Source of the DNA: a virus | Lineage: Duplodnaviria > Caudoviricetes | Length of the DNA: 64,000 bases | Strand: one strand, 5' to 3' | IMG/VR virus record: IMGVR_UViG_3300033121_002338 | Span: 19,342 to 83,341 of that record | Shown here: piece after piece, positions 1-64,000 of the stretch | How the letters are laid out: the number at the start of each line of letters is the position of its first letter | How positions within the stretch are numbered: the stretch's first letter is position 1 | Made by a program: the position numbers and the translations under genes | The notes under the pieces: model-generated | Databases searched by the model: none | Told to the model about the DNA's origin: nothing | The model's input: only the letters and a program-made list of their open reading frames with translations

Positions 1-45
1 CGTGCAGATGGCGGAAACGAACGTAATCGATCTTAACCATAGGGG

Positions 46-462
46 TTAGCTCGCTGGAAAATAGAGGGTACCGTACGGCCCATCTGACTCTCTCGTCTGG
101 TAAAATAGTCGCCGCAGGTGATCAGCATGATCGTCCCGAAGGGCCTGGACCAGACGCTCTAACCAGTCGAAGGCGTCCGGCTCCATCAAATCGATCATAT
201 ATTGGTCGTAGTGGACTTTGATCTTGTTGGTTATGCGTACTAGGTTGTTGACTTCCGGGCGTCTTATCGAGCAGGCAGCGGTGATTGTGGCCAATCCGGC
301 GCCGACAGTTACCGACAAGATCGGTTCGCCGTAGGAATACCCTGACCACTTGTCGATTCCTGATTTAAACAATCCGGGGAAGCGATCGCCCAAGAAGGTG
401 TAAACGCCTCCTGCGATTTCTTCTGCGGCGATGTTCACTGGGGTTTCTTTTTCTTCAGCCAC
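46..462 (-). CDS. Hypothetical small protein, DP-motif family
   Basis: 138-aa ORF; IDLMEPDAFDWLERLV resembles the motif seen in several other small ORFs. Confidence 0.6.
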   Translation of the reverse strand: MAEEKETPVNIAAEEIAGGVYTFLGDRFPGLFKSGIDKWSGYSYGEPILSVTVGAGLATITAACSIRRPEVNNLVRITNKIKVHYDQYMIDLMEPDAFDWLERLVQALRDDHADHLRRLFYQTRESDGPYGTLYFPAS

Positions 463-662
463 TTATGGGCCTCGTGGAGACGATCACCAAAAGCCTGTAG
501 GTTCTTCAAGTTCTGACTCGCCATGAGTTCCTTGGCGATGAACTCCCCTTTGTGGTTGGTGCCGCAGGTTAAGACTAACAATCGCCTGGCTTCTTCTTCG
601 GTATCGACTGAGTAGACCGGTAGGAAACCGCGTGGACAGGTACGACCGTACCTGACCACCAC
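435..662 (-). CDS. Hypothetical protein
   Basis: 75-aa ORF overlapping the next minus-strand gene; protein-like composition. Confidence 0.55.
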   Translation of the reverse strand: MVVRYGRTCPRGFLPVYSVDTEEEARRLLVLTCGTNHKGEFIAKELMASQNLKNLQAFGDRLHEAHKWLKKKKPQ

Positions 663-751
663 GGCTCAATAGATCTTAATTGGCTGACTCAGACGATCTC
701 GCGTTTGTCTGCCCATTGCTTATCTCCAGTGACTTTTAGGATACCCAGTCA

Positions 752-760
752 CAAAAATAC
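752..760 (+). promoter_or_regulatory. Candidate late-promoter box CAAAAATAC
   Basis: CAAA(A/G)ATA(C/T) recurs upstream of several virion genes; 14 nt before ATG 775, with GGGAG RBS between. Confidence 0.4.
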
Positions 761-774
761 ATCAGGGAGATTTT

Positions 775-1413
775 ATGCCTGTTTATCGTTACGGTGTGGA
801 AACCACCAGCCAGCCCGATGGGAACTTATTTGATGCTTCCCACCCGGACTTCCGGAGTGAAGCCCAGCAGAGGCACACCCCATTAGCATTGCACGATTCG
901 GATAGCAATGACCTCAAATTGGCCAGGAAGCTGGCTGAGGAAATGATCAATGTCTCCGGCGCTGAGGTCAAGGTCTATGTCCGCACCGAGAACGCTGATT
1001 ATGACCGGCTTTGGGACGCCGACCCGGACCCAACTTACTGGAACCCGGTCCCGATGAAGGCCTTCTTCAAACCGGCGCCACTAGAGATGGAACTTAAGAA
1101 GTGGGGAGCGGACAACACCAACCGGACCGAGATTGTTTTCAACCACCAACAGCTATATCGGTGCTTTGGCGAGAGAATGCTCAGGGTGGGCGACGTTGTC
1201 CAGGTCCCCTACAACGCTGCCACCGAGAGCCTGAACCCGAAATATTACAGAGTCACTAATGCTACGCCATCTGGCAATTTTCGTTATAACTGGCTGTACT
1301 TGACCTGCCAGGCTGAGGTCCTAACTGCCGACATGACCGTGCGGCCGGCTGACGCCAGTCCGATGCCGTTCGATGAAATGGCGGAAAAGAAAGGCGGATA
1401 CCGTGAGAGCTAA
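775..1413 (+). CDS. Neck/head-closure protein (T4 gp14-like)
   Basis: LARKLAEEMINVSGAEVKVY...LWDADPDP...LKKWG pattern; position before tail terminator and sheath. Confidence 0.7.
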   Translation: MPVYRYGVETTSQPDGNLFDASHPDFRSEAQQRHTPLALHDSDSNDLKLARKLAEEMINVSGAEVKVYVRTENADYDRLWDADPDPTYWNPVPMKAFFKPAPLEMELKKWGADNTNRTEIVFNHQQLYRCFGERMLRVGDVVQVPYNAATESLNPKYYRVTNATPSGNFRYNWLYLTCQAEVLTADMTVRPADASPMPFDEMAEKKGGYRES

Positions 1414-1669
1414 AGACCAGTGCAAGAATCTGGATTCCAGATTGGAACTAGTTAAGCATCAACTGTTTAACCAAATTGCTGGTGCTATCCAGGCCAAGAT
1501 CAAAGAGGACACTGGAATAGAGGTTGATTTGATCGGCAAGAATGAGGTTGGCGGCGAGATCAAGGCGACTCTGGTCGGGCAAACTGGTGACAGCGAGGCT
1601 GTCGATAAAGCTGATCGGACCATGCAGCAGCTGCGGAACCCGGCCAATTTTACTAATTTAGTCAGGTGA
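1403..1669 (+). CDS. Hypothetical protein
   Basis: ORF between neck and tail-terminator genes; GTG start at 1403 inferred. Confidence 0.55.
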   Translation: MRAKDQCKNLDSRLELVKHQLFNQIAGAIQAKIKEDTGIEVDLIGKNEVGGEIKATLVGQTGDSEAVDKADRTMQQLRNPANFTNLVR

Positions 1670-1673
1670 GTCT

Positions 1674-2546
1674 TTGCCACTCCATGATTTCAACTCTGAT
1701 GTCGGAATGCCGGCCGCCGACCTTCGCGCTTCTCTCCCCCACGGAGCCGCTGAGGTCCCGGGTGTCCGGCAGGTCTCTCATGTACAGGGCGGTCGGACCG
1801 ATATTGCCGGCTCCGACTTTATGTCGTACCCCTATAACCTCGAAGAGTTCCTGCAACCTGGTTTTCGGGCGCTAGATGATGCTATGAAACAATATTGGTC
1901 AGGTATCCGGGTACCGACCAAGGACTCATATAGGTTTATGCGGGTTAAGATTGCCGGTGGTGATAAATCGTTGTTGGTTTGGGCCGATGAGCTCAAGGAC
2001 GGGCGGGCTCGGCTGCCGCTGGCGGCGATCGACAGGACTTCGGCAGAGTTCAACCCAGAGAAGTACAGTCCGGCTTACCATGCCATGACGGCCCGGTACG
2101 TCAGCACCAGAGGTAATCTGGCCGCCAAAGTCTACCGTCCTGTGCCGTTCCTGGTTGACTACACTTTGACGATCTGGGCTGAGCATAAACGTGATGCCGA
2201 GTATATCATCTACCAGGTTTTGACTCGTTTTAATTCGTTGGCCGAATTTCGGATGAGCGATGGGAAGATTGAAGGGAATGTCCAGCTTCGTTTGGGCGGC
2301 TCCCAGGATACCAGCGATAAGGAAACAGGGCACGATCAACATGCAAATATTAGATACGAGGTAACTACTACTGCTGAGGCGTGGCTGCCCCTGCCGGAGA
2401 AGATCGTCCCGACCGTCTTGGGTCGTGTGACCCTGCTCAAGGAACGGCTTGGTGATATTCTCTTGGCCGGTAAAGGTTCCAGCAGCTTGACTAACCAGTG
2501 GGTGGAACCAGTTCAGAACGCAACCCAGGCTCAACAAACCGTCTAA
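1674..2546 (+). CDS. Tail terminator/completion protein (T4 gp15-like)
   Basis: RLPLAAIDR...PVPFLVDYTLTIWA...QVLTRFN motifs; synteny; true start may be a later ATG. Confidence 0.7.
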   Translation: MPLHDFNSDVGMPAADLRASLPHGAAEVPGVRQVSHVQGGRTDIAGSDFMSYPYNLEEFLQPGFRALDDAMKQYWSGIRVPTKDSYRFMRVKIAGGDKSLLVWADELKDGRARLPLAAIDRTSAEFNPEKYSPAYHAMTARYVSTRGNLAAKVYRPVPFLVDYTLTIWAEHKRDAEYIIYQVLTRFNSLAEFRMSDGKIEGNVQLRLGGSQDTSDKETGHDQHANIRYEVTTTAEAWLPLPEKIVPTVLGRVTLLKERLGDILLAGKGSSSLTNQWVEPVQNATQAQQTV

Positions 2547-2797
2547 TGGAGATTGTGGTGGCTAAAGCTAAGAAAAAGTCTGCGATGGTGCGACTTTACA
2601 ATTGCTCTAAGCAGATGATCCCGCTCCAGGTCAGAGCCCCGGGTTCCGATTTCTTCTCGAACGAGCAGCAAGTTCGTTTGAACCCCGGCCAGGACGTGAT
2701 GCTACCGAAATCCTACCTCCGCGAAGACCAGATCGAGAACCTGCGGAAGCGGCGGATGGTCCAGGTCAACTACGACAGTGAAGCGGCGGCCGAGTAA
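2546..2797 (+). CDS. Small hypothetical protein preceding the sheath
   Basis: TAATG overlap with the upstream gene; 83 aa. Confidence 0.6.
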   Translation: MEIVVAKAKKKSAMVRLYNCSKQMIPLQVRAPGSDFFSNEQQVRLNPGQDVMLPKSYLREDQIENLRKRRMVQVNYDSEAAAE

Positions 2798-3234
2798 ACC
2801 GGCTTGACGTGGCCTAATCAGAACAAGAAGAAATGAGCTTGTTGATTTCCTGCCCCGAGTCCCAGAATTTCCTGTAACCGTGATTGAATAGGTTCTGGGC
2901 CTCGGTTGATTTCGGGTCGAACGACGACAGGAAATTAACCAATTTGTGTTTCTGGCTTGTCTTGTACAGCTCAACGAAACCCAACTTCTTATGGCCGGCT
3001 TGCGGCATTCGAAGCACGACCACGGGTCGGCCGTGCCTTTCCTGAACGCCAGTGATTCTTAAGGCTTATCTTGGTCGGCTGCTTGTAGGTGTCACATTTG
3101 GCCATTAGTGTAATGGCTACTCCTTTCGCAAAGATATCTGGACAATTGATGACCTGGGGTCAGCCAGAATGGTGTCTTTGCGAGATGCCACAGTAAACTC
3201 CGGCAAAGATGAATTACCTGAGAGGTAAATACGC

Positions 3235-6081
3235 ATGGCAGTTTTCCTTTCGCCCGGAGTCTTCCCCCGGGAAATCGACCTAAGCATTCTCCCGACCGCT
3301 GTTGGCCCGCTGCGGCCCGCGTTCATCGGTACCGCCCAGAAGGGTCCGCTGAACGAAGCTGTCTTCATCAGCACCTCCCAACAGGCTCTCGACACCTTTG
3401 GTGAGCCATTCCCAGAATCCTACCTGATGTACGCGGTGCTCAGTTACCTCGAAGAGGGGAACGAGTGCTACGTGATGCGGGTCGGCGTCGAATGCCAAGA
3501 AGGGCAACCCGACGAATTATCCTCAATCTGCATCGACACCAGCGGCGCCCGCGGCACCGGTTGGGGTCGCATCCCGCTGTTCACTGGGATTGACTACGGT
3601 CGGCTGAACCTGCGGGTGGTTAGCACCGACGCCCCGCTCGCCTTTCATGCCGCCAGCGTCAGCGATATCGACTACCAGGACGTGGTGGTGAGCACCACCG
3701 ATGGTGCGACTAGCGCCACCCTGAACATCGTCGGCACCTACACCGGCGACATCGACGACTCGTTCGTCATGGTGATCACTGGGGCTCCAACCGCCTCCGA
3801 CGCCGCTAGCGTTGAAGGTGCCACCTTCCAAGTCATCCGCAACTCGGACGGTGAAGTGGTCGCCTCCGGGACCATGGACGATTTCGACTACAACGGCACC
3901 AGCCAGGCCATCGACCTCGAAAACGGTCTGACTGTCCAAGTCGTAGTCACCGCCGGTGTGATCGACGAGAACGACACTTTCAGCTTCAAGGTGGCTCCGG
4001 ACAACCGGAAATTCACCGTTGATGTTGAGGGGGTGGCCGGCACTCAGCACACGATGCCGACCGCCACCTACACCACCGCCGCCGACTTCGTCACCGCTTT
4101 CAACAACCTACTGTCGGGTGACGGCTACCTGATGGTGGAGTTCACCCTGGAAGACGGCGAAACCGTCATCCCCCAACTGCGGACCACGGTTGCCGGCAAC
4201 CGAATCCAGCTCATGGGGACCTCAGGGTTTGCCCTGGAAGTCGGCAGCCAGCAGTATGCCTGGGATATCCCACGGTCTTACCTGCTCGGCGTGGACCCAG
4301 GCCCGTTCGATATCACCGCCCAAAACAACCGGGTCAAACTCAACCTGGTCGGGACCGACACCACCAAGACAATTGAATTCAACGTTCCAGTCGGGCTGGC
4401 CCAGACTGCCGATAGCCTGGCCACCTCCGTCAACGTGACCGGCGTCGTGGCCGGCGAAACCCTGTACGAGTCGTTCGCCCTGACGGTCCCGGGCGGCTCA
4501 GAGCACGTGGTTATCGTCACCAGCCCCGACCACGAATTCGACACGCTCTCGCTCCTGGCAACCTTCTCCAACCTCAAGACCCTCCGCTTCGCCGAGGAAC
4601 TTGAAATCCCCTACCCGTACCAACGGGCCTACCGGGGCTTTCGCGACAACCGGCTAGTCCTGCCGGCCTCAGGGCAGATCACCGCCGCCACCCCGCTGTC
4701 CTGCGAGACCTCACCGCTCTCCAGTGACTGCGCCTCCGACACCGCCTACTTCCAGAACGTGGTGGGCTGGCTGGTCGCCCCGTCACCGGGGACCTGGGTG
4801 GACGGCGTGACCGCCTCGCTCGAAGTCTTCGTGACCGGCACCACCCCAGCCGGCCGCTACAAGCTGACCGTCAAGGACGCCAACCGTTCCGTCCTCGAAA
4901 TCGTAGAGAACGTCAGCTTCGACAAACGGGATGACCGCTACATCGGCAACGTCGTCAACCCCGGCACCAAGTACGGTGGCCGGAACGGCAGCGCCTACGT
5001 CCAATGGGAAGAGCGGCCAGCCTTCCTCAACAACAACGCCAGCGCCACCGACTTCGAAGTCCGCTACCCATCCCAGTTCACCGAACGGGCCTACCTCGGC
5101 CAGGCCAACGGCATCCCGACCGACCCGGCCTTCAGCTCTGAACTGGACGCCGCGGTGATCGGCAACCCAGCCACCTCCAGTGGCCTGTACGCCTTCCAAA
5201 ACCCGGAAGCGGTAGACATCAACCTGCTCTGCACCCCCGGTTTCTCAACCGGTGCGGTGATCGGCACCGCACTCCAGATGTGTGAATCCCGCGGCGACGT
5301 CCTCTACCTGGTGGACCCGCCGTTCGGCCTGCGGCCACAACAGGCAGTGGACTGGCACAACGGCATGCTGCTCTCCGACCTGCGGGCAGCCATCAACTCA
5401 AGCTACGGTGCCCTCTACTGGGGCTGGGTGCGGATCTTCGACCAGTTCAGCAACGACGAAATTTGGGTCCCGCCCTCCGGCCACGTGACCGCCGTCTTTA
5501 GCCGGACCGCACGGGATGCCGAGTCCTGGTTCGCCCCGGCTGGCCTCAAGCGTGGCCGGCTTCTGACCGCGCTGGACGTCGAATACTCGCCGACCCAGGG
5601 CGAGCGCGATCTGCTCTACGGTTCTGGGAACGCCGTCAACCCGATCGTCAAGTTCCCGCAAGACGGGATCGTGATCTGGGGGCAGCGGACCTTACAGCGG
5701 ACCCAGTCGGCCCTGGACCGCGTCAGCGTCCGGATGCTGATGATTCACATTAAGAAGAACTTGGTCCGCCTACTGCGGAACTTCATCTTCGAACCGAACG
5801 ACAAGATCCTGTGGAAGCAGGTCATCGCCACTATCGACCCCTTCCTGGCTGATATCCAAGCTCGGCGAGGCCTCCAAGCCTACCGGGTGATTGTTGATGA
5901 GACCAACAACACTCCGGAGAGAATCGATCGAAACGAACTGTGGATCTCAGTCTTCCTGAAGCCCACGCGGACGGTCGAATTCGTGGTGCTGAACCTGGCC
6001 GTGCTGCGGACCGGGGCCAGCTTCTCGGCCGAGGAGGTCCTGGCTGCCGCAGGGATCGTTTCGGCTTCAACTTCAGTGTAA
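3235..6081 (+). CDS. Contractile tail sheath protein (gp18-like), 948 aa
   Basis: N-terminal FLSPGVFPREIDLS...FIGTAQKGPLN; C-terminal WVPPSGHV, WFAPAGLKRG, VIWGQRTLQ, FIFEPND, IVDETNNT, LKPTRTVEFV; GAGG RBS. Confidence 0.97.
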   Translation: MAVFLSPGVFPREIDLSILPTAVGPLRPAFIGTAQKGPLNEAVFISTSQQALDTFGEPFPESYLMYAVLSYLEEGNECYVMRVGVECQEGQPDELSSICIDTSGARGTGWGRIPLFTGIDYGRLNLRVVSTDAPLAFHAASVSDIDYQDVVVSTTDGATSATLNIVGTYTGDIDDSFVMVITGAPTASDAASVEGATFQVIRNSDGEVVASGTMDDFDYNGTSQAIDLENGLTVQVVVTAGVIDENDTFSFKVAPDNRKFTVDVEGVAGTQHTMPTATYTTAADFVTAFNNLLSGDGYLMVEFTLEDGETVIPQLRTTVAGNRIQLMGTSGFALEVGSQQYAWDIPRSYLLGVDPGPFDITAQNNRVKLNLVGTDTTKTIEFNVPVGLAQTADSLATSVNVTGVVAGETLYESFALTVPGGSEHVVIVTSPDHEFDTLSLLATFSNLKTLRFAEELEIPYPYQRAYRGFRDNRLVLPASGQITAATPLSCETSPLSSDCASDTAYFQNVVGWLVAPSPGTWVDGVTASLEVFVTGTTPAGRYKLTVKDANRSVLEIVENVSFDKRDDRYIGNVVNPGTKYGGRNGSAYVQWEERPAFLNNNASATDFEVRYPSQFTERAYLGQANGIPTDPAFSSELDAAVIGNPATSSGLYAFQNPEAVDINLLCTPGFSTGAVIGTALQMCESRGDVLYLVDPPFGLRPQQAVDWHNGMLLSDLRAAINSSYGALYWGWVRIFDQFSNDEIWVPPSGHVTAVFSRTARDAESWFAPAGLKRGRLLTALDVEYSPTQGERDLLYGSGNAVNPIVKFPQDGIVIWGQRTLQRTQSALDRVSVRMLMIHIKKNLVRLLRNFIFEPNDKILWKQVIATIDPFLADIQARRGLQAYRVIVDETNNTPERIDRNELWISVFLKPTRTVEFVVLNLAVLRTGASFSAEEVLAAAGIVSASTSV

Positions 6082-6086
6082 TAACC

Positions 6087-6124
6087 AAAAGGCCACAGAT
6101 TCCATAAGGGTCTGTGGCCTTTTT
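6087..6124 (+). terminator. Intrinsic (possibly bidirectional) terminator after the sheath
   Basis: AAAAGGCCACAGA-11 nt-TCTGTGGCCTTTT, 13-bp stem with A and T tracts. Confidence 0.85.
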
Positions 6125-6161
6125 CGTGTATTTCGATTAATGCACTGTGGATGTCAATGAG

Positions 6162-7784
6162 ATGATCAACTGGCAGAAGACGGAAATCAAGTATGGAATT
6201 ACCAACAATTCAGCCCGTTCCAAGTCCAAAGTCGTCGTCGAATGCGACGAATGTGGGGTTGAAGCCGATAGGATATACTGTTCGGTTAAACAGACACTTA
6301 AACGCACTGCTGGTCGGCTCTTCTGTCATAACTGTGCTACTAAAAGCCAACAATTTAAGGACGGTTGTGCGACACGGGCCGCCAAGAAATGGCAGGATCA
6401 GGAATATATTGCCAATAATTTGAGCGCAGTCCGATCCCCTGAGTATCGTGAACAGAAGCGGTCAGAATCGGCTGAACGTTGGTCGGATGCTGACTTTCGG
6501 GCCAAGATGACCACACACGAGATGATTGAGGCCAGACGCAGAAATAGCAGCATCGCGGCTAAGAACCTCTGGGCGCAACCTGAATACCGAGCTAAGTTGA
6601 TTGGTAAGCTACGCGAGAGGATGATCGAGACCTGGCAGCGTCAGGACTATCGTACCCACATGTCGGCCATTCAATCTGGCAACACTAAATCGTTGTGGGA
6701 AGATGGCGCTTTCGCTGACTGTTTCGACGACGCCTTTAAGGAGAAAATGGCGGCCATCAACAGGGAGATTCTTTCTCGACCCGAAGTGCTGGAGAAGTTG
6801 ACTGAGGCTGGCAGAGCGAATTGGGAAAACGATGAGTATCGCCAGGCGGTGATCGCAGGAAATAAGGCGAGATGGCAGAATGAAGAACACCGCGAGCTTA
6901 TGGCACAGATTAGATCCGGTCAACCACGTCAAAGCACACAACAGCAGTTATTGTATCAATTTCTGGGGGATCTAGGTGTCACTTATTACCGTGAAGGCCA
7001 AGAGACTAAGATTGGCTACTTTGTCTTCGACTGCCTGGTGGAACATCAGGGACTGAAGATCCTGATCGAGTGTCAGGGTGATTACTGGCATTCCTTACCA
7101 GGTTCAGCCAGCCGTGACAAAGCCAAGTTCACCTACGTTGACCGATACTTCCCAGAGTACGAGGTCATGTACATCTGGGAACATGAATTCTATACCAAGG
7201 ACCGGGTCCTAGACAGATTGAAATTGAGACTCGGCTTGTCGGTCGAAACTGTTGATTTCCGTTTCCAAGACATCCAAATTAAAGAGGTCTCGGCGGGTGA
7301 GGTGAAGTCGTTCCTGGACGCCTACCACTACATCGGTAAAGGTAGAGGTGGTAAGACCTATGGGGCTTACCTGGGAGATCTGCTGGTAGCCTGTGTCGTG
7401 TTCAGCCCGCCACTCCGGCAGAACATGGGGGCGTTCGGCGAATTCAGAGAGTTATCTAGATGCTGTATTCACCCGTCTTACCACCGCAAGAACTTCGCTA
7501 GCTGGTTTATCAGCCGGTCGTTGCGGCTGGTCGGCGGGAAGGTGGTGGCCTATGCGGATAGTACGGTTGGTCACACTGGGGCCATCTATAAGGCCTCGAA
7601 CTTCAAACTTCATCATGAGGTGGACCCGGATTATTGGTATGTGGATGGCGATGGTTTTGTGATGCATAAGCGGACGCTATATGGCCGTGCGGTCAAGATG
7701 GGGATGGCCGAGTCGGAGTTTGTTGCCGCTTACGGGTACGTCAAAAAGTTCGGCGGCCCTAAGAGATGTTTTGTGTATGGCTGA
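6162..7784 (+). CDS. Zn-finger/helical-repeat/Vsr-like endonuclease/Mom-like GNAT fusion, copy 1
   Basis: CxxC..CxxC; W-x3-(E/D)-(Y/F)-R repeats; FDC...IECQGDYWH; YHY, ELSR, YAD..GHTGAIYKASNF. Start at ATG 6162 chosen by similarity to the MIDW starts of copies 4 and 5. Confidence 0.85.
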   Translation: MINWQKTEIKYGITNNSARSKSKVVVECDECGVEADRIYCSVKQTLKRTAGRLFCHNCATKSQQFKDGCATRAAKKWQDQEYIANNLSAVRSPEYREQKRSESAERWSDADFRAKMTTHEMIEARRRNSSIAAKNLWAQPEYRAKLIGKLRERMIETWQRQDYRTHMSAIQSGNTKSLWEDGAFADCFDDAFKEKMAAINREILSRPEVLEKLTEAGRANWENDEYRQAVIAGNKARWQNEEHRELMAQIRSGQPRQSTQQQLLYQFLGDLGVTYYREGQETKIGYFVFDCLVEHQGLKILIECQGDYWHSLPGSASRDKAKFTYVDRYFPEYEVMYIWEHEFYTKDRVLDRLKLRLGLSVETVDFRFQDIQIKEVSAGEVKSFLDAYHYIGKGRGGKTYGAYLGDLLVACVVFSPPLRQNMGAFGEFRELSRCCIHPSYHRKNFASWFISRSLRLVGGKVVAYADSTVGHTGAIYKASNFKLHHEVDPDYWYVDGDGFVMHKRTLYGRAVKMGMAESEFVAAYGYVKKFGGPKRCFVYG

Positions 7785-7807
7785 TGATCGTCCACGGGTG
7801 TGTCGCA

Positions 7808-8251
7808 ATGGGTTTCTGTGAATTGGTCGCTCATGGCTTGGTTGCTAGTCTCGAAGCCGCGGTCCCCTGTGTGGTGGAGGCTCCGTCTGTTGAGCCAAGC
7901 GACTGGGCCAATGTTCACATTCAAGGGCTGGGCAATGAATCAGCCACAATCACAGTTTGGAATGGACGATTGTTACTGGCTAAATTCAATAATTCGCTTC
8001 GTTATCGGCAGATACGGCGCGACTGTGCCTATAATTGTTGCGGTCGGATTTTGAATAAGCCGCTGCACGATCCGGAGGCGATCGATTGGATTATTGCTCA
8101 GGTGATTCGTGTGATTTTGAAAGACCATTCTTGTTTATATAATTTCGCGACTGATGCTGCCAGGCGGCAGTTGCTGTGGGAAACATGGCGCTTGGACCAG
8201 AGAAATTTTGCGTTTGGTCGTCCGCACTACTTGCATGAGGGGTTGTTTTGA
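7808..8251 (+). CDS. Hypothetical protein, DP-motif family
   Basis: PLHDPEAIDWIIAQV; directly downstream of copy 1; start uncertain. Confidence 0.55.
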   Translation: MGFCELVAHGLVASLEAAVPCVVEAPSVEPSDWANVHIQGLGNESATITVWNGRLLLAKFNNSLRYRQIRRDCAYNCCGRILNKPLHDPEAIDWIIAQVIRVILKDHSCLYNFATDAARRQLLWETWRLDQRNFAFGRPHYLHEGLF

Positions 8252-9018
8252 ACTGGATTGATCAGATCGGGCAGCATGAATGCAAGGTCTTCTCCCAGAA
8301 CGGCGAGGACGGCGTCATCGAATTTATCTTCGCCAACATTGGCACCACCAATAAACGCTACGTCGAATTCGGTTGCGACGGCGGCCACGAGTGTCAGGCC
8401 CGTTACCTTACTGAACAGTGTGGTTGGTCTGGGTTGCTGATGGATGGGGGTGATTGGGGGCCGTCAGTCACGAAAGAATTTATTACCGCCGAGAACGTCA
8501 ACGACATCTTTATTAAGTATGGTGTTCCGAGAGAACCCGACCTGCTCTCCATCGACATCGACGGCAACGACTACTGGGTTCGTAAGGCCCTGATGGATTA
8601 CCGGCCGCGCGTTATCGTTCATGACTACAATGGTCTGTTCAAGCCGCCCGTTTCCATCACGATTGCCTATGATCCACAGTTCGTGTGGTCCGGTAACGAC
8701 TACGCTACCGCGAGTTTGGCGGCTTTTGTTAAGCTCAACAAGACTATGGGCTATACCTTAGTCTATTGCGAAAAAAATGGGGTGAATGCTTTCTTTATCC
8801 GCGACGACCTAATCAAGGGGCTCAAAATCCCAGCTATGGAGGACCTGTGGCGACCGCTGTTGATCCCGCCACGTGACCCGGTCCATGAGTGGCGAAAGCG
8901 TTGGGTTGAGGTGGTGCTAGAGGGAGGGGTTCTGGTTGAACGGGTTTTGGAGCCCACTCCCTGGTTGGTCGATCATCCGTTTAGAAAGTCTATCCCTGCT
9001 GATCGTCTATTGCGATAA
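8248..9018 (+). CDS. FkbM-like SAM-dependent methyltransferase
   Basis: SQNGEDGVI, YVEFG, GWSGLLMDG, FITAENVN, DLLSIDIDGNDYWV motifs. Confidence 0.8.
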   Translation: MNWIDQIGQHECKVFSQNGEDGVIEFIFANIGTTNKRYVEFGCDGGHECQARYLTEQCGWSGLLMDGGDWGPSVTKEFITAENVNDIFIKYGVPREPDLLSIDIDGNDYWVRKALMDYRPRVIVHDYNGLFKPPVSITIAYDPQFVWSGNDYATASLAAFVKLNKTMGYTLVYCEKNGVNAFFIRDDLIKGLKIPAMEDLWRPLLIPPRDPVHEWRKRWVEVVLEGGVLVERVLEPTPWLVDHPFRKSIPADRLLR

Positions 9019-9055
9019 TTGGGGTGCAATCCAAATTTGGATTGCACCCCAATTA
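9016..9055. repeat. Perfect 40-bp palindrome between convergent genes
   Basis: TAATTGGGGTGCAATCCAAA/TTTGGATTGCACCCCAATTA, no spacer. Confidence 0.9.
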
Positions 9056-9057
9056 GT

Positions 9058-10083
9058 TTATTCCTTGAGGGTGATGCCGAAGGCGGCGTAGTCGTCGCCG
9101 AAGGTGGTGGCGGTGATCTCTTCGCTTGGTGTGTTCACGCCGATTTTGTAAACGACCCAGAAGCCGATGTCGGTGGAGTCGATGGAGCCGTCGTAGCGGT
9201 TGATGGCTGTGACATAGCCGTCCGCCGGTACCAGGTGGTCGTCGAAGTTGTTCAGTTGCATGAAGGCGCCGACCGCCATGTCGCCGTTGGTGTTTACCGT
9301 GATTGCGCCGGTCGTCCATGTTGTGGGGCCGGCACCTTCGCTGGTTGAATTGCTGTTGTAGCCGTCGTGTGGTGGGTTGGAGTTAGCACCGAAACATTCC
9401 AGGATGCCCAGGACAGCCGACGAGTCGCCGGAAGTGGTGACAGTGATCGTCCCTTCGTTGCCGCTACTACCCACTCTCTTATACCACAGTGACAGGCTTC
9501 CTTCGTGGACATTGAGGAAACGGCGGTAACTGCCCACTTGGGTGAAGGCGCCGTCTGCATTGCTTACGGAAACAGTGATATTTGAGTAGGAACTCTTGGT
9601 GGCCACGAATGCCAGGAGCAGCGCCCCTTCGGTCGGTTCCGCGATGCTGTGGTTGATGATACCAGGGCCGAACGACTTGCCATAACTGCTGGCCTGTCCA
9701 GGCTCCACCAGTGGGTCCTCGTCTGAGGGCGGTGGCGGGGGCGGCGGTGGTGGCGGTGGCGGTGGCGGGGGCGGTGGTGGGGGCGGTGGTGGGGGCGGTG
9801 GCGCCGGCGGGGGCGGTGGCGCCGGCGGGGGCGGGGGTGGTGCTATGACTTCTGATTCGGTGAAGGTTGGGCCGCTGTCGCGGTTATAGCCGAGTAAGTG
9901 CAAGCGGTGAGTTTCTAGGAACTGTTGGATGGTTCGGTAGATGCTGCTGGTCTTGTCTATGGTGTCGGCCCACATTCGCACCTGGTTCATGTTGACCCGG
10001 TGCTTGAATGTGATTTCCGCGGCTGTGTGGCCGTTTTCGATGTCAGCTATGATGGCTGCCAGGATACTCAGTTGGTTGGCCAT
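9058..10083 (-). CDS. Polyproline-linker protein with C-terminal beta-rich domain (possible virion surface protein)
   Basis: 80-aa N-domain, 36 Pro in 38 codons, then a Ser/Thr/Gly-rich beta domain. Confidence 0.75.
   Translation of the reverse strand: MANQLSILAAIIADIENGHTAAEITFKHRVNMNQVRMWADTIDKTSSIYRTIQQFLETHRLHLLGYNRDSGPTFTESEVIAPPPPPPAPPPPPAPPPPPPPPPPPPPPPPPPPPPPPPPSDEDPLVEPGQASSYGKSFGPGIINHSIAEPTEGALLLAFVATKSSYSNITVSVSNADGAFTQVGSYRRFLNVHEGSLSLWYKRVGSSGNEGTITVTTSGDSSAVLGILECFGANSNPPHDGYNSNSTSEGAGPTTWTTGAITVNTNGDMAVGAFMQLNNFDDHLVPADGYVTAINRYDGSIDSTDIGFWVVYKIGVNTPSEEITATTFGDDYAAFGITLKE
9727..9840 (-). repeat. Polyproline tract P6-A-P5-A-P25
   Basis: Counted from the sequence: 38 codons, 36 CCN. 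Confidence 0.95.
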
Positions 10084-10096
10084 AGCTCTGTGCCAT

Positions 10097-10122
10097 TGGT
10101 GGTGGTGGTGGTGGTGGTGGTG
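10097..10122 (-). repeat. (CCA)8 microsatellite in the leader of the polyproline gene
   Basis: + strand (TGG)8TG, ending about 14 nt before the ATG at 10083. Confidence 0.9.
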
Positions 10123-10159
10123 CTAACTTGTAACTTTGCACAGAGAACAGAAAGCAATG

Positions 10160-10525
10160 TTAGGATTGCTGTTGGAGGGTTGCTCTGGAGTCTAGGTAAG
10201 CGTGTAGTTCGAAGACGAAGTTGCGCGGGATGTGCATATAGTTGTCGTTTACGATCGCGACCACCGCTTGTCGCACACTGTCGAAACAATTTGGATCGGC
10301 ATAGTCTATGGTGCTGTGAGCGATTCTTCTGCCATCGTAGTAGATTATGATAGTAGGCAAGTGGATATCATATCTCCACTCGTCGAAATAGATACTGATG
10401 CTGAGTGTCGTTCTGCCGAGCGGAACGATAATTCCGTATTTCTCGATTGTGTATGCGAGGTTTTCCTTGTCTAATTCTTCACCCACTCCATGGGCGAGAG
10501 CCGCAATGAGTTGTTCTTCGCTCAT
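10160..10525 (-). CDS. Hypothetical protein, DP-motif family
   Basis: IDYADPNCFDSVRQAV; starts 6 nt after the stop of copy 2. Confidence 0.65.
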   Translation of the reverse strand: MSEEQLIAALAHGVGEELDKENLAYTIEKYGIIVPLGRTTLSISIYFDEWRYDIHLPTIIIYYDGRRIAHSTIDYADPNCFDSVRQAVVAIVNDNYMHIPRNFVFELHAYLDSRATLQQQS

Positions 10526-10531
10526 CTTCGC

Positions 10532-12067
10532 TCATTTTCCATGGTAGAGGAAACACAGTTTTGGTCCTCCCCATTTCTTGATGTACCCATACTCGGCCGC
10601 GAATTCTGACTCGGTGAGTTTTAGATTCACGGCCCGGTTGTATAGGGTTTTCTTGTGCATAACGTAGCCATCCTTGTCCGCATACCAATAATCGGACTGG
10701 GTGGTGTGGTGTAGCTTGAAATTGGAGGCCTTATAGACCGTCCCCAGATGTCCGACGGTGGTGTCGGCGAAAGCGACGACGACTTGATGGTCCTTTACTA
10801 ATCTAGCTAGCCACCAACTGAGCAGATTCTTTTTGTGGTAATTCGGATGGACGCACAGTCTGGCTAATTCGACGGCTCCGTTTGGAAATTGGTGCGCCAT
10901 ATTCTGCCGCGGCAACGGCCCGAAACGGCTAACCGCGATTAGTGTATCGCCGAGCCATAGACCATAATCGGAGCCCCCACGCGAAGCTCCCAGATAGTGA
11001 TACTTGGTTAGGAATTCGTTTGATAGATTGCGGTCTATCCGGGCGTGTTGCAACTGGCCGAATTGATAATCAACCGTGTCCGGCTTGATGCCTAACTTGG
11101 TCTTCAGACGATCCAGAACGCGATCTTTGGCTGAGAATTCGTGTTCCCAGATATACATGATCTCGTATTCCGGGAAGTAGCGGTTTATGTAGGTGAATTT
11201 CGCCCGATCATTCCTTATGGTTTTGGGTAGTGAATGCCAATAATCGCCCTGGCATTCGATCAGCAACGATCGCCCGTGTGCAGTAGCAATTTTACAATCG
11301 AAGACATAAAATCCGACGGTTGTGTCTGGGCCTTCTCGAACGTAATTGACTCCTAGGTTGTCGAGATATTCGTAAAGTGATACTTGTAGACTGCTGATGC
11401 GTGGTTGCTTGCTCCTCCCAACCGCCCATTTTGCCCTCTGGGCTTCGTCTGCCCACAACTCAGTCATTGTCCGCGATATGGCAATCTTAATCCGTTCTCT
11501 GTAGTCGGCATCTTGCCAGCGCCGGTTATTCTCGACACCGACTGCAACTCGTCGTTCTGCAGTGAATGAGTCTTTGATGGACTCGGACACCAATTTCTGG
11601 TATTCTTCTCTGTCCCATAATTCAGATGACAGTTTGGCCCGATTTTCCCTGGCCTGTGGGTCAGCCCAGAATTTCAAGAGTCGTTCGACAATCTCTTTGC
11701 GGTTATCCAAACACCAATCACGTAGCTTGCCGACCATCGCTTCACGGTATGCGCCGCCAGCCCATCTCTCTCGCATTATGATTGAATGGGCCGCTCTGCG
11801 TTCTGGGGTCCATGCCTTTGTGATCCCACTGCTTACAGCAGCGGCGTACTCTTGGTCTTGCCACAATCGGCGTGAGTCGGCTGAGAGATCTCTGGTGGAG
11901 GAACGGTCGTAGCTTCCCCTCGCTCCGGCTTCTTTTCTGCTGCATCCCCCACATTTGAAGATGCCGTGGTTCCGTTTACGGTTGGCGTTGGCACTGTAGG
12001 AACGAATCTTGATTGGAGTTTGACAGAGGTCACAGCCGATGATGACGAATGGCCCGTTGTGTGACAT
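10532..12067 (-). CDS. Zn-finger/helical-repeat/Vsr-like endonuclease/Mom-like GNAT fusion, copy 2
   Basis: CDLC..CGGC; W..EY repeats; FDC..IECQGDYWH; YHY, ELAR, FAD..GHLGTVYKASNF. Confidence 0.85.
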   Translation of the reverse strand: MSHNGPFVIIGCDLCQTPIKIRSYSANANRKRNHGIFKCGGCSRKEAGARGSYDRSSTRDLSADSRRLWQDQEYAAAVSSGITKAWTPERRAAHSIIMRERWAGGAYREAMVGKLRDWCLDNRKEIVERLLKFWADPQARENRAKLSSELWDREEYQKLVSESIKDSFTAERRVAVGVENNRRWQDADYRERIKIAISRTMTELWADEAQRAKWAVGRSKQPRISSLQVSLYEYLDNLGVNYVREGPDTTVGFYVFDCKIATAHGRSLLIECQGDYWHSLPKTIRNDRAKFTYINRYFPEYEIMYIWEHEFSAKDRVLDRLKTKLGIKPDTVDYQFGQLQHARIDRNLSNEFLTKYHYLGASRGGSDYGLWLGDTLIAVSRFGPLPRQNMAHQFPNGAVELARLCVHPNYHKKNLLSWWLARLVKDHQVVVAFADTTVGHLGTVYKASNFKLHHTTQSDYWYADKDGYVMHKKTLYNRAVNLKLTESEFAAEYGYIKKWGGPKLCFLYHGK

Positions 12068-12132
12068 CTCTGGCTGCCCGTCAAGGAAAAACTATTGTAG
12101 GATTTTTACCCCAATACATGGCTGGAGGCTGT

Positions 12133-12207
12133 ATGCCAGGGTTCAACATCATGCCGTATGGCGGCGGCTATTCAGCCCAAGGCCCGTCAAATACGGCTGA
12201 GACGAGG
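12133..12207 (+). pseudogene. Orphan 5' stub of the tail-tube gene (25 codons)
   Basis: Encodes MPGFNIMPYGGGYSAQGPSNTAETR, identical to the N-terminus at 13747; GGAGG RBS at 12124-12128; then runs into unrelated sequence. Confidence 0.85.
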
Positions 12208-12293
12208 GGATCTTCCAAATTGATGTTGAAGAAAGCGAAGTTGTGCGGCTTGTCCGCCCAGTTGAGCAGCACTTGTGTGCTTCCGTTATTCAT
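12208..12293 (-). pseudogene. Truncated start of a small gene downstream of copy 3
   Basis: ATG 12293 reads MNNGSTQVLLNWADKPHNFAFFNINLEDP, then joins the reverse complement of the tube stub. Confidence 0.4.
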
Positions 12294-12311
12294 ACCCCGG
12301 TATAATTTCTT

Positions 12312-13691
12312 CTAGCTCTTCTGGTGTAGGAAACACAGTTTTGGTCCTCCCCATTTCTTGATGTACCCATATTTGTCAGCGAATTCGGCCTCGGTGAGTT
12401 TCAGGTTTACAGCACGGTTATAGAGGGTCTTCTTGTGCATCACGTAGCCATCTTTATCAACATACCAATAGTCAGACTGGGTGGTGTGGTGTAGTTTGAA
12501 ATTAGCTGCCTTGTAGACAGTGCCCAGATGCCCCACTGTGGTGTCGGCGAAGGCCACAATGCTCCTATAGCCAGACATCTTGATCGCACGCGAAACCAGC
12601 CAACTTGCGAAATTATGCTTGTGGTAGGAAGGATGGATGCATAATCTGGATAACTCGATCGCGTCGGCTGGGAGTGCTTGATGGTTCTGCCGAATTAGTC
12701 GGCTAAAGAGCACGCACCCAATCACTTGTTGTTGGTGTCTGGCTACAATCGCTCGGCCACCACGTGAACCACCAATATAGTGGTATTGATCCAGGAATGA
12801 TCTCACTTCCTTGCTGTCAGCCTCAGCAACTTCGATCTCCTTGAACGAGAAGGTGACAGTTGGGATAGCGATGCCGAGTTTTAGTTTCAGCCTATCGAGG
12901 ACACGGTCTTTGGTGCCGAATTCGTGCTCCCAGATATACATGATTTCGTGGTCTGGGAAGTATCGATTGATGTAGGTGAATTTGGCCCGGTCCCTAGCTG
13001 CAGCGCCTGGTAATGAATGCCAATAATTACCTTGGCATTCGATGAGGAGTTTTCGGTCGTTAGGGCGTTTGACTAGGCAGTCGAATACATAATGGCCGAT
13101 CGCAGTTGCTGGACCTTCCCGTTCGTAACTTACTCCCAGATCGCCTAGGAATGAGTATAACGCTATCTGCAGGCCTGAAATGCTCGGTTGGTTGGCTCTG
13201 ATTACGGCCATCCGCATTCGGTATTCATCATCGGCAAAGCGTTTTCTGGCTGCCTCGCCAACAGCTAATCTATAATTCGGGTCTTCGAGGTACCGCTGGT
13301 GAAGACCAGCGGAGATTCTAGCACGCGCCTCTAGACTGAGCAAGGCCTCAGTTACTCCGGCTGAGACTCTTTTCTTGTACCCATCGTCTTTCCATAATTC
13401 GCTGGTCCTGGTCGATTGTGCTGCTCTATATTCATCGGTCGTGTTGGCGGCCGTAGATGTGGCAGTGATCTTAGCTCTGAATTCTGGCCGGCTCCACAAT
13501 GCCTTGCTCTGTGCCGATCTCTTCTCTGGGGTGTGGCTAAATTTGCCAGCCTTGCCCGCCTTGATGGTGCAGCAGTGGTGGCAGGTGTAGACTCCATTGC
13601 GTTTTACGTTCGCGTTGTAAGTGTCGCCTCTGACTTCCCCCGACCATCCGCAAGCACAATTCGCCGGCTTCTTCTGTTTGGATGGTCTCAC
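12312..13691 (-). CDS. Zn-finger/helical-repeat/Vsr-like endonuclease/Mom-like GNAT fusion, copy 3
   Basis: GGAG-5 nt-GTG start at 13691; CACG..CHHC; FDC..IECQGNYWH; YHY, ELSR, FAD..GHLGTVYKAANF. Confidence 0.85.
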   Translation of the reverse strand: MRPSKQKKPANCACGWSGEVRGDTYNANVKRNGVYTCHHCCTIKAGKAGKFSHTPEKRSAQSKALWSRPEFRAKITATSTAANTTDEYRAAQSTRTSELWKDDGYKKRVSAGVTEALLSLEARARISAGLHQRYLEDPNYRLAVGEAARKRFADDEYRMRMAVIRANQPSISGLQIALYSFLGDLGVSYEREGPATAIGHYVFDCLVKRPNDRKLLIECQGNYWHSLPGAAARDRAKFTYINRYFPDHEIMYIWEHEFGTKDRVLDRLKLKLGIAIPTVTFSFKEIEVAEADSKEVRSFLDQYHYIGGSRGGRAIVARHQQQVIGCVLFSRLIRQNHQALPADAIELSRLCIHPSYHKHNFASWLVSRAIKMSGYRSIVAFADTTVGHLGTVYKAANFKLHHTTQSDYWYVDKDGYVMHKKTLYNRAVNLKLTEAEFADKYGYIKKWGGPKLCFLHQKS

Positions 13692-13746
13692 GGTGGCTCC
13701 GAGAAAATCTAATATAGTAACTTTCCAGGTCGAGCAGAGGGCGAAA

Positions 13747-14331
13747 ATGCCAGGCTTTAATATCATGCCCTACGGCGGGGGATACTCGGCCCAAGGCCCT
13801 TCCAATACGGCTGAAACGCGCAGGAAGCATCGCTGGGTTTTCGAATCGATCGGGCGAGGTACTGGGGCCTTCTCCCAGTCAGAGTTGCTGTTCCTGCAGA
13901 GCGCCTCGCGCCCCAGCTTTAAGTTCGAGGAAGCGGACCTGCACCACAACCAAGAGGTGGCCCGGTTTGCTGGTAAGCAAGACTGGGACCCGGTCACGCT
14001 GACCTGGTATGATGTCCAGCAAGACCCCGACGTGTCCCGCGGGATTTATCACTGGATCGAGACTGTGGTTAACATGTTCTCGATTAAGGTGGCTCACCCC
14101 CGTCTTTACAAGCGGACCGCCAGCCTGTTGATGATTGACGGTGCTGGTCAGACCTCTGAATCGTGGACCATGCTGGGGACCTGGCCCTCGAACTGTAACT
14201 GGCAGGAACTGGATTATGCTTCGAATGATATTCTTACTATCGAAGCGACCATGCGTTATGACCGGGCGGTTCGGAACTGCGTCGGTGCTCCGGCGCCGCA
14301 ACCGATCGCGCCAAACTGCCCACAAATCTAA
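13747..14331 (+). CDS. Tail tube protein 1 (gp19-like; probably the major tube)
   Basis: RKHRWVF, SASRPSF, FAGKQDWDPVTLTWYD, WTMLGTWPS, LDYASNDILTIEATMRYDRA. Confidence 0.85.
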   Translation: MPGFNIMPYGGGYSAQGPSNTAETRRKHRWVFESIGRGTGAFSQSELLFLQSASRPSFKFEEADLHHNQEVARFAGKQDWDPVTLTWYDVQQDPDVSRGIYHWIETVVNMFSIKVAHPRLYKRTASLLMIDGAGQTSESWTMLGTWPSNCNWQELDYASNDILTIEATMRYDRAVRNCVGAPAPQPIAPNCPQI

Positions 14332-14348
14332 GGGTTTGTAGGGTAAAT

Positions 14349-14380
14349 CTAAGAGGGAGGCCAAATGGCCTCCCTCTTAG
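14349..14380 (+). terminator. Hairpin between tube 1 and tube 2
   Basis: CTAAGAGGGAGGCC-AAAT-GGCCTCCCTCTTAG followed by CGTATTTATT. Confidence 0.7.
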
Positions 14381-14403
14381 CGTATTTATTGCTGGAGAAA
14401 TGA

Positions 14404-14976
14404 TTGCCAGGCTTTAATATTCAATTTGCGAGCGACTGCGGCGTGGCCCCCGAGAGCAACGGGCCGGCCAATACCGTGGAGACGGCACGCCGCCACCGCT
14501 ATTCATTAGAGGTCCTGGAGCCACTCGGCAGACAAGATAACGGCATTCTGCTGTTCCTGGAGCGTTGTACCCGTCCCGCCGTTGAATTTGATAAGATCGT
14601 TATCCATTCCGGCCAGGATGAGATTGCACGTCCCGGTAAGACCCACTGGAAAGAAATCGAATTCAGCTTTTATGAAGCTTTATCTGGTCAGGACAATGGT
14701 TCGTTGGAGAATCAATGTGCGAGCTTGATTTATGAGTGGTGGTCGAGCACCATGTTGGATGTTTCAACTAGTACCTTCCGGGCTCCTGGTGATTTTCTCA
14801 AAAACGCACAACTACAAATGCTGGATGGTGATGGCTCTCCTGTCTGGTCTTATCACATTTATGATTGTTGGCCGCTGAAGGTGTCGCCGTCGGAGTTGGC
14901 TTACTCGGATTCTAATATTGCCACTATTTCGGTTACACTTTGTTATTCGCGCGCTCGCGAAATAAACGAGAGGTAA
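14404..14976 (+). CDS. Tail tube-like protein 2
   Basis: Paralog of tube 1 (MPGFNI, RPGKTHWKEIEFSFYE, CWPLKVSPSELAYSDS); TTG start with GGAG. Confidence 0.75.
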   Translation: MPGFNIQFASDCGVAPESNGPANTVETARRHRYSLEVLEPLGRQDNGILLFLERCTRPAVEFDKIVIHSGQDEIARPGKTHWKEIEFSFYEALSGQDNGSLENQCASLIYEWWSSTMLDVSTSTFRAPGDFLKNAQLQMLDGDGSPVWSYHIYDCWPLKVSPSELAYSDSNIATISVTLCYSRAREINER

Positions 14977-14991
14977 TCAGAGGAGACGGCT

Positions 14992-15570
14992 ATGCCGGGC
15001 TTTGTTGTGCCGGGGATCGGCGGCGGCTTCTCGCGGGCGCCTAGCAGCCGGCGCGAATACTACTATAATTATACCTGGGAGGTTGAGAATTTGTTCCAGG
15101 GTCAGAGCCCGGATGGTTGGAGTGATCCGAATAGTCCGTTGATTGCGTTGCGGGACGCGACCTTGCCTACTTTTACGGTTAACAAGGAAGTCCATGCCGG
15201 GGCGAGCGTTGAGTACAAGTATGCGAAGAGTGTGACTTGGGACGACATCAAGATAACCTGGTACGATTCAGACGGCCTCCTGGAAGTTATGAGGAAGTGG
15301 CGTGGGAACATCTGGACTCAATCGCATGGCCTTGCTGATGCCGATCATTATAAGAGACGTTCTGAGCTTTCTTATTATCTGCCTACCGGTAAGAAACGGA
15401 ATTCCTGGTTATTGAGAAATTCGTGGCCGAGTCAGATTCGTCATGGGGAATTGACGTATACTTCTAGCGATGTTAAATTGGTTGAGGTGACGGTGACATA
15501 TGACTGGGCTATTGAACGTCCTTCGTCTGAGGACACCTCTTCGGTTGGCACGTTAACTGGCGTGATCTAG
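14992..15570 (+). CDS. Tail tube-like protein 3
   Basis: MPGF start, KYAKSVTWDDIKITWYD, SWPSQIRHGELTYTSSD, VTVTYDWA. Confidence 0.75.
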   Translation: MPGFVVPGIGGGFSRAPSSRREYYYNYTWEVENLFQGQSPDGWSDPNSPLIALRDATLPTFTVNKEVHAGASVEYKYAKSVTWDDIKITWYDSDGLLEVMRKWRGNIWTQSHGLADADHYKRRSELSYYLPTGKKRNSWLLRNSWPSQIRHGELTYTSSDVKLVEVTVTYDWAIERPSSEDTSSVGTLTGVI

Positions 15571-15638
15571 GGATTCGCCGCCCGGCGGTCTCGCACAGTA
15601 GTTAGCAAATAGAGGCCAATCTCTATTGTGGGATCACC

Positions 15639-16640
15639 ATGCAAGAAATCGATCTGAATTCAAATGCTCCTATTAAGCCGGAGCCGGCAGCGGCTACCGG
15701 CGCCGAGACCAACCAAATCCGCGAAGCAATCTCAAACCTCAAGTCGTTGGTCAAGCCTGGTCAGACTAACGAAGAGTTTGTAGACAGCCTAATCAACGCT
15801 CCAGAATCCGCACTTCTACAATGGGAGAATTGCGAATTGCCGTCCCGCGGCCTCTATTACGGTTGGTCGGACGGGATTGTTAAGGTTAAGCCGATGGGTC
15901 AGATGGCTGACAAGATTCTCGCCACCGAGCGGTTGGCCCAGAGCGGCCAATCAATCGACTTCCTGTTCCGCGAGCACTGCCAATTCCCGGCTGGTTTCGA
16001 TCCGGTTAACTTGCTGGTCGGGGACCGGGTTTTTCTGCTCTACTTCTTGCGTGGGATCACCCACGGTAATGTCTATGAGTTTATGTTCACCTGTCCTAAC
16101 AAGGACTGCAGTGATACTAGCTCCCATCGATACGATTTGAATGAGTTGGCCAAGACGATTGTTTGGGCTGACGATCGTCTGGGGGCGGAGCCTTTTAAGG
16201 TGGTCCTGCCCTACTTGTCCAAGGCCTCGGGGCGCGAAGTCTGGGTTGGGGTTCGTTTCTTGCGTGCCGCCGACGCTAACGAGATGTTGGCCCGGCAGCG
16301 AGCCAAAAACAAGAATTCGCAGTCTGGGGCGGTCCGGACCCGCAGCCTCTCCTCGTTGCGTGGCGGCGGAGCCGGCCAGGTTCGGCAGGAACTGGACGAA
16401 ACCATCACCCAGAATCTAGAGAAGATCATCGTTAGCATTATGGGGGTGGCGGATGTCTTCGCTATCCGCCAATTCATCCCGAAGATGCATGCTCAGGATA
16501 CCGCTGCGGTCCGGGAATGGTTGCGCGAGCACACTCCTGGTATTGACGCTACGGTCGAGATTACCTGTCCAAAGTGCGAACAAGTCTTTACGATGGAACT
16601 TCCCATCAAGGAGTCGTTTTTTCGCCCAGCGAAGTCATGA
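15639..16640 (+). CDS. Baseplate hub assembly/tail chaperone (gp26-like)
   Basis: ELPSRGLYY, LLVGDRVFLLYFLRGITHG, CPNKDC and CPKC pairs, C-terminal FFRP. Confidence 0.75.
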   Translation: MQEIDLNSNAPIKPEPAAATGAETNQIREAISNLKSLVKPGQTNEEFVDSLINAPESALLQWENCELPSRGLYYGWSDGIVKVKPMGQMADKILATERLAQSGQSIDFLFREHCQFPAGFDPVNLLVGDRVFLLYFLRGITHGNVYEFMFTCPNKDCSDTSSHRYDLNELAKTIVWADDRLGAEPFKVVLPYLSKASGREVWVGVRFLRAADANEMLARQRAKNKNSQSGAVRTRSLSSLRGGGAGQVRQELDETITQNLEKIIVSIMGVADVFAIRQFIPKMHAQDTAAVREWLREHTPGIDATVEITCPKCEQVFTMELPIKESFFRPAKS

Positions 16641-16662
16641 TGAATATGAGCGGAGTTGGGAA

Positions 16663-16857
16663 TTGATTCAGGAGGAACAGTACCAACTCAAGACTCATGG
16701 CAATCTGACTTTATTCGAACAATCCCAGATGACCGCCGAGGAGCGAGCCTGGTGGATTAGAAGGATCAATCGGGACCGCCAGGAGCAGCAGGAACGCGAG
16801 CGGAACTCTGGGTCGGCGATGCCGAGAATGCCATCTATGCCACGCATCCGCCGATGA
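16663..16857 (+). CDS. gp51-like chaperone partner (own TTG start or +1 frameshift extension of the upstream ORF)
   Basis: EEQYQLKTHGNLTLFEQSQMTAEERAWWIRRI; frame open across the TTTTTTC at 16617-16623. Confidence 0.6.
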   Translation: MIQEEQYQLKTHGNLTLFEQSQMTAEERAWWIRRINRDRQEQQERERNSGSAMPRMPSMPRIRR

Positions 16858-16878
16858 GCCCGGGGTAATCCCGGGCTC
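16856..16878 (+). terminator. Candidate terminator hairpin
   Basis: GAGCCCGGG-GTAAT-CCCGGGCTC followed by TGTTGTT. Confidence 0.5.
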
Positions 16879-16916
16879 TGTTGTTAACAAAAATATAATA
16901 ACCACAGGAACACCAT

Positions 16917-17780
16917 ATGAGCTGCCCCGCTTTAGTTGGAGCCAGGCCCAGAATTAGTGCGCGGCGGGGCCAGGTCGCCGACCTGAATGTGAATTTCTAC
17001 AATGCCGGAGTTCTAGCCGATCCTTTTGCCATTTATAAAGTTGAGATTTATAAGACTCAGATCTTACCCCACAATTTGGTCGCCACAATTCCGGTGGTGG
17101 CTCCTACCGATGACCTCTACCCGGCACCAGTCTGCCAGGAGACCGAGGCGACCCAAACCGGCGCCTGTGGCACGGAGCCTGATTCTGATGCCACCCCAAT
17201 TGTTGGCAAATACCATCTGCCGTACTTGGTGCCGAACGACGCTGTAGTACCGGATATTTATTTTGATCTCTGGTATTATTACCCAACCAATCCGGTCCAA
17301 GACGGCACTTCGCCGACCGCCGATGAGCTAGATGACGACCAGTCGTTGGCCCAATTGTTGACCTGTTGCCACCGCTTTTGGGTGTATCCGGAAGAGTGGT
17401 TCTGCGGCGATGGCCTGCAGACCGTCAGGTTTGACTTCGAGCCGCTCGATCAACGTTTTCATTCGCCGGAACGCCGGCCGCTTGAGCTTGGGATCGTGCC
17501 GTTGCCGCTGTATGATTTCAATTACAATTTAGTGATGCCTCTAATTCCGTTTTTGAAACCGACGATTTCGATCGAGACTCAGAATTGCGAATTGTTGGTT
17601 GATAAGGAGGAGTGCCGGATTGGTCTCCGGCAGGGTTCTTATCGTTCCCATCCCTGGGTTATCCAGTATGAGCTGGACACGACTCGTTTCTTGAAGGGGA
17701 CGTATCGTTATTTTGTGACTGTCATGCTGCCCGATGGCTCGACGCGGGTGAGTCGTAAGTTTATTATCACCGTCTCCTGA
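16917..17780 (+). CDS. Hypothetical protein (probably virion, beta-rich)
   Basis: 287 aa; AGGA RBS; CAAAAATAT box at 16888. Confidence 0.65.
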   Translation: MSCPALVGARPRISARRGQVADLNVNFYNAGVLADPFAIYKVEIYKTQILPHNLVATIPVVAPTDDLYPAPVCQETEATQTGACGTEPDSDATPIVGKYHLPYLVPNDAVVPDIYFDLWYYYPTNPVQDGTSPTADELDDDQSLAQLLTCCHRFWVYPEEWFCGDGLQTVRFDFEPLDQRFHSPERRPLELGIVPLPLYDFNYNLVMPLIPFLKPTISIETQNCELLVDKEECRIGLRQGSYRSHPWVIQYELDTTRFLKGTYRYFVTVMLPDGSTRVSRKFIITVS

Positions 17781-17792
17781 GTGGGGTGAGCC

Positions 17793-18212
17793 ATGCCGTC
17801 GATGCCATTGGTCCGTCTACGCCAATTGTGTGACTCACTTGATCGGGAGGAGAGTTTGGCTGACGGTTTCTTCCAGCGTTCGCCAGACCTGTTGGCTGTA
17901 ATTGACCATGATGGATCATTTATCAAAACTAGCCGGTCCTGGAATAAATTACCTGGGTGGGATTGTAACGATAATCTGTTTGATTTTGTTCGCCCGGACT
18001 GTCGTGTCGCTTTCCGGGACATGTTAGCCAGCCTTTCGGATCACGATGTGAATAGCTTCGATTGTGCAGTTGGCACGGTCGATGATGGATATGTTGATAT
18101 CAACTTCTCTGCCACCAGGTGGCGGGACGGTCGATCGAATTTGATCGGCCGGATTGGTAATGAGTTGAAGGACGCCCATGCCGAACACCACAAACAAGCC
18201 GACCGGGGGTGA
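17793..18212 (+). CDS. Stand-alone PAS-domain protein
   Basis: FFQRSPDLLAVIDHDGSF...LFDFVRPD...DDGYVDINFSATRW, typical PAS pattern. Confidence 0.7.
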   Translation: MPSMPLVRLRQLCDSLDREESLADGFFQRSPDLLAVIDHDGSFIKTSRSWNKLPGWDCNDNLFDFVRPDCRVAFRDMLASLSDHDVNSFDCAVGTVDDGYVDINFSATRWRDGRSNLIGRIGNELKDAHAEHHKQADRG

Positions 18213-18603
18213 CGCAAACGGTTGGACCGAGTATCGTAGACTGGTTCTCGCCGAACTGGAGCGGCTCAGCCGTGAACTCCAACAAATCCAATCGCAGATT
18301 GCAAGCTTGCAGCTGGTCTTGAGCCAATCTATCAACGACAACAAGCACACGACCAGCGAGAAAATCAGAGAGGCCACTAACAAGTTGGATGACACCTACG
18401 AAAAACGATGCAAGGAGACTGGGACCGAGACCGAGAAATCGTTAAAAGAACTGGAAAGGAAACTGGAGAAGGCCGACGAAACCATCGAAAAAGTGGCCAA
18501 GGACCTGCACGGCCTCAATTCCAAGGCCATGGCTCTTGGGGCTGCCGCCGGCTTCATCATGAGCCTGGTCGGGCTAATGGCTTCTATCTTCTTCAAGAAA
18601 TGA
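18178..18603 (+). CDS. Coiled-coil protein with C-terminal transmembrane helix (holin/XhlA-like architecture)
   Basis: Heptad-rich body; terminal AMALGAAAGFIMSLVGLMASIFFKK. Confidence 0.65.
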   Translation: MPNTTNKPTGGDANGWTEYRRLVLAELERLSRELQQIQSQIASLQLVLSQSINDNKHTTSEKIREATNKLDDTYEKRCKETGTETEKSLKELERKLEKADETIEKVAKDLHGLNSKAMALGAAAGFIMSLVGLMASIFFKK

Positions 18604-18613
18604 TCGATAGTAT

Positions 18614-19702
18614 TTGACAGCTATGGCTTACAGTCCCAATAAGGCCAGAGTCCACCTCCCGTCTCCCAAGATCAAGGCCTGGATCGAAAGACACTTCCCC
18701 GACTATCGTACCCGCCGTGAAGGCCAAGAATATCTGATTTGCAACCCCTTTAATGGGGACAGCAATTTCAAGATGAACATCAACCCAGACAAAATGGTCG
18801 TTCACGACTGGCGTGGCGATGACTGGGCCAAAATCAACCCACAGACCGGCAAACGAAAATGTTCGTTCATCGACTTTGTGATGCTCTACAAGTCGTTTAG
18901 CTTCGACCAAGCGGTCCGCGACATCCTCCAAACCACCGGACCCATCGCCCCGATGCTCCAACCAGCATCCCGGGAACCGGAGCAAGTATTTCAGATCGAA
19001 TTGCCCAAGGGCGCCAACAAGATCGCTGACGAATTAGACCACCCGGAAGTAAAAATCCTCCTCCACTGGCTCAAGGGGCGTGGGTATACTGTCGAGGAGA
19101 TCGCGGAAAATGAATTATATCACGCTGGCGTAGAGTGCATCTGGCCTTACTTCGAATTCGAAGAGATCGTTTATTGGCAGAGCCGGAATCGCCTTGACAA
19201 GATCTATCGTTTTCCGCCCACCAAGATCAAGGATAAGGACGGGAAAATCATAGGTAAAAGCGAGTATGGTAAGGGGGATTTCCTTTACGGATTTGACGAC
19301 TGCCTGGACTCGAAATACGCGATTATCACCGAATCGATCTTTGGCAAGCATACCCTCGGGGAGCACACGCTGGCGACCGGCGGGGCCGCAATCACCCCAA
19401 GCCAGATCAAGAAACTCAGTATCCTGGCGCCCGAGTCAGTTATCCTCTCGCCCGACAACGATCGAGCGGGGATCAAAAGTGTGCTGACCAACGGCCGCGA
19501 CCTGCTGAGAGCTGGGTTTAAGGTTTATTATAGCCTACCGCCAGCCACGCCCCATGGCGACGGACACATCAAAGATTGGAACGAAATGTTCGAGACTTTG
19601 AAAATGAGCAAAAAAGAGATTAGGTCCACCCACGACAAGTCGATCCGTGCCTTCGACGAGCGTGGGAAGGACGATCTGTTCCGCCGTCTCTACTCAAGCT
19701 AG
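18614..19702 (+). CDS. DNA primase (TOPRIM)
   Basis: YWQSR, FLYGFD, AIITES, LSPDNDRAG (DxD), KDWNEM; degenerate Zn-binding region. Confidence 0.8.
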   Translation: MTAMAYSPNKARVHLPSPKIKAWIERHFPDYRTRREGQEYLICNPFNGDSNFKMNINPDKMVVHDWRGDDWAKINPQTGKRKCSFIDFVMLYKSFSFDQAVRDILQTTGPIAPMLQPASREPEQVFQIELPKGANKIADELDHPEVKILLHWLKGRGYTVEEIAENELYHAGVECIWPYFEFEEIVYWQSRNRLDKIYRFPPTKIKDKDGKIIGKSEYGKGDFLYGFDDCLDSKYAIITESIFGKHTLGEHTLATGGAAITPSQIKKLSILAPESVILSPDNDRAGIKSVLTNGRDLLRAGFKVYYSLPPATPHGDGHIKDWNEMFETLKMSKKEIRSTHDKSIRAFDERGKDDLFRRLYSS

Positions 19703-20281
19703 TGAACGGCCCACTGCTTCCTCCACCTTTCTGATTAGCTCGTATAATGGCGATGACTTGGTGATCGCCCTTGCGAACTTCATGATTGTGCTCGTGTTAG
19801 CCACAATCGGTAGGTCGTAGACGTGGTCGGCGGTGAGCAAAAACTCAAAGCCGCTCCGGCCGTCATAGACCTTTTTGGTCTGGACGTTGATCCAGATGCC
19901 AGGGTTGCAATTTGGGTCCTGTAGCTCGGTGTCGGTGGCCAGACTAAAACCGGCCTCTTTGACGTTGACCCATCGCAGGCTGTGGCATTTGTTGTTCGTG
20001 CCGACAATGGCTGCTTGCAGGTTCATCTCGTCGAATTTCTTGCGATCGACGGGATTGTAACCCTTGCGGCCTTTCTCCCGCCGTTTCTTGTCGATCAATT
20101 CAGCGGCCTCATAGTCATTTGCCATGGTCACTTGCTGGGTCTGTCCGCCGGTGCCGATGCGTCCCCACCGGGAGTGGACGATTTTGGTGGATTCGTCGTA
20201 GCGGCAAGCCCAGAATTTGTTGTGGTTCTCCTCGTTGCAGACTAAGATGGTTTCGTTTTTGTAACGGTCCAGCCAGGCCAT
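19694..20281 (-). CDS. WGR-domain protein
   Basis: HNKFW...VHSRWGRIGTGGQTQ...KKRREKGRKGY. Confidence 0.8.
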   Translation of the reverse strand: MAWLDRYKNETILVCNEENHNKFWACRYDESTKIVHSRWGRIGTGGQTQQVTMANDYEAAELIDKKRREKGRKGYNPVDRKKFDEMNLQAAIVGTNNKCHSLRWVNVKEAGFSLATDTELQDPNCNPGIWINVQTKKVYDGRSGFEFLLTADHVYDLPIVANTSTIMKFARAITKSSPLYELIRKVEEAVGRSLA

Positions 20282-20308
20282 AGATGACTCGGGTTAAAGG
20301 AAATTGCC

Positions 20309-20355
20309 TTCATTGACACAATACATCGACTCAACAGATGTATTGTGTCAATGAA
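20309..20355. repeat. Perfect 19-bp inverted repeat with 9-nt spacer between divergent genes
   Basis: TTCATTGACACAATACATC-GACTCAACA-GATGTATTGTGTCAATGAA. Confidence 0.9.
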
Positions 20356-20369
20356 CAAAGGAGATATCG

Positions 20370-20978
20370 ATGTCGGTTAAATTGAGCCAAGCTCAGACTG
20401 ATGCGGTTAACCAGGTTATGAATGAGACCGTGGCTAAATTCGTGAATGACTTGCCGCAATCGATTACGGCGAAACTGCACCAGGCCGTTATTTATGCCAT
20501 GGGGTTGGAGGACTCTTTTGGTCAGTGGAAAGTGATAAAGAATGAGCAGACTATTATCACCGATCTGGTTAAGACCAAGGCGGCGCAGCTTGCCGCGGCG
20601 ATGGCGCCTTGTGTCGATGAAGCTGTTGAAATGGCCAAAAATGACCCGGAATTCCGGAAGCAATTGGTCCAGACCCTGGCGGCAGAATTCAGAAATAAGG
20701 TTCAGTACGCGCTACTCAGCGTTATTTCCCTTAAGGCCAAAGAAGCGATCTCGGCGATCGTGGAAACCACTTTTGGCGGCGAGAACGGGAGGGTCGGTGT
20801 CGGTCTGGTGTTCGGGTCGATCGACCCGAACGATCCGAAGTCGTTCGAAGGTGTGGTAGGCGAACGGGTGTTGGCGATTCTGGCCCGTGCCGCCGCCGCT
20901 GGCAAGACTGCTAGCGCCACCCGTAAGTTTTCCATTCAACACGGCGCCAGCCGTGTTATTATAGATGGTGCTGGCTGA
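20370..20978 (+). CDS. Hypothetical helical protein
   Basis: AAGGAG RBS; 202 aa; weak DP-like motif IDPNDPKSFE. Confidence 0.65.
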   Translation: MSVKLSQAQTDAVNQVMNETVAKFVNDLPQSITAKLHQAVIYAMGLEDSFGQWKVIKNEQTIITDLVKTKAAQLAAAMAPCVDEAVEMAKNDPEFRKQLVQTLAAEFRNKVQYALLSVISLKAKEAISAIVETTFGGENGRVGVGLVFGSIDPNDPKSFEGVVGERVLAILARAAAAGKTASATRKFSIQHGASRVIIDGAG

Positions 20979-21231
20979 TGATCTGGAAATTCCCTTGATT
21001 GATCTGTCGATAATGCATTCGATAGGCGTTTGGGCAGTGGTCACGTAGCCACTGGACGCGACGTGGTAGACTGGTCGCGTCCAGTAGCTTGCGGTGTTTT
21101 AGTATTGCGGCCCTTTCTTCATCGCTCACTTCTTGTGCTAACACCCCACATAATTTCCCATTTCGTTCGCCGATTTTCAGGAACAGGAAATATTGGTTCT
21201 TTGGGATGTATCTAATGAATAGGAGTTCCAT
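20959..21231 (-). CDS. Hypothetical protein
   Basis: 90-aa ORF filling the gap between genes. Confidence 0.5.
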   Translation of the reverse strand: MELLFIRYIPKNQYFLFLKIGERNGKLCGVLAQEVSDEERAAILKHRKLLDATSLPRRVQWLRDHCPNAYRMHYRQINQGNFQIISQHHL

Positions 21232-21258
21232 CGCAAATCCTTATGGCGAATATAACGT

Positions 21259-22539
21259 ATGCAACCAGTTGCCAATGCTACCCCGCGGGTCCGGATTACC
21301 TTCGATTTGGGAGGTTTGACCACCACCGACATTGGCTATGCCTACAATAAATTCGAATTTCGAGGTATGGTCAACGGTGGCTATATTATTAAAGCAACTC
21401 TGATCGATGCTAATTATAATATCCTCAACAATTTAATTGAGAACGGCTACCTTAAGGAGAGCCGATCCAAGCCGGTCTACGTTACTTTTCAGATCCAAGC
21501 TGGCCCGCAAGGGACTTATCCAAACAGTGCTACCAGGGTTCAGAAGGCTATTTTGGTGTCGCTCTCCACAAAAGCCGGCCCTGACGCAGGTCGGTTGGAA
21601 TTCGTGGCGATAGACCCACCATCATGGTATCTCAACCGCGGGGACGCCTCCGGCCAGTCTTATAAGGGGCGAGTGGATCAGGTCATTCAGAAAGTTGTCA
21701 ACCAATATGCTCCGGGGATCTCGGTCGAAGTAGGGCGTACTGTTGATTCTGAGCAGAATCGGTGGTGGATGATGCGACAGGACCCAAAAACCTTTATATC
21801 CAGCCTGATGGATTGGTCGGCGTCGATCACCCAGCGCAAGACCCAATGGTTGTTAGAATCAGACGGCAATCAACTGGTAATCAAGGAGCAAGGGATGCTC
21901 CAGTCGAAACAAAGGGCCTTCTACCGCTACTTTGATATCAACCACGGTAATACTATTAGTTCTATGGAGTTGCTGGCTGATAATGCTTTGAATGTGGTTC
22001 AGTCGAAGCTAATCACCGCTGGTTCGGCGGCGATTTCCGGCCAATATCTGGACCGTATCACCGACCAGTCGGAGCGCAAGGTGTTTGTTAAGGATAGCCG
22101 GACTGAGAACAAGCAGATTGCTAAAGTCAACGACGATCAGGCTTTCTCCCACGAGGCCGACAACATTGGCTGGACCCAAGTTAGTGCTGTGCCTGAGATT
22201 TACTCTGCTGGCGACCTCGGTATTGGCTACGACGAATATATCGATGGTAGACCGCGTGCTATGTGGCTGAACCTGGTTAATTCGCTTCTGCGGGCGAAAT
22301 TTTCGGTCTTGGGCCACGGCGAATGGTCAAGCGGCCGTGGGCTCGGGGTCGATACGATTTTCGTGAAATGGACTGCTGCTCGCCGCAGTGGTAGTTCTGA
22401 TTATTGGTGGGTTACTGGTAACTGGCTGGTATATGGCTTCCACCATGTGGTCAGTCGCGATAAGTGGATGACTGACCTGTACTGCGCACGATATGAGGCG
22501 GACTCGGTGGCTCATCAGGTTGGCGGCCTGATAGCATAA
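21259..22539 (+). CDS. Baseplate hub protein (gp27/gpD-like)
   Basis: SYKGRVDQVIQKVV, C-terminal GNWLVYGFHHVVSRDKWMTDLYCAR; size and synteny. Confidence 0.65.
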   Translation: MQPVANATPRVRITFDLGGLTTTDIGYAYNKFEFRGMVNGGYIIKATLIDANYNILNNLIENGYLKESRSKPVYVTFQIQAGPQGTYPNSATRVQKAILVSLSTKAGPDAGRLEFVAIDPPSWYLNRGDASGQSYKGRVDQVIQKVVNQYAPGISVEVGRTVDSEQNRWWMMRQDPKTFISSLMDWSASITQRKTQWLLESDGNQLVIKEQGMLQSKQRAFYRYFDINHGNTISSMELLADNALNVVQSKLITAGSAAISGQYLDRITDQSERKVFVKDSRTENKQIAKVNDDQAFSHEADNIGWTQVSAVPEIYSAGDLGIGYDEYIDGRPRAMWLNLVNSLLRAKFSVLGHGEWSSGRGLGVDTIFVKWTAARRSGSSDYWWVTGNWLVYGFHHVVSRDKWMTDLYCARYEADSVAHQVGGLIA

Positions 22540-23030
22540 GATCCCTCGCGCCGGGTGTAGTCGTGGAACTTGTTGTACAGCATCCCGCCAACAACCCAAC
22601 TGCCAGCGATGATCCCCAGTTTGGTCACTGGGTCCAGGGTCGGCTCGAACTTCCCGGCCTTCTTGAGTTGAAGGGCGCGGAGGTGGCCACTCTTGTATTT
22701 AAGAACGTGCTCGCGGCTCCCATGAAAATTCGGGTCTAGAACTTTTTTCGTATCAACTTCGGCCTGTAGGAGGTTGATTTGTTCGAAACTCATTTTCAGG
22801 ACCTCCTGGACAATGACGTCCTCCTGGGCGTCGTGAATGGTTTCGCACAAGTCATTGTGGTAATATGGGTAGCCGCGTTCTACCAACGCGGGTTTGCCGC
22901 TCTTCTTTTGTAGTTCGGCATTAAAGTCATCGACGACTTTTTGATACCAATTATGGAGCCTTTCCCGCCAATTTTTGGGCTCGATTGGTATGCCGGTTAC
23001 GATTCGACGGGCGACTGGTAGGTCACTCAT
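22515..23030 (-). CDS. Hypothetical protein
   Basis: AGGAG RBS; 171 aa. Confidence 0.6.
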   Translation of the reverse strand: MSDLPVARRIVTGIPIEPKNWRERLHNWYQKVVDDFNAELQKKSGKPALVERGYPYYHNDLCETIHDAQEDVIVQEVLKMSFEQINLLQAEVDTKKVLDPNFHGSREHVLKYKSGHLRALQLKKAGKFEPTLDPVTKLGIIAGSWVVGGMLYNKFHDYTRREGSYAIRPPT

Positions 23031-23223
23031 ATGGGCACTCCTGCTTGTTTATTGCAGGGGGATTCCCCACAATAAATATACACACTTCGCTTCCAATACG
23101 TCGGAAATTTTCGTGGAAGACCGCAAGATAATAGTAATAGTATCGGAGATGCTGCGTAAGGCCGGGGCGACAGTCGGCTGAATGCTTTTCTAAATTGCTG
23201 GTGGCTTGCCGGAATTGATATCG

Positions 23224-23232
23224 CAAAGATAC
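23224..23232 (+). promoter_or_regulatory. Candidate late-promoter box CAAAGATAC
   Basis: 19 nt before the tape-measure ATG, with GAGG RBS between. Confidence 0.45.
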
Positions 23233-23251
23233 CTAGAATACGAGGTATCTC

Positions 23252-26200
23252 ATGCGATCAGACCCGTCAGTCTATGCACTTAGCGTTCAGCTTAGCCTAG
23301 AATCTCAGGCGGCATTTGCCTCCCTGGATACCTTCAGCGACAAAGTTGTCCAGATCGAGAGCCAGGTTGCCAGTGCGGCCAAAGAGGCGATTGCCTCGAT
23401 TACTGCCATTACCACTGAAGCCAACAAAGCACTCCTGGATTTCTCTCAGAGTTTTCAGGGGATCGATTCGACCACGGTCAAGATTAATACTAATCTAGCC
23501 GAGGCTTCCAAAGAACTCCAGACCCACCTCGACAACAGTGACGATCGACTCAAGGACGGCAAGAAGGAATTCAAGCAGAAGCAAGAAATCAAGGAAATCT
23601 TAGAAGAATTTTCCGATATCCTAGAATCTCACCATGTACAATGGAAAGGATTCTATGATTTAACTGGGAAGATTATCGAGGCGGTCAAGAAAAAGAATCT
23701 AGGCCACAAAGAACAAAATAAACTACTCACAAACGATGTGGAGTTGGCCGGGGCTTTTGGCTCGGCCACCGACAGGAACACAGGTCTACTGAATGACCAA
23801 GGGAGGGTCGTAGGCCAGAATAACCTGACATGGGCATCCATTTGGAATTGGATTCAGAGATCCAGTGAAGCCACTGAGCGTTTCGTTGCCACCAATTATC
23901 GTGCCTACGGTTCCCAGTCTGATCTGTTGGCTAATGCTCGTGCTCTCGGGATCGCTAACGGGATCATGAGTCAGCAGACCCTCGAGGCCTATGCGGTCAT
24001 GGGGAATTTGAAGGTTCCCCGTGAGGAATTGGACAAGTATGCAGATATCGTGGCCAAGACCAGCCGCGCGACCCAAGTCGGCATAGGCCAAGCCGGTGAA
24101 TATGCCAATCGCCTCCGCGTCGTCGGTCTGTCCCTACCCCAGGTAGAACGACAGTTGGTCCACATCACCGAAGCCATGCGGAAATTCGGGCTCTCGACCC
24201 ATGACGTCCAGAATTTGATGGCCGGTTCGTCGGTCGAATTACTCAAGCTTAAGAATGCTTTCGGTGGTTCAGCCGAGCAGATGATTAAATTGGAGGAAGG
24301 CCGCTTCATTATGGCCGGCCTAGGCAAGCAAATCGGCCTGGGTAGCGAGGGGGCACGCGATTTCTATAATTGGATCACCAGAGACTATGAAGCGTTGGCC
24401 CGTTTCGGTGCCTTTGCCGGCATGGCGATCAAGAGCGCCGAAGACCTGAACCAAGCCCAGATCAAGGCCGGCGTTAGACTAGAACAGGAGATGACGGCCC
24501 GCGAAGAACTGGTCAAAACCGGCAAGATGAGCATCCAGGTTGCCCAGGCCTACAATAACGCGATCAGAGACAGTTTCTATGGCGGCTCCGACGCTGCTAT
24601 GCTTACTTCCCGTGAATTCGGCAAAGTCGCTAAACAACTGGGGCTGACCGGAAGCAGTGCCGACGAATTCAACCGCATTATGGAGAGGGTCAACCAAAAC
24701 ATCAAAGACCCCTTCAGTGAAGCAAACCGCAGCTTTATTGCCCAGTGGCGGCTGTTATCGGATCGGTTCTGGACAGTTACCGATGCTATCGGTGCTCTGG
24801 TCGGCGATGCTCTCATGCCACTGCTCCAGGCCCTCAACTGGACTATTACCCAAGCCTTCGCGGTCGGCCAGGCATTCGCCGACGTTATCCACTGGCTCGA
24901 ACAGATCCCGGGCCTTGGCTATGTTATCACCTACTTCAAATGGACTGCGAAAGCAATCGCTGCAGTTGCCATCGCTTTGGTCGTCCTGACCGCCGCGGCA
25001 GTCTCTTTCATGGGGGTCTTTGGTTCAATCGGCGGTCTGTTCGCCAGACTAGCTATGGGGATGCAATTCGCCCTCAATTTCATCCTCAATCTGGCTAGCG
25101 TTGTCGGCCAAGGGATCGTCATCCTCCTGACTAGTATCGGGCAAGGCTTCTTAGCCCTCGGCAATCTGGTCAGGAGTGTGACGGTGCCATTGCTGGCTCT
25201 GGGAGCAGCGTTGCTGATGGCCGGTGGCGGGGCTTACCTGTTTGCGCTCGGGGTCAGAACAGTCGCCGAAGTAGGTTGGGCTGCCATCCCGGCCATGCTT
25301 GGCTTGATTGCCGCCGTGGCCGTTCTTGGTGTCGTGCTGGTGGGGATAGCCACCCTCATCCAAGGTCCGATTGCCGTTGGAATGGTTGTCCTTGGAGCCA
25401 CCCTGCTCATGATCGGGGCCGGCGCCTGGCTGGCCGGCCAGGGTCTCGCTGCGGCCGGGGCAGGACTCACAGCCATCGCCGGTGTTATGAGTTTTGAACT
25501 GTTGACTTTCCTCGGCGGGCTTGGGATAGCCGTGGTGGCGCTGGGGGCCGCCTCCCTGATCGGTGCACCAGGAATCGTGGCATTGTCAGTGGCCCTGTCA
25601 GCATTGGGCTTAGCTCTCCGTCTGGTGGTTTGGCCGATGGAAACCCTGATGGCGGTGGCCGCTAAATTCATGGGGGGTGTAGAAAAACTGGCCGTGGCCA
25701 TTGGGTTTGTTATGACCGGCTTGGTGGGTGGCATCAAGGACCTGGCTGCGGTTTCCCCGCTATTGGTTTTCGCCGCCACGGCAATCTTGGCCGGCGGCCT
25801 GGCGATGATCCCGGCGGCCATAGCACTAACGGCAGCCGGCACGATGCTCTTGCCCGGGTCCATTCTGATGGCTCAAGTGGGTAGGTTCATCGAAGTTGGT
25901 GGCCAGTCCCTCTTGGCCGGTTCGCCGCTGCTGGCCGCCGGAGCCCAGCAACTTCAGGCCGCCGTAAACGCACTCTGGGACGTAAACGGGCTCTTCAAAT
26001 CAGCCAGCCTGCTGTTGCCAGGCGCGGCGGTGCTGGTGAAGCTGGGGGCCGCTATCCTGCTTGGCGGCAAGGGCGTAGCAGCCGGTAGCGCCGCCCTTTT
26101 CGTTGGCACCGAAAGATTGCGGGACGTGGCCGGGCTATTTCAGGGGGTTGCCGCGACTTTGGGTGCGTTAGCCCCGTTAGCCGTCTCTCTGCCCGCCAGT

Positions 26201-27580
26201 CTGGAGAATATGAAAATAGCCCTGGCGGGTGTGCTGGCTTCCCTGTCCGACCTGGCTCAGATGGCTGGCCCGCTTGGGGACACTGGGGCCGCGTTGGTTA
26301 CGGCGTCCGGGTGGCTGGTGCAGGCATCTGGTCTTCTGTTGGTCGCCGGCCAGCAATTTACGGCTGGTGGCCTAGCGTTACACGATGGCAGTCGGGTGAT
26401 GAATCAGGCCCTAGCCGAATTAAATGGGATCGGGGCTTTGTCGTTACTGGGTGGGTTGGTCTTGCTGGCCGGCACTACGGTTCTGGTGGCGGCGTCGGCC
26501 CAGGTGGCGGTGGCCGGCAGCCTGCTGTTGGCTGGTGGTGCTGGCCTGCTGGTTGGTGCCCGGTCGATGGCAGAAGCGGTTAACTCATTCTCCGGGATCG
26601 ACTCCGACTTGGTTGCGGTCGGGGCTACTTTGCTGGCTGGGGCCGGTGCCCTTCTCGGCGGTTCTGCTTTGCTTGCGGTTGTTTCCGGGATGATCGCCAG
26701 TTCGGCTGGGTCGCTGTCCGGTGCGGCGACTCAACTTCTGGGGATGCATCGTCCTCTGGCGGAGGCCGGTTTGGTCCTGGCTGGTGTGGGTGGCCAGATT
26801 TTGGCGGCTAGCATGGAAATGGCGCTGGCCGGCCAAGCGTTATTGCCGGCGTCTATTATGATCTATTTGGGGATGAACTGGTTAGACCAGGCGGTTAGTC
26901 GATTCCGTCGTTCTACCGACTCGGTGAAGCAGGTGAGTCTGGCTCTGGCCTCATTTGCCCTTTCTTTCCAGGTTTTGAGTGTCACTCCGATGGGTGGCTT
27001 CAGGTCGTTGGTGGACGAGGCTTTGCAGTTATCCCCAAATATTGCTAAAATCGGGGTTGAATTGTTGCGGGCTTCGGATCAATTGAAGGCCGGGGTCGAT
27101 GCCTTTGAGGCGCCGGCGAACCGCCTCGACCAGGTTCTGTCCAAACTCACGAATTCGATGGCCCGGACGAACGATGGGTTGAAGATGGCTGAGAATATCG
27201 GCATGGCGGCCGATTACTTTAATAATTATGCCGGCTTGATGGAGAATGCTGCGGAGCGGATTGACGCTGCTATTTTGACTAAGGCTTTGCCGGCTATGAG
27301 AGCGGCGGAGAAGTCGGGTTTAGAAGAGACAGTTAAGGCCCAGACGATTAATACTGTCCAGATTCTCGATAAGCGTGAAGGGGACAACACCGCCGATCGG
27401 GATGAGAGCGTTGAGCTGTTGGGTCGTCTGGCCGCTACCATGGACAAGATCGAGAGCAAACTCGACGGTATCGGCACCAATAACGGCATGAAAGATCTGT
27501 TGGATATCCTGCGTTCCTATCTGCCGAACATGGTTGGGTCAGGCCAGAGTCTTGGTAGCGACCTGAACAACTGGAGGTAA
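23252..27580 (+). CDS. Tape measure protein, 1442 aa
   Basis: Long helical Ala/Leu/Gly-rich ORF with a hydrophobic central block, upstream of baseplate genes. Confidence 0.9.
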   Translation: MRSDPSVYALSVQLSLESQAAFASLDTFSDKVVQIESQVASAAKEAIASITAITTEANKALLDFSQSFQGIDSTTVKINTNLAEASKELQTHLDNSDDRLKDGKKEFKQKQEIKEILEEFSDILESHHVQWKGFYDLTGKIIEAVKKKNLGHKEQNKLLTNDVELAGAFGSATDRNTGLLNDQGRVVGQNNLTWASIWNWIQRSSEATERFVATNYRAYGSQSDLLANARALGIANGIMSQQTLEAYAVMGNLKVPREELDKYADIVAKTSRATQVGIGQAGEYANRLRVVGLSLPQVERQLVHITEAMRKFGLSTHDVQNLMAGSSVELLKLKNAFGGSAEQMIKLEEGRFIMAGLGKQIGLGSEGARDFYNWITRDYEALARFGAFAGMAIKSAEDLNQAQIKAGVRLEQEMTAREELVKTGKMSIQVAQAYNNAIRDSFYGGSDAAMLTSREFGKVAKQLGLTGSSADEFNRIMERVNQNIKDPFSEANRSFIAQWRLLSDRFWTVTDAIGALVGDALMPLLQALNWTITQAFAVGQAFADVIHWLEQIPGLGYVITYFKWTAKAIAAVAIALVVLTAAAVSFMGVFGSIGGLFARLAMGMQFALNFILNLASVVGQGIVILLTSIGQGFLALGNLVRSVTVPLLALGAALLMAGGGAYLFALGVRTVAEVGWAAIPAMLGLIAAVAVLGVVLVGIATLIQGPIAVGMVVLGATLLMIGAGAWLAGQGLAAAGAGLTAIAGVMSFELLTFLGGLGIAVVALGAASLIGAPGIVALSVALSALGLALRLVVWPMETLMAVAAKFMGGVEKLAVAIGFVMTGLVGGIKDLAAVSPLLVFAATAILAGGLAMIPAAIALTAAGTMLLPGSILMAQVGRFIEVGGQSLLAGSPLLAAGAQQLQAAVNALWDVNGLFKSASLLLPGAAVLVKLGAAILLGGKGVAAGSAALFVGTERLRDVAGLFQGVAATLGALAPLAVSLPASLENMKIALAGVLASLSDLAQMAGPLGDTGAALVTASGWLVQASGLLLVAGQQFTAGGLALHDGSRVMNQALAELNGIGALSLLGGLVLLAGTTVLVAASAQVAVAGSLLLAGGAGLLVGARSMAEAVNSFSGIDSDLVAVGATLLAGAGALLGGSALLAVVSGMIASSAGSLSGAATQLLGMHRPLAEAGLVLAGVGGQILAASMEMALAGQALLPASIMIYLGMNWLDQAVSRFRRSTDSVKQVSLALASFALSFQVLSVTPMGGFRSLVDEALQLSPNIAKIGVELLRASDQLKAGVDAFEAPANRLDQVLSKLTNSMARTNDGLKMAENIGMAADYFNNYAGLMENAAERIDAAILTKALPAMRAAEKSGLEETVKAQTINTVQILDKREGDNTADRDESVELLGRLAATMDKIESKLDGIGTNNGMKDLLDILRSYLPNMVGSGQSLGSDLNNWR

Positions 27581-27581
27581 G

Positions 27582-28178
27582 ATGCCGGCTGAATACACAG
27601 ACTGGGACACCAGGCTGGCCAGCGACGCACTCTTTGAGTTTAAAGTCGGTGCTTCCAGGGTGCCGCTTGCCCTGCAGTATCCCCCTGTGGTCCTGAGCGA
27701 CGTGCGTAAAGCGGAGTGGAATGCCGGGGCCGACAAGCCCCTCCCGGGCAACGAACCGATTGCCATCTTCGCCTCGACTGGTGCTCGCGAACTTGCCATT
27801 AGGATTACCTATATTGTTGACGGCGGGTTGTGGACGACCAGGAAGGTGGCCGAACAGGTCCGTTTGGTCCGCGGATACTATTCGCGCGCTGGCACACAAC
27901 TGCAAAAACGGGAAGAATTGGTTGTTAACTTTAAGTTGTGGGCGGTCGGCGGTTCAGAATTAATCTCAGCCAGGCTCAAGTCAGTTGACATCAAGCATAG
28001 TGAGACTATCGTAGCTCCAAATGATGGATTGGGGAGTGCTGTGCCGGATACCGATGAAGCTTACTTTCTTAAGACCGACATTACCCTTGACCTGGCGATC
28101 TGGACCAAGGGCACCAAGGATGCTCCGACCGCCCAGGACATTCCTGAATTGTCATTTCTTACCCCTGATTGGTTTTAA
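27582..28178 (+). CDS. Tube initiator/baseplate centre protein (gp48/gp54 or CIS-tube-like)
   Basis: QYPP...GNEPIAIFASTGARELAIRITY; position after the tape measure. Confidence 0.55.
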   Translation: MPAEYTDWDTRLASDALFEFKVGASRVPLALQYPPVVLSDVRKAEWNAGADKPLPGNEPIAIFASTGARELAIRITYIVDGGLWTTRKVAEQVRLVRGYYSRAGTQLQKREELVVNFKLWAVGGSELISARLKSVDIKHSETIVAPNDGLGSAVPDTDEAYFLKTDITLDLAIWTKGTKDAPTAQDIPELSFLTPDWF

Positions 28179-28492
28179 TCATGCAAGAGGACGATTTCTC
28201 CAGGTTCAGAACCACCGAGATGACCATTCTCGATGGCAAGGAAACTTTTGGTCGATGGAAACCCCCATCCTTTCTGGTCGAGAGGCCCGCTGAAGAGAAC
28301 ATAAGTGTCTTCAGAGTCAACAGTTCGTTTGAGGGTCGCCCCGATCTGATTAGCGATCAGGTTTATGGGACCCCGCTGCTGGACTGGGTTATCATAGCTT
28401 TTAATAATGTCCGCGATCCAATGAATTGGCCGCAGAGTGGATCGGTCATTGAATATCCGTCGGACACTATTGTGTTGCCTGAACTCCTCTAG
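28169..28492 (+). CDS. Baseplate wedge protein (gp53-like, LysM-like)
   Basis: GRPDLISDQVYGTPLLDWVIIAFNNVRDPMNWP. Confidence 0.75.
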   Translation: MVLIMQEDDFSRFRTTEMTILDGKETFGRWKPPSFLVERPAEENISVFRVNSSFEGRPDLISDQVYGTPLLDWVIIAFNNVRDPMNWPQSGSVIEYPSDTIVLPELL

Positions 28493-28555
28493 GATGCGTT
28501 CTGACTTTTCTGTCAGTTAAATAGTTAGACTCCATTCGATGGTCCAGGTGCTGCG

Positions 28556-30757
28556 ATGGCTGATGCTGATACCGTCTGGCGGAAATTCTTTGACCATCGC
28601 ACCAAGCCACTTTGGGAGCGTTTCCCTGGCAGCTATCGGGCGTTGGTGGTGGAAACGAATGACCCGCTGGTGATGGGTCGGGTTAGGTTTAAGTGCCCGG
28701 ATATGCATGACTTTTCGATGTCTGCTTCAGAGTGCCCGTGGGCGGTTCCCGCTTTTGAGTTGGGCGGGCCGAGGTCCGGCCGTTTTGTGCACCCTTGTAT
28801 CGGAGACTGGGTCTGGATCTCTTTCGAGCGTCAGCAGCCGTACGGGCCAATCTGGACCGGCTTTGCGAATCCGACCAGGCGTAAATTTTACCCATATCCG
28901 TCTGTGCATCAGGTCACACCGTTGAGTGTGAATGAAGAGGGTAAACCGGCCGACAAGCCAGACGATTACGATGCTGATTACTTGCCTAAGGATGGCCGAC
29001 CGATGGCCCACGGGTGGGCCGACCGTTATGGCAACCTTGATATTAGTTCTTCTGTTGGTTTTTTCCCGGAAGAGCACAAAGACCCACCACCGCCTCCGGA
29101 CCACGACGCCATCCAACGGTCTAATTTCGACCAACGCCAGAGCCCGCCGGAGGTCAACTCCCCAGACAAGAAGTACATGGTCAGGGCCACCAAATATGGC
29201 TCGATCTTCATAATGTCAGACCAGGGTTATCATTGGAAGAAAGAGGGGGGCAAGGGGGAATTCATCGGGAGTTTCAAGAAGGACGAACAGTTCGAGATCA
29301 AGCGTTGGAAATCCTTGCAGAAATTCCTGAATGAAGGCGAGCCGAAAGGCGACCATCGCCGGATCGGCCTGGTCAGCCGGTATGGTTCTAAATTCGAGAT
29401 GCGTGACACCGGTTGGGCACAAGAGGGACCGGTCTCCTCCAAGTCCCGGCCGGACGAATTTGGGCCACCCCAGACCCTTTCGTCGGAGAACAAGGCTGAT
29501 CTGCGGTGGATTAAATTGCGGACTAAGGGCGGGATGCTGCTGCAGGCCTACGACAAAGGCTTCCATCCCAATGACGATAAATTCGTCAAACGGCGGATCA
29601 ACGACGAGATGGGGGTGCGGTCGGAACAGGAGGACAAATACTGGGGTAACAAGGACGCCCGCTGGATCAGGGTTGTGACCAGATATGGCATCAAGATTGT
29701 CCTGGATGACCGCGGTTCCGACGACAAGAACGCCGACAAGCGCGAAGCCCCACACGGTAACGGGGTGCTCATTAAGGGGAGGCGTTCGCCATCGGTGAAA
29801 GCGGAGCCGAAGACCGGCAACCCACGGGGCTTCTACTTCGAATTCAATGAGAACGATAAGGCTAACCACTCCTCGTGGGGGAGTCCCATGGGGCAGTCGA
29901 TCGAGATGAACGATCGTTATCAGTATATGATGATGGCAGTATCGTTGGGGCGGAAATGGGCGTCGAAATTTAAGGGGTTAAAAGAGAATGAGTTTATCCG
30001 CAAGCCGATGATGTTAAAGGACCCGGAGAAGTCAGCTTACCACTTAAAACTCGACCATGATAACGAGTATCTGAGGTTAAAAACTCGTGGCGGTCGGGGG
30101 CCACGAGCGATGTCGCCGTCGAACCCGTCGGGGGTGCGTAAGAAAGAACTGCAACAGGGTCTGGAGGCCCGCGACGGCAACAAGGGGGACGGGCCGTGGG
30201 TTGAATTGGTTGATTCACAACACCGGGGCTTTTGGTGGTCCAAATTCGAACAGTTGGGGGTGTGGAGAGCCAAAAAGGGCCGCAAGATGTACCAATGGTT
30301 TGATGACCGCCAGCGACAGATTGTGATCTATAATAATGAATCAAACGGCACCATCGAGATCTATGCGAACAGCAAAGTGAATATTATCGCGAAACGCGAT
30401 GTCCATCTAAACGCTGATCGCAATATCACCATGCACGCCGGCCGTTCGATCCGTATGGAAGCTGGTGGCACCAGGCTCACCATAAACAGTTCCGGTGTGC
30501 ATACCAATAAGAATTACTACGGGCGGCGGATTTTCGCTCAAATTTGCCAGTTGCGGATTAGGCTGAGTGGTAGGGGTTGTAAATGCCGAGCCACCATTGT
30601 TGGGCAGGGGTGCCAACGCCCTGGTGGGGTTAGGGTCGCTCCACAGGATTCACCAACTCTACCCAATCAGCTAGAACCCACCGACCGCGGCCAAACTTAC
30701 AACGAACCGTTTGAAGAGTGTCCGGTTGATGAAGTAGAACACCCGACTGGTGCTTGA
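28556..30757 (+). CDS. Central spike protein (gp5/VgrG-like)
   Basis: OB-fold YRALVVETNDPLVMGRVRFKCP...PCIGDWVWISFE; beta-repeat C-terminal half. Confidence 0.85.
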   Translation: MADADTVWRKFFDHRTKPLWERFPGSYRALVVETNDPLVMGRVRFKCPDMHDFSMSASECPWAVPAFELGGPRSGRFVHPCIGDWVWISFERQQPYGPIWTGFANPTRRKFYPYPSVHQVTPLSVNEEGKPADKPDDYDADYLPKDGRPMAHGWADRYGNLDISSSVGFFPEEHKDPPPPPDHDAIQRSNFDQRQSPPEVNSPDKKYMVRATKYGSIFIMSDQGYHWKKEGGKGEFIGSFKKDEQFEIKRWKSLQKFLNEGEPKGDHRRIGLVSRYGSKFEMRDTGWAQEGPVSSKSRPDEFGPPQTLSSENKADLRWIKLRTKGGMLLQAYDKGFHPNDDKFVKRRINDEMGVRSEQEDKYWGNKDARWIRVVTRYGIKIVLDDRGSDDKNADKREAPHGNGVLIKGRRSPSVKAEPKTGNPRGFYFEFNENDKANHSSWGSPMGQSIEMNDRYQYMMMAVSLGRKWASKFKGLKENEFIRKPMMLKDPEKSAYHLKLDHDNEYLRLKTRGGRGPRAMSPSNPSGVRKKELQQGLEARDGNKGDGPWVELVDSQHRGFWWSKFEQLGVWRAKKGRKMYQWFDDRQRQIVIYNNESNGTIEIYANSKVNIIAKRDVHLNADRNITMHAGRSIRMEAGGTRLTINSSGVHTNKNYYGRRIFAQICQLRIRLSGRGCKCRATIVGQGCQRPGGVRVAPQDSPTLPNQLEPTDRGQTYNEPFEECPVDEVEHPTGA

Positions 30758-31476
30758 TGATCATCCGATTCTCGACTGGCCTGTACAAAAGCGTTCTGCC
30801 ATCCACTCCGCAGGATGCTGGTAATATTACATTCGTTATCAGCAACACTACCCCACCCCGCACCAATCTGGTTTTTCCTAAGATTCCTGCTGGTCTGGCT
30901 GACCTTGGCCGTTTCCATGACCAGCCACTGAGTGGTTTAGATAATCGGCGCTTTCTCGGCGAATTGATCTTTAACGTCTCGGCCGCCAGGCGATCACTCA
31001 CCGGCAACAACTCCAAGCAGTATGAGATCGGTCAGGTCCTGGAATTCACCGACGTGGATAACAAGACGGTTGAACCGATGCTGGTCAACCAGGTCACGCA
31101 GATCCAGCACAACACCAATGTGCTTGACTACGAAGCGATGGGGATCACTGGTGAGGAGCAAGATCTCATTGCTAGTGAATCATTTAGGATGCTGGCTGAG
31201 TTGACAGATCAACTCAATGCCGCTAAGCAGCTCCGGGCCGATGCCGAGATTAAAGTGAATCTTCAACAGAAGATCGTCAACGAGACCACCAAGACTATCG
31301 AAGCGCTGTCGGTGATCGGTGGTGCTGGGCTGGGGCCGCTGTTGGATAAACTGCGGGATACCCGTCAGTCGGCTTTCGCGGCCAGGGACGCGGCTATTGT
31401 CGAGGCCAATGACGCTGCTGCTGCCGCCGATGTGCTTGTGGGTAAGCTTCGTACCGTAGCCACCATTGTGAAATAA
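30754..31476 (+). CDS. Hypothetical protein with coiled-coil C-terminus
   Basis: 240 aa; overlaps the spike gene by 4 nt. Confidence 0.6.
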   Translation: MMIIRFSTGLYKSVLPSTPQDAGNITFVISNTTPPRTNLVFPKIPAGLADLGRFHDQPLSGLDNRRFLGELIFNVSAARRSLTGNNSKQYEIGQVLEFTDVDNKTVEPMLVNQVTQIQHNTNVLDYEAMGITGEEQDLIASESFRMLAELTDQLNAAKQLRADAEIKVNLQQKIVNETTKTIEALSVIGGAGLGPLLDKLRDTRQSAFAARDAAIVEANDAAAAADVLVGKLRTVATIVK

Positions 31477-31477
31477 A

Positions 31478-31870
31478 ATGGCTAAGAGCAAAGCAACGTT
31501 CTATGGGGTGAACCCGCCATTTATTGGCGGTCCGCAGAATGTCTTATCAAGACAAGAGGACGATCGGTTAATCAAGAATGATATTCTCCAGTTGCTTTTG
31601 ACTGTGCCGGGTGAGCGGGTGATGCGGCCGTCATACGGAGTGCACCTGCGGTCCTTTGTGTTTGAGTTGGCCACCGACTCTGCGATCGCCGGTCTTCGCA
31701 GTGAGATTATTAATGCCCTCGGGACCTATGAGCCGCGGGTTAATGTGGAGAGTGTGGATATCGAGCGTGACGACGACCGTGGTGGGATTGCTATTCAGAT
31801 TGTTGTGAGCCTGAAAAAAGACATGCGGCGACTAATTACGATTGATTATTTCTTGGCTGGTCGGACTTAA
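31478..31870 (+). CDS. Baseplate wedge subunit (gp25-like)
   Basis: IKNDILQLLLTVPGERVMRPSYG...INALGTYEPRV. Confidence 0.9.
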   Translation: MAKSKATFYGVNPPFIGGPQNVLSRQEDDRLIKNDILQLLLTVPGERVMRPSYGVHLRSFVFELATDSAIAGLRSEIINALGTYEPRVNVESVDIERDDDRGGIAIQIVVSLKKDMRRLITIDYFLAGRT

Positions 31871-31883
31871 TTGAGAGAACATA

Positions 31884-33500
31884 ATGGCCGATAGCCCCGA
31901 GACACTATTTGATCTTCCTAATACTCCGGATGAATTCGGTGTTGTTTTACCGCCACCGAATCTGAGGCGTTTGGATTTTTCTGGGCTAGATTTTACGACC
32001 GCCAGGCGGGCGATGGTTGAGTATCTTAAGACCTATTATCCAGATGACTTTAACGATTTCGTTGCCAGCAACGGCTTGATGATGCTAATGGAGTTGGTGG
32101 CGGCGACCACTGGTAAATTGTCGTTGCGCAGTGATATTCTGGCCCAGGAGGGCACACTGCCAACCAGCCGGACCGAGGAAGCGGTGGTTAACCATCTGGC
32201 TTTGATCAACCAGAGGATCAAACGTCAGACTCCGGCCGTGACAGATGTTGAAGCGAGTGTAGACCAGCCTACGTTCACCGACATAGAAATCGATGCCGGA
32301 ACTGCCTTCAGTACCAATGGCCCGGACGGAGCACAGATCACCTATGAAATCTATCGGGCGCCTGGGGATTGGACTAGCAAAATTGTGATCCCCGCTGGCA
32401 AACGTGGTGTGATTTGTTATGGGCTTGAGGGGCGGTTAGCCACACCGGTGGTGGTCTTTAGTGCCGGCGGACCGAACCAGGTGTACACAGTCCAAGATGA
32501 TGCGATCTTGGAATCGCCTATTTTCGTTGACGTGACTGTCGGTAGCACGGCAGAGCCTTGGAAGGTGATTAACGAGCCCATCGAACGTTATGGTTCTACT
32601 GACAAGGTTGTTGAAGTCATTTTTGTGGACAATCGGGCGAAATTTCGTTTTGGTGATGACGTGACCGGTCAGGCGCCGGTGTCCGGTTCTAGTATCAGCT
32701 TCCGTTATCGGGTCGGTGGCGGTAGTCGTGGGCGGGTGGGTGTTGGGCAGGTAGACGCGACTAGACAACTGACCCCCCTGCCGCCGGCCAACGCGGCGGT
32801 CTCGGTTCGCTTTCGGAACATCACGCCGTCGTCCGGCGGGACCGACCGGGAGAGCATTGAGGCGGCCAAGCGGCGCGCCCCCCGCGATTTTGCCCTCCAG
32901 CGCTCGATTGTGACTGCGGAGGACTACGCACAGGCCGCCAGCACCTTTAGTCACCCAGTTTTTGGTGCGGTGTTGAAGGCTCTGGCCACGATCAGGACTG
33001 GTAGGAACGCTAACCAAGTTGAGATCTACACGCTTGCAGAAGGGCCGGATGGGTTGCCGGTGGCGCCGAATGCAGGGCTTAAAGCAGGGTTAGTCACCTA
33101 TTTTAATGACCTGAATGTGGTGACTGATAGTGTGGTGGTGCTGGACGGGGCGCTGAAGGCGATTGACGTTGAGATGACGGTGATCGTTAACCGGAACGTT
33201 GACGCTTCGGTGGTTAAAGAGAAGGTAGAAGCGGCGATCACCGATTTCTTTAACCTTGATAATTGGGATATGGGTGGCCCATTCTATTACTCTAATTTTA
33301 TTGAGGCAATTAAAAAAGTTGACGGTGTTGCGTACGTGGATTTATTTAAACCGTCCGGCAATATTTTGCCGACCTCAGCGATCGCCAATCCAGATGAGCC
33401 GACCGGCGTTGGCTTTAATGAGTTGATTGTCGAAGGAAGTCGCAAGATCAGCTATTACTATGAGAAGAATCCACCTCCAAGCGGCGTGAGAGGTCGTTAA
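31884..33500 (+). CDS. Baseplate wedge protein (gp6/baseplate J-like)
   Basis: LDFTTARRAMVEYLKTYYPDDFNDF, FRFGDDVTG, SGGTDRESIE, RSIVTAEDY. Confidence 0.9.
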   Translation: MADSPETLFDLPNTPDEFGVVLPPPNLRRLDFSGLDFTTARRAMVEYLKTYYPDDFNDFVASNGLMMLMELVAATTGKLSLRSDILAQEGTLPTSRTEEAVVNHLALINQRIKRQTPAVTDVEASVDQPTFTDIEIDAGTAFSTNGPDGAQITYEIYRAPGDWTSKIVIPAGKRGVICYGLEGRLATPVVVFSAGGPNQVYTVQDDAILESPIFVDVTVGSTAEPWKVINEPIERYGSTDKVVEVIFVDNRAKFRFGDDVTGQAPVSGSSISFRYRVGGGSRGRVGVGQVDATRQLTPLPPANAAVSVRFRNITPSSGGTDRESIEAAKRRAPRDFALQRSIVTAEDYAQAASTFSHPVFGAVLKALATIRTGRNANQVEIYTLAEGPDGLPVAPNAGLKAGLVTYFNDLNVVTDSVVVLDGALKAIDVEMTVIVNRNVDASVVKEKVEAAITDFFNLDNWDMGGPFYYSNFIEAIKKVDGVAYVDLFKPSGNILPTSAIANPDEPTGVGFNELIVEGSRKISYYYEKNPPPSGVRGR

Positions 33501-33934
33501 TGGACTGGACAGCCAAAGTTTGGGGCCGGACCAGAGAATTGGTCCATAGCCCGTTCTATTCCAAACATGAGCTGGAGGTGCTGGTTGGGGGGTTCTGTTC
33601 CCTCCATTATCACCGGCAACGTGCGAATCGTTTCTTAATCCTGTCTGGTGTAATAGAAATCGTTGAGATGTTCGGGCCTGTGATTTCCAGGAGAAAGTTG
33701 GGTCCCGAAAATACTTATGACATTCCTTCACTGGTGCCGCACTTATTCATAGTCCATCAACCTGGCATAGTGATAGAAGAATATTATCCTGACCGCGGTG
33801 GCGTGGTCGCCCGTGATGATATTGTGCGGATAGTGGAGGGTGGTCTGGTGCAAGCCGATAAACTTCATGAGTTGCCGGAATGTCTGCTATCCACCCCGAA
33901 CTTGATGGTCAGGTCATTCGGATGTGGACTATAA
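33500..33934 (+). CDS. Cupin-fold protein (sugar isomerase-like)
   Basis: KVWG...CSLHYHRQRANRFLILSG...HLFIVH. Confidence 0.7.
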   Translation: MDWTAKVWGRTRELVHSPFYSKHELEVLVGGFCSLHYHRQRANRFLILSGVIEIVEMFGPVISRRKLGPENTYDIPSLVPHLFIVHQPGIVIEEYYPDRGGVVARDDIVRIVEGGLVQADKLHELPECLLSTPNLMVRSFGCGL

Positions 33935-34269
33935 TCTATGACAATAACATAGATAAGATATATTACTTTTTTGATTGGCAGAAGATTTTACAGAGTTTGG
34001 CCGGGGCGATTAGGACCTATCTGGACGACGACGCCGCTTCCCAAGAGATCATCGACGGCCTGTTAGAGGCCATGGCCACTGACCACGGCCGGCCAATCAT
34101 CCCACTTACGATGAGCCGCGGCAAAGACAAGGTCCTCGATATCACCATCTATCGGTGGGAATTCGATCGTTTCACACCGCTATTTTCGGTATTAAATAAA
34201 TGCTATCAGCTTGGCGATGATGCTCTTCGCCTAGAGATCATGGGTCTGCTTTCTAACAGTCAGAGGTAG
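33880..34269 (+). CDS. Hypothetical protein
   Basis: 129-aa ORF between the cupin gene and pyrF. Confidence 0.5.
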   Translation: MSAIHPELDGQVIRMWTIIYDNNIDKIYYFFDWQKILQSLAGAIRTYLDDDAASQEIIDGLLEAMATDHGRPIIPLTMSRGKDKVLDITIYRWEFDRFTPLFSVLNKCYQLGDDALRLEIMGLLSNSQR

Positions 34270-34273
34270 GATC

Positions 34274-35038
34274 ATGAAGGATCGTCTGATGGTGGCGCTC
34301 GATGTGCCAGATGTGTCGAGCGCCCTAGTTGTTATTGAACAGACCCACCAGCACGTGGGTTGGTACAAAATCGGCCTTGAATTAATCGCCTCTCAGAACG
34401 CCGACAAGGTTCTCGGTTGGGTCAAGAAACACGAAGCCCGTGCTTTCTTTGATATTAAACTGAACGATATCCCCACTACCGTCGGGCGTTCGGTCCGGGC
34501 CGCCAAGAAATTGGGGGTCGATCTAATTAACGTTCACGCCACCGCCGGCCTAGCCGCGATGAAAGCCGCCGTGGAGGAGGCCGGGGACGAAACCATGGTG
34601 GCCGCCGTCACGATTTTGACGTCGCTAGATTGTAATGACCTTGAAAAGTGTCGTTTTGACATCTCCGGCCACATGTCCGATGCGAGTGCGGTTGGTTCGT
34701 TGGTCAGTGACCTGGCTTGCCTGGCGGCTGAGGCTAAGGTGCCCGCCATCATCTGTTCGCCGCGTGACCTGCCATATCTGGTCAATGGCGGGGTGTTTGA
34801 CAAATTTGTGAAAATCACTCCGGGCGTGCGGCCGGCCTGGGCGGCTGCTAATGACCAGAAGCGGGCGATGAGCCCGGCAGACGCCATTGAGGCCGGCGCC
34901 GACAAACTGGTGGTTGGGCGGCCCATCACAGCCCCGCCGGATGGCCTTACCTGTTCTCAGGCAGCCCAGAAGATCCTGGCCGAGATCGAGGCTATGGAGG
35001 CCTCGATCAAAGAGTCTTATGTCCTGTCGTCTGTCTGA
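34274..35038 (+). CDS. pyrF: Orotidine 5'-phosphate decarboxylase
   Basis: LMVALD, WYKIG, DIKLNDIPTTV (DxKxxD), NVHA, AVTILTS, TPGVRP, DQKR, LVVGRPIT. Confidence 0.95.
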   Translation: MKDRLMVALDVPDVSSALVVIEQTHQHVGWYKIGLELIASQNADKVLGWVKKHEARAFFDIKLNDIPTTVGRSVRAAKKLGVDLINVHATAGLAAMKAAVEEAGDETMVAAVTILTSLDCNDLEKCRFDISGHMSDASAVGSLVSDLACLAAEAKVPAIICSPRDLPYLVNGGVFDKFVKITPGVRPAWAAANDQKRAMSPADAIEAGADKLVVGRPITAPPDGLTCSQAAQKILAEIEAMEASIKESYVLSSV

Positions 35039-35292
35039 AATGGATTCGGGTCAAGGCCGACGAGCAGGTCCCTGATCATTTGTTTCAGGACTTGATTGCC
35101 AAGGACGGCAGCATCGTATTCGTGCCCTCTGATAAAGATGATGGGACGATCACCTTGCGGGGAGGCGGCGATGGCAATAGCTGTCTCGATCCCGCATTGT
35201 TGGCAGGCCTCACCGAATCTATCGCTTAATTTCGTGGATAGCTCATCAAAGATGGTCTGGTTGTCGTCCCGGGGTGAACTCTCGTCAGCCAT
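35017..35292 (-). CDS. Hypothetical protein
   Basis: 91-aa ORF with GAGGAG RBS. Confidence 0.55.
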   Translation of the reverse strand: MADESSPRDDNQTIFDELSTKLSDRFGEACQQCGIETAIAIAASPQGDRPIIFIRGHEYDAAVLGNQVLKQMIRDLLVGLDPNPFQTDDRT

Positions 35293-35343
35293 TGAAGCTC
35301 CTCGTATTGCGATCTGGCTGGTTATTTAGCGGGGGGCCGAAAA

Positions 35344-36000
35344 ATGGACGACAATCGCATCCGCAACATTCTGCATTGGTGTTCTGAATCATATTCACAA
35401 CACGGTCGAAAATTTTCGCTCCCAGCCAACACAGACCCCGCTAAGACCTACCAGTGGCGCTATGCTAGTGCGATGGCGAAGAAATTCGAAGAATGGGAAT
35501 TGAACGACGAAGCGGCACGCAAATTCATCGATATCGCCGTGCAGACCTCGAAGGAAAACGGCACGATCTGTAAGGGACTAGCGGTCCTACACCAGTCCAA
35601 CATGCTGTCGATCTGCTATAACAAGCTGCTCAGTGAATCAACCAAGAACAATCAATTATTGCGCTCTTTGATTTGCATGAAACGGTGGGTACGCGATCAG
35701 GTCAAAGACAATGATCCAATTGCCACTCTGCTCTATCGGGAACAATTCGATGGTTTCTGCAATCTAACCCTGTGGTACAAAGCAACTCAACTCTCTGAAC
35801 TGTACCTAGCCCTGTCTGCTAGTTGCAGTAAGTCTTTAGCCCGTCTCAATCTGGCTAGACCACAGGAACGGAATCTGCTGCCGTCAGCAGCAGAACTGTA
35901 TATTATTCGTGGGCGTTTCCTGAATGACTCAGGGAATGCCCGTAAAGCCAAAGAAATCTTCGGGACAGATTGGAGAAAATTGTGTCTGTCAGAATCGTAA
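35344..36000 (+). CDS. Hypothetical protein
   Basis: 218-aa helical ORF preceding nrdJ. Confidence 0.6.
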   Translation: MDDNRIRNILHWCSESYSQHGRKFSLPANTDPAKTYQWRYASAMAKKFEEWELNDEAARKFIDIAVQTSKENGTICKGLAVLHQSNMLSICYNKLLSESTKNNQLLRSLICMKRWVRDQVKDNDPIATLLYREQFDGFCNLTLWYKATQLSELYLALSASCSKSLARLNLARPQERNLLPSAAELYIIRGRFLNDSGNARKAKEIFGTDWRKLCLSES

Positions 36001-39000
36001 ATCTCACCGCGACGGTGAGCACCGGTACCCCCATTGCCCCGTCGCCACAGTCAGAAATCTACAACGTCGGCGACAAGGACTTCGGCATCAACCGCGATGA
36101 CCATTTCGCCCTAGACCGCGACTTCCTCAAGAAATACAAGGGCAAGAAGCCAAAATTTGGCTTCAACGGCCTCGGCGAATTCGTCTTCTACCGCACTTAT
36201 TCTAGACTCAAAGCGGACGGCAGCAAAGAAACCTTCCTCGACGTCATCAAGCGGGTAGTCGAGGGCTGCTACGAGATCCAACGCCGCCACTGCAAAAAAC
36301 TCCATATCCCCTGGGACTATGATAAGGCCCAAGCCAGTGCCCAGGAAATGTTCGTGCGGATGTGGGACTTCAAGTTCCTGCCGCCGGGTCGTGGCCTCTG
36401 GATGATGGGCACCGAGTTCATGTGGAAGCGGGGCAGTGCCGCCCTCAACAACTGCGGCATGTGCTCGACGGACGACGCCGCCGAAGCCGACCCCGCCGAA
36501 CCGTTCTGCTTCATGATGGACATGTCGATGCTCGGCGTCGGCGTCGGCTTCGACACCAAGGGGGCCGGCAAGATCCGGATCAACCGCCCCAACCCCGAAA
36601 TCATCCGCCCGTTCGTCATCCCCGACTCGCGGGAGGGTTGGGTAGACTCCCTCCGCCACCTGATTCACTCCTACACCATCAACGCTGCCGCCGGCATCGT
36701 CGAATTCGACTACTCCCAGATCCGCCTCCCCGGCTCTGACATCAAGGGTTTTGGCGGCAAGTCCTCAGGCCCGGACATCCTCAAGGAACTCCACCTGCTT
36801 ATCCGGGCGCACCTCGAAAGCAAGATCGGCCAACTGCTCGACTCGGTGGATATCACCGACCTGATGAACTACATTGGCCGCTGCGTGGTGGCCGGGAACG
36901 TTCGCAGATGCCTCCCGGCCGGTACCCTGGTTCACTTGCGACGTGGCCTGGTGCCGATCGAACAAGTGCAGGTTGGCGACCTGGTGCTGACAGCAGACGG
37001 CTACCACCCGGTCGCCGAGAACGTGGCCCAGGGCGTACAGCGGGTCATAACCATCAACAGCCAGATGGGGCCATTCCGCTGTACCGATCGCCACCGGATC
37101 GCAGTAATGACCGGCATCGGCGAGTACGAATGGAAGCGGGCTTATCAGTTGAAGGCCGGCGACCGGATGGTCTTCGTCGATGCCGCCATCCCCGGCAGCC
37201 AGACCGTCCTCCCCGGCTATAGCAACTTGTCCCGCCGGGGGAGCAAACTGATCGTGCCGGGCCTGACCACCGACGTGGCCTGGTTCATCGGCGCCGTCCA
37301 CGGTGACGGCTACGTCTGCCCGGGGCGACCACATAAGGGCCGCAAGCACCACGGGGCCGCGGTGTCCATCCCGGTGAACCGGGACGAGTACCACGACGGG
37401 ATAACCGCCAAAATCGAGGCCGGGTTCGCCGCCTTCGGCTTCGACAAGCCAAGGGAGCAACCCAGCGGCGACAACTGCCGCAAAGTCCGGGTAATCTCTA
37501 AGAGGCTAGCCCACTATCTGCACGCTAATTTCAAGAAGGCCCGGACCCCGCTAGGCGTCCCGGAGTGCATCCGGATGGGAACGCCGGAGACCAGAGGGGC
37601 TTATCTGGCCGGTCTGCTCGACACCGACGGCTCGACCAAGAATCAACCGACCACCCTGGTGGTGAGCGTCTACCGCGATTTCATGCGGCAGGTCCAAGCG
37701 GTCTACTCCAGCCTGGGTGTCCCGACCAAGCTCCGTCTCCGCAAGGAAGCAGACGAGGCCGGGCAGGCTAAGTGGGAGATCGCCTTGGTTGGTGATTTCG
37801 CGACCGCCAAGTTCCAGGAACTGGTCCAGCCCTACGCGGTCAAGCAACTCCGGGAGATGAGTCACGCCAGCGGCCACGATTTCGGCTATCCCGCGGAGTG
37901 GATTGACTGCGAGACCGTGGACTACGGCCACTCATGGTCCCCGCAACAAGAGCAGATGACCCACAACCGGGCTGTGTTGTGCGGAGCCAGGGTCGGCCAC
38001 TTGGTGCCAGTAGCCGTCGAGTCGGTGGTGGATGAGGGTGTCGAAGTTCAAACCTACGATCTGACCGTACCCGACCGCAGTGAATTTGTGGCCGAAGGGC
38101 GGTTGGTGCATAACACCGCGCAAATTGGGTTCGCCGACGCCGACGACACCGCCTACTGCTCGATGAAAAACCCAACCGCCACCCTGCAGCCGGAGGATCT
38201 CCCGGCCTGGCAGGAGGTCACGGACAAGATCTACGCCGAACTGCGAAACTCAGCCACCAAAACCGACTTTGCCGCCTACGCTATCCCGGACGACCGCCTC
38301 CTGCCGGCCATCCGGACCTGGAACGCCTTGAACCACCACCGCTGGGCCTCCAACAACTCGATCTTCGCCCGCATTGGGATGGATTACACCAAAGTTGGCG
38401 ACCAGATCGGTGTCAACGGTGAGCCAGGACTATTGTGGCTGGCTAATTGTCAAGACTATGGTCGGATGATCGATGGCCACAACCCCGGAGTCGATGGGCG
38501 AGTGGTGGGCTCAAACCCGTGTTTCTCTGGCAACATGCGGTTGCTGACGGAACATGGCTACGTGTCCATGTATGATCTGTGGGTTGCCGGTGGTATGCAG
38601 GAGTATGATGGTCTTGGTACCGATCCGGTCGCCAAATACGGCTCCCAGGCCATCGTCAACGATCGTGGGGTGGTGCGGGCGACCAACGTATATCGGACCG
38701 GGACTGACGTTGATCTCTATCGTGTCACGATGTCGGATAATTCGTGCGTGGAGGCCACTGCCAACCACCAGTTCATCGTGCTTGACCGCATTTCGTCGGG
38801 CCGCAAGGGCAAGGCCGCCTATGGTGAGCGCCGTTGCCACCTCCGCGATCTGCGAGTCGGTGACAAGATCACCCTGAACCGTACCAAGCACTTCGGTACG
38901 TTCCACGATCCCGCCTACGCGGAACTGGCCGGCTGGTGCATTGGCGATGGTTCTTTGTCGCCTAAGAAGGACGGCCAGGTCCGGGCCGAATGTTCCTGTT

Positions 39001-41630
39001 ATAACAGCGACGTAGAAACGGCACTGCCCCGTCTGTCCGGCCTCATGCACGAACTCTACGCCGCCCACAACAAGTCCTCGCATCAGGCACCGGCCTACGC
39101 CGGCTGGCAACGGGACCAAGAGTGGTTCGACCACACCGAGCAGCGTGTGGGGTCGGCCGTTCTGGGCCGACTGCTCCGCTCCGACGGGGTCCGGAACGGG
39201 GATAAGCACCGAGTGCCACGGTCGGTGTGGTCCGGCACACAGGAGACCGTTGCCGCCTTCCTGCGCGGGCTGGCCTCCACCGACGGCTACGTTCACATCA
39301 GCGACAACGGGACCATCGGTGTGCGGATTAGCCAATCCAACAAGCGGCTGCTCGACGAGTGCCGCCTACTGCTCAACCAATTCGGGATCGCCAGTACCGT
39401 TCACAAGCGTCGAGACGCCCGCAAGTTGATGATGAACGACGGGCGCGGCGGTAAGAAGTTGTACCAGACGAAGACCGCCTACGAGCTGATCGTGTCCGGG
39501 ATCAAGCAGACTACGGCGTTCCTGGACCAGATCGGCTTTATCCAGAACGAGAAAATGGCTCCGGCCAGGGAGTGGCTGTCCAAGCACCGTGGCTCCAATA
39601 ACTCCGACACTGAGCGATATGTTACCGTTAAATCCGTGGAACCCATCGGCAAGGGGGACACCTACTGCCTGACCGAACCGGGAGATAACCAGGTCGTGGT
39701 CGAGGGATACCGCATCGGGCAGTGCGTTGAACAGAGTCTGGAATCATACGAACTCTGCGTGAGCGGAGACACCAAGCTGCAACTCCGGAACGGCGTCCGC
39801 CGAATCGAGGACCTGGTCGGCCGGTCGGTCAAGGTCTGGAACGGCGACAACTGGTCCACGGTCACGCCCCGCGTCACCGGTCACAACCGCGAACTCTACC
39901 GCGTCCATCTCTCCGACGGCTCCTACCTCGACACCACCAGCAACCACGGCTGGTCCGTCCGCCCGGCCGGCAAGCGGATCTACCGCCGCGTGGAGACCCA
40001 GAACCTCCAGCCGGGCGACCGGGTCCAGGGCTTCTCCCTTGGTGATATCAACGGCCGCCATGAGGAGCACGCTTTCGAGATGGGCTACGCCACCGGCGAC
40101 GGCTACATCGACCAGGGCGGACGCTATGTCATGGCCGTGGCCTGCGGCCCGAAGGCGGAGTTGAAGGAACTGGCCATGGCCGGCCGCTGGTACAAGCCGC
40201 AGATCAAGGAGGGCTACACCGATCCCTACAATCGGATTAACCTGAGCGGCTGCATCTCGGTGCCACAGATCACCGAACTCCGCAACAAGAAGACCGGCTT
40301 GCCCGAGTGGGTGATGTCCCTCGACCGTGAGAGCATCCTGCAGTTCATCGCCGGCTGGATCGAGTCGGACGGGTGCGTGTGCAAGCAGGCCAATACCCAC
40401 GGTTATCGGATCTATGGTCTGGAGGCCAAGATCCGGGACGCCCAGTTGCTCCTGCGGCGGATCGGCATCAACCACGCCTCCGTCAACTTCTGCCACCCGG
40501 CCGGGCAGGTGACGAACAAGGGTGTACGTGAGAATGATCTCTGGTACATCCAGATTCCGAGCTTCGAGTGCGGTGAGATCCCAACCCGGGTCAAGCGGGC
40601 GACCAAGATCGGCAGCCGGGTCCGCCCCAATCCGCGTTACAAGAATCGCGGGATCGACATGGCCAAGAAGCAGTACGTGGAACGGGTGGAGAAGCTGGAC
40701 GGCCTTCATACCACCTACTGCTTCGATGAGCCTGATAACCACATGGGGGTGTTCGGCAACGCTATCACCTACCAGTGTAATCTTGTGGAGACTTTCCCTT
40801 CCAACCACAGCGACGCCGATGATTATATGCGGACCTTGAAGTTTGCTTACCTTTACGCTAAGACTGTCACGCTGCTGACCACGCATAATCCACGCACTAA
40901 CCAGGTTATGCTCAGGAACCGCCGGATTGGACTGTCCCAATCTGGTATCGTGGAGGCATTCGCTAAATTCGGCCGGCGGGCCACGCTGCGTGACTTCTGC
41001 GATGCCGGCTACAACGAGGTCCGCCGTTGGGACCAGATCTATTCTGATTGGTTGTGCATCCCCCGCTCGATCAAGGTCACGTCGGTCAAGCCGTCCGGTA
41101 CGGTTAGCCTGGTGGTTGGGGTGTCACCGGGCATCCATCACCCGGAGGCTACCACTTACTGGCGAACCGTTCGCGTAGCGGCCGACTCGGTTCTGATCAA
41201 GATTCTCCGGGAAGCCGGATACCGCATCGAGCCGTCGGTCACAGACAACCGGACCATGGTGGTCTACTTCGGGGTGATAGGCGAGAATGGGGTGCGGCCG
41301 GTTGGCGAGGTCTGCATTTGGGAGCAAATGCAGAACGCTATTGATTATCAGCGGCTGTGGGCTGACAACCAGGTGTCCTGTACCGTCAAGTTTAAACCCC
41401 ACGAGACGGCTGACATCGCCAGGGTCCTTGAGACCTATGAGGACCAGCTTAAGGGGATTAGTTTCTTGCCACACGAGGACCATGGGTATCCACAAGCACC
41501 GTATATTCCCTGTGGCCGCTCCGAAGTTGAGACTTATCTGGCCACGCTAAAGAATGCCGATTACTCTGATTACCTGTACGAGGCCATTGGGTCGCATGGC
41601 TGTGATAATGATAAGTGCATGGTCAGTTAG
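35970..41630 (+). CDS. nrdJ: Class II (B12-dependent) ribonucleotide reductase with three inteins (about 743 aa after splicing)
   Basis: FYRTYSR, FLPPGRGLW, ALNNC, GNVRR/T, NP/CVEQ, RRIGLSQSG, TSVKPSGTVSL, WADNQVSCTV, C-terminal CDNDKC. Confidence 0.95.
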   Translation: MEKIVSVRIVNLTATVSTGTPIAPSPQSEIYNVGDKDFGINRDDHFALDRDFLKKYKGKKPKFGFNGLGEFVFYRTYSRLKADGSKETFLDVIKRVVEGCYEIQRRHCKKLHIPWDYDKAQASAQEMFVRMWDFKFLPPGRGLWMMGTEFMWKRGSAALNNCGMCSTDDAAEADPAEPFCFMMDMSMLGVGVGFDTKGAGKIRINRPNPEIIRPFVIPDSREGWVDSLRHLIHSYTINAAAGIVEFDYSQIRLPGSDIKGFGGKSSGPDILKELHLLIRAHLESKIGQLLDSVDITDLMNYIGRCVVAGNVRRCLPAGTLVHLRRGLVPIEQVQVGDLVLTADGYHPVAENVAQGVQRVITINSQMGPFRCTDRHRIAVMTGIGEYEWKRAYQLKAGDRMVFVDAAIPGSQTVLPGYSNLSRRGSKLIVPGLTTDVAWFIGAVHGDGYVCPGRPHKGRKHHGAAVSIPVNRDEYHDGITAKIEAGFAAFGFDKPREQPSGDNCRKVRVISKRLAHYLHANFKKARTPLGVPECIRMGTPETRGAYLAGLLDTDGSTKNQPTTLVVSVYRDFMRQVQAVYSSLGVPTKLRLRKEADEAGQAKWEIALVGDFATAKFQELVQPYAVKQLREMSHASGHDFGYPAEWIDCETVDYGHSWSPQQEQMTHNRAVLCGARVGHLVPVAVESVVDEGVEVQTYDLTVPDRSEFVAEGRLVHNTAQIGFADADDTAYCSMKNPTATLQPEDLPAWQEVTDKIYAELRNSATKTDFAAYAIPDDRLLPAIRTWNALNHHRWASNNSIFARIGMDYTKVGDQIGVNGEPGLLWLANCQDYGRMIDGHNPGVDGRVVGSNPCFSGNMRLLTEHGYVSMYDLWVAGGMQEYDGLGTDPVAKYGSQAIVNDRGVVRATNVYRTGTDVDLYRVTMSDNSCVEATANHQFIVLDRISSGRKGKAAYGERRCHLRDLRVGDKITLNRTKHFGTFHDPAYAELAGWCIGDGSLSPKKDGQVRAECSCYNSDVETALPRLSGLMHELYAAHNKSSHQAPAYAGWQRDQEWFDHTEQRVGSAVLGRLLRSDGVRNGDKHRVPRSVWSGTQETVAAFLRGLASTDGYVHISDNGTIGVRISQSNKRLLDECRLLLNQFGIASTVHKRRDARKLMMNDGRGGKKLYQTKTAYELIVSGIKQTTAFLDQIGFIQNEKMAPAREWLSKHRGSNNSDTERYVTVKSVEPIGKGDTYCLTEPGDNQVVVEGYRIGQCVEQSLESYELCVSGDTKLQLRNGVRRIEDLVGRSVKVWNGDNWSTVTPRVTGHNRELYRVHLSDGSYLDTTSNHGWSVRPAGKRIYRRVETQNLQPGDRVQGFSLGDINGRHEEHAFEMGYATGDGYIDQGGRYVMAVACGPKAELKELAMAGRWYKPQIKEGYTDPYNRINLSGCISVPQITELRNKKTGLPEWVMSLDRESILQFIAGWIESDGCVCKQANTHGYRIYGLEAKIRDAQLLLRRIGINHASVNFCHPAGQVTNKGVRENDLWYIQIPSFECGEIPTRVKRATKIGSRVRPNPRYKNRGIDMAKKQYVERVEKLDGLHTTYCFDEPDNHMGVFGNAITYQCNLVETFPSNHSDADDYMRTLKFAYLYAKTVTLLTTHNPRTNQVMLRNRRIGLSQSGIVEAFAKFGRRATLRDFCDAGYNEVRRWDQIYSDWLCIPRSIKVTSVKPSGTVSLVVGVSPGIHHPEATTYWRTVRVAADSVLIKILREAGYRIEPSVTDNRTMVVYFGVIGENGVRPVGEVCIWEQMQNAIDYQRLWADNQVSCTVKFKPHETADIARVLETYEDQLKGISFLPHEDHGYPQAPYIPCGRSEVETYLATLKNADYSDYLYEAIGSHGCDNDKCMVS
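36909..38114 (+). mobile_element. Intein 1 in NrdJ (402 aa, LAGLIDADG)
   Basis: Starts CLPAGTLV after GNVRR; IGAVHGDG and LAGLLDTDG; ends VHN before Thr. Confidence 0.93.
38520..39722 (+). mobile_element. Intein 2 in NrdJ (401 aa, LAGLIDADG, Gln C-terminus)
   Basis: Starts CFSGNMRL after GSNP; AGWCIGDG and LRGLASTDG; ends RIGQ before the catalytic Cys. Confidence 0.92.
39756..40775 (+). mobile_element. Intein 3 in NrdJ (340 aa, LAGLIDADG, Gln C-terminus)
   Basis: Starts CVSGDTKL after SYEL; MGYATGDG and IAGWIESDG; ends ITYQ before CNLVE. Confidence 0.92.
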
Positions 41631-41680
41631 TAGATAAGGTCCCGCTCGAAGAGAAAGTGGGTGGTTGCGGCAGCAACAGG

Positions 41681-41704
41681 GCCACAGGACTAATCTCCTG
41701 TGGC
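41681..41704 (+). terminator. Terminator after nrdJ
   Basis: GCCACAGGA-CTAATC-TCCTGTGGC followed by TCTTGTTGTATTT. Confidence 0.7.
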
Positions 41705-41727
41705 TCTTGTTGTATTTGAAACCCATC

Positions 41728-42759
41728 ATGGCAAAAGAAAAAGACCCGGTTACACCCGAACCAGACACCTCCCTTCACTCTAGCACCACGCTAGGCCGAA
41801 ACCATAAGGCGGACCAATTTTACGCCAAAGGCGAGGGTGTCTACCTGTCCAAGCATGCCATCTATGATCTGGAACGTAATGTCCCGAAGGGCAATGATCA
41901 CCATCGAGCATTGGTGCCAGAACAGACCATCATCAAGTGGTACCACTCGATCATGGCCCAGCGGAGTTTAGACGAGCAGGCCGCCGCTCGCCTCGACCAA
42001 CGCCGCATTGAACATGAGGCCGAGTGTTATCCGGGTACCGACACCGCTGACCCAACCCTTGGTACTGTTGGTTTTCGAGATAAGCGGAATCAATTTGATT
42101 TGGATCGTTCCAGATCCACGATTCAGTTGAGCATGACCACCGGGCACCGTTGGCTTAATGGATCTTCAGTCACCCACTCCAATTACATCACGATTCGGGT
42201 GGGTGCACCGGATGGGCGTGAGTTGGTTGAGGTGGCCCTGACCTTTGACCAGTTCGCTAGCTTCCTGGTCTCATCTATGCACACTCCCTGCACCGTTGAT
42301 ACTTATTGGAGTCACAATGAGCAATGCGTGCGGTTAGCGGAAGTGGTTAAACCGCCTGAGTCCATTCACGATCAGATGGAGCAGCGACTGGGTGATCGAA
42401 TGGATGAGTTCGACCGCCGCCTCGATGATATCGTTGCCGATATTCAAACCCAGGCGTCCAGCGGCAAGTCGATGGCCAAGAAGGCGATGGAAAAGATCCT
42501 CCATGATCTGTCGATCTGTAAAAGCTATCTACGTTCTAATCGCGACTTCATGGTTAAGCAGGCCCGTGGAGAGGTTTCTTCGATCGTTGAACAGGCGGCG
42601 GCTTCGATTGCCTGGTCGCACAAATTGAGCCAAGAGGAGTTAGTGGCCAACCCAGTGGTTGCTGCTCTTTTACAATCCTGGGTCAAGGATCGCGCCCTCC
42701 GGGCACATAATCCAGAAAGCGATAACGATGTCAGTGCAGATGATCGACTACCCGAATGA
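41728..42759 (+). CDS. Hypothetical phage protein with coiled-coil C-terminus
   Basis: 343 aa from ATG 41728. Confidence 0.65.
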   Translation: MAKEKDPVTPEPDTSLHSSTTLGRNHKADQFYAKGEGVYLSKHAIYDLERNVPKGNDHHRALVPEQTIIKWYHSIMAQRSLDEQAAARLDQRRIEHEAECYPGTDTADPTLGTVGFRDKRNQFDLDRSRSTIQLSMTTGHRWLNGSSVTHSNYITIRVGAPDGRELVEVALTFDQFASFLVSSMHTPCTVDTYWSHNEQCVRLAEVVKPPESIHDQMEQRLGDRMDEFDRRLDDIVADIQTQASSGKSMAKKAMEKILHDLSICKSYLRSNRDFMVKQARGEVSSIVEQAAASIAWSHKLSQEELVANPVVAALLQSWVKDRALRAHNPESDNDVSADDRLPE

Positions 42760-42979
42760 TAAACCAAGGATCGAGACCGGGGCTGTCCAATTCGGTTCTG
42801 ATTGGCCCGGTCTGTTCATTAGAGGCGATAATGCCGCCTGGCTGGCATTTGAGGCTCAGCAGGTTTTGGAATGGTACAATAACCTGCCGGCAGAGCACCG
42901 GTGTTTTATGGTGATGTCGATGCTCACCAGTCTCACCTCACTTGGTAGAATCGTTAACCGGGACGTTATTGTCAAATGA
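42728..42979 (+). CDS. Hypothetical protein
   Basis: RIETGAVQFGSDWPGLFIRGDNA; stop overlaps the helicase start. Confidence 0.6.
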   Translation: MSVQMIDYPNDKPRIETGAVQFGSDWPGLFIRGDNAAWLAFEAQQVLEWYNNLPAEHRCFMVMSMLTSLTSLGRIVNRDVIVK

Positions 42980-44571
42980 TCGCTCGTCTTGAAGACAACC
43001 AGTGGATTTACTTGGATAATCTGTCGGTTCGGGAAGAAGAGATTGTCTGGCAGGAATTCAGTGTCTCTAAACCGGGCATCTACATCGACCCCAACCAAAT
43101 GGGCACCTGGGATGGTGTCCATCGCAAGTACAACCGGGCCAAGAAACGTATGGCCCGGCCCCTTCTGTCGAAGTTGCGCGGTGTTTGCACCAAACACAAT
43201 CTGGCGATAGACATTCGAGACTACCGCCCTGACTGGAATTATCAGCCGCTTTCTGTCGATCAAATCAATGCGGATTTCCTACCCGGCATAACCCTGGAAC
43301 AATATCAGATTGATTGTATTCGCAAAATTGCCTCGGTCGAATGCGGGGTTATAGATGTGCCCACCGGTGGTGGTAAGGGGGAGCTTATCGCCGGCGCTTG
43401 TAAGGCGATCTCCTGCCCTACGATTGTGCTGGCCGACCAGGTGATTGTGGTTAAGCAGCTTAAGGAGCGGCTGGAACTACGTGACGTTGTGGACGACGTA
43501 GGGATCTTCTACGCTGGCAAACGCCCTAACGGCCAGAGCATCGTGGTGGGGTCGATTCAGTCCTTGACTGCCCCGTCTAAGCCACCGGACATGCCGGTCC
43601 GGCGCCACGATGAGACCGACCGCTCTTTCACCAAGAAGCTGGAAACCTGGGATAAGAAGCTACAGGCTTTTAAGACTCGTCGCCGCAACACCAAGCTCCT
43701 GACCGAGTATGTGAAGCGGGCTGAGATGATCATAGTGGATGAGTGTGATAAGTGCACGGGAGATTCTTGGAAGAACCTGTTTCGGCATCAGTTCCGCGGG
43801 CGGCGCCGTTTCGGTTTCAGTGGTACCCCTTTCGACACGAGTAAGCCGGTCGAGGGGATGGTGATGCAGGAGCACCTGGGGAGCGTGATCTATAAGGCCT
43901 CTAGGGCCGAATTAACTGCCCTGGGTCGGATCATCCCCTGCGAATACTATATGTTGGCCTATGGGATGGATCGGGGCACGATTGATGAGGCGTCCGCCTA
44001 CGATATCGCTTACAACGAGCACCTTGTTAATAACGAGCATTTCCACCGTACGGTTGCTAAGCTTGCCCGTCATGCGAAGAAGGACCCGATGGACGGGGTC
44101 CTGGTGCTGGTTGATCGGGAGCCACTTGGCTACAAGCTGGTTGAAGCTTGTACTGCTCAAAACCTGCGGGTGGCCTTCATATTTGGTAAGACTACCCAGA
44201 AAAAACGGGCGGAAATGCTCCGGGCCTTTGAAAGACGCGAATTGGATGTCCTGATTGGTGGCAAGATCATCAATCGTGGGCTGGACTTGAAGGGCGGCTG
44301 TGAGAGCCTGATTGTTGCCTCTGGCGGTAAGTTGGAATCTGAATTTATTCAGAAGATCGGCCGCGCCCTGCGGCGGAATCGGTTAGGTAAGAGTAAGGTT
44401 TATGGTTTCTTTTTCCGTTGCAATCGTTACCTTTACAGACACTCCAAGGCCCACCTCAAGGCGATGATCAATGCCGAATACCCGACCAAAATTGTGTTCC
44501 CCGGAGGGAGCATTACGGGTGAGGAGCTAGTTCAGAGTCAATTCAGAGTCAAACGATCTCTGTTGGGTTAA
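42976..44571 (+). CDS. uvsW: SF2 DNA helicase (T4 UvsW-like)
   Basis: PTGGGKG (Walker A), IIVDECD, FSGTP, GLDL, QKIGRALR. Confidence 0.85.
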   Translation: MIARLEDNQWIYLDNLSVREEEIVWQEFSVSKPGIYIDPNQMGTWDGVHRKYNRAKKRMARPLLSKLRGVCTKHNLAIDIRDYRPDWNYQPLSVDQINADFLPGITLEQYQIDCIRKIASVECGVIDVPTGGGKGELIAGACKAISCPTIVLADQVIVVKQLKERLELRDVVDDVGIFYAGKRPNGQSIVVGSIQSLTAPSKPPDMPVRRHDETDRSFTKKLETWDKKLQAFKTRRRNTKLLTEYVKRAEMIIVDECDKCTGDSWKNLFRHQFRGRRRFGFSGTPFDTSKPVEGMVMQEHLGSVIYKASRAELTALGRIIPCEYYMLAYGMDRGTIDEASAYDIAYNEHLVNNEHFHRTVAKLARHAKKDPMDGVLVLVDREPLGYKLVEACTAQNLRVAFIFGKTTQKKRAEMLRAFERRELDVLIGGKIINRGLDLKGGCESLIVASGGKLESEFIQKIGRALRRNRLGKSKVYGFFFRCNRYLYRHSKAHLKAMINAEYPTKIVFPGGSITGEELVQSQFRVKRSLLG

Positions 44572-44655
44572 TGTATCGCTACAATCGATTGGTCTTGTGC
44601 GTGGCTGCGTATTCGGCCCATATGTATGGGGGTGAATTGTCTCCAGGGTGCGACT

Positions 44656-45618
44656 ATGAGTGAACCAACGGCCCCCATTGCCCCCATTGCCCCCATTGCC
44701 GCCGCTGCTGCCGCCCAGCCATTGCCACAACGCAGACTTTATTTCATTAATGAACAGGTGGAATGGTCGTTAACCCTCTACCTGTGGACGGCCTGCACGA
44801 AAGTCCAGCTACGTGACCAGATCATGAGTCATGCCACCGAACTCATCCGCCAGATTATCCGCAAACAAGGTCTCCACACCATCTACCCAGGGCAGGAAGA
44901 ATCTGCCTTTGGCGATTTGTTGCAAACTGCTTGGGTGCAGATAGAGAGAACCCTATACAAGTACCGTGCTCGCCCCCATTGCCGTTCTTGTTTCAACCCG
45001 GAACGCCCATCTGATTCACTGTTGTATCAACCGGGTGAAAAAGAGTATGGCATCAAGACCATGGACGAAGCTATTGCGATGCAGCCTGGCCGACGTTGTC
45101 CCCACTGTTCAACCTCCCTGGCCGCCACCCCGACGGTTGATCCGAAGCAAGGCTTGTATGGTGGATCGGAGACTGTGCTCTACCGTGGGATGTCTAAAGT
45201 CTTTAACATGTGGAGTCAGATCGCTCGCACCGTGATTCTGGCCTACATTAAGAAAGAAGGACGGGATCGTAAGAATTCAACCTCATATGTCAGTCACCTT
45301 GGTAACAAGTCAAGGCCAGTGTCCGGGGTAATGGATCGTTTCCTGGGTGAAGCCAAGGAACTCTGGAAATACCACGACGATCACATCAAGATCATCAACG
45401 CTATCGCTTACATTATTGAGTTTGACGAACGCCCACATGATGGAATTATTGGTAAATTGGTTGATCGAACCGGCCTGTCGCGAGCGGTGGTCACAAATTT
45501 CATTCAGCTCACCAAGCTACGCAGTTTTGAACTCACTGACTCCAATTTGAATCGTGGTTCTGAGGAGCCCAAGATCGATAAGCGTCGTGGGAATTGCGAC
45601 AACGACGAGGAAAATTGA
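44656..45618 (+). CDS. Putative late sigma factor (gp55-like) with a Zn-ribbon insertion
   Basis: LYFINEQVE, DLLQTAWVQIERTLYKY, SKVFNMWSQIARTVILAYIKKE; CRSC...CPHC between them. Confidence 0.6.
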   Translation: MSEPTAPIAPIAPIAAAAAAQPLPQRRLYFINEQVEWSLTLYLWTACTKVQLRDQIMSHATELIRQIIRKQGLHTIYPGQEESAFGDLLQTAWVQIERTLYKYRARPHCRSCFNPERPSDSLLYQPGEKEYGIKTMDEAIAMQPGRRCPHCSTSLAATPTVDPKQGLYGGSETVLYRGMSKVFNMWSQIARTVILAYIKKEGRDRKNSTSYVSHLGNKSRPVSGVMDRFLGEAKELWKYHDDHIKIINAIAYIIEFDERPHDGIIGKLVDRTGLSRAVVTNFIQLTKLRSFELTDSNLNRGSEEPKIDKRRGNCDNDEEN

Positions 45619-45649
45619 AGACAGTATTGATTCTGGCAAGGAGGCCCAG

Positions 45650-46261
45650 ATGCTTTACACCATTGGTCACTCAACCCTTTCCGAAGCCGACTTTTTGGCC
45701 CTTCTAGGGCCAATAGACGTGCTGGTGGACGTCCGCTCCCACCCCAGTTCCAAGTGGCCACAACACCGTAAGGAAAGCCTGGAGAGGTCGCTCCCGTCGG
45801 TTGGCAAGGAATACGTCTGGACCCCAGATCTGGGGGGCTGGACCGAACATTATGCCCATCACCGCGATTTTGCTGTCGCCCATGGCGTCGATTTTGACGT
45901 TTATGCCCGTGGAAAATTCCCGAAACAAAGAATCGCTAAGAATCTGGAACCCGGGGCCAGCCCAATATGGTACAATCAGGGTTTATGTGATTATTCGTGG
46001 TTTATGGCCATCCCAGAATTTCGGGCTGCTGCTGACCTGCTCTTGGTGCGGGCCGCGAACCAGAATGTTGCGATTATGTGTTGTGAGTGCTTGCCCTGGA
46101 AATGCCACCGTTCAATGATCTCTGATTATTTCTTCGCCCATGGGATTGATTCTACCCATGTTATGGGTAAAAAGCTTAAAACTCATTCGTCGATGATCGG
46201 CAATCGTCTACAACGCTACGATCCGCGTATCTCCTCTACCTGGCAGACTCTTTACCGTTGA
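45650..46261 (+). CDS. DUF488-family protein
   Basis: LYTIGHS, LVDVRSHP, DLGG, AIMCCECLPWKCHRSMI; AAGGAGG RBS. Confidence 0.85.
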   Translation: MLYTIGHSTLSEADFLALLGPIDVLVDVRSHPSSKWPQHRKESLERSLPSVGKEYVWTPDLGGWTEHYAHHRDFAVAHGVDFDVYARGKFPKQRIAKNLEPGASPIWYNQGLCDYSWFMAIPEFRAAADLLLVRAANQNVAIMCCECLPWKCHRSMISDYFFAHGIDSTHVMGKKLKTHSSMIGNRLQRYDPRISSTWQTLYR

Positions 46262-46490
46262 TAAATTGGGCGACCCGGCGGTTAATTTTGTCAAACATCT
46301 CCGGGTCGCCATAATCGATAAGCAACTCCGTTTTGTCGCCGTAGTCGATAACGATACAATCTCGCATGAAGATTATGTCTAGTTCGTCATATATTGTCAC
46401 CACACGACCGACACAGACGATTGCACTTTTGGTGTATCGTTGGGCCAACTCCGTTCTCATCGACTGTGCGATCTTGGCGAAAATCGACAT
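46236..46490 (-). CDS. Hypothetical protein, DP-motif family
   Basis: LIDYGDPEMFDKINRRV. Confidence 0.65.
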   Translation of the reverse strand: MSIFAKIAQSMRTELAQRYTKSAIVCVGRVVTIYDELDIIFMRDCIVIDYGDKTELLIDYGDPEMFDKINRRVAQFINGKESAR

Positions 46491-46492
46491 TT

Positions 46493-46804
46493 TTATCTGT
46501 CATGGATGTGAACGGCCTCGCCGACCAATTTGATGGTTTTGTACATCATTTCTGGGTCGTCGTAATTCAACCTGAAGTAGTAGTCCATATTGCGGTCGGC
46601 CCGTACGTAGTCTGCTACGGTTAGCATGTCCTCACTAACCACCACTTGTGCTAATTGCGTCTCTTCAAGAAAAATCGCAATGATATGGCGGCCACCATGG
46701 GCGAACACCTTTATTTCAACGCCGGGGCACGAGAGTAGCTTGTTGTTGATGGCCTCAATCACGATGCTGGCGATGGCATCTAACATTGTGTCACTCGTCA
46801 TCAT
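46493..46804 (-). CDS. Hypothetical protein, DP-motif family
   Basis: RLNYDDPEMMYKTIKLV. Confidence 0.65.
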   Translation of the reverse strand: MMTSDTMLDAIASIVIEAINNKLLSCPGVEIKVFAHGGRHIIAIFLEETQLAQVVVSEDMLTVADYVRADRNMDYYFRLNYDDPEMMYKTIKLVGEAVHIHDR

Positions 46805-46994
46805 CGTCCAGGCCGGCGATGTCAGCAAGCGCTGCCCGTAGGGCACCGGCGAGATATATTCTAACGGCCAGTTCGCTGGCTGGTGTCCCGTCGGCGTTCA
46901 TTACCCGATAGCCGCCCGCCTTGAGCAGTCGCCGGACCCGGCGGGCCAGCCGCCGTGGGAGTTTCCGCCATTCATTCTCGGTGAATTCGACCAT
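46791..46994 (-). CDS. Hypothetical protein (67 aa)
   Basis: ATG overlaps the TAA of the upstream Zn-finger gene (TAATG). Confidence 0.55.
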   Translation of the reverse strand: MVEFTENEWRKLPRRLARRVRRLLKAGGYRVMNADGTPASELAVRIYLAGALRAALADIAGLDDDDE

Positions 46995-47170
46995 TAGCTG
47001 TTCCTGGCGAAGCCGTTGCGGCCGACATCGCTGGCGCGGTCGCACACTTCGTTGGGGTCGTGCCGGGGCGGCTCCGGGTTCTCGGCAGCACAACGAACGC
47101 ACATCGTAGTGTGCGGTAAGACCTCCAGCCGTTCCTTAGGGATGGTTTTATTGCATTCCTGGCATTTCAT
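46994..47170 (-). CDS. DksA/TraR-type C4 zinc-finger protein (58 aa, below the ORF-track cutoff)
   Basis: MKCQECNKTIPKERLEVLPHTTMCVRCA; GGAG RBS 6 nt upstream. Confidence 0.8.
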   Translation of the reverse strand: MKCQECNKTIPKERLEVLPHTTMCVRCAAENPEPPRHDPNEVCDRASDVGRNGFARNS

Positions 47171-47196
47171 GGTTGTCTCCGCTGGTTTCTTTCTAC

Positions 47197-47205
47197 CAAA
47201 GATAT
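47197..47205 (+). promoter_or_regulatory. Candidate late-promoter box CAAAGATAT
   Basis: Upstream of the packaging operon (ATG 47242). Confidence 0.4.
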
Positions 47206-47241
47206 TGCAGAATTACTGTGTCTAGTAAACGTAGATAGGCC

Positions 47242-47760
47242 ATGATTAAGCCGAACAAACAGGCCATGGATGATGTCCTCAAGACGGTCATCGATAAAAT
47301 CGATGGCGGTACTATCACTTGTGAGGATTTCAACCACCTTATTGCCAAAACCATGATCGGTGAATCTACTCCAGAAGCAATTCGTGATAGACTCAGGCGG
47401 CGCACTAAACGTAATGAAACCGATTCCCACATCGAGCCGGAAACCGGCCATCAGCAATTGGACGCCCCTACTTTTGCCGCCAGAGTGCAGCCCAAACGGC
47501 AGCCGTTGCACAAGCAAGGGCACGGCCGCAGCAAAATCGCCCATGCCCATTCGGCGCGGACGCAGTCCAGGACCATGGCCGCTAGCTTTGAAGACAAATA
47601 CAGCCGTGCGATCAACTTCATCGTAGAGAATATGGGGAAGATCGTCGAGGAAGAGACACTGGCCGCTATCCCCTACCTGCGGGAAGTTAGCCAACGACTC
47701 ATGATCAAACCGGACGTTGACCACGACTGGCTCTACAATATCATTATCAGGCTAGCCTAA
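47242..47760 (+). CDS. Hypothetical protein
   Basis: 172 aa; first gene of the packaging block. Confidence 0.6.
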   Translation: MIKPNKQAMDDVLKTVIDKIDGGTITCEDFNHLIAKTMIGESTPEAIRDRLRRRTKRNETDSHIEPETGHQQLDAPTFAARVQPKRQPLHKQGHGRSKIAHAHSARTQSRTMAASFEDKYSRAINFIVENMGKIVEEETLAAIPYLREVSQRLMIKPDVDHDWLYNIIIRLA

Positions 47761-47761
47761 G

Positions 47762-48421
47762 ATGGATGAGAATCAAGACGACGACGAAATGCAGGGTCTA
47801 TTCGACCAATTGGACCAGGACCCGGACGATTATTTGACTAGCCAGATGGAGCAAGAATCACCAACCGTGGTTGGTGACAGTTCACCGCCGTTGGAAATGG
47901 AGCAAAACGACCGCCCGCCGGAAGCGGCACCAATCCCGGCCATTCCGCCAAGTACCCAAGAAGTTCGCAGGATCGACGGTGTGGTGGAGGAGTCGGTCCC
48001 CGAGCCGGCCGCGGTGGAGGCAGACCCGGAACCGGTCGTCAACATCAAGGAACAATTCGAACAGTTCGACGCGATCGCAGTGGAAGTCATCCAGGGCACC
48101 CGCCACGATCGGCAGGAAACCCAGGACGCCATCAACTTGTGTCGCCAGGAGATCAACAAAGCAGTCAACAACGGTGGCAACCCTTCGCGGATGTGGCTTG
48201 ACAACCTGACCAAAGCCCTGGAGATCAAGGCCACAATTAACTTGACCGCCATCAAAGCGCTTGAGGCCAAGACCAAGCTATTGGCTGCGACCAAGGCCGG
48301 CGTCCAGGTCCAAAACAATACCCTGATTCAGAACGCTAATGTTTCTACCCAAGCCGATAAGTCCTTGGTCGAACTGCTCAATAGTAATCCGTTGGATACC
48401 GACGGGGATGATGAATTTTAA
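47762..48421 (+). CDS. Terminase small subunit candidate
   Basis: Position before terL; acidic N-terminus and central helical hairpin; no motif-level recognition. Confidence 0.5.
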   Translation: MDENQDDDEMQGLFDQLDQDPDDYLTSQMEQESPTVVGDSSPPLEMEQNDRPPEAAPIPAIPPSTQEVRRIDGVVEESVPEPAAVEADPEPVVNIKEQFEQFDAIAVEVIQGTRHDRQETQDAINLCRQEINKAVNNGGNPSRMWLDNLTKALEIKATINLTAIKALEAKTKLLAATKAGVQVQNNTLIQNANVSTQADKSLVELLNSNPLDTDGDDEF

Positions 48422-48474
48422 TGGTCGTTAATACCCAACAACGCGAAGCGATCCGCCGCTGCCAGGTGGTGTGA
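48421..48474 (+). pseudogene. Orphan 5' stub of terL
   Basis: MVVNTQQREAIRRCQ-VV-stop versus TerL MKVTKEQREVIRRCQ (10/15 identical); TAATG-coupled to the upstream gene. Confidence 0.75.
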
Positions 48475-49289
48475 TTGTGAGATTATATCTCATCGCGGAA
48501 AACCACGGGTCGGATCGATGCAGTCGCTGCAAGAAGCATGAGGTCGTTGTTGGTAAGAAGCAGTGTCAGCGATGTCTACAACGGCTAGCCGATCGGCGAA
48601 TGAGTAACAAAGCTGCCGGAACGTGCCCTAATTGCGGTAAGCCGCTAGAACCAGGGTTTACCAAGTGTAGTGACTGCCGGTCGAAAGCTGCCTCGCTTAG
48701 ACAGTCCGATAGGCGGGCTGCTGTGGACGCTTATGGCGGAGCGGTCTGCGTGGGTTGTGGCGAAACTGAACCACTATTTCTAACTTTGGACCATGTCGAT
48801 AATGATGGTGGTGGTTCGAATAGATCCATTCGGGGTGCCGGCTTTTATACTAAGTTGAGGCAGTCAGGTTATCAGGACCGTCTACAAATTCTATGCTTTA
48901 GCTGTAATTTGGCTAAATCTAGGAATAATGGCAAGTTGATGACGAACCAGACTGAGTTCTGTTGTTCGTGTAGAGGAGCCGGTTCGTGCCAACATGGTTT
49001 GAGTGCTAGTGCTAGGAGTAGGCGACGGTTGTTCCTGGCGACCCTGGATGTGTATGGTGGTCGAGCTTGTGCTTGCTGTGGAGAAGAGCATCCTTTCAAG
49101 CTAACTCTCGACCACGCAGATGGCGGCGGGAACAAGCATAGATTGGAGATGGGGAAACAGAAAGATTTGGCTGCTTGGCTCAGGAATGCCGGCTATCCTC
49201 AAGACCGTAATATTAGAGTTTTGTGTGCGAACTGTAACAGCGGTCGTGCGCGTAACGGTGGCACCTGTCCGCATGGGCGGGAATCATGA
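48471..49289 (+). CDS. Free-standing His-Me/HNH endonuclease with two tandem nuclease units
   Basis: Two YGG..C..CGE....LTLDH...LC..CN units plus N-terminal Cys clusters. Confidence 0.85.
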   Translation: MIVRLYLIAENHGSDRCSRCKKHEVVVGKKQCQRCLQRLADRRMSNKAAGTCPNCGKPLEPGFTKCSDCRSKAASLRQSDRRAAVDAYGGAVCVGCGETEPLFLTLDHVDNDGGGSNRSIRGAGFYTKLRQSGYQDRLQILCFSCNLAKSRNNGKLMTNQTEFCCSCRGAGSCQHGLSASARSRRRLFLATLDVYGGRACACCGEEHPFKLTLDHADGGGNKHRLEMGKQKDLAAWLRNAGYPQDRNIRVLCANCNSGRARNGGTCPHGRES

Positions 49290-51289
49290 AAGTGACTAAA
49301 GAACAACGTGAGGTCATCCGGCGCTGCCAGTCATCGATGGCCTGGTTTCTCAGGAATTTTGGTCGCGTCAAGCATCCGTCCGCTGGTATCATCCCATTTT
49401 TCCCGTTCAAATACCAGCTTAAGGCCATCAAGTCATTCCGGAAGCATCGACTCAACGTCTTCCGCAAGTGCCGCCAGGCTGGTATATCAAAGATCTCTGG
49501 AGCGTTCGCGCTTTGGTTCGCGATGTTCCACCCGCACAAGACCATCCTGATCGTGTCCCGTACCGACGGCGACGCGATGAACTTCTTGCGTGAACAGATT
49601 GTCTTCCTCTTCGAGCACCTGCCACCCTGGATGCAGGAACTGTGGAAACCGGTCAAGAACAACGAACACGAGTTGTTCTTCCCGAACGGTTCCAAGATAA
49701 AAAGCCTCACCAGCAACCCCGACGTCCTCCGTTCCAACGCCTCCTCCCTGAACATCATCGACGAAGCGGCGTTCATCCCGGCCATGGACATCATGTGGGC
49801 CGGCGGCTGGCCGACCCTACAGCACGGCGGTAACGTCATTGTCATCTCAACCACCAACGGCATCGGTGGCTGGTATTGGAGCACCGTAACCGACGCCGAA
49901 GCCGGGCTCAACCCATTCAACCCAGTGATCATCAACTGGTGGGACATGGACTGGGCCATCGAGTACGATGACCCACTGTCAAAAGAGCATAGGCGAATCG
50001 CGCCCTGCGATGGGCTGGTCGAATGTAAAGGCCAAACACTTGTCCACCCCAATCTTGGTGAGATTAGACTAGATGTCATCAAGTATGGCCCGTACTGGTC
50101 CCCCTGGCTGGAGGGGCAATACCGGGCACTGCAGGAGGACGGCGAAGCCTGGAAATTCGACCAGGAAGTCTTAGCTAGGTTCGTCGGCTCCGGCAACACG
50201 GTGCTGTCGAAAGAGGTGCTAATGCACCTGGAGACCACAGTCACCGAGCCATCCTACAAAGTTTCCGGATTCCAGACCTACGTCCACCCAGTCACCGGCT
50301 ACACCGAAGAAATCGACTTTGATTTCCAGGACCCCAACGAAGGGCTCTGGGTTTGGGAAAAACCAGTAGTCGCTACCCCAATCAAAAAACGCGGGAACAC
50401 TGTCATCGACCCAGGCAGTCCAGCCCACTCTTATGTGATGGGGGTGGACATCGCCACCGGCAAAGGCCGCGACTATTCGGCCATCGAAGTCTTTGACGTT
50501 GACACGCGCCAGCAAGTAGCCGAATTTATGGCCCACTGCCTGCCGCGTGAATTCGTCAAGTATATCGACAGAATTGGGCGATGGTACAATTGTGCACTGG
50601 CGGTCGTCGAACGCAACAACGGCGGCGACACCCTAATCGACATGCTCCGCCACGACATCATGTACCCAAGACTGTGGCGTAAGAAAGACATCAACGACAA
50701 ACCGCGCCCACAACACGCCTCAGCCAAACCGCGTCCCCTGAAAGTTTCCCCATACGGCTTTAGTACCACCACCGCTTCAAAGCCAACACTGAACAAGTTC
50801 CTGATCGATTTCATCCGTACCAAGCCGGAGGACGGGTACAGCATCTTCTCTAAGCGGCTACTAAAGCAATTCAACACCTACGTCCGTAAGCGTGACCGGG
50901 CTGGCCGCGACACGATGAAGACTGAGGCCGAAGAGGGGGCGAGCAACTTCGACGACTTGGTAATGGCCTGCGCAATGGCCCTGGTTGGGACATCGGATGC
51001 TTTTATCGTTGATTCTTCCAACCTGAACCCAGTCGGCTCCGGAGGCGACTTTCGGGCCTCAACCGGTCCAAGGATTCTGTCGGACGCCAGACGCCTCGAT
51101 ATCCAGGAGACAATTGCCACCCGCGGTGGGCCGGCTCTCCTGATGCCGATGACGATGGCGCCGAGCGAACTCCCTGAGATCTCCGCCCAACGGCAGCTCG
51201 ACGCCTTCACCTGTACTCTCGGCGGGATTCCGGTCAGCCAGGGCAAGCCATTGGTTGTTCCCAAAAACTACTATTATAGTAAGGAATAA
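49286..51289 (+). CDS. terL: Terminase large subunit (gp17-like)
   Basis: KCRQAGIS, IIDEAAF, ISTTNG, YVMGVDIATGKGRDYS, FDDLVMA. Confidence 0.95.
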   Translation: MKVTKEQREVIRRCQSSMAWFLRNFGRVKHPSAGIIPFFPFKYQLKAIKSFRKHRLNVFRKCRQAGISKISGAFALWFAMFHPHKTILIVSRTDGDAMNFLREQIVFLFEHLPPWMQELWKPVKNNEHELFFPNGSKIKSLTSNPDVLRSNASSLNIIDEAAFIPAMDIMWAGGWPTLQHGGNVIVISTTNGIGGWYWSTVTDAEAGLNPFNPVIINWWDMDWAIEYDDPLSKEHRRIAPCDGLVECKGQTLVHPNLGEIRLDVIKYGPYWSPWLEGQYRALQEDGEAWKFDQEVLARFVGSGNTVLSKEVLMHLETTVTEPSYKVSGFQTYVHPVTGYTEEIDFDFQDPNEGLWVWEKPVVATPIKKRGNTVIDPGSPAHSYVMGVDIATGKGRDYSAIEVFDVDTRQQVAEFMAHCLPREFVKYIDRIGRWYNCALAVVERNNGGDTLIDMLRHDIMYPRLWRKKDINDKPRPQHASAKPRPLKVSPYGFSTTTASKPTLNKFLIDFIRTKPEDGYSIFSKRLLKQFNTYVRKRDRAGRDTMKTEAEEGASNFDDLVMACAMALVGTSDAFIVDSSNLNPVGSGGDFRASTGPRILSDARRLDIQETIATRGGPALLMPMTMAPSELPEISAQRQLDAFTCTLGGIPVSQGKPLVVPKNYYYSKE

Positions 51290-51291
51290 CC

Positions 51292-51831
51292 ATGAGGTTA
51301 AGCACAATTTGTGAGGATGCTTGGGGCGCACCGACAATATTTCACCCAGATCCAGTATCAGCTTTCCTCCAGTGGACTCCATATCGATTTAACGTTGATC
51401 TCTATATTCGGAGGCAGAATACCCAAGACCACTCAGACCGCGGCTTCATGAACGTCGGATTTACTAATTTCGGCCGTGGGAAAAGAGCCGCGCCACCGCC
51501 GATTGAGGTTGTGGCCCCATACATCATAAATCAATTGAAGGAATTGGCGAAGGAAGAAGCCAAAATGTATAGGCAGTTTCCGCTCACCAGCAAGCATTTC
51601 AGCTTGAAGATTGGGTTCGATTTACGCAAACACCCACAAGACGCTCAGTTAAGATCGATCGTCGAAGACCAGGCCAACACAATCATTGGCGTGCTTATTC
51701 CTAAAATGGGTCAACTTGGGAGACCGGAACGGACAAGCAACACTACCATAATTGATTATGCGCTGCCACATGACAACGAGATTGACTGGCGCCCCACTGA
51801 AACCATCCCAGATGATTACTACTCGCTCTGA
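51292..51831 (+). CDS. Hypothetical protein, N-terminal MRLSTICE
   Basis: AAGGA RBS; 179 aa. Confidence 0.6.
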   Translation: MRLSTICEDAWGAPTIFHPDPVSAFLQWTPYRFNVDLYIRRQNTQDHSDRGFMNVGFTNFGRGKRAAPPPIEVVAPYIINQLKELAKEEAKMYRQFPLTSKHFSLKIGFDLRKHPQDAQLRSIVEDQANTIIGVLIPKMGQLGRPERTSNTTIIDYALPHDNEIDWRPTETIPDDYYSL

Positions 51832-52268
51832 TTGGCTTCGATGAACAGGGCACACCAATAATTGCCAGAGCGCCCGAAACCCACTTCACTGTAATCGGCA
51901 TCCAGGATATTGTGCCGGTGCCCCGGCGATTCCATCCAACTCTGCATCGCTTCGGGCACGGACTGTTGGCCCTGGGCGATATTCTCCCCGCCGCTCCAGA
52001 ATTCTACCCCTTCGGCTCGAATGCGATCCGCGAAAGTTGAACCATGCTCTCCTTGGTGGGATAAGTCGCCGTTGTTATTCATCCAGGTCGCGTGTTTGTT
52101 CGCGGCACGACAGAGGGCATCGCTTAGGGCCAGCGGAGGGCGACCGACCCGCTCGCGATTGTGGGCGACCAGAAGGGCTTCGATTGTGTCGGCTGGTAGT
52201 GGTTCGACCGGGGTCGGGACCGACGGTCGGAACCAGGAACCGATTTTTTGCAGCAGTCTACGGATCAT
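51819..52268 (-). CDS. CAP/SCP-domain protein
   Basis: HNRER...AANKHATWM...LSH...GENIA...WMESPGHRHNIL...GFG. Confidence 0.9.
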   Translation of the reverse strand: MIRRLLQKIGSWFRPSVPTPVEPLPADTIEALLVAHNRERVGRPPLALSDALCRAANKHATWMNNNGDLSHQGEHGSTFADRIRAEGVEFWSGGENIAQGQQSVPEAMQSWMESPGHRHNILDADYSEVGFGRSGNYWCALFIEANQSE

Positions 52269-52456
52269 GGTTTCTCCACGTCGATCTTCTTGGGACGGCG
52301 TCGATGCCGCCGCTTAGCGTGACCTTGCCCTCCTGGATGTACCAAGTGGAAATAGTCGTTGATCGATGCTACCCCATAGACTCCAGTCACGTTGGTCCGG
52401 TCCATGTTGGTGGACGGGAACTTGTGCTGGATTTCGGAGATCATTCGCAGTTTCAT
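52265..52456 (-). CDS. Small hypothetical protein, N-terminal MKLRMISE
   Basis: 63 aa; overlaps both neighbours by 4 nt. Confidence 0.55.
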   Translation of the reverse strand: MKLRMISEIQHKFPSTNMDRTNVTGVYGVASINDYFHLVHPGGQGHAKRRHRRRPKKIDVEKP

Positions 52457-52785
52457 ACCCTAGATTTACGCTGCCGTATAAATTCACGAATCTGTCGGAA
52501 GCAATCCGGATCGGCGGTCACGAATTGGCGTGGCGGCGTCAGCGACGACGGATTGAATCGCTTTCCGCATGACCGATATATCTCGGTGTAGACCAAAAGG
52601 AATCGTGGTGTAGCCCGAACGTAGAATCTTATTCTGTGCCTGTCGTAGCGGTTGTGTTTGATAGCCATCTTCAGATACTGGCAATTATGACCATCGACCC
52701 TGGAGAAGATAGTCGTACTCTGCAGCTCTTCCTTCAGGATCTCTTCGACCGCATAGAGGACCTCAGACTCGCCGTCAGCAGTCAT
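52453..52785 (-). CDS. Hypothetical protein, DP-motif family
   Basis: FVTADPDCFRQIREFI; ATGA-coupled to copy 4. Confidence 0.65.
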   Translation of the reverse strand: MTADGESEVLYAVEEILKEELQSTTIFSRVDGHNCQYLKMAIKHNRYDRHRIRFYVRATPRFLLVYTEIYRSCGKRFNPSSLTPPRQFVTADPDCFRQIREFIRQRKSRV

Positions 52786-54230
52786 CGCGCCGTTTCCAGT
52801 AGACCATGTTTGGACGTGTCAAACACGAAGCATTCTTTATATCCACCCACCACTTTCTGATAGTCGAATACCGCTGCGAACTCACCTTCGGTCATCTTCA
52901 AATTTTGGGCTCGGTTGTAGAGGGTCTTCTTGTGCATGACGTAGCCGTCACTGTCCACGTACCAATAATCAGGTGGAACGGTATGGTGGTGGGTCCAATT
53001 TGACGCTTTGTAAATGGCGCCGGTGTGCCCAACTGTGCTGTCGGCGTAGGAGTATAATAATATTCCTGAAAATTGTTTCGTGCACTTGCTCAAGAACCAA
53101 CTAGCGAAGTTCTTCTTTTGGTAAGACGGATGAATGCAGAAACGAGAGCATTCTAGTGCACCGTTACCGAATTGATGTTCTATGTTCTGCCGCAGTGGTT
53201 TGGAAAAGACAGCCACGCCGACCAGGATACCGTTAAGGTAAGCCCCGTACTTGATACCGCCTCTGCCAGGCCCTAAATAATGATATAAATCGAGGAACTC
53301 TTTGGTCGCATCGATCTTCTTGACGACGACGTCAGCAAGCCGAAAGTCTACGATTGGTTGCTGCTGACCGAGTAATGCTCTCAGGCGCGACAAGACCCGG
53401 TCTTTCTGGTAGAATTCGCGTTCCCAAATATAGGCTATCTTGTAGTTTGGGAAATAACGTTTAATATAGGTAAATTTCTGTTTGTCACGGGTCGCTGCCT
53501 TGGCTAAAGAGTGCCAGTAGTCGCCGTGGCATTCGATTAGCAGACCCACTTGCGGCACGAGGCAATCGAAACAGTAGTAGCCAATCTTGGTGGCCGGTCC
53601 TTCTTTGTGGTAATCTATCCCGAGATCGTCCAGGAGAGTGTATAGCATTTTTTGAATACCAGAAATCTCCCCAGCCTGCCTGCTTCTGATCTCAGCCATT
53701 TTGTGGCGATATTCCAAGATGGCCCACCTTTTGTGGGCTTCCCTGCTGATGGCAGCTTTGGTTTCCGGGCGGTCCATGGCCGCTTGGTGTTTGGCTCGAA
53801 TGGCTTCGTTGGTGAACAGAGCTTTTGAGATTTCGCTAATCTTCCGGCGTGCTTCTGGGTCACGGTAGCGAGCCCTGAGATGGGCCGACATATCCACCTT
53901 TGTCATGGCTAGGCGAACGGCTTTACCGTGTGCGGCACGGTGCTCTGGACGCTCCCACAGGGCTTTTGATGCTGTGCTGTGTTTCTCTCTGACTTCTGTA
54001 CGTGCCCATGCTTTCTTGGTCCTCTGACTGATCTGGTCGCTACGCTCTAGATTGACGCAGGATGGACATGTCCACGGAAATCCGGCGGCGAGTCTCGATT
54101 TGACACGCACCGTGATGGTCGCGGTGCGTTGTTGGCATTGGTCGCATCGGCAGACGATCTTCGGTCTCTTCCCGAGCTTGGAATTTGGAGTGATTCCGAA
54201 TGTAGCGGTGGTTAGATTCCAGTCGATCAT
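52782..54230 (-). CDS. Zn-finger/helical-repeat/Vsr-like endonuclease/Mom-like GNAT fusion, copy 4
   Basis: CDQC..CPSC; FDC..IECHGDYWH; YHY, ECSR, YAD..GHTGAIYKASNW; GGAG RBS. Confidence 0.85.
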   Translation of the reverse strand: MIDWNLTTATFGITPNSKLGKRPKIVCRCDQCQQRTATITVRVKSRLAAGFPWTCPSCVNLERSDQISQRTKKAWARTEVREKHSTASKALWERPEHRAAHGKAVRLAMTKVDMSAHLRARYRDPEARRKISEISKALFTNEAIRAKHQAAMDRPETKAAISREAHKRWAILEYRHKMAEIRSRQAGEISGIQKMLYTLLDDLGIDYHKEGPATKIGYYCFDCLVPQVGLLIECHGDYWHSLAKAATRDKQKFTYIKRYFPNYKIAYIWEREFYQKDRVLSRLRALLGQQQPIVDFRLADVVVKKIDATKEFLDLYHYLGPGRGGIKYGAYLNGILVGVAVFSKPLRQNIEHQFGNGALECSRFCIHPSYQKKNFASWFLSKCTKQFSGILLYSYADSTVGHTGAIYKASNWTHHHTVPPDYWYVDSDGYVMHKKTLYNRAQNLKMTEGEFAAVFDYQKVVGGYKECFVFDTSKHGLLETAR

Positions 54231-54275
54231 CACGACTCCGGTAAATATAACTGTAACGACAATACAGGATTAATC

Positions 54276-57200
54276 ATGCCTAGCAACTGGCTAGCCTTTG
54301 ATAGGATCAGAGCCCTCGCCCGCCAAGGCCGAATCTATAGTTTCGAGAGGGTCTTCCAAGACCAATCCAATCTCGACCGCCTCACCGCTGGCGGCGACTT
54401 CCTAGATTTTAACAATCAAGCGGCGATCCTTGACCAGACCAATCTGCAGATTAATCGCCTTGAGCGCTATAAGGATTATGAGCAGATGGACCAGACCGGG
54501 GAGGTCTCCCTGGCCCTGGATCTCTATGCTGATGAGGCTTCACTGGTCGATCCGGAGCGGAAGCATACTCTACTGATCCGGGCCAGGAACCGGCGTCTGA
54601 AGCGCGAACTCGAAGACCTATTCTTCAACATCCTGCAGTGGGATCAATACTGCCGGCCATCGGTCCGCTACCTGTGCAAGTACGGCGATATGCCTTTTGA
54701 AATCATTCTGGATAAGAACCGTTCGGCGGTCACTAGTTTGAAATTCATGAATGTTTACAACTTCACCAGAATTGAGACCAGACACGGCGACCTCATTGGC
54801 TTCTTCTATATGGATGCCATGTGGCCTAAGCCACAATTCCTGCATCCATGGCAGGTCATGCACCTACGACTGACCTCATTCGAGAATATCTATCACCCCT
54901 ACGGGCGGTGCTGCGATCTCGACTCGTATGTTGATACCCCTACTGGTCATAAGAAGCTGCGGGATGTGCAGGTTGGCGATTATGTGATGTCCTGGAATGG
55001 GTATGCAGCGTCTCCCACCAAGGTTCTGGCCACCGCCAACAGTGGCACTAAGGAGACGGTGATCTTCCGCACCAAGCATCGCGAGATTAGACTGACCCCT
55101 GAACACCCGGTACTGGCGGTAGTCAAGGATTGCTACGTTGATACCAAGTTCGGGCCGAAGAGGGATACATCTACCAAGCGGTGGGTACTCGCCAAGGACC
55201 TGAAGGCGGGCGACAAACTCGTCCTGCCGCGATATGACCGGCCTGGCACTCTGTGCGAGGGGCGGCAGGTTCCGCTATTTGCCGACAAGTCGGTGACTGA
55301 ATCCACGCATACTGGTCATTGTTTCTCGTTCCCGGAGTGTGTGGATGCGGGCTTCGCTAAGTTGATGGGATTCCTAATCGGTGACGGTTGGACCTCTGCC
55401 AACGGGAAAATTCTGTATTTTGCCGAAGGAGAACACCAGGACATCAATCGCAAGTACATCGACATCATCAGGGGGTATGGGTACGACCGGGAACCTGGCC
55501 ACAACGCTGGCGAGAACAGTGAATGCGGCAACTTCCAGTTCTCTAGTAGCGAATTGACTCAGACGGTAGTCGCCATGGGGCTGGTGGGTCGTTGTTGGGA
55601 GAAGCGGATTCCGGAGTGGGTCTTTACCGCCAAACCGGAGGTCCAATTGGCCTTCATTGAAGGTCTGGTCGATTCCGACGGCTCGGTGAACATCGACAAG
55701 TGGGACTGCGAGAGGTTTCAATTCGAGAACACTAGCGAAGGACTGGTACGGGATCTCAAGCACCTGCTCGACCGAATGGGCTACAAGTGCGGGAACGTCA
55801 GTAAGCGGAACCACCCAAACGACAAAACTGTAATCCACGGCAAGGTCTACGACCGTCACGACTCCTGGATCGTCTACTGGTATGACTCGAAGTTGCCGAC
55901 CGGTGATATCGAGCACATGGGCCGTCGCCGGACCCGCTACAAGCATAATTCGCCGACCTATCTCCTAGAGACGATCCTGGAGATAGCGGACGGCGGAGAG
56001 GTGGAGGTCGGTGATATCCAGGTCGAGAACCACGCCAACTTCGTTTGCGGTGGCGTAGTGGTGCACAACTCGATCCTGGACGGAGGACGGAAAGCCTTCA
56101 AACAGTTGAGACTCATGGAGGACGCCGCACTCATTTACCGGATCACTCGGGCGCCGGAGAAGCGGAAGTTCACTATCCCAGTCGGTATGATTCCGCCGAA
56201 GGAAGTGCCAGAATACATGCAGGGGATCGCCCGGAACTTCAAGCGGCAGCGTTTCTACAACCCCTCCACCGGCACATTCGACGAGCGATACAGTCCGCTC
56301 ATCCAGGAGGATGACTTCTTCCTGCCGCGCCGCCCAGACGGCTCCGGGCCGGACGTGGATGTCTTGCCGGGCGGGGAGAACGTTGACAAGATCGCCGATA
56401 TCGAATACTTCAAGAAGAAGATGATCGCCCCGATGAAGATCCCCTTCGCCCGGGTGGGGATCGGGGAGGGGGGCGGGGAGGCCTCCGAGAAGAGCCTCAG
56501 CCAGTCCCACTCAGAATTTGCTAAATCCGTACAGTGGGTCCAGCGGGAGGTGGCCGTTGGCCTGACCAAGGTGGCGATCGTCCACCTGGCCCTGCGCGGC
56601 TTCAGCGTCGAGGACCTCAAGGGTTTCGAGGTCGCTTTGACCGCAACCTCCGCCATGGAGGAGCTGTACCGGATCGAGACCTGGCAGACCCGGGCCGGGG
56701 TTATGGCGGACCTGAAGGATCTTGGTTGGTTCCCCAAAGAGTGGATTGTTACTAACTTTACTGACCTGTCCCCGGATGAGATCGAAGAACTGAAGGAGAT
56801 GGAGTCCGAGGCTCTTGGCGGTGGTGGCGGCGGAGGCGGCGGAGGCGGCGGAGGCGGGCTAGATATTCCGCCGCCTCCCGGTGGCGACCCGGCGGCCGGT
56901 GAGCCGCCACCGGACCCGGCGGCCGAGGCGGCAGCGATGACCGATCTTAACGGCGACAACAGTCTGCCGGAATCCAAACTACCGGGGTTCGACTGGGCGG
57001 CAGAGCGGCGGTTACTTAAAGAATATCGTCGCCAAGGGCAAGTGGAGAGAGCGGCTGAGATGGTTGGTAGATGGGCTGATCGGTTGGGTAAATTGGGGAG
57101 TGCTGAGGAGCGAGTGTTCTCCAGTGGCTATGGGCACATTATGGAGATGAAGGAATTGGACGGTTTGTGCGGTGGCGAGCCGCCGGTGACTCTGATGACG

Positions 57201-57410
57201 GAGGCGATGCTGGAGGGGCGGCTGCCGGTGGTTCCTGATCCGACGGATGATCCGAATTTGTTGTTTGCTTGGTCGGTGCCTAAGGAGACCCGTGACGAAG
57301 TGATCCGTGAGGTTTATGAGGCTATTATGGGTGTAGTGCCTAGCGGCGCTATGGTTGGTGATGAGGAGATCACTACATCGGACCTGCCTCTCCGTGTGAG
57401 TGGTTTATAA
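54276..57410 (+). CDS. Portal protein (gp20-like) with intein (657 aa after splicing)
   Basis: ALDLYADE, YLCKYGD, PYGR/SILD, QLRLMEDAALIYRITRAPEKRKF, EDDFFLP, DIEYFKKKM. Confidence 0.92.
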   Translation: MPSNWLAFDRIRALARQGRIYSFERVFQDQSNLDRLTAGGDFLDFNNQAAILDQTNLQINRLERYKDYEQMDQTGEVSLALDLYADEASLVDPERKHTLLIRARNRRLKRELEDLFFNILQWDQYCRPSVRYLCKYGDMPFEIILDKNRSAVTSLKFMNVYNFTRIETRHGDLIGFFYMDAMWPKPQFLHPWQVMHLRLTSFENIYHPYGRCCDLDSYVDTPTGHKKLRDVQVGDYVMSWNGYAASPTKVLATANSGTKETVIFRTKHREIRLTPEHPVLAVVKDCYVDTKFGPKRDTSTKRWVLAKDLKAGDKLVLPRYDRPGTLCEGRQVPLFADKSVTESTHTGHCFSFPECVDAGFAKLMGFLIGDGWTSANGKILYFAEGEHQDINRKYIDIIRGYGYDREPGHNAGENSECGNFQFSSSELTQTVVAMGLVGRCWEKRIPEWVFTAKPEVQLAFIEGLVDSDGSVNIDKWDCERFQFENTSEGLVRDLKHLLDRMGYKCGNVSKRNHPNDKTVIHGKVYDRHDSWIVYWYDSKLPTGDIEHMGRRRTRYKHNSPTYLLETILEIADGGEVEVGDIQVENHANFVCGGVVVHNSILDGGRKAFKQLRLMEDAALIYRITRAPEKRKFTIPVGMIPPKEVPEYMQGIARNFKRQRFYNPSTGTFDERYSPLIQEDDFFLPRRPDGSGPDVDVLPGGENVDKIADIEYFKKKMIAPMKIPFARVGIGEGGGEASEKSLSQSHSEFAKSVQWVQREVAVGLTKVAIVHLALRGFSVEDLKGFEVALTATSAMEELYRIETWQTRAGVMADLKDLGWFPKEWIVTNFTDLSPDEIEELKEMESEALGGGGGGGGGGGGGGLDIPPPPGGDPAAGEPPPDPAAEAAAMTDLNGDNSLPESKLPGFDWAAERRLLKEYRRQGQVERAAEMVGRWADRLGKLGSAEERVFSSGYGHIMEMKELDGLCGGEPPVTLMTEAMLEGRLPVVPDPTDDPNLLFAWSVPKETRDEVIREVYEAIMGVVPSGAMVGDEEITTSDLPLRVSGL
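54909..56069 (+). mobile_element. Intein in portal protein (387 aa, LAGLIDADG)
   Basis: Starts CCDLDSYVDTPTG after PYGR; MGFLIGDG and IEGLVDSDG; ends VVHN before Ser. Confidence 0.93.
56817..56858 (+). repeat. Poly-Gly (14) linker in the portal C-terminal extension
   Basis: 14 consecutive GGN codons followed by a Pro-rich segment. Confidence 0.9.
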
Positions 57411-57436
57411 TAATAGGCTGCAGGCAAAATTGGGAT

Positions 57437-57892
57437 ATGGAATTGAAACACTGCCCTGATTGCCGTAACTGGCTCGATAAGCTGTGTTTCTCGAAGAATC
57501 GTAGTCGGTACGACGGGTTGCAAACTACTTGCCGTAAATGCCAAAGCATTCGTACGGCCAAATAAAGTCGTGTGCGGAAACATGAGAAAATAGGGGTTCG
57601 GAAGAAGCGGCGTCGAGGTGAAATTATTGACTGGTTGGCTGCTCAAGGAATCGAGCTAGCCTGCGATGTTTGCGGAGAAGATCATCCAGCGGTGATCGAC
57701 TTCCATCACACCGACCCAGACGCCAAGGAGTTCTCTATTTCTGTGGCTGTTCGCAAATGCTACAGTATGGAGCGTATCGTCGGTGAAATTAAGAAGTGCC
57801 GACGCCTCTGTTCAAATTGTCATCGCAAACTCCATTGGGAGGAGCGGTGTGAGGAATGGTCAGAGTGCGGCGTTCAGGAAGCCACCAGTTAA
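57437..57892 (+). pseudogene. HNH endonuclease interrupted by an in-frame TAA at 57563-57565
   Basis: MELKHCPDC...CRKC, stop, then in the same frame CDVCGEDHPAVIDFHH...LCSNCHRKLH. Confidence 0.8.
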
Positions 57893-57901
57893 GAGGTTAA
57901 C

Positions 57902-60820
57902 ATGAGCAAGCCGGTTGAAGCGGTGACTATGGACAGCCGCAAGTTCCTTAGCCAACTAAATGATTCTGCTCAATCGAAGGTGAGCTTCTTCGAAGAGCGT
58001 GTTCAGGCCTTGGGTAACGAGGTCGGCAAGAACTGGCGTCTTGCTGCTCTGCACGCCAAAGAATTGTTTATCGAAGACCGCACCAACCACACTTACCTGG
58101 TTGCTGAGCATAGCAGCAACCAGGGCAAAGTAACCATCGCTAACATCCGGCCCATCCAGATCGTGGAAGGCGAGAAAAAGGGCATCTTCACCGAAAGTGC
58201 CATCAAGCTCATCACGGCCATCGAAAACAACGACCAGAAGGAAATGGCCGCTTCCTTCAACCGCCTCAAATTCCACCGCTTCAGCGCCCGGACGATCCCG
58301 GAGTCGGGGGTCATCCGCTGCCGAGACGGGGTACAGCGGCGTGTCACGATCTCCCCGGAAAACTCACTCGAAGAGAACGTGAAAGACCGGCTGGTGACTT
58401 GCATCGTCGAATCGCTCCGTGACCGGGTGATCGTCGAGAACGGTCACGTGGTCGCCGGCTACTTCGGCCAAGACCAAGTCAAGCTGCCAGTCACCAAATG
58501 GGCCTCCCGTAAACTGGTGGCTCGCCGGATGCTGGAGAGCGCCAAGAACGCCTACTGGAGCCAAGGCTTCCAGGGCCGCGTTCACAATACCGCCAGACTA
58601 GTTTCCGAGGGCAAGATCGAGGAAGCGGTTGCCGGCCTGGCCGGCTTCCTGGACGAAATGGAGGAATTCACCCTCCTCACTCGGAACCAGATCCAGACTC
58701 TGATCGAGAACACCCTCGCCGCTAACGGTGTCTTCAACCAGCAATTGTGCAACGACACCGCCACCCTGTTCTACCGCACCAACTTGAAGGTGAATAAGAG
58801 CAAGATCGTTGAGGAATGGAAGAAGATCTCTCGCCGGGCCGAGCACCCGGTCCTGGCCGAGAACGTAAACATTCTTGAACGCGCCCGGAACTTTGAATCG
58901 ACCTATGACAAATTTTTGACCTTGGTCTTCGAATCGATTTCTAACCGTGAGGTCGCCGCCGAAGCCCTGGCCACCACCCTCAACGTGCTGCGGGACAAGA
59001 CCCCGAAGATCCGTGAGTCGCACGACCTGTCCACCAAACTGTCCGGTCTGATTAACCGGCTGAAACAGCGTGACTTCGACGACGCTGCAATCTACGAGGC
59101 CGAGGACCTGATCGCCACCATCCAGGAAGAATTGGGGGCCAACGAGACCCTCAACAATTTCGACCAGATGCCGGGTGATAACGATCCGCTCGGTGCCGGC
59201 CAAGCCATGGATGCCGGCGGCGGCGCTGCCCCGGGCACACCGGTTATCAACATCAACAGCCCGTTGATCCAGATCGGCGGTAGCTCGGCTGCCGGCACCC
59301 CGGATACCCCTCCGGCCGGTCCGGACGCCGCGGCCGGTGGTGGCGACCCGGAATTGGAGGCCCTGCTGGGCGGCGGTGCCGCCGCGGGGGCCGGTGCTCC
59401 AGCAACCCCACCACCGCCGGCTGCCGGCGCCCCCGCTCCTGGCGCCGCTCCCGCCCCGGGTGCTGCCCCAGCCCCACTGATGCAAGGTCGGGAACGAGTG
59501 GGCAGCCTGCTCGGCGAGGACCTGGATGACCCATACGCCCTGAAGCCAAACGAGAAGGTTTCTACCGAAGGGGTGCGGTTCACCGACTACGGTGCTCCGG
59601 TCATCACCGACGAAGGGGATCTTGACCGCATTATCCGGATCATGCAGAAATTGGCCACCGAGCATAAGCTCGCCGGCCGAGCGCTGCAAGAGAACTTGAC
59701 TAACATGGCCAAGGCTACCCTCAAGGTGGTCGGGCTACGGATTCCAGAAGCCAAAATGCCGAAAGCCCTGGAACAGGTCATTAACGCTTTTAATGAGGAA
59801 TGGGAGAAGCCCTGGCTCAAGGATAATGATAAGAAGGACGACGGTGAGGGTTGCGAGGAAGGGGAAGACTGCGACGACGAGGGCGTGGCCGAGAACCAAT
59901 ACAAGACCCCGGTCCGTCGCCCACGCGGCTTCGCCAGGTCAAACTATGCTCACGAGGAGCCAGGCAAGACCCGCTCGGAAGGCCGGATTGACCGCAAGGC
60001 CGCGATCGCCGAGGGCATCAATTGGGGCCAACAGCAAGAGGACGCCATCCTGGGCGAGATGGCCGGCGTGAAATTCATTCTGGATCACGGTGGTAGCACC
60101 GAGGTCGAGCCGGTTATCTTGTCGGAGGACGGGGCTGTTGAGATCCCGATCCCAACTGAACTGGCCCAAGACGCCTACGCAGCGGCCAATCTTGTCGAAG
60201 GAGATGGCTCGCGGTTTGTCCGCTGGCTGGCCGGCTCTCTGGAGCAGCTCCGCCCGATGTCTTCCGCCGAAGACCGGGCGTTGGAGGAGGCGGTGGCCAA
60301 AATCACCGCCGGCCCGGACGGCACCCTGTCGGTCGAAGTGACTCCGGACGTCGAAGTCGGCCAGATGGACGACGGCAGCGGCCAGATGGAGGAGCAACAA
60401 CCGGACGACGGTATGGCCCCGGTGGACGCCACCGAACCCGCTCAACCGGAACCGGCCCAAGACCAAATGGGCGGTGGCGAGAGCGGTCTGGACACCGAAA
60501 CCAGCATGCCGAACTTCGAGGAACCAGCCGCCGCTCCGGCCGAGCCTGTTGCCCAAAAGCCAATGGCTCCGGCTAAGCCGGCCGCCAAGCCCACCGCTCC
60601 GGCCGCGGGCGAAGACGATGGTGTCCACTTCGAGGATAAGGACCTGACCAGTCCGGCTTCCTCGAAGTACACTGCCCCGCTGCGGGACAACAAGCGGAAG
60701 ATGCCGGACGTGAAACTGCCGAGTAAGACCAACGACAAGCTCGAAGGCATTGGACCTGACCTGAAGGTCGATGACGGTAGCGGTACCAACCCACCCACCG
60801 CGAAGAAAGGCGAAGAATAA
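57902..60820 (+). CDS. Large prohead core/scaffold-like protein, 972 aa
   Basis: Between portal and protease; helical N-half, Ala/Pro/Gly and acidic low-complexity linkers; GAGG RBS. Confidence 0.6.
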   Translation: MSKPVEAVTMDSRKFLSQLNDSAQSKVSFFEERVQALGNEVGKNWRLAALHAKELFIEDRTNHTYLVAEHSSNQGKVTIANIRPIQIVEGEKKGIFTESAIKLITAIENNDQKEMAASFNRLKFHRFSARTIPESGVIRCRDGVQRRVTISPENSLEENVKDRLVTCIVESLRDRVIVENGHVVAGYFGQDQVKLPVTKWASRKLVARRMLESAKNAYWSQGFQGRVHNTARLVSEGKIEEAVAGLAGFLDEMEEFTLLTRNQIQTLIENTLAANGVFNQQLCNDTATLFYRTNLKVNKSKIVEEWKKISRRAEHPVLAENVNILERARNFESTYDKFLTLVFESISNREVAAEALATTLNVLRDKTPKIRESHDLSTKLSGLINRLKQRDFDDAAIYEAEDLIATIQEELGANETLNNFDQMPGDNDPLGAGQAMDAGGGAAPGTPVININSPLIQIGGSSAAGTPDTPPAGPDAAAGGGDPELEALLGGGAAAGAGAPATPPPPAAGAPAPGAAPAPGAAPAPLMQGRERVGSLLGEDLDDPYALKPNEKVSTEGVRFTDYGAPVITDEGDLDRIIRIMQKLATEHKLAGRALQENLTNMAKATLKVVGLRIPEAKMPKALEQVINAFNEEWEKPWLKDNDKKDDGEGCEEGEDCDDEGVAENQYKTPVRRPRGFARSNYAHEEPGKTRSEGRIDRKAAIAEGINWGQQQEDAILGEMAGVKFILDHGGSTEVEPVILSEDGAVEIPIPTELAQDAYAAANLVEGDGSRFVRWLAGSLEQLRPMSSAEDRALEEAVAKITAGPDGTLSVEVTPDVEVGQMDDGSGQMEEQQPDDGMAPVDATEPAQPEPAQDQMGGGESGLDTETSMPNFEEPAAAPAEPVAQKPMAPAKPAAKPTAPAAGEDDGVHFEDKDLTSPASSKYTAPLRDNKRKMPDVKLPSKTNDKLEGIGPDLKVDDGSGTNPPTAKKGEE

Positions 60821-61659
60821 TGCTGCCGAGCCGACGGACTCTGGCCCGGATCGTCACTCCGGGCCAGACGAACCCATCGCGGACGCTCCAAGAAGGCCGC
60901 CTGGCAGAGCGGGATGGCCTGCGGATCAATCGCACCCTGATCGCCGAAACTGGGATTATCCCAGCCGGCCTGCAGTTGATTCGTGATACCTCGTCCTTTC
61001 AGGTGATCGAGGCTAAGACCGCCATCAAAGAAGGGATCGGCGGCCGTGAAGAGCCGGTCATGAAGATCAGTGGCCTGATCCAGAACGGCGACACCGAGAA
61101 CGCCAACGGCCGTTTCTACAGCACCCGCGATGTGCTCGAACCGGCCGTCCGCGGTATTCAGGAGGATGTCAGCGGCCGGGCCGTCCCCGGCGAGTTTGAC
61201 CATCCATCGGATGCCAAGATCCACCTAGACCGGATCAGCCATCTGATGACCAAGGTTTGGATGGACGGCAAGAAGGTGTATGGTGAAGCCGAAGTCATGC
61301 ACCGCCTCCCATGCGGCGCCATGCTGCGCGGCCTCTTCGAGCACAAAATGCGCGTCGGGATTTCTTCACGCGGCGTCGGCGACATGGAAGTGGTTGAACA
61401 CAATGGGCACGATGTCTACCGAGTCATGCCTGGGTACGCTTTTGTGACTTGGGATATCGTTGCAGAACCTTCCGTGCATGGTGCCATCCTAAATATTCAG
61501 GAAGGGGTGAACAAGCGGATTCGCCCCCTCCAAAAGCAACGCCAACTGCTGGGCGAAGATGCCTATCAGAAAATGCTCGTAAACGAAATCAACGATTATT
61601 TTGACCTTGATAAGAAGAAAGTGACCGTCCCAGTCCGGGCCACTTTCAAGAAGCGATAA
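60820..61659 (+). CDS. Prohead maturation protease (T4 gp21-like)
   Basis: NANGRFYS, PGEFDHP, ISHLMTK, GISSRGVG, TWDIVAEPSVHGA. Confidence 0.92.
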   Translation: MLPSRRTLARIVTPGQTNPSRTLQEGRLAERDGLRINRTLIAETGIIPAGLQLIRDTSSFQVIEAKTAIKEGIGGREEPVMKISGLIQNGDTENANGRFYSTRDVLEPAVRGIQEDVSGRAVPGEFDHPSDAKIHLDRISHLMTKVWMDGKKVYGEAEVMHRLPCGAMLRGLFEHKMRVGISSRGVGDMEVVEHNGHDVYRVMPGYAFVTWDIVAEPSVHGAILNIQEGVNKRIRPLQKQRQLLGEDAYQKMLVNEINDYFDLDKKKVTVPVRATFKKR

Positions 61660-61660
61660 C

Positions 61661-61689
61661 TTGACAGAACCCAGTAGATGTGCTATCAT
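61661..61689 (+). promoter_or_regulatory. Sigma70-type promoter for fusion copy 5
   Basis: TTGACA-17 nt-TATCAT with extended -10 TG; AGGAG RBS before ATG 61707. Confidence 0.8.
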
Positions 61690-61706
61690 AGTGGTAGGAG
61701 ATCACT

Positions 61707-63164
61707 ATGATAGACTGGGCACTCTCAACCACCACTCCCGATTCGGTCCACAACAAAGACAAAATAATTGTGGTTTGTGAGTTGTGTAAACAACCCAGAC
61801 CGCAATTATATGCGGTGGCTAAGCGAAAGACCACTCATCATTGCATGTCTTGCGTCAAGACCAAAAGCCGCCACAAAACCGGGCAGATGGTTGAATACAA
61901 ATGCATAGATTGCCCTGTCACCAAGACCCAGCAGTATCGACCGGATCGATTCGCTAACTGGCGTTGCCACCACTGTGCTATGGTCCAGGGACACAAAGAC
62001 GGTAAATTCACAATCACATCCAACAAACCATCGGCGGCTGGGCGGCAAAAGTTGGCAGAATCGGCCAGAGCCAGGTGGGCCGATCCTGAATACCGACAGA
62101 AGTGGGCGGAAACCCGTGCGTCTACCAAAGAGAAGCGTAGTGAATTCTCCAGATCGTTGTGGGCTGATGAGTCTAGACTGCAAAAGCTATCGGAGTCTCT
62201 AAGATCTATCTGGATGACTGAAGAGTATAGGAGAAAACAGCGGGCCGGTTATACAGACCCTGTTAAGCAGTTAATGGCCCAGCGGCGAGCTGCCCAAGCC
62301 GGGCAACCCAGTTCTATTCAACTACAATTATATAAATATCTGGATGACCTGGGCATTACATACCTCAAAGAGGGGCCGGGGACGACCGTCGGATATTACG
62401 TGTTCGATTGTCTGGTCCAGCGTAGCGACGGTAAGAAATTATTAATCGAATGCCAGGGGGACTACTGGCATTCGTTGGCCAACACCCAGAAGAATGACCG
62501 TTCCAAGTTCACCTACATCGATCGTTACTTCCCTGACCATGAGATCATGTATGTCTGGGAGCACGAGTTTTATGCCAAAGACCGGGTCCTGGACCGATTG
62601 AAGTTGAAGTTTGGACTTGGGATCCCGTCAGTTGGTTTCGATTTCTCCGACATTGAACTCGGGGACGTGCCGACCAAGGATCTCAGATCTTTCCTTGATG
62701 CCTACCATTACATCGGTAAAGGCCGGGGCGGCAAGGTGGTTGGTGCCTACCATGGTGCAGAATTAGTTGGGTGTGTGGTGTTCAGCCCGCCCGTTAGGCA
62801 GAACCTTGGGGATGTAACTGAGCTTTCCCGCTTTTGTCTCCACCCATCGTACCACAAGAAGAATTTCGCTAGTTGGTTGATCAGCAAGGCCATTCGTGGG
62901 GTCGCCGGGGTTGTGGTGGCTTATGCCGATCGCACCGTTGGCCATACCGGCACGATTTACAAGGCCTGTGGTTTTAAACTGGACCATACGGTCCCGGCCG
63001 ATTATTGGTACGTGGATAGTGACGGCTACGTCATGCACAAGAAGAGCTTGTATAATCGGGCTGTCAAAAACGGCCTCGCTGAGGCCGAATTCGCGGCCCG
63101 GTATGGATATAGCAAACACTACGGTGGTGAGAAATTGTGCTTCATAAGGACCTGTCGTGGCTAG
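61707..63164 (+). CDS. Zn-finger/helical-repeat/Vsr-like endonuclease/Mom-like GNAT fusion, copy 5
   Basis: Two CxxC..CxxC units; FDC..IECQGDYWH; YHY, ELSR, YAD..GHTGTIYKACGF. Confidence 0.85.
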   Translation: MIDWALSTTTPDSVHNKDKIIVVCELCKQPRPQLYAVAKRKTTHHCMSCVKTKSRHKTGQMVEYKCIDCPVTKTQQYRPDRFANWRCHHCAMVQGHKDGKFTITSNKPSAAGRQKLAESARARWADPEYRQKWAETRASTKEKRSEFSRSLWADESRLQKLSESLRSIWMTEEYRRKQRAGYTDPVKQLMAQRRAAQAGQPSSIQLQLYKYLDDLGITYLKEGPGTTVGYYVFDCLVQRSDGKKLLIECQGDYWHSLANTQKNDRSKFTYIDRYFPDHEIMYVWEHEFYAKDRVLDRLKLKFGLGIPSVGFDFSDIELGDVPTKDLRSFLDAYHYIGKGRGGKVVGAYHGAELVGCVVFSPPVRQNLGDVTELSRFCLHPSYHKKNFASWLISKAIRGVAGVVVAYADRTVGHTGTIYKACGFKLDHTVPADYWYVDSDGYVMHKKSLYNRAVKNGLAEAEFAARYGYSKHYGGEKLCFIRTCRG

Positions 63165-63828
63165 ACTACACCAGATCTGTGAATGGCAGACGGAGCGGTT
63201 TAGTTGGATAGATCCCGACGTTTTCTTTGACACCAGGAATGCCTGTCCTTTCTTATATAATGGCACTCTTGGGCTGAGAGTCGGAGACAGACTGGACTAC
63301 CATGCGGGCATGGCGGTCTGGGGGCCTCGCTCCGGATGGTATATCAGTGGCGAGGAACTATCGGGCACATGGCACGATCCTGTCGTTGTTAGGAAGAAAT
63401 TGTTAAAAAAGGCTCTGCTCGGGAGAGTGGGCCTGGCTTATGAACCACCGCTGCCGCGTGGGACCAAAGTGGTCTCGTTCTGGAACGATGACGAGTTAGA
63501 ATACGACCAATGGCTATCGGGTTGCCTGACCACTCTGAAAAGTAATGGTATTATTGACGACGAGTCCTTTGTATCAACTCCTCTGCATGGGACCGTGCCA
63601 ATTACCCAGATTGGCCGTGGGCGCGAGATGGATGAGCATGAACGCGAGAGATATGAGTTGATGAGTAGACTGCATCTGATGCGGGGCGCTGAGAAACAAG
63701 CCGCCATGAAGAAACTTGGGGTGGGTGCTGGTGGGAGGCCACATCCGGTGCAATCTGCTATGCGGGGGTCCGGGCTCCAGGGTCCGGGCCAGCGGTGGTG
63801 GGCGCCTACTTCCGAGGGGCGTTGCTAG
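63157..63828 (+). CDS. Hypothetical protein, N-terminal (M)ARLHQICE
   Basis: 223 aa; overlaps the end of copy 5. Confidence 0.55.
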   Translation: MARLHQICEWQTERFSWIDPDVFFDTRNACPFLYNGTLGLRVGDRLDYHAGMAVWGPRSGWYISGEELSGTWHDPVVVRKKLLKKALLGRVGLAYEPPLPRGTKVVSFWNDDELEYDQWLSGCLTTLKSNGIIDDESFVSTPLHGTVPITQIGRGREMDEHERERYELMSRLHLMRGAEKQAAMKKLGVGAGGRPHPVQSAMRGSGLQGPGQRWWAPTSEGRC

Positions 63829-64000
63829 CTATCAGTTGTCTGACTTGGTCTCTGGTTGATGGTATCTGCTCTTCTAGCAACCATATGCCGTTGATTGCCA
63901 ATCGAGTTGGCGTCCACTGCTTTTCTTTGGTTGGTCGGCTCATTTCCACGAATATGCCGTTTAAACTAAGTCGTTGCCGGCTGCCGGTTGCATGTGGCGG
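63806..64000 (-). CDS. Partial ORF running off the window end
   Basis: 65 open codons ending in TAG at 63806. Confidence 0.4.
   Translation of the reverse strand, partial: PPHATGSRQRLSLNGIFVEMSRPTKEKQWTPTRLAINGIWLLEEQIPSTRDQVRQLIASNAPRK

Follow-up and report, generated by a model that had tools for sequence, protein, structure and literature searches.

The closest described relatives of the genes analysed here are Hef-type homing endonucleases of phages. Hef itself was described in the T4-related phage U5 (Sandegren et al. 2005, as cited in PMC3296691), and known Hef-like proteins include F-LimIII, VII, VIII and X of Dickeya phage LIMEstone1, Hef34 of Campylobacter phage NCTC12673, and the families phrog_559 and phrog_3339. 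I-Bth0305I, a homing enzyme carried by a phage, has an extended DNA-binding region, and its dimer acts on a target almost 60 bp long (PMC3943268). It is described as intron-encoded, and no Mom-like domain is recorded for it, the PDB entry covering the catalytic domain only. Mom of phage Mu is a free-standing GNAT that modifies adenine at N6 with Gly-tRNA(Gly) as donor; it acts at many sites and blocks many nucleases (PMC13219725). Finally, Iyer, Anantharaman, Krishnan, Burroughs and Aravind (2021, Viruses 13:63, PMC7824862) described Mom-REase fusions in jumbo phages and proposed that momylation shields the phage while the nuclease attacks other DNA. Apart from that study, our literature search found no paper tying Hef to a GNAT, Mom-like or acetyltransferase domain.

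We analysed a 64,000-nucleotide stretch of DNA (the window) from an uncultured huge phage. Megablast of its first 25 kb against GenBank phages returned no matches, so that collection contains no close cultured relative. Five ORFs free of internal stops were confirmed: HEF1 (6162..7784, plus strand, 540 aa), HEF2 (10532..12067, minus strand, 511 aa), HEF3 (12312..13691, minus strand, 459 aa), HEF4 (52782..54230, minus strand, 482 aa) and HEF5 (61707..63164, plus strand, 485 aa). Alternative starts are possible at GTG 6147 for HEF1, GTG 54233 for HEF4 and ATG 13766 for HEF3, the last of which would overlap the start of a tail tube gene at 13747. Contigs at least 99% identical to this DNA, from independent studies of soil, freshwater and wastewater, span the copies and their junctions, and the gene arrangement is therefore not an assembly artefact. 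The 83,341-bp record that contains the window holds eight full-length copies plus two partial or divergent ones, and eight full copies in 83 kb is an unusual density compared with known Hef-like genes.

All five ORFs are intact paralogs of one architecture, as an earlier note on this DNA had claimed: a zinc ribbon, helical repeats of the form W-x3-(E/D)-(Y/F/H)-R, a Vsr-like nuclease and a Mom-like GNAT tail. The motifs quoted in that note are invariant in the five-protein alignment (S-x2-Q-x2-LY, FDC, IEC(Q/H)G(D/N)YWH, YHY, E(L/C)xR, AD-x-TVGH-x-G-x-(I/V)YKA and YWY-x-D). Over their whole length the proteins are 43-50% identical in pairwise comparisons. The note's description of the N-termini as variable also held up, mean pairwise identity being 26% there, compared with 62% for the nuclease and 56% for the Mom-like domain. 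The repeat motif occurs 11 times in the five N-termini, compared with a mean of 0.03 and a maximum of 1 in 2000 shuffles; HEF1 to HEF5 carry 5, 1, 1, 2 and 2 repeats, respectively, those of HEF1 reading W-x3-EYR. One CxxC pair is present in each of HEF1 to HEF4 (C-x-C plus CHHC in HEF3) and two in HEF5, which has two zinc ribbons. The W-x3 repeats correspond to no Pfam family, and Pfam searches of the five N-termini gave no NUMOD hit, NUMOD3 included, at E-values up to 5. This variable part of the proteins presumably serves targeting.

The nuclease domain (approximately 6900-7286 in HEF1, 11042-11425 in HEF2, 12822-13211 in HEF3, 53316-53699 in HEF4 and 62295-62666 in HEF5) was compared with known enzymes by profile and by structural model. 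Its best sequence match was I-Bth0305I (3R3P; E = 2.9e-7, residues 11-95 of 105). The same enzyme was the best structural match to a model with pLDDT 85 (Z 13.3, rmsd 3.0 Å, 95/98 residues), followed by the DUF559 protein 3HRL (Z 10.8) and Vsr (1CW0, Z 10.7). This ranking was made with VIA-align; Foldseek hits for the domain alone were weak, with E-values of 2.5e-3 or worse. Pfam REase_MTES_1575 scored 22-28 bits, below its threshold of 38.2. The EDxHD motif is present (P0003 numbering: E218, D222, which is N in HEF3, H225 and D234), together with D204 and K237, and this D-E-D-H-D-K set is intact in 108 of 124 family members. As modelled, the domain is thus a Vsr-like restriction-endonuclease fold, in agreement with the earlier note, and lies nearest to I-Bth0305I, the EDxHD homing-endonuclease prototype, although the HEF genes are free-standing and not intron-encoded.

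Full-length P0001, P0002 and P0005 matched the homing endonuclease families phrog_559 and phrog_3339 with E-values of 1e-19 to 1e-23, the alignments covering most of each protein. These proteins therefore belong to the Hef family and do not represent a new fusion. Hef34 matches both families too, and it also matches the Mom-like phrog_1384 (E = 6.6e-11), so the caveat that Hef-like proteins might share the C-terminal domain proved justified. BFVD fold matches included homing endonucleases of Campylobacter phage CP21 and of PA5oct, and the number of phage records in which tblastn detected Hef-like genes ranged from 126 to 418 with the query used. Known Hef-like genes share with the HEF genes the Vsr-like nuclease and GNAT/Mom-like core, the variable N-termini, and the habit of occurring as multiple free-standing copies adjoining virion genes such as tail tube and capsid genes. 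The HEF proteins are nevertheless only about 26% identical to Hef34.

The tail occupies approximately 7239-7781 in HEF1, 10535-11080 in HEF2, 12315-12854 in HEF3, 52785-53348 in HEF4 and 62619-63161 in HEF5. All five tails scored 51-68 bits against Pfam PF25680 (Mom), for which the cut-off is 27.1, and hhalign of the tail with Mu Mom gave a probability of 93.6%. Mu Mom (8BV8) was the top PDB match by sequence (E = 4e-7) and ranked first in Foldseek (E = 1.8e-9), with generic GNATs at 1e-5 or weaker; the AF2 model of HEF3 had a pLDDT of 88. By sequence and predicted fold, the tail is a genuine Mom relative, as the earlier note had it, and it forms an integral domain of this Hef branch, strongly conserved throughout. 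It differs from Mu Mom in being fused behind a nuclease, and no Com-type regulator was seen with the HEF genes.

Individual residues of the tail were compared with those of Mu Mom. H58, Y59, R111, S124, D149 and Y159, on which the activity of Mu Mom depends (PMC7261163; PMC13219725), are retained in HEF1-5 and in 114 of 124 relatives. At the position of R151, which is essential in Mu (R151A has no detectable activity; PMC13219725), the HEF family has an invariant Thr, within a motif AD-x-T-V-G-H where Mu has AD-E-R-C-G-R; the position of Mu R154 is His. W48, a dimer contact in Mu Mom, is also lost. The HTH-like insertion between the last strands of Mu Mom (residues 175-209) is essential in Mu; in the tail model two helices (420-429 and 434-440) lie between strands in the equivalent place, a correspondence of position and not a residue-level superposition.

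Because of the change of R151 to Thr and the loss of W48, the chemistry may differ from that of Mu or be absent. The domain might accordingly be catalytically silent, a module for DNA binding, base flipping or dimerisation in enzymes that cut and never modify. Other Hef-like proteins bear on this reading: those of Campylobacter phages and Straboviridae have Y59L, those of Straboviridae also D149N, and both fall below the Pfam Mom threshold, which the HEF branch passes with its fuller active site (H, Y, R, S, D, Y). As these proteins keep the domain, it can persist without a full Mom active site, and the dimeric binding of I-Bth0305I to its long target makes an additional DNA-contact or dimer module plausible. 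However, the six Mom residues are invariant or nearly so in those 114 relatives although elsewhere in the domain identity has fallen to about 56%. Unless the domain binds a ligand or is catalytic, this pattern is difficult to account for, and the family has an invariant T-x-G-H of its own where Mu has R-C-G-R. We consider a silent domain a serious alternative, if somewhat improbable. We slightly favour a tail that still modifies DNA, binding an activated acyl or aminoacyl donor together with a flipped-out adenine. By analogy with Mu Mom, glycine from Gly-tRNA(Gly) would yield N6-carbamoylmethyl-dA; the chemistry given in the earlier note needs updating to include this donor. Such modification might be local, at the enzyme's own site, or wider; otherwise the tail would be a DNA-binding or base-flipping accessory. 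No tRNA genes were found within the 64-kb window.

The genomic neighbourhood of each copy was then considered. HEF1 lies directly downstream of the tail sheath gene (3235..6081, plus strand) and a terminator with a 16-bp stem (6087-6123). It is part of a 7.7-kb stretch between the sheath and tube genes (6082..13746), which in addition to HEF1-3 contains four ORFs without a known family (7766-8251, 8248-9018, 9058-10083 and 10160-10525). HEF3 has as its head-to-head neighbour the first gp19-like tail tube gene, tube0 (13747..14331, plus strand; Pfam Phage_T4_gp19), which is intact. HEF4 is head-to-head with the portal gene (54276..57410, plus strand) across a gap of about 45 bp, and HEF5 lies directly downstream of the prohead protease gene (60820..61659, plus strand). 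The claim that every copy abuts a virion gene is thus essentially right and stands for these four; HEF2 is head-to-head only with an orphan fragment of a tube gene, 25 codons long. A minus-strand ORF at 13879-14364 was rejected as a gene, being an antisense shadow of the tube gene. Fewer sigma-70 promoter sites were found in 5900-14500 than in shuffled sequence. Contigs from RNA libraries overlap parts of HEF1-3, which is no proof of transcription.

The orphan fragment (12133..12207, plus strand) encodes a peptide 100% identical to that of the first 25 codons of tube0 (13747-13821), and the two differ at 14 of 75 nucleotides, all synonymously. It was left behind on entry of the HEF3 cassette, and tube0 is likely the target gene of both the HEF2 and HEF3 lineages. 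Such a duplicated gene start with synonymous differences looks like a homing footprint and supports insertion by homing. The recoding further points to sequence change as a possible sole source of immunity for the donor allele. Targeted end-peptide searches found no duplicated gene end at the portal 5' or protease 3' sites; tblastx self-comparison of the contig was too noisy for this purpose.

All five sites are polymorphic among related phages and empty in most. The sheath-to-tube stretch is missing from about 20 related loci, and in relatives without a copy tube0 begins 15-45 bp past the sheath stop codon. Of 52 loci compared at the portal 5' site, about 10 carry a copy. No copies occur in a complete 408-kb relative or in two large fragments, and two other records have one each. 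These presence/absence patterns bear out the earlier proposal of a mobile element. Among near-identical population contigs we found no joint that skips a copy, but such contigs are blind to rare variants and permit no inference on copy-less alleles in those populations.

Copies from this genome are scattered on the family tree (six label changes for eight rows), and the nearest homologs of each in other phages occupy the same sites. The nearest homolog of HEF1, P0112, lies directly after a sheath gene. HEF2 clusters with P0008, P0009, P0010 and P0012 with 99% support, and P0008 is head-to-head with a tube gene. P0026, the nearest homolog of HEF3, lies between sheath and tube genes, and at the portal site of locus L054 a 62%-identical counterpart of HEF4 has the same place and orientation. 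HEF5 is sister to P0110 (99% support), which follows a Peptidase_S77 protease gene. The alternative reading in the earlier note, a battery of DNA-modifying paralogs, fits poorly because the copies are scattered, site-tied lineages with closer kin in other phages than in their own genome. Domesticated paralogs, fixed and vertically inherited with a regulatory or DNA-processing role in packaging or the expression of virion genes, would agree with the finding that all copies are intact and lie within the structural module. Absence from most relatives at all five sites and scatter on the tree leave that reading with a negligible probability.

The five genes are very probably free-standing Hef-type homing endonuclease genes of at least four or five lineages, each specialised for a site beside a conserved virion gene. 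In the mechanism we propose, the variable zinc ribbon and helical repeats would bind a long target that lies in the neighbouring gene of an element-free relative infecting the same cell, and the Vsr-like EDxHD nuclease, as its homology implies, would then cut it. Through recombinational repair the rival genome would acquire the nuclease gene with its own terminator and promoter region, along with a recoded part of the target gene. Observed for this last step are the duplicated tube gene start, with its synonymous differences, and the polymorphism among relatives.

The systems of Iyer et al. have the same architecture, occur in the same kind of phage and embody the same cut-and-protect idea, so the restriction-modification-like fusion put forward in the earlier note is real as architecture but not new: both the nuclease-Mom fusion and the idea are already published. 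In their account the nuclease is a restriction component directed against host or superinfecting DNA, whereas site-specific lineages and a footprint point to homing endonucleases in the case of the HEF genes. Applied here, single-chain restriction-modification would mean broad momylation of the genome and a nuclease of low site specificity degrading unmodified host or superinfecting DNA, with the genes serving defence or offence. It has been stated for jumbo phages, and both the well-conserved Mom active-site residues and the many sites and nucleases affected by Mu Mom speak for it. Yet each HEF lineage is bound to one insertion site by one conserved gene, a target-gene 5' duplication is present, the closest nuclease is a long-target homing enzyme, and the variable N-termini resemble DNA-binding modules. 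Close relatives are free of copies, as is the complete 408-kb relative, and a single genome-wide modification would not need eight or more copies. We therefore hold restriction-modification to be very unlikely.

Within the homing interpretation, the N-terminal module might also deliver the Mom-like domain to the enzyme's own long target, where one or a few adenines would be modified from a charged tRNA and the allele carrying the element made immune to its own nuclease. This proposal is speculative and unlikely.

The genes described here are in themselves ordinary, further members of the Hef-type family with an architecture already in print. Their value is as a test case, offering several intact copies, a nearly complete Mom active site and defined neighbouring target genes; for one copy the presumed target exists in two natural alleles, as the start of the tube gene and as a recoded duplicate of it. 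Since Gly-tRNA(Gly) is now known as the donor, the role of the Mom-like half of Hef-type enzymes is directly testable with the HEF sequences. If modification of an enzyme's own target were found, it would constitute a site-directed system in which one polypeptide both cuts and protects in the service of homing, and tRNA-dependent DNA modification would for the first time have a role beyond anti-restriction.

We examined the five paralogs HEF1 (6162-7784, + strand), HEF2 (10532-12067, -), HEF3 (12312-13691, -), HEF4 (52782-54230, -) and HEF5 (61707-63164, +), for which an earlier note had claimed a single shared architecture. All five open reading frames were intact at these coordinates, and every motif quoted for them was invariant in their alignment (A1). 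Pairwise identity among the five proteins was 43-50% and divergence was uneven: the nuclease (mean identity 62%) and the tail (56%) are far better conserved than the N-terminal part (26%). The W-x3-[ED]-[YFH]-R repeat was found 11 times in the five N-termini, compared with 0.03 expected from shuffles, and the counts of repeats and of CxxC pairs varied from copy to copy. A Pfam search found no family matching these repeats, NUMOD3 included.

The source viral record is 83,341 bp long, with an estimated completeness of 23%; outside the window, on its upstream side, this contig carries another three full-length HEF copies, along with two that are partial or divergent. As contigs at least 99% identical, from soil, freshwater and wastewater studies, span the HEF junctions, the arrangement is real. 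Near-identical sequence (at least 99%) covering 5900-14500 was present in freshwater, riverine, soil, wastewater and anaerobic-digester metagenome runs from at least 7 studies; the strain is widespread, whether geographically or ecologically.

The nuclease domain reached the Pfam family REase_MTES_1575 only below threshold. A profile of this domain alone matched I-Bth0305I (3R3P), the enzyme on which the EDxHD family of homing endonucleases is founded as prototype, with E = 2.9e-7. Similarly, the best structural alignment of the domain model (pLDDT 85) was to 3R3P (Z 13.3, rmsd 3.0 Å, 95/98 residues), followed by DUF559 (Z 10.8) and E. coli Vsr (Z 10.7), and the proposal of a Vsr-like nuclease was thus borne out. 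The presumed catalytic set, D204, E218, D222, H225, D234 and K237 in HEF3 numbering, was retained in 108 of the 124 family members.

The suggested kinship of the tail with Mu Mom and the GNAT fold was likewise upheld. Each of the five tails scored 51-68 bits with Pfam PF25680 (Mom), whose cut-off is 27.1. The profile built from all five aligned with Mu Mom at 93.6% probability, and the one built from 68 family sequences picked up 8BV8, the crystal structure of Mom, at E = 4e-7. When the AlphaFold2 model of HEF3 (pLDDT 88) was compared with the PDB by Foldseek, 8BV8 came first (E = 1.8e-9), with ordinary GNATs ranking behind.

Full-length window proteins matched PHROG 559 and 3339, both annotated as homing endonucleases. 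Campylobacter phage NCTC12673 has a Hef-like protein, Hef34, whose annotation notes similarity to phage U5 Hef, and it matched these two families as well. Alignment to Hef-like genes by tblastn covered both nuclease and tail. The earlier note had cautioned that Hef-like proteins might already hold a related C-terminal domain; indeed, Hef34 matched the Mom-like PHROG 1384 (E = 6.6e-11). Relatives of Hef34 occurred in 418 phage records, some annotated as 'putative nuclease/acetyltransferase protein'. LIMEstone1 carries several Hef-like gene copies beside structural genes (PMC3296691), and HEF1-5 share with these their multiple copies and their placement. The fusion of nuclease and Mom-like domain, and the idea that it cuts and protects, are already in print (Iyer et al., PMC7824862). 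The earlier interpretation was sound as to architecture, Mom relative, Vsr-like nuclease and mobility, but it is not new.

Mu Mom activity requires H48, Y49, R101, S114, D139 and Y149 (Karambelkar et al. 2020, PMC7261163). Silva et al. (2026, PMC13219725), who solved 8BV8, confirmed these as H58, Y59, R111, S124, D149 and Y159. According to their results, Mom takes glycine from Gly-tRNA(Gly) and places it on adenine N6 in double-stranded DNA, after which an on-base rearrangement yields 6-NcmdA. They also added R151 and an HTH-like insertion, both essential, together with W48, which serves in dimerisation, and W181 (PMC13219725). The six residues were retained in all five window copies and in 114 of 124 relatives. 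The R151 position is an invariant Thr in the HEF family, where the motif reads AD-x-T-V-G-H compared with AD-E-R-C-G-R in Mu Mom; W48 is absent, and the HEF3 model predicts two helices at the site of the Mu insertion. Hef34 differs from the window copies in carrying Y59L. Two Straboviridae Hef-like proteins combine Y59L with D149N, and all three proteins, Hef34 included, fall short of the Pfam Mom model. The two Straboviridae genes, in Yersinia phage JC221 (L104:808-2343) and Acinetobacter phage Stupor (L105:943-2370), lie between gp24 (capsid vertex) and gp23 (major capsid).

Because the six residues are kept here and partly lost in Hef34 and the Straboviridae proteins, the window's branch is the most Mom-like portion of the Hef superfamily; from the branches that are more degenerate it is evident that a complete Mom site is not required for the domain to be retained. 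Those degenerate sites of classical Hefs, together with the R151T change, would suit a non-catalytic tail that serves in DNA binding or base flipping, a reading we hold as a serious though lesser possibility. The strong conservation of the Mom site points instead to ligand binding or catalysis, and we lean slightly towards a tail that truly modifies DNA.

Occupancy was assessed at 33 related loci, found by searching with the sheath protein (identities of 50-83%). The tube gene begins 15-45 bp past the sheath stop in about 20 of these, compared with a 7.7-kb interval in the window that holds HEF1-3 and four unknown ORFs. A Hef-type gene lies upstream of portal in about 10 of 52 related loci and is absent from the rest, and the site after the protease gene is likewise occupied in some loci and empty in others. 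A complete 408-kb relative and two ~157-kb fragments had no HEF copy; two other large records had one each. The copies are thus fixed at none of the five loci, and the proposed mobile element withstood the refuting test that the earlier note had set for it. Within the sheath-to-tube insert, an ORF of unknown family (9058-10083, -) contains a low-complexity tract (9712-9855) of about 10 overlapping copies of a G-rich 9-12 nt unit (GGCGGTGGNGG).

Copies from this genome were scattered over a tree of 124 family members, with 6 label changes for 8 rows. Relatives of each copy were found at corresponding sites: HEF1-like P0112 directly after a sheath gene, HEF2-like P0008 head-to-head with the first tube gene, HEF3-like P0026 between sheath and tube genes but on the opposite strand, a HEF4-like gene (L054, 62% identical) head-to-head with portal, and HEF5-like P0110 after a Peptidase_S77 protease gene. 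The copies are site-specific lineages passed between phages and did not arise by expansion of a gene within this genome.

The first 25 codons of the tube gene (13747-13821) are repeated at 12133-12207, head-to-head with HEF2; the peptide is identical and 14 of 75 bases differ, all synonymously. On the simplest reading, HEF2 would formerly have faced an intact tube gene, and a HEF3 cassette would later have entered near tube codon 25, carrying its own recoded gene start. The published single-chain restriction-modification reading supposes protection across the whole genome and a nuclease that lacks specificity; it fits poorly with both this homing footprint and the site-tied lineages, and we consider it improbable. 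Since the duplicated target is recoded synonymously, donor immunity could stem from sequence alone; chemical self-protection would then be less needed, though it may still occur.

Cassettes placed after the sheath gene start with a strong terminator hairpin (6087-6123 in the window). The final 36 codons of the sheath gene recur (83% identical) at C1:1728-1835 of the genome, 17.5 kb upstream of the window, where they adjoin a truncated Hef-type gene; this second copy resembles a footprint left by homing at the sheath 3' site. A minus-strand 161-aa ORF (13879-14364) was rejected as a gene, being the antisense shadow of a third gp19-like tube gene (13747-14331, +). The terL start also occurs as an orphan copy of 15 codons (48421-48465; 10/15 residues identical to working terL), separated from working terL (49286-51289) by a zinc-ribbon gene (48471-49289) absent in all four relatives examined; the site (48421-49289) is another gene-start replacement. 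The portal gene contains an intein with a LAGLIDADG endonuclease domain (54900-56069, portal residues ~209-598; Pfam Intein_splicing, Hint and LAGLIDADG_3), and in most related phages portal residues 213 and 599 are adjacent. Among relatives, portal is broken after about residue 90 by ~470 bp in some (L088-L100), and in others (L053, L059, L072) 1.0-1.3 kb separates terL residues 176 and 177; these interruptions are further insertion hot spots, introns or inteins.

HEF1-5 are thus very probably Hef-type, site-specific homing endonuclease genes. They add members to a known family and are of modest significance beyond the question of the Mom-like domain. Now that Mom's chemistry is known to depend on tRNA, this domain has become straightforward to assay in Hef-type enzymes.

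Follow-up and report, generated by a model that had tools for sequence, protein, structure and literature searches.

Among phages, intron-less homing of the T4 type (SegF at gene 56, SegG at gene 32 and the MobA–gene 60 cassette) is driven by free-standing endonucleases that cut a neighbouring gene, tens to hundreds of bases from the insertion point, in genomes that lack them; in mixed infections the nuclease gene is then copied into such genomes along with the markers that flank it. Vsr-like, or EDxHD, homing endonucleases, exemplified by I-Bth0305I and by the 'fractured genes' of environmental phages, are abundant in uncultured T4-like phages. Outside phages, the WHO elements found at the yeast gene FBA1 (Coughlan et al. 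2020) leave gene fragments that start at a common position, which marked the cleavage site (PMC7282813). Repeated homing of these elements builds tandem clusters of divergent nuclease genes in which the newest member adjoins the full-length gene, and both the cleavage and the existence of resistant and sensitive alleles have been shown experimentally (PMC7282813). In fungal mitochondria, free-standing endonuclease ORFs occur together with partial duplications of atp6, of cob and of the N-terminus of atp9 (PMC6279837, PMC7487136).

Here we analyse a window of 64,000 nucleotides from an uncultured huge phage. The 83-kb fragment to which it belongs contains approximately ten paralogous genes with Zn-finger, PD-(D/E)xK nuclease and Mom-like regions. 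Within the window the start of the tail-tube gene is present twice, each time next to a nuclease-Mom gene. An earlier note had attributed this layout to a homing endonuclease: two alleles from related phages, each with its own divergent fusion gene, would have been joined at codon 25, with a recoded and resistant allele being imported. Our analysis indicates that the event is likely of an already known kind and that the scar points to a candidate cut site of the nuclease-Mom family.

The duplicated tube-gene start and its two nuclease genes

The working tail-tube gene (allele B, 13747–14331, plus strand) codes for a full-length protein of 194 aa that shares 93% identity with the tube protein of the related locus L011 and 91% with that of L072. 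It matches Pfam PF06841 gp19 above threshold (E = 1e-7; 31.8 bits versus a cut-off of 28.2) and PHROG 4542 tail tube (E = 3e-26). Profile matches also place it between a sheath gene upstream (3235–6081, plus strand; PHROG 23 tail sheath, E = 1e-83) and, on the downstream side, a T4 baseplate domain.

The orphan tube-gene start (allele A, 12133–12207, plus strand) consists of codons 1–25, has an open frame and ends exactly at the boundary between codons 25 and 26. Translation of positions 12133–12207 and 13747–13821 gives the same 25 residues (MPGFNIMPYGGGYSAQGPSNTAETR), and comparison of the bases confirmed that 14 of the 75 differ, that the differences fall in 13 codons and that every one of them is synonymous, as had been claimed. 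Thirteen are in third positions and one is a first-position change in an AGG/CGC pair of arginine codons; the longest run shared by the two alleles is 11 bases. The pair was retrieved by tblastx within the contig (E = 4e-14) and as family D5 in the repeat search, and its flanks are unrelated (14/60 bases identical on each side). Allele A is preceded by GGAGG, 4 nt ahead of its ATG. Past codon 25 its frame enters unrelated sequence and reaches a stop at 12315; the orphan frame comprises 60 open codons, the last 35 residues of which are antisense to another gene fragment. The earlier description of the upstream copy as having a strong ribosome-binding site and being cut off at codon 25 is thereby borne out, and so is the overall layout: leftward copy 2, tube start A, the junction, a gene fragment with leftward copy 3, and rightward tube gene B.

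Both nuclease-Mom genes lie on the minus strand and match the Pfam Mom family PF25680, with 66–68 bits against a cut-off of 27.1. Copy 2 (10532–12067; 511 aa; Mom E = 1e-18, over the curated cut-off) is intact and forms the outer and presumably older module. Copy 3 (12312–13691; 459 aa from GTG 13691; Mom E = 5e-18), which also matches PHROG 3339 'homing endonuclease' (E = 5e-25), belongs to the inner module and adjoins the working tube gene. The start of copy 3 is probably GTG 13691 rather than ATG 13766, with no overlap with the tube gene, because the alignment with its orthologue begins at residue 4 of the version from GTG 13691, which has GGAG upstream. The two copies are 47% identical and have in common a 236-nt stretch (85% identity) with an exact run of 43 nt; modules recur with a period of ∼1.6–1.8 kb. 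In the nuclease part a PD-(D/E)xK-like motif is visible (D...E-C-Q, i.e. D...ECQG-x-YWH), and searches of the PDB gave no significant sequence match to this part. The match to Pfam REase_MTES_1575 was weak and below the curated cut-off (25.6 versus 38.2 bits), which counts against the homing reading; the match to the Mom structure 8bv8 was likewise weak (E = 0.06).

Spacer A (12068–12132) separates the divergent genes of the older module and includes the GGAGG ahead of the orphan ATG; it aligns, though weakly, with the spacer that precedes the L011 tube gene. Spacer B (13692–13746), the divergent intergenic region of the inner module, is unrelated to it in sequence. On the right of the junction lies the 5' fragment of a minus-strand gene (12208–12293; ∼29 codons, MNNGSTQVLLNW...), cut off at the junction. 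A further nuclease of the MNNAQV... type may begin with this fragment, as suggested by 33% identity, over 28 aa only, to the N-terminus of a paralogue in the contig; a protein search with the 41-aa ORF found no homologue. The possibility that these 29 codons (MNNGST...) are a lost N-terminus of copy 2, separated from it when spacer A and the tube start were inserted, was rejected: the start of copy 2 (MSHNGPF...) is matched by that of its closest orthologue (L052:1269-2531), which begins MGNNGPI.... Sigma-70 promoters or terminators were not found at the junction. An intron or intein carrying the nuclease was also dismissed. No group I or group II intron or other RNA family was matched in Rfam at E ≤ 1 between positions 10000 and 14600, a result in favour of the homing reading; the nuclease gene lies on the strand opposite to the tube gene, and the downstream tube copy has its own start and ribosome-binding site.

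Divergence of the two alleles

Over codons 1–25, alleles A and B are identical at 61/75 bases, B and L011 at 59/75, and A and L011 at 56/75; in the remainder of the tube gene B and L011 are ∼79% identical (counted by eye). The two tube starts thus differ about as much as those of separate related phages do, supporting the view that they are alleles from related phages. About three quarters of random base changes would be expected to alter the protein (our own estimate). Since all 14 changes are silent, A and B would have diverged while both were working genes, in line with the homing reading, and the truncation of A would therefore be recent relative to that divergence.

The suggestion that allele B is a recoded, resistant allele did not find support. 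The silent changes are distributed from base 9 to base 75, evenly and no more densely than in ordinary divergence between lineages, so nothing indicates selection for resistance; they look like ordinary lineage divergence rather than targeted recoding. For the same reason, focal recoding around a target site was discarded as an explanation of the 14 changes. Nor did an alignment of 18 alleles reveal around the breakpoint any difference that would separate 'sensitive' from 'immune' alleles, which speaks against the homing reading. The expectation, drawn from WHO elements, that the 5' part of the gene should be more diverged was uninformative, because B and L011 are 79% identical in the 5' part and in the rest of the gene alike.

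Relatives with an uninterrupted allele A, which the earlier note had hoped to find, were not recovered from IMG/VR or from the JGI metagenomes. Exact-pattern searches of these collections gave no matches for allele A, the junction or the MNNGST gene, and neither a donor with the full MNNGST... gene nor a second contig with the junction was present in them; both results weigh against the homing reading. The phage GenBank collection yielded no DNA match.

The sheath–tube slot in related phages

The slot between the sheath and tube genes varies among relatives. Three of them (records L024, L027 and L031) have no nuclease gene in it; the sheath gene abuts the tube gene in two, and the sheath–tube spacers measure 21–31 nt in L027 and L031. 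In L012 the slot holds one nuclease-Mom gene, divergent from the tube gene, while L052 has two nuclease-Mom genes ahead of its tube gene, in L072 a different gene, Zn-ribbon and HNH-like, occupies the slot in the same orientation, and L011 has other genes there. Such sporadic occupation is as expected for a homing site. Copy 3 is 55% identical to the L012 slot gene over the full length, and the latter is a mosaic, its N-terminus resembling copy 3 and its nuclease-Mom body being ∼78% like copy 2.

Judging from these comparisons, one and the same module, a nuclease gene divergent from the tube gene, is present here as two tandem alleles represented by copies 2 and 3, because relatives carry a nuclease-Mom or Zn-ribbon gene in exactly that slot, and because each copy is divergent from a tube start and the L012 gene is a mosaic of both. 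The proposal that each tube start came with its own divergent nuclease-Mom gene is accordingly supported by the single module of that kind in L012 and L052 and by sheath–tube adjacency elsewhere. Two observations argue against the homing reading. The duplicated tube start was found in this contig only among more than 60 related loci, so the duplication event is a singleton; and the tube-adjacent nucleases of L012 and L052 carry no tube fragment, which therefore is not an obligatory part of the element.

A third tube fragment with the same breakpoint

Upstream of the window, the same contig contains a further piece of a tube gene (fragment C; L046:6940-7052), comprising codons 26 to 55. The stop codon of the preceding gene is followed by a 23-nt spacer and then directly by codon 26 (L046:6963), the codons up to 25 having been lost. 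The deletion boundary of fragment C coincides, within ∼3 nt, with the truncation point of allele A; for these two instances, the only ones, we roughly estimate the chance of such a coincidence at ∼0.02. The joining at codon 25 put forward in the earlier note thus gains a second, independent fragment whose break lies at the identical position, codon 25|26, which is what a site-specific cut should produce. Fragment C is ∼90% identical to L011 (by eye), and the spacer of A is far more diverged. Allele A was considered as the piece missing from fragment C and rejected, since both hold the first ∼23 nt of the spacer and these differ.

In the alignment of 18 alleles the most conserved part of the tube N-terminal region begins at the breakpoint, which lies at the edge of the RRKHRWVFE motif and 75 nt from the gene start. 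Homing endonucleases typically target conserved coding sequence. Codons 26–33 (RKHRWVFE; 13822–13845, plus strand), the conserved stretch directly to the right of the breakpoint, are proposed as the right half of the cut site; a pattern search gave one match, the sole intact copy of this coding stretch in the window.

The same order of elements (nuclease, spacer, orphan gene start, new nuclease, spacer, full gene) is also seen at the MSAQPANTDIK gene of the contig, in agreement with the homing reading. An orphan 15-codon start of terL stands ahead of an inserted gene in the same contig, which likewise accords with the homing reading.

Proposed origin and alternative explanations

The duplicate is probably the scar of a site-specific break at codon 25|26 that was repaired from a co-infecting relative, so that copy 3 and a new gene start were imported and the old start was orphaned. 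Of the original interpretation, the two related alleles, the divergent modules and the codon-25 breakpoint are retained, and the recoded, resistant allele is not. What is observed is the duplicate, the modular layout, the presence or absence of modules among relatives and a second breakpoint that coincides with the first; from these we infer that a double-strand break occurred, which enzyme made it, which way the sequence was transferred and how the ends were joined. The sheath–tube slot would be a landing site for free-standing nuclease genes divergent from the tube gene, and the ancestral genome would have held one module, made up of copy 2, spacer A and tube allele A. Its tube gene would have been broken at codon 25|26, at the edge of the conserved stretch coding for RRKHRWVFE, the most likely cutter being a nuclease paralogue whose DNA-binding N-terminus differs, be it copy 3 or its now-truncated neighbour. 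At the right end, homologous recombination with the tube gene that a co-infecting relative carried would then have repaired the break. Along with copy 3 it would have brought in the relative's codons 1–25 and spacer, as well as the initial 29 codons of the gene that follows. The left end, offering too little homology (81% identity, no identical run longer than 11 bases, unrelated spacers), would have been joined illegitimately, leaving codons 1–25 of allele A as the orphan. Repeated events of this kind would stack nuclease genes and old gene starts outward from the working gene.

Illegitimate recombination of the ordinary kind during co-infection by mosaic phages, with breakpoints placed at random and the nucleases as bystanders to a process involving no site-specific cut, would suit the non-homologous junction partner (the MNNGST... 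fragment), the mosaicism of huge phages, the several other rearrangements in the contig and the uniqueness of the event among the more than 60 loci. We nevertheless consider it unlikely, as two independent junctions in two different tube alleles lie at the same codon 25|26 boundary, each such scar in the contig adjoins a nuclease gene, and in other lineages the slot holds two different kinds of nuclease. That the metagenome assembler concatenated a strain with copy 2 and allele A to one with copy 3 and allele B is quite improbable. Assemblers rely on shared k-mers to make a join, and 12207/12208 offers none: the flanks agree at 14/60 bases and the longest run common to A and B is 11 bases. Such a chimera might be suspected because the contig was assembled from a metagenome (its IMG/VR record has an estimated completeness of 23%) and contains tube-gene pieces of three lineages, and because copies 2 and 3 have their 236-nt stretch in common; however, the shared 43-mer sits elsewhere and would give a different join, and other junctions of the same style in the contig are equally free of repeats, some restoring reading frames cleanly.

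It is very unlikely that the orphan start was kept for a function, be it as carrier of a promoter or operator for copy 2 within the divergent spacer, as a 60-aa peptide or as a half-site decoy for the nuclease. The retained GGAGG, the open 60-codon frame and the intactness of copy 2 would fit such a role, but a recent event would leave the frame intact just as well. The search for promoter-like or terminator-like elements gave no conspicuous candidate, relatives conserve nothing comparable, and the residues past codon 25 are antisense of another gene fragment. An old tandem duplication within one genome, followed by divergence of the modules in place, is extremely unlikely even though the module period is regular at ∼1.6–1.8 kb and tandem paralogues are common: an unconstrained orphan should gain amino-acid changes, frameshifts or stops, yet its frame is open and 14 of 14 changes are silent (P ∼2e-4 by our own estimate, even with only half of the changes on the branch of the orphan), and conservation is confined to the coding part, the spacers being unrelated.

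The homing-driven replacement of the gene end could be carried further, although we regard the extension as doubtful. Competing nuclease-Mom paralogues, each with its own DNA-binding N-terminus, would overwrite tube codons 1–25 again and again, with the Mom-like domain chemically marking the resident target and thereby rendering the carrier immune without sequence change. If so, nuclease-Mom genes would be self-contained homing enzymes that 'cut others, protect self', stacking in the phage as WHO elements do in yeast, and self-marking would explain the coexistence of ∼10 copies in 83 kb.

Comparison with described systems

No new principle is revealed by this locus. A mechanism demonstrated in yeast for WHO elements, and a layout also known from fungal mitochondria, would be extended to the 5' ends of essential structural genes of phages. 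New in the present analysis are the third tube fragment and the second junction at the same breakpoint. For the nuclease-Mom fusions, a very abundant phage family, the scar points to a predicted target, ...E-T-R|R-K-H-R-W... of the tail-tube gene, cut at codon 25|26. The locus also suggests one route by which nucleases may pile up in huge phages: a gene that already has an older nuclease as its guard is entered by a new one, and the old nuclease remains together with the old gene start.

As in T4-type homing, the nuclease gene lies between conserved genes. The classical T4-type cases differ in having no duplicated target fragment, because both ends recombine homologously, and in employing GIY-YIG and HNH families. 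With the EDxHD enzymes the nuclease studied here would share the use of a restriction-endonuclease fold for homing in phages, which is putative in our case, whereas its motif is D...ECQG-x-YWH rather than EDxHD and a Mom-like GNAT domain is fused at its C-terminus.

The fungal mitochondrial loci, of which the Allomyces atp6 hybrid gene is a further case, resemble the tube locus in that a free-standing nuclease is flanked by the full gene and by a duplicated partial end, and neighbouring duplicated nuclease genes occur there as well; they differ in involving GIY-YIG or LAGLIDADG enzymes, organelle genomes and mostly C-terminal ends. The likeness to WHO elements extends to several features: an endonuclease gene beside an essential gene; a gene end replaced by a diverged copy (∼85% identity in yeast, 81% here); a displaced end left as a fragment, with a common boundary that marks the cut site (putative here); tandem stacks of divergent nuclease genes, of which the one beside the full-length gene is the newest (presumably so here); and an intact full gene with a partial duplicate of its end beside the nuclease gene. 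The tube fragment is probably a by-product rather than a homology arm, because single-nuclease relatives carry no fragment. WHO elements, however, are intein-derived LAGLIDADG proteins with Zn-fingers in a eukaryote and replace the 3' end, whereas the phage genes encode a fusion of PD-(D/E)xK-like and Mom-like parts, are divergently transcribed and adjoin a presumably replaced 5' end with its ribosome-binding site. With Mom and PD-(D/E)xK-like domains instead of LAGLIDADG or GIY-YIG, the phage system is therefore best viewed as a mechanistic analogue of the WHO and fungal mitochondrial elements and not as a member of their families.

Duplicated start of the tail-tube gene

The 83,341-bp source contig is estimated to be 23% complete (IMG/VR record) and is therefore a piece of a huge phage genome. 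In the window (contig bases 19342–83341) it encodes a 948-aa tail sheath protein (3235–6081) and a tail-tube protein of the T4 gp19 type (13747–14331, plus strand), the gene of which has two downstream paralogues, likewise of the T4 gp19 type. Ahead of the tube gene lie two minus-strand nuclease-Mom genes, copy 2 (10532–12067) and copy 3 (12312–13691), from a family with about ten paralogues in the contig. Both contain a Mom-family domain that exceeds the Pfam threshold, a weakly matching restriction-endonuclease-like domain, and a match to the PHROG family named 'homing endonuclease'.

Translation of window 12133–12207 (allele A) and 13747–13821 (the start of the working gene, allele B) yielded 25 identical residues, although the two stretches have 14 mismatches over their 75 bases; these fall in 13 codons, and every one is synonymous. 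The flanks are unrelated, with 14/60 bases identical on either side. The duplicate is far from a chance match (tblastx within the contig, E = 4e-14) and was also recovered as repeat family D5. Allele A retains a GGAGG 4 nt upstream of its ATG; its homology to the tube gene ends exactly after codon 25 and is followed by 35 unrelated codons up to a stop. The duplicated start is thus real, and the layout described in the earlier note, with the orphan start between copies 2 and 3 and the intact tube gene after copy 3, is correct.

Two further features lie to the left of copy 2. A minus-strand ORF of 341 aa (9058–10083), which matched no family, encodes a run of ~50 prolines, which show up on the plus strand as GGN repeats. 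Between this ORF and the convergent plus-strand gene 8248–9018, a perfect palindrome of 20+20 nt (9016–9055) probably serves as a terminator in both directions.

Divergence and age of the orphan start

Over codons 1–25, alleles A and B are identical at 61/75 bases, B and the related locus L011 at 59/75, and A and L011 at 56/75; the remaining 510 bases of the tube gene are ~79% identical between B and L011 (counted by eye). An unconstrained orphan is expected to accumulate chiefly amino-acid-changing differences. The reading frame of allele A is intact and 14/14 differences from B are silent, the chance of which under drift was estimated at 0.3^7, or ~2e-4, with just half of the changes placed on the orphan branch. 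These observations argue that both starts diverged inside working genes of separate lineages and that allele A was truncated recently. The proposal that the two starts are alleles from separate lineages is therefore upheld, the A–B distance resembling that between B and L011. The accompanying idea of an allele recoded for resistance is not, as the differences are ordinary synonymous divergence, even over the 75 bases and not focused at a target site. Searches of IMG/VR and the JGI metagenomes for an uninterrupted allele A, which the note had suggested, found none in relatives, and neither a donor genome nor a second instance of the junction was recovered there.

A shared breakpoint

A third piece of the tube gene, fragment C, comprises codons 26–55 and lies upstream of the window (from L046:6963, L046 being contig bases 1–19400). 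It is preceded by a 472-aa virion gene that is 88% identical to the gene preceding the L011 tube gene. The stop codon of this gene is followed by 23 nt of L011-type spacer, leading straight into tube codon 26 (CGG AAG CAC CGG...), and after codon 55 the sequence passes into codons 1–5 of another nuclease gene. A 1-nt deletion lies 13 nt past the junction. Because fragment C is ~90% identical to L011 but only ~72% to B (counted by eye), it is a third tube allele. Allele A has kept exactly codons 1–25, whereas fragment C has lost exactly these codons and the ribosome-binding site. The two junctions agree within ~3 nt, a coincidence with a roughly estimated chance of 0.02, and their common boundary is the start of RRKHRWVFE, the best-conserved N-terminal stretch among 18 aligned alleles.

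Fragment C ends a 5.3-kb block (L046:1732–7052) that splits a nuclease-Mom gene between codons 5 and 6. The block opens with the terminal ~35 codons of a sheath gene, continues with five virion genes that are 88% like those of L011 and closes with tube codons 26–55. It resembles an L011-like phage's sheath-to-tube interval that was captured at a different place in the genome.

The sheath–tube interval in related phages

Using the tube protein as a query, we collected 35 related loci from IMG/VR and 28 from metagenomes; the duplicate start is present only in the contig studied here. The tube gene lies 21–31 nt after the sheath gene in the records of L027 and L031 and 734 nt after it in that of L024. 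A nuclease-Mom gene is missing from the interval in all three, and the L024 record has none across 408 kb. L012 (354 kb, 98% complete) contains one such gene between sheath and tube, on the minus strand and 70 nt from the tube start, and L052 has two ahead of the tube gene. In L072 (tube protein 91% identical to that of allele B) the interval holds a different Zn-ribbon gene in the same orientation, with HNH-like motifs but no name from Pfam, and in L011 (93%) five other virion genes and no nuclease. Such sporadic occupation by several gene families is typical of a homing site.

The gene of L012 is mosaic: the N-terminal part, with its Zn finger and repeats, resembles copy 3, and the nuclease-Mom body matches copy 2 (~78%). 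Copies 2 and 3 are thus two alleles of a single tube-associated nuclease locus, differing chiefly in the presumed DNA-binding part. Their 3' ends (window 10542–10777 and 12322–12557) share 85% identity across 236 nt, including 43 nt without a mismatch, and are far more similar than the remainder of both genes, which points to gene conversion or to strong constraint on the C-terminus; they are also a possible substrate for loss of the intervening 1.8 kb. Directly downstream of the L012 nuclease gene, a 141-aa ORF (L012:6148–6573, minus strand) with HAE...PC-x-x-C motifs seems, by eye, deaminase-like. The codon aligned with the tube-gene ATG is ATT in several of L020, L021, L022, L028, L033 and L072 and GTG in others, so this gene family may use non-ATG starts.

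Similar layouts elsewhere in the contig

Two further instances of the layout were found within the contig, at the MSAQPANTDIK gene and at terL. The former has the same architecture as the tube locus: a nuclease gene, a spacer, the first 12 codons of the gene, a second nuclease gene, a spacer and the full gene. The unit of nuclease start (MNNAQ, leftward), ~72-nt spacer and 12 rightward codons occurs twice with ~90% identity; the left copy (L046:7053–7175) is cut off and the right one (L046:9097–9205) runs into the full gene. At window 48421–49340, a 272-aa Zn-ribbon gene separates the working terL (MKVTKEQREVIRRCQ...) from a preceding orphan start of 15 terL codons (MVVNTQQREAIRRCQ, ended by a stop); at the junction, both starts have CGCTGCCAG in common. 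An HNH domain in the Zn-ribbon gene was not confirmed by Pfam.

Possible origin of the duplicate

Of the readings considered, a homing-type origin of the duplicated start has the best support, and we consider it reasonably probable; that a double-strand break took place, what made it and which way the DNA was transferred are inferred. In this reading, a tube allele that copy 2 already guarded would have been cut site-specifically at codon 25|26. Its right end would have recombined with the tube gene of a co-infecting relative, and copying would then have run leftwards through codons 25–1 and the spacer of that relative, on through copy 3 and into the following minus-strand gene (MNNGST..., window 12208–12293), of which 29 codons were taken. 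Left of the break, A and B are 81% identical with a longest identical run of 11 bases, their spacers are unrelated and the nuclease genes differ; since this offers no usable homology, the left end would have been joined illegitimately, allele A being kept up to the break. Fragment C would be the complementary outcome, in which the left end of a same-site break was chewed back by ~120 nt and rejoined, a loss tolerable only where the tube gene copy is redundant.

Random illegitimate recombination would leave unexplained both the breakpoint common to A and C and the steady adjacency to nuclease genes, and is an unlikely source of the duplicate. An assembly chimera is somewhat less likely still, as no k-mer is common to both sides of the junction and the 43-nt repeat of copies 2 and 3 is located away from it. 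The exclusively silent divergence of A and B contradicts an old duplication in place, which we regard as very improbable. Splicing is unsupported, and a functional role of the orphan start has no positive evidence in its favour.

Comparison with known systems

The chief value of the scar would be that it nominates a precise candidate cut site for the nuclease-Mom family. Classical intron-less homing in T4 follows the same logic but leaves no duplicate. Among tested systems, the yeast WHO element comes nearest to the present case; there, FBA1 3' fragments with a common start position led to a mapped cleavage site, and repeated homing swaps the gene end and builds clusters in which the newest element adjoins the full gene (PMC7282813). 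In fungal mitochondria, free-standing endonuclease ORFs lie next to partial duplicates of atp6, cob and the atp9 N-terminus (PMC6279837, PMC7487136). The kind of event is already known, and the present case differs in form from all of these: the enzyme is a PD-(D/E)xK-like nuclease fused to a Mom-like domain, its gene is divergent in orientation, and the end replaced is the 5' end, including the ribosome-binding site. Furthermore, because relatives with a single nuclease carry no tube fragment, superinvasion probably left the fragment behind as a by-product rather than as a required homology arm.
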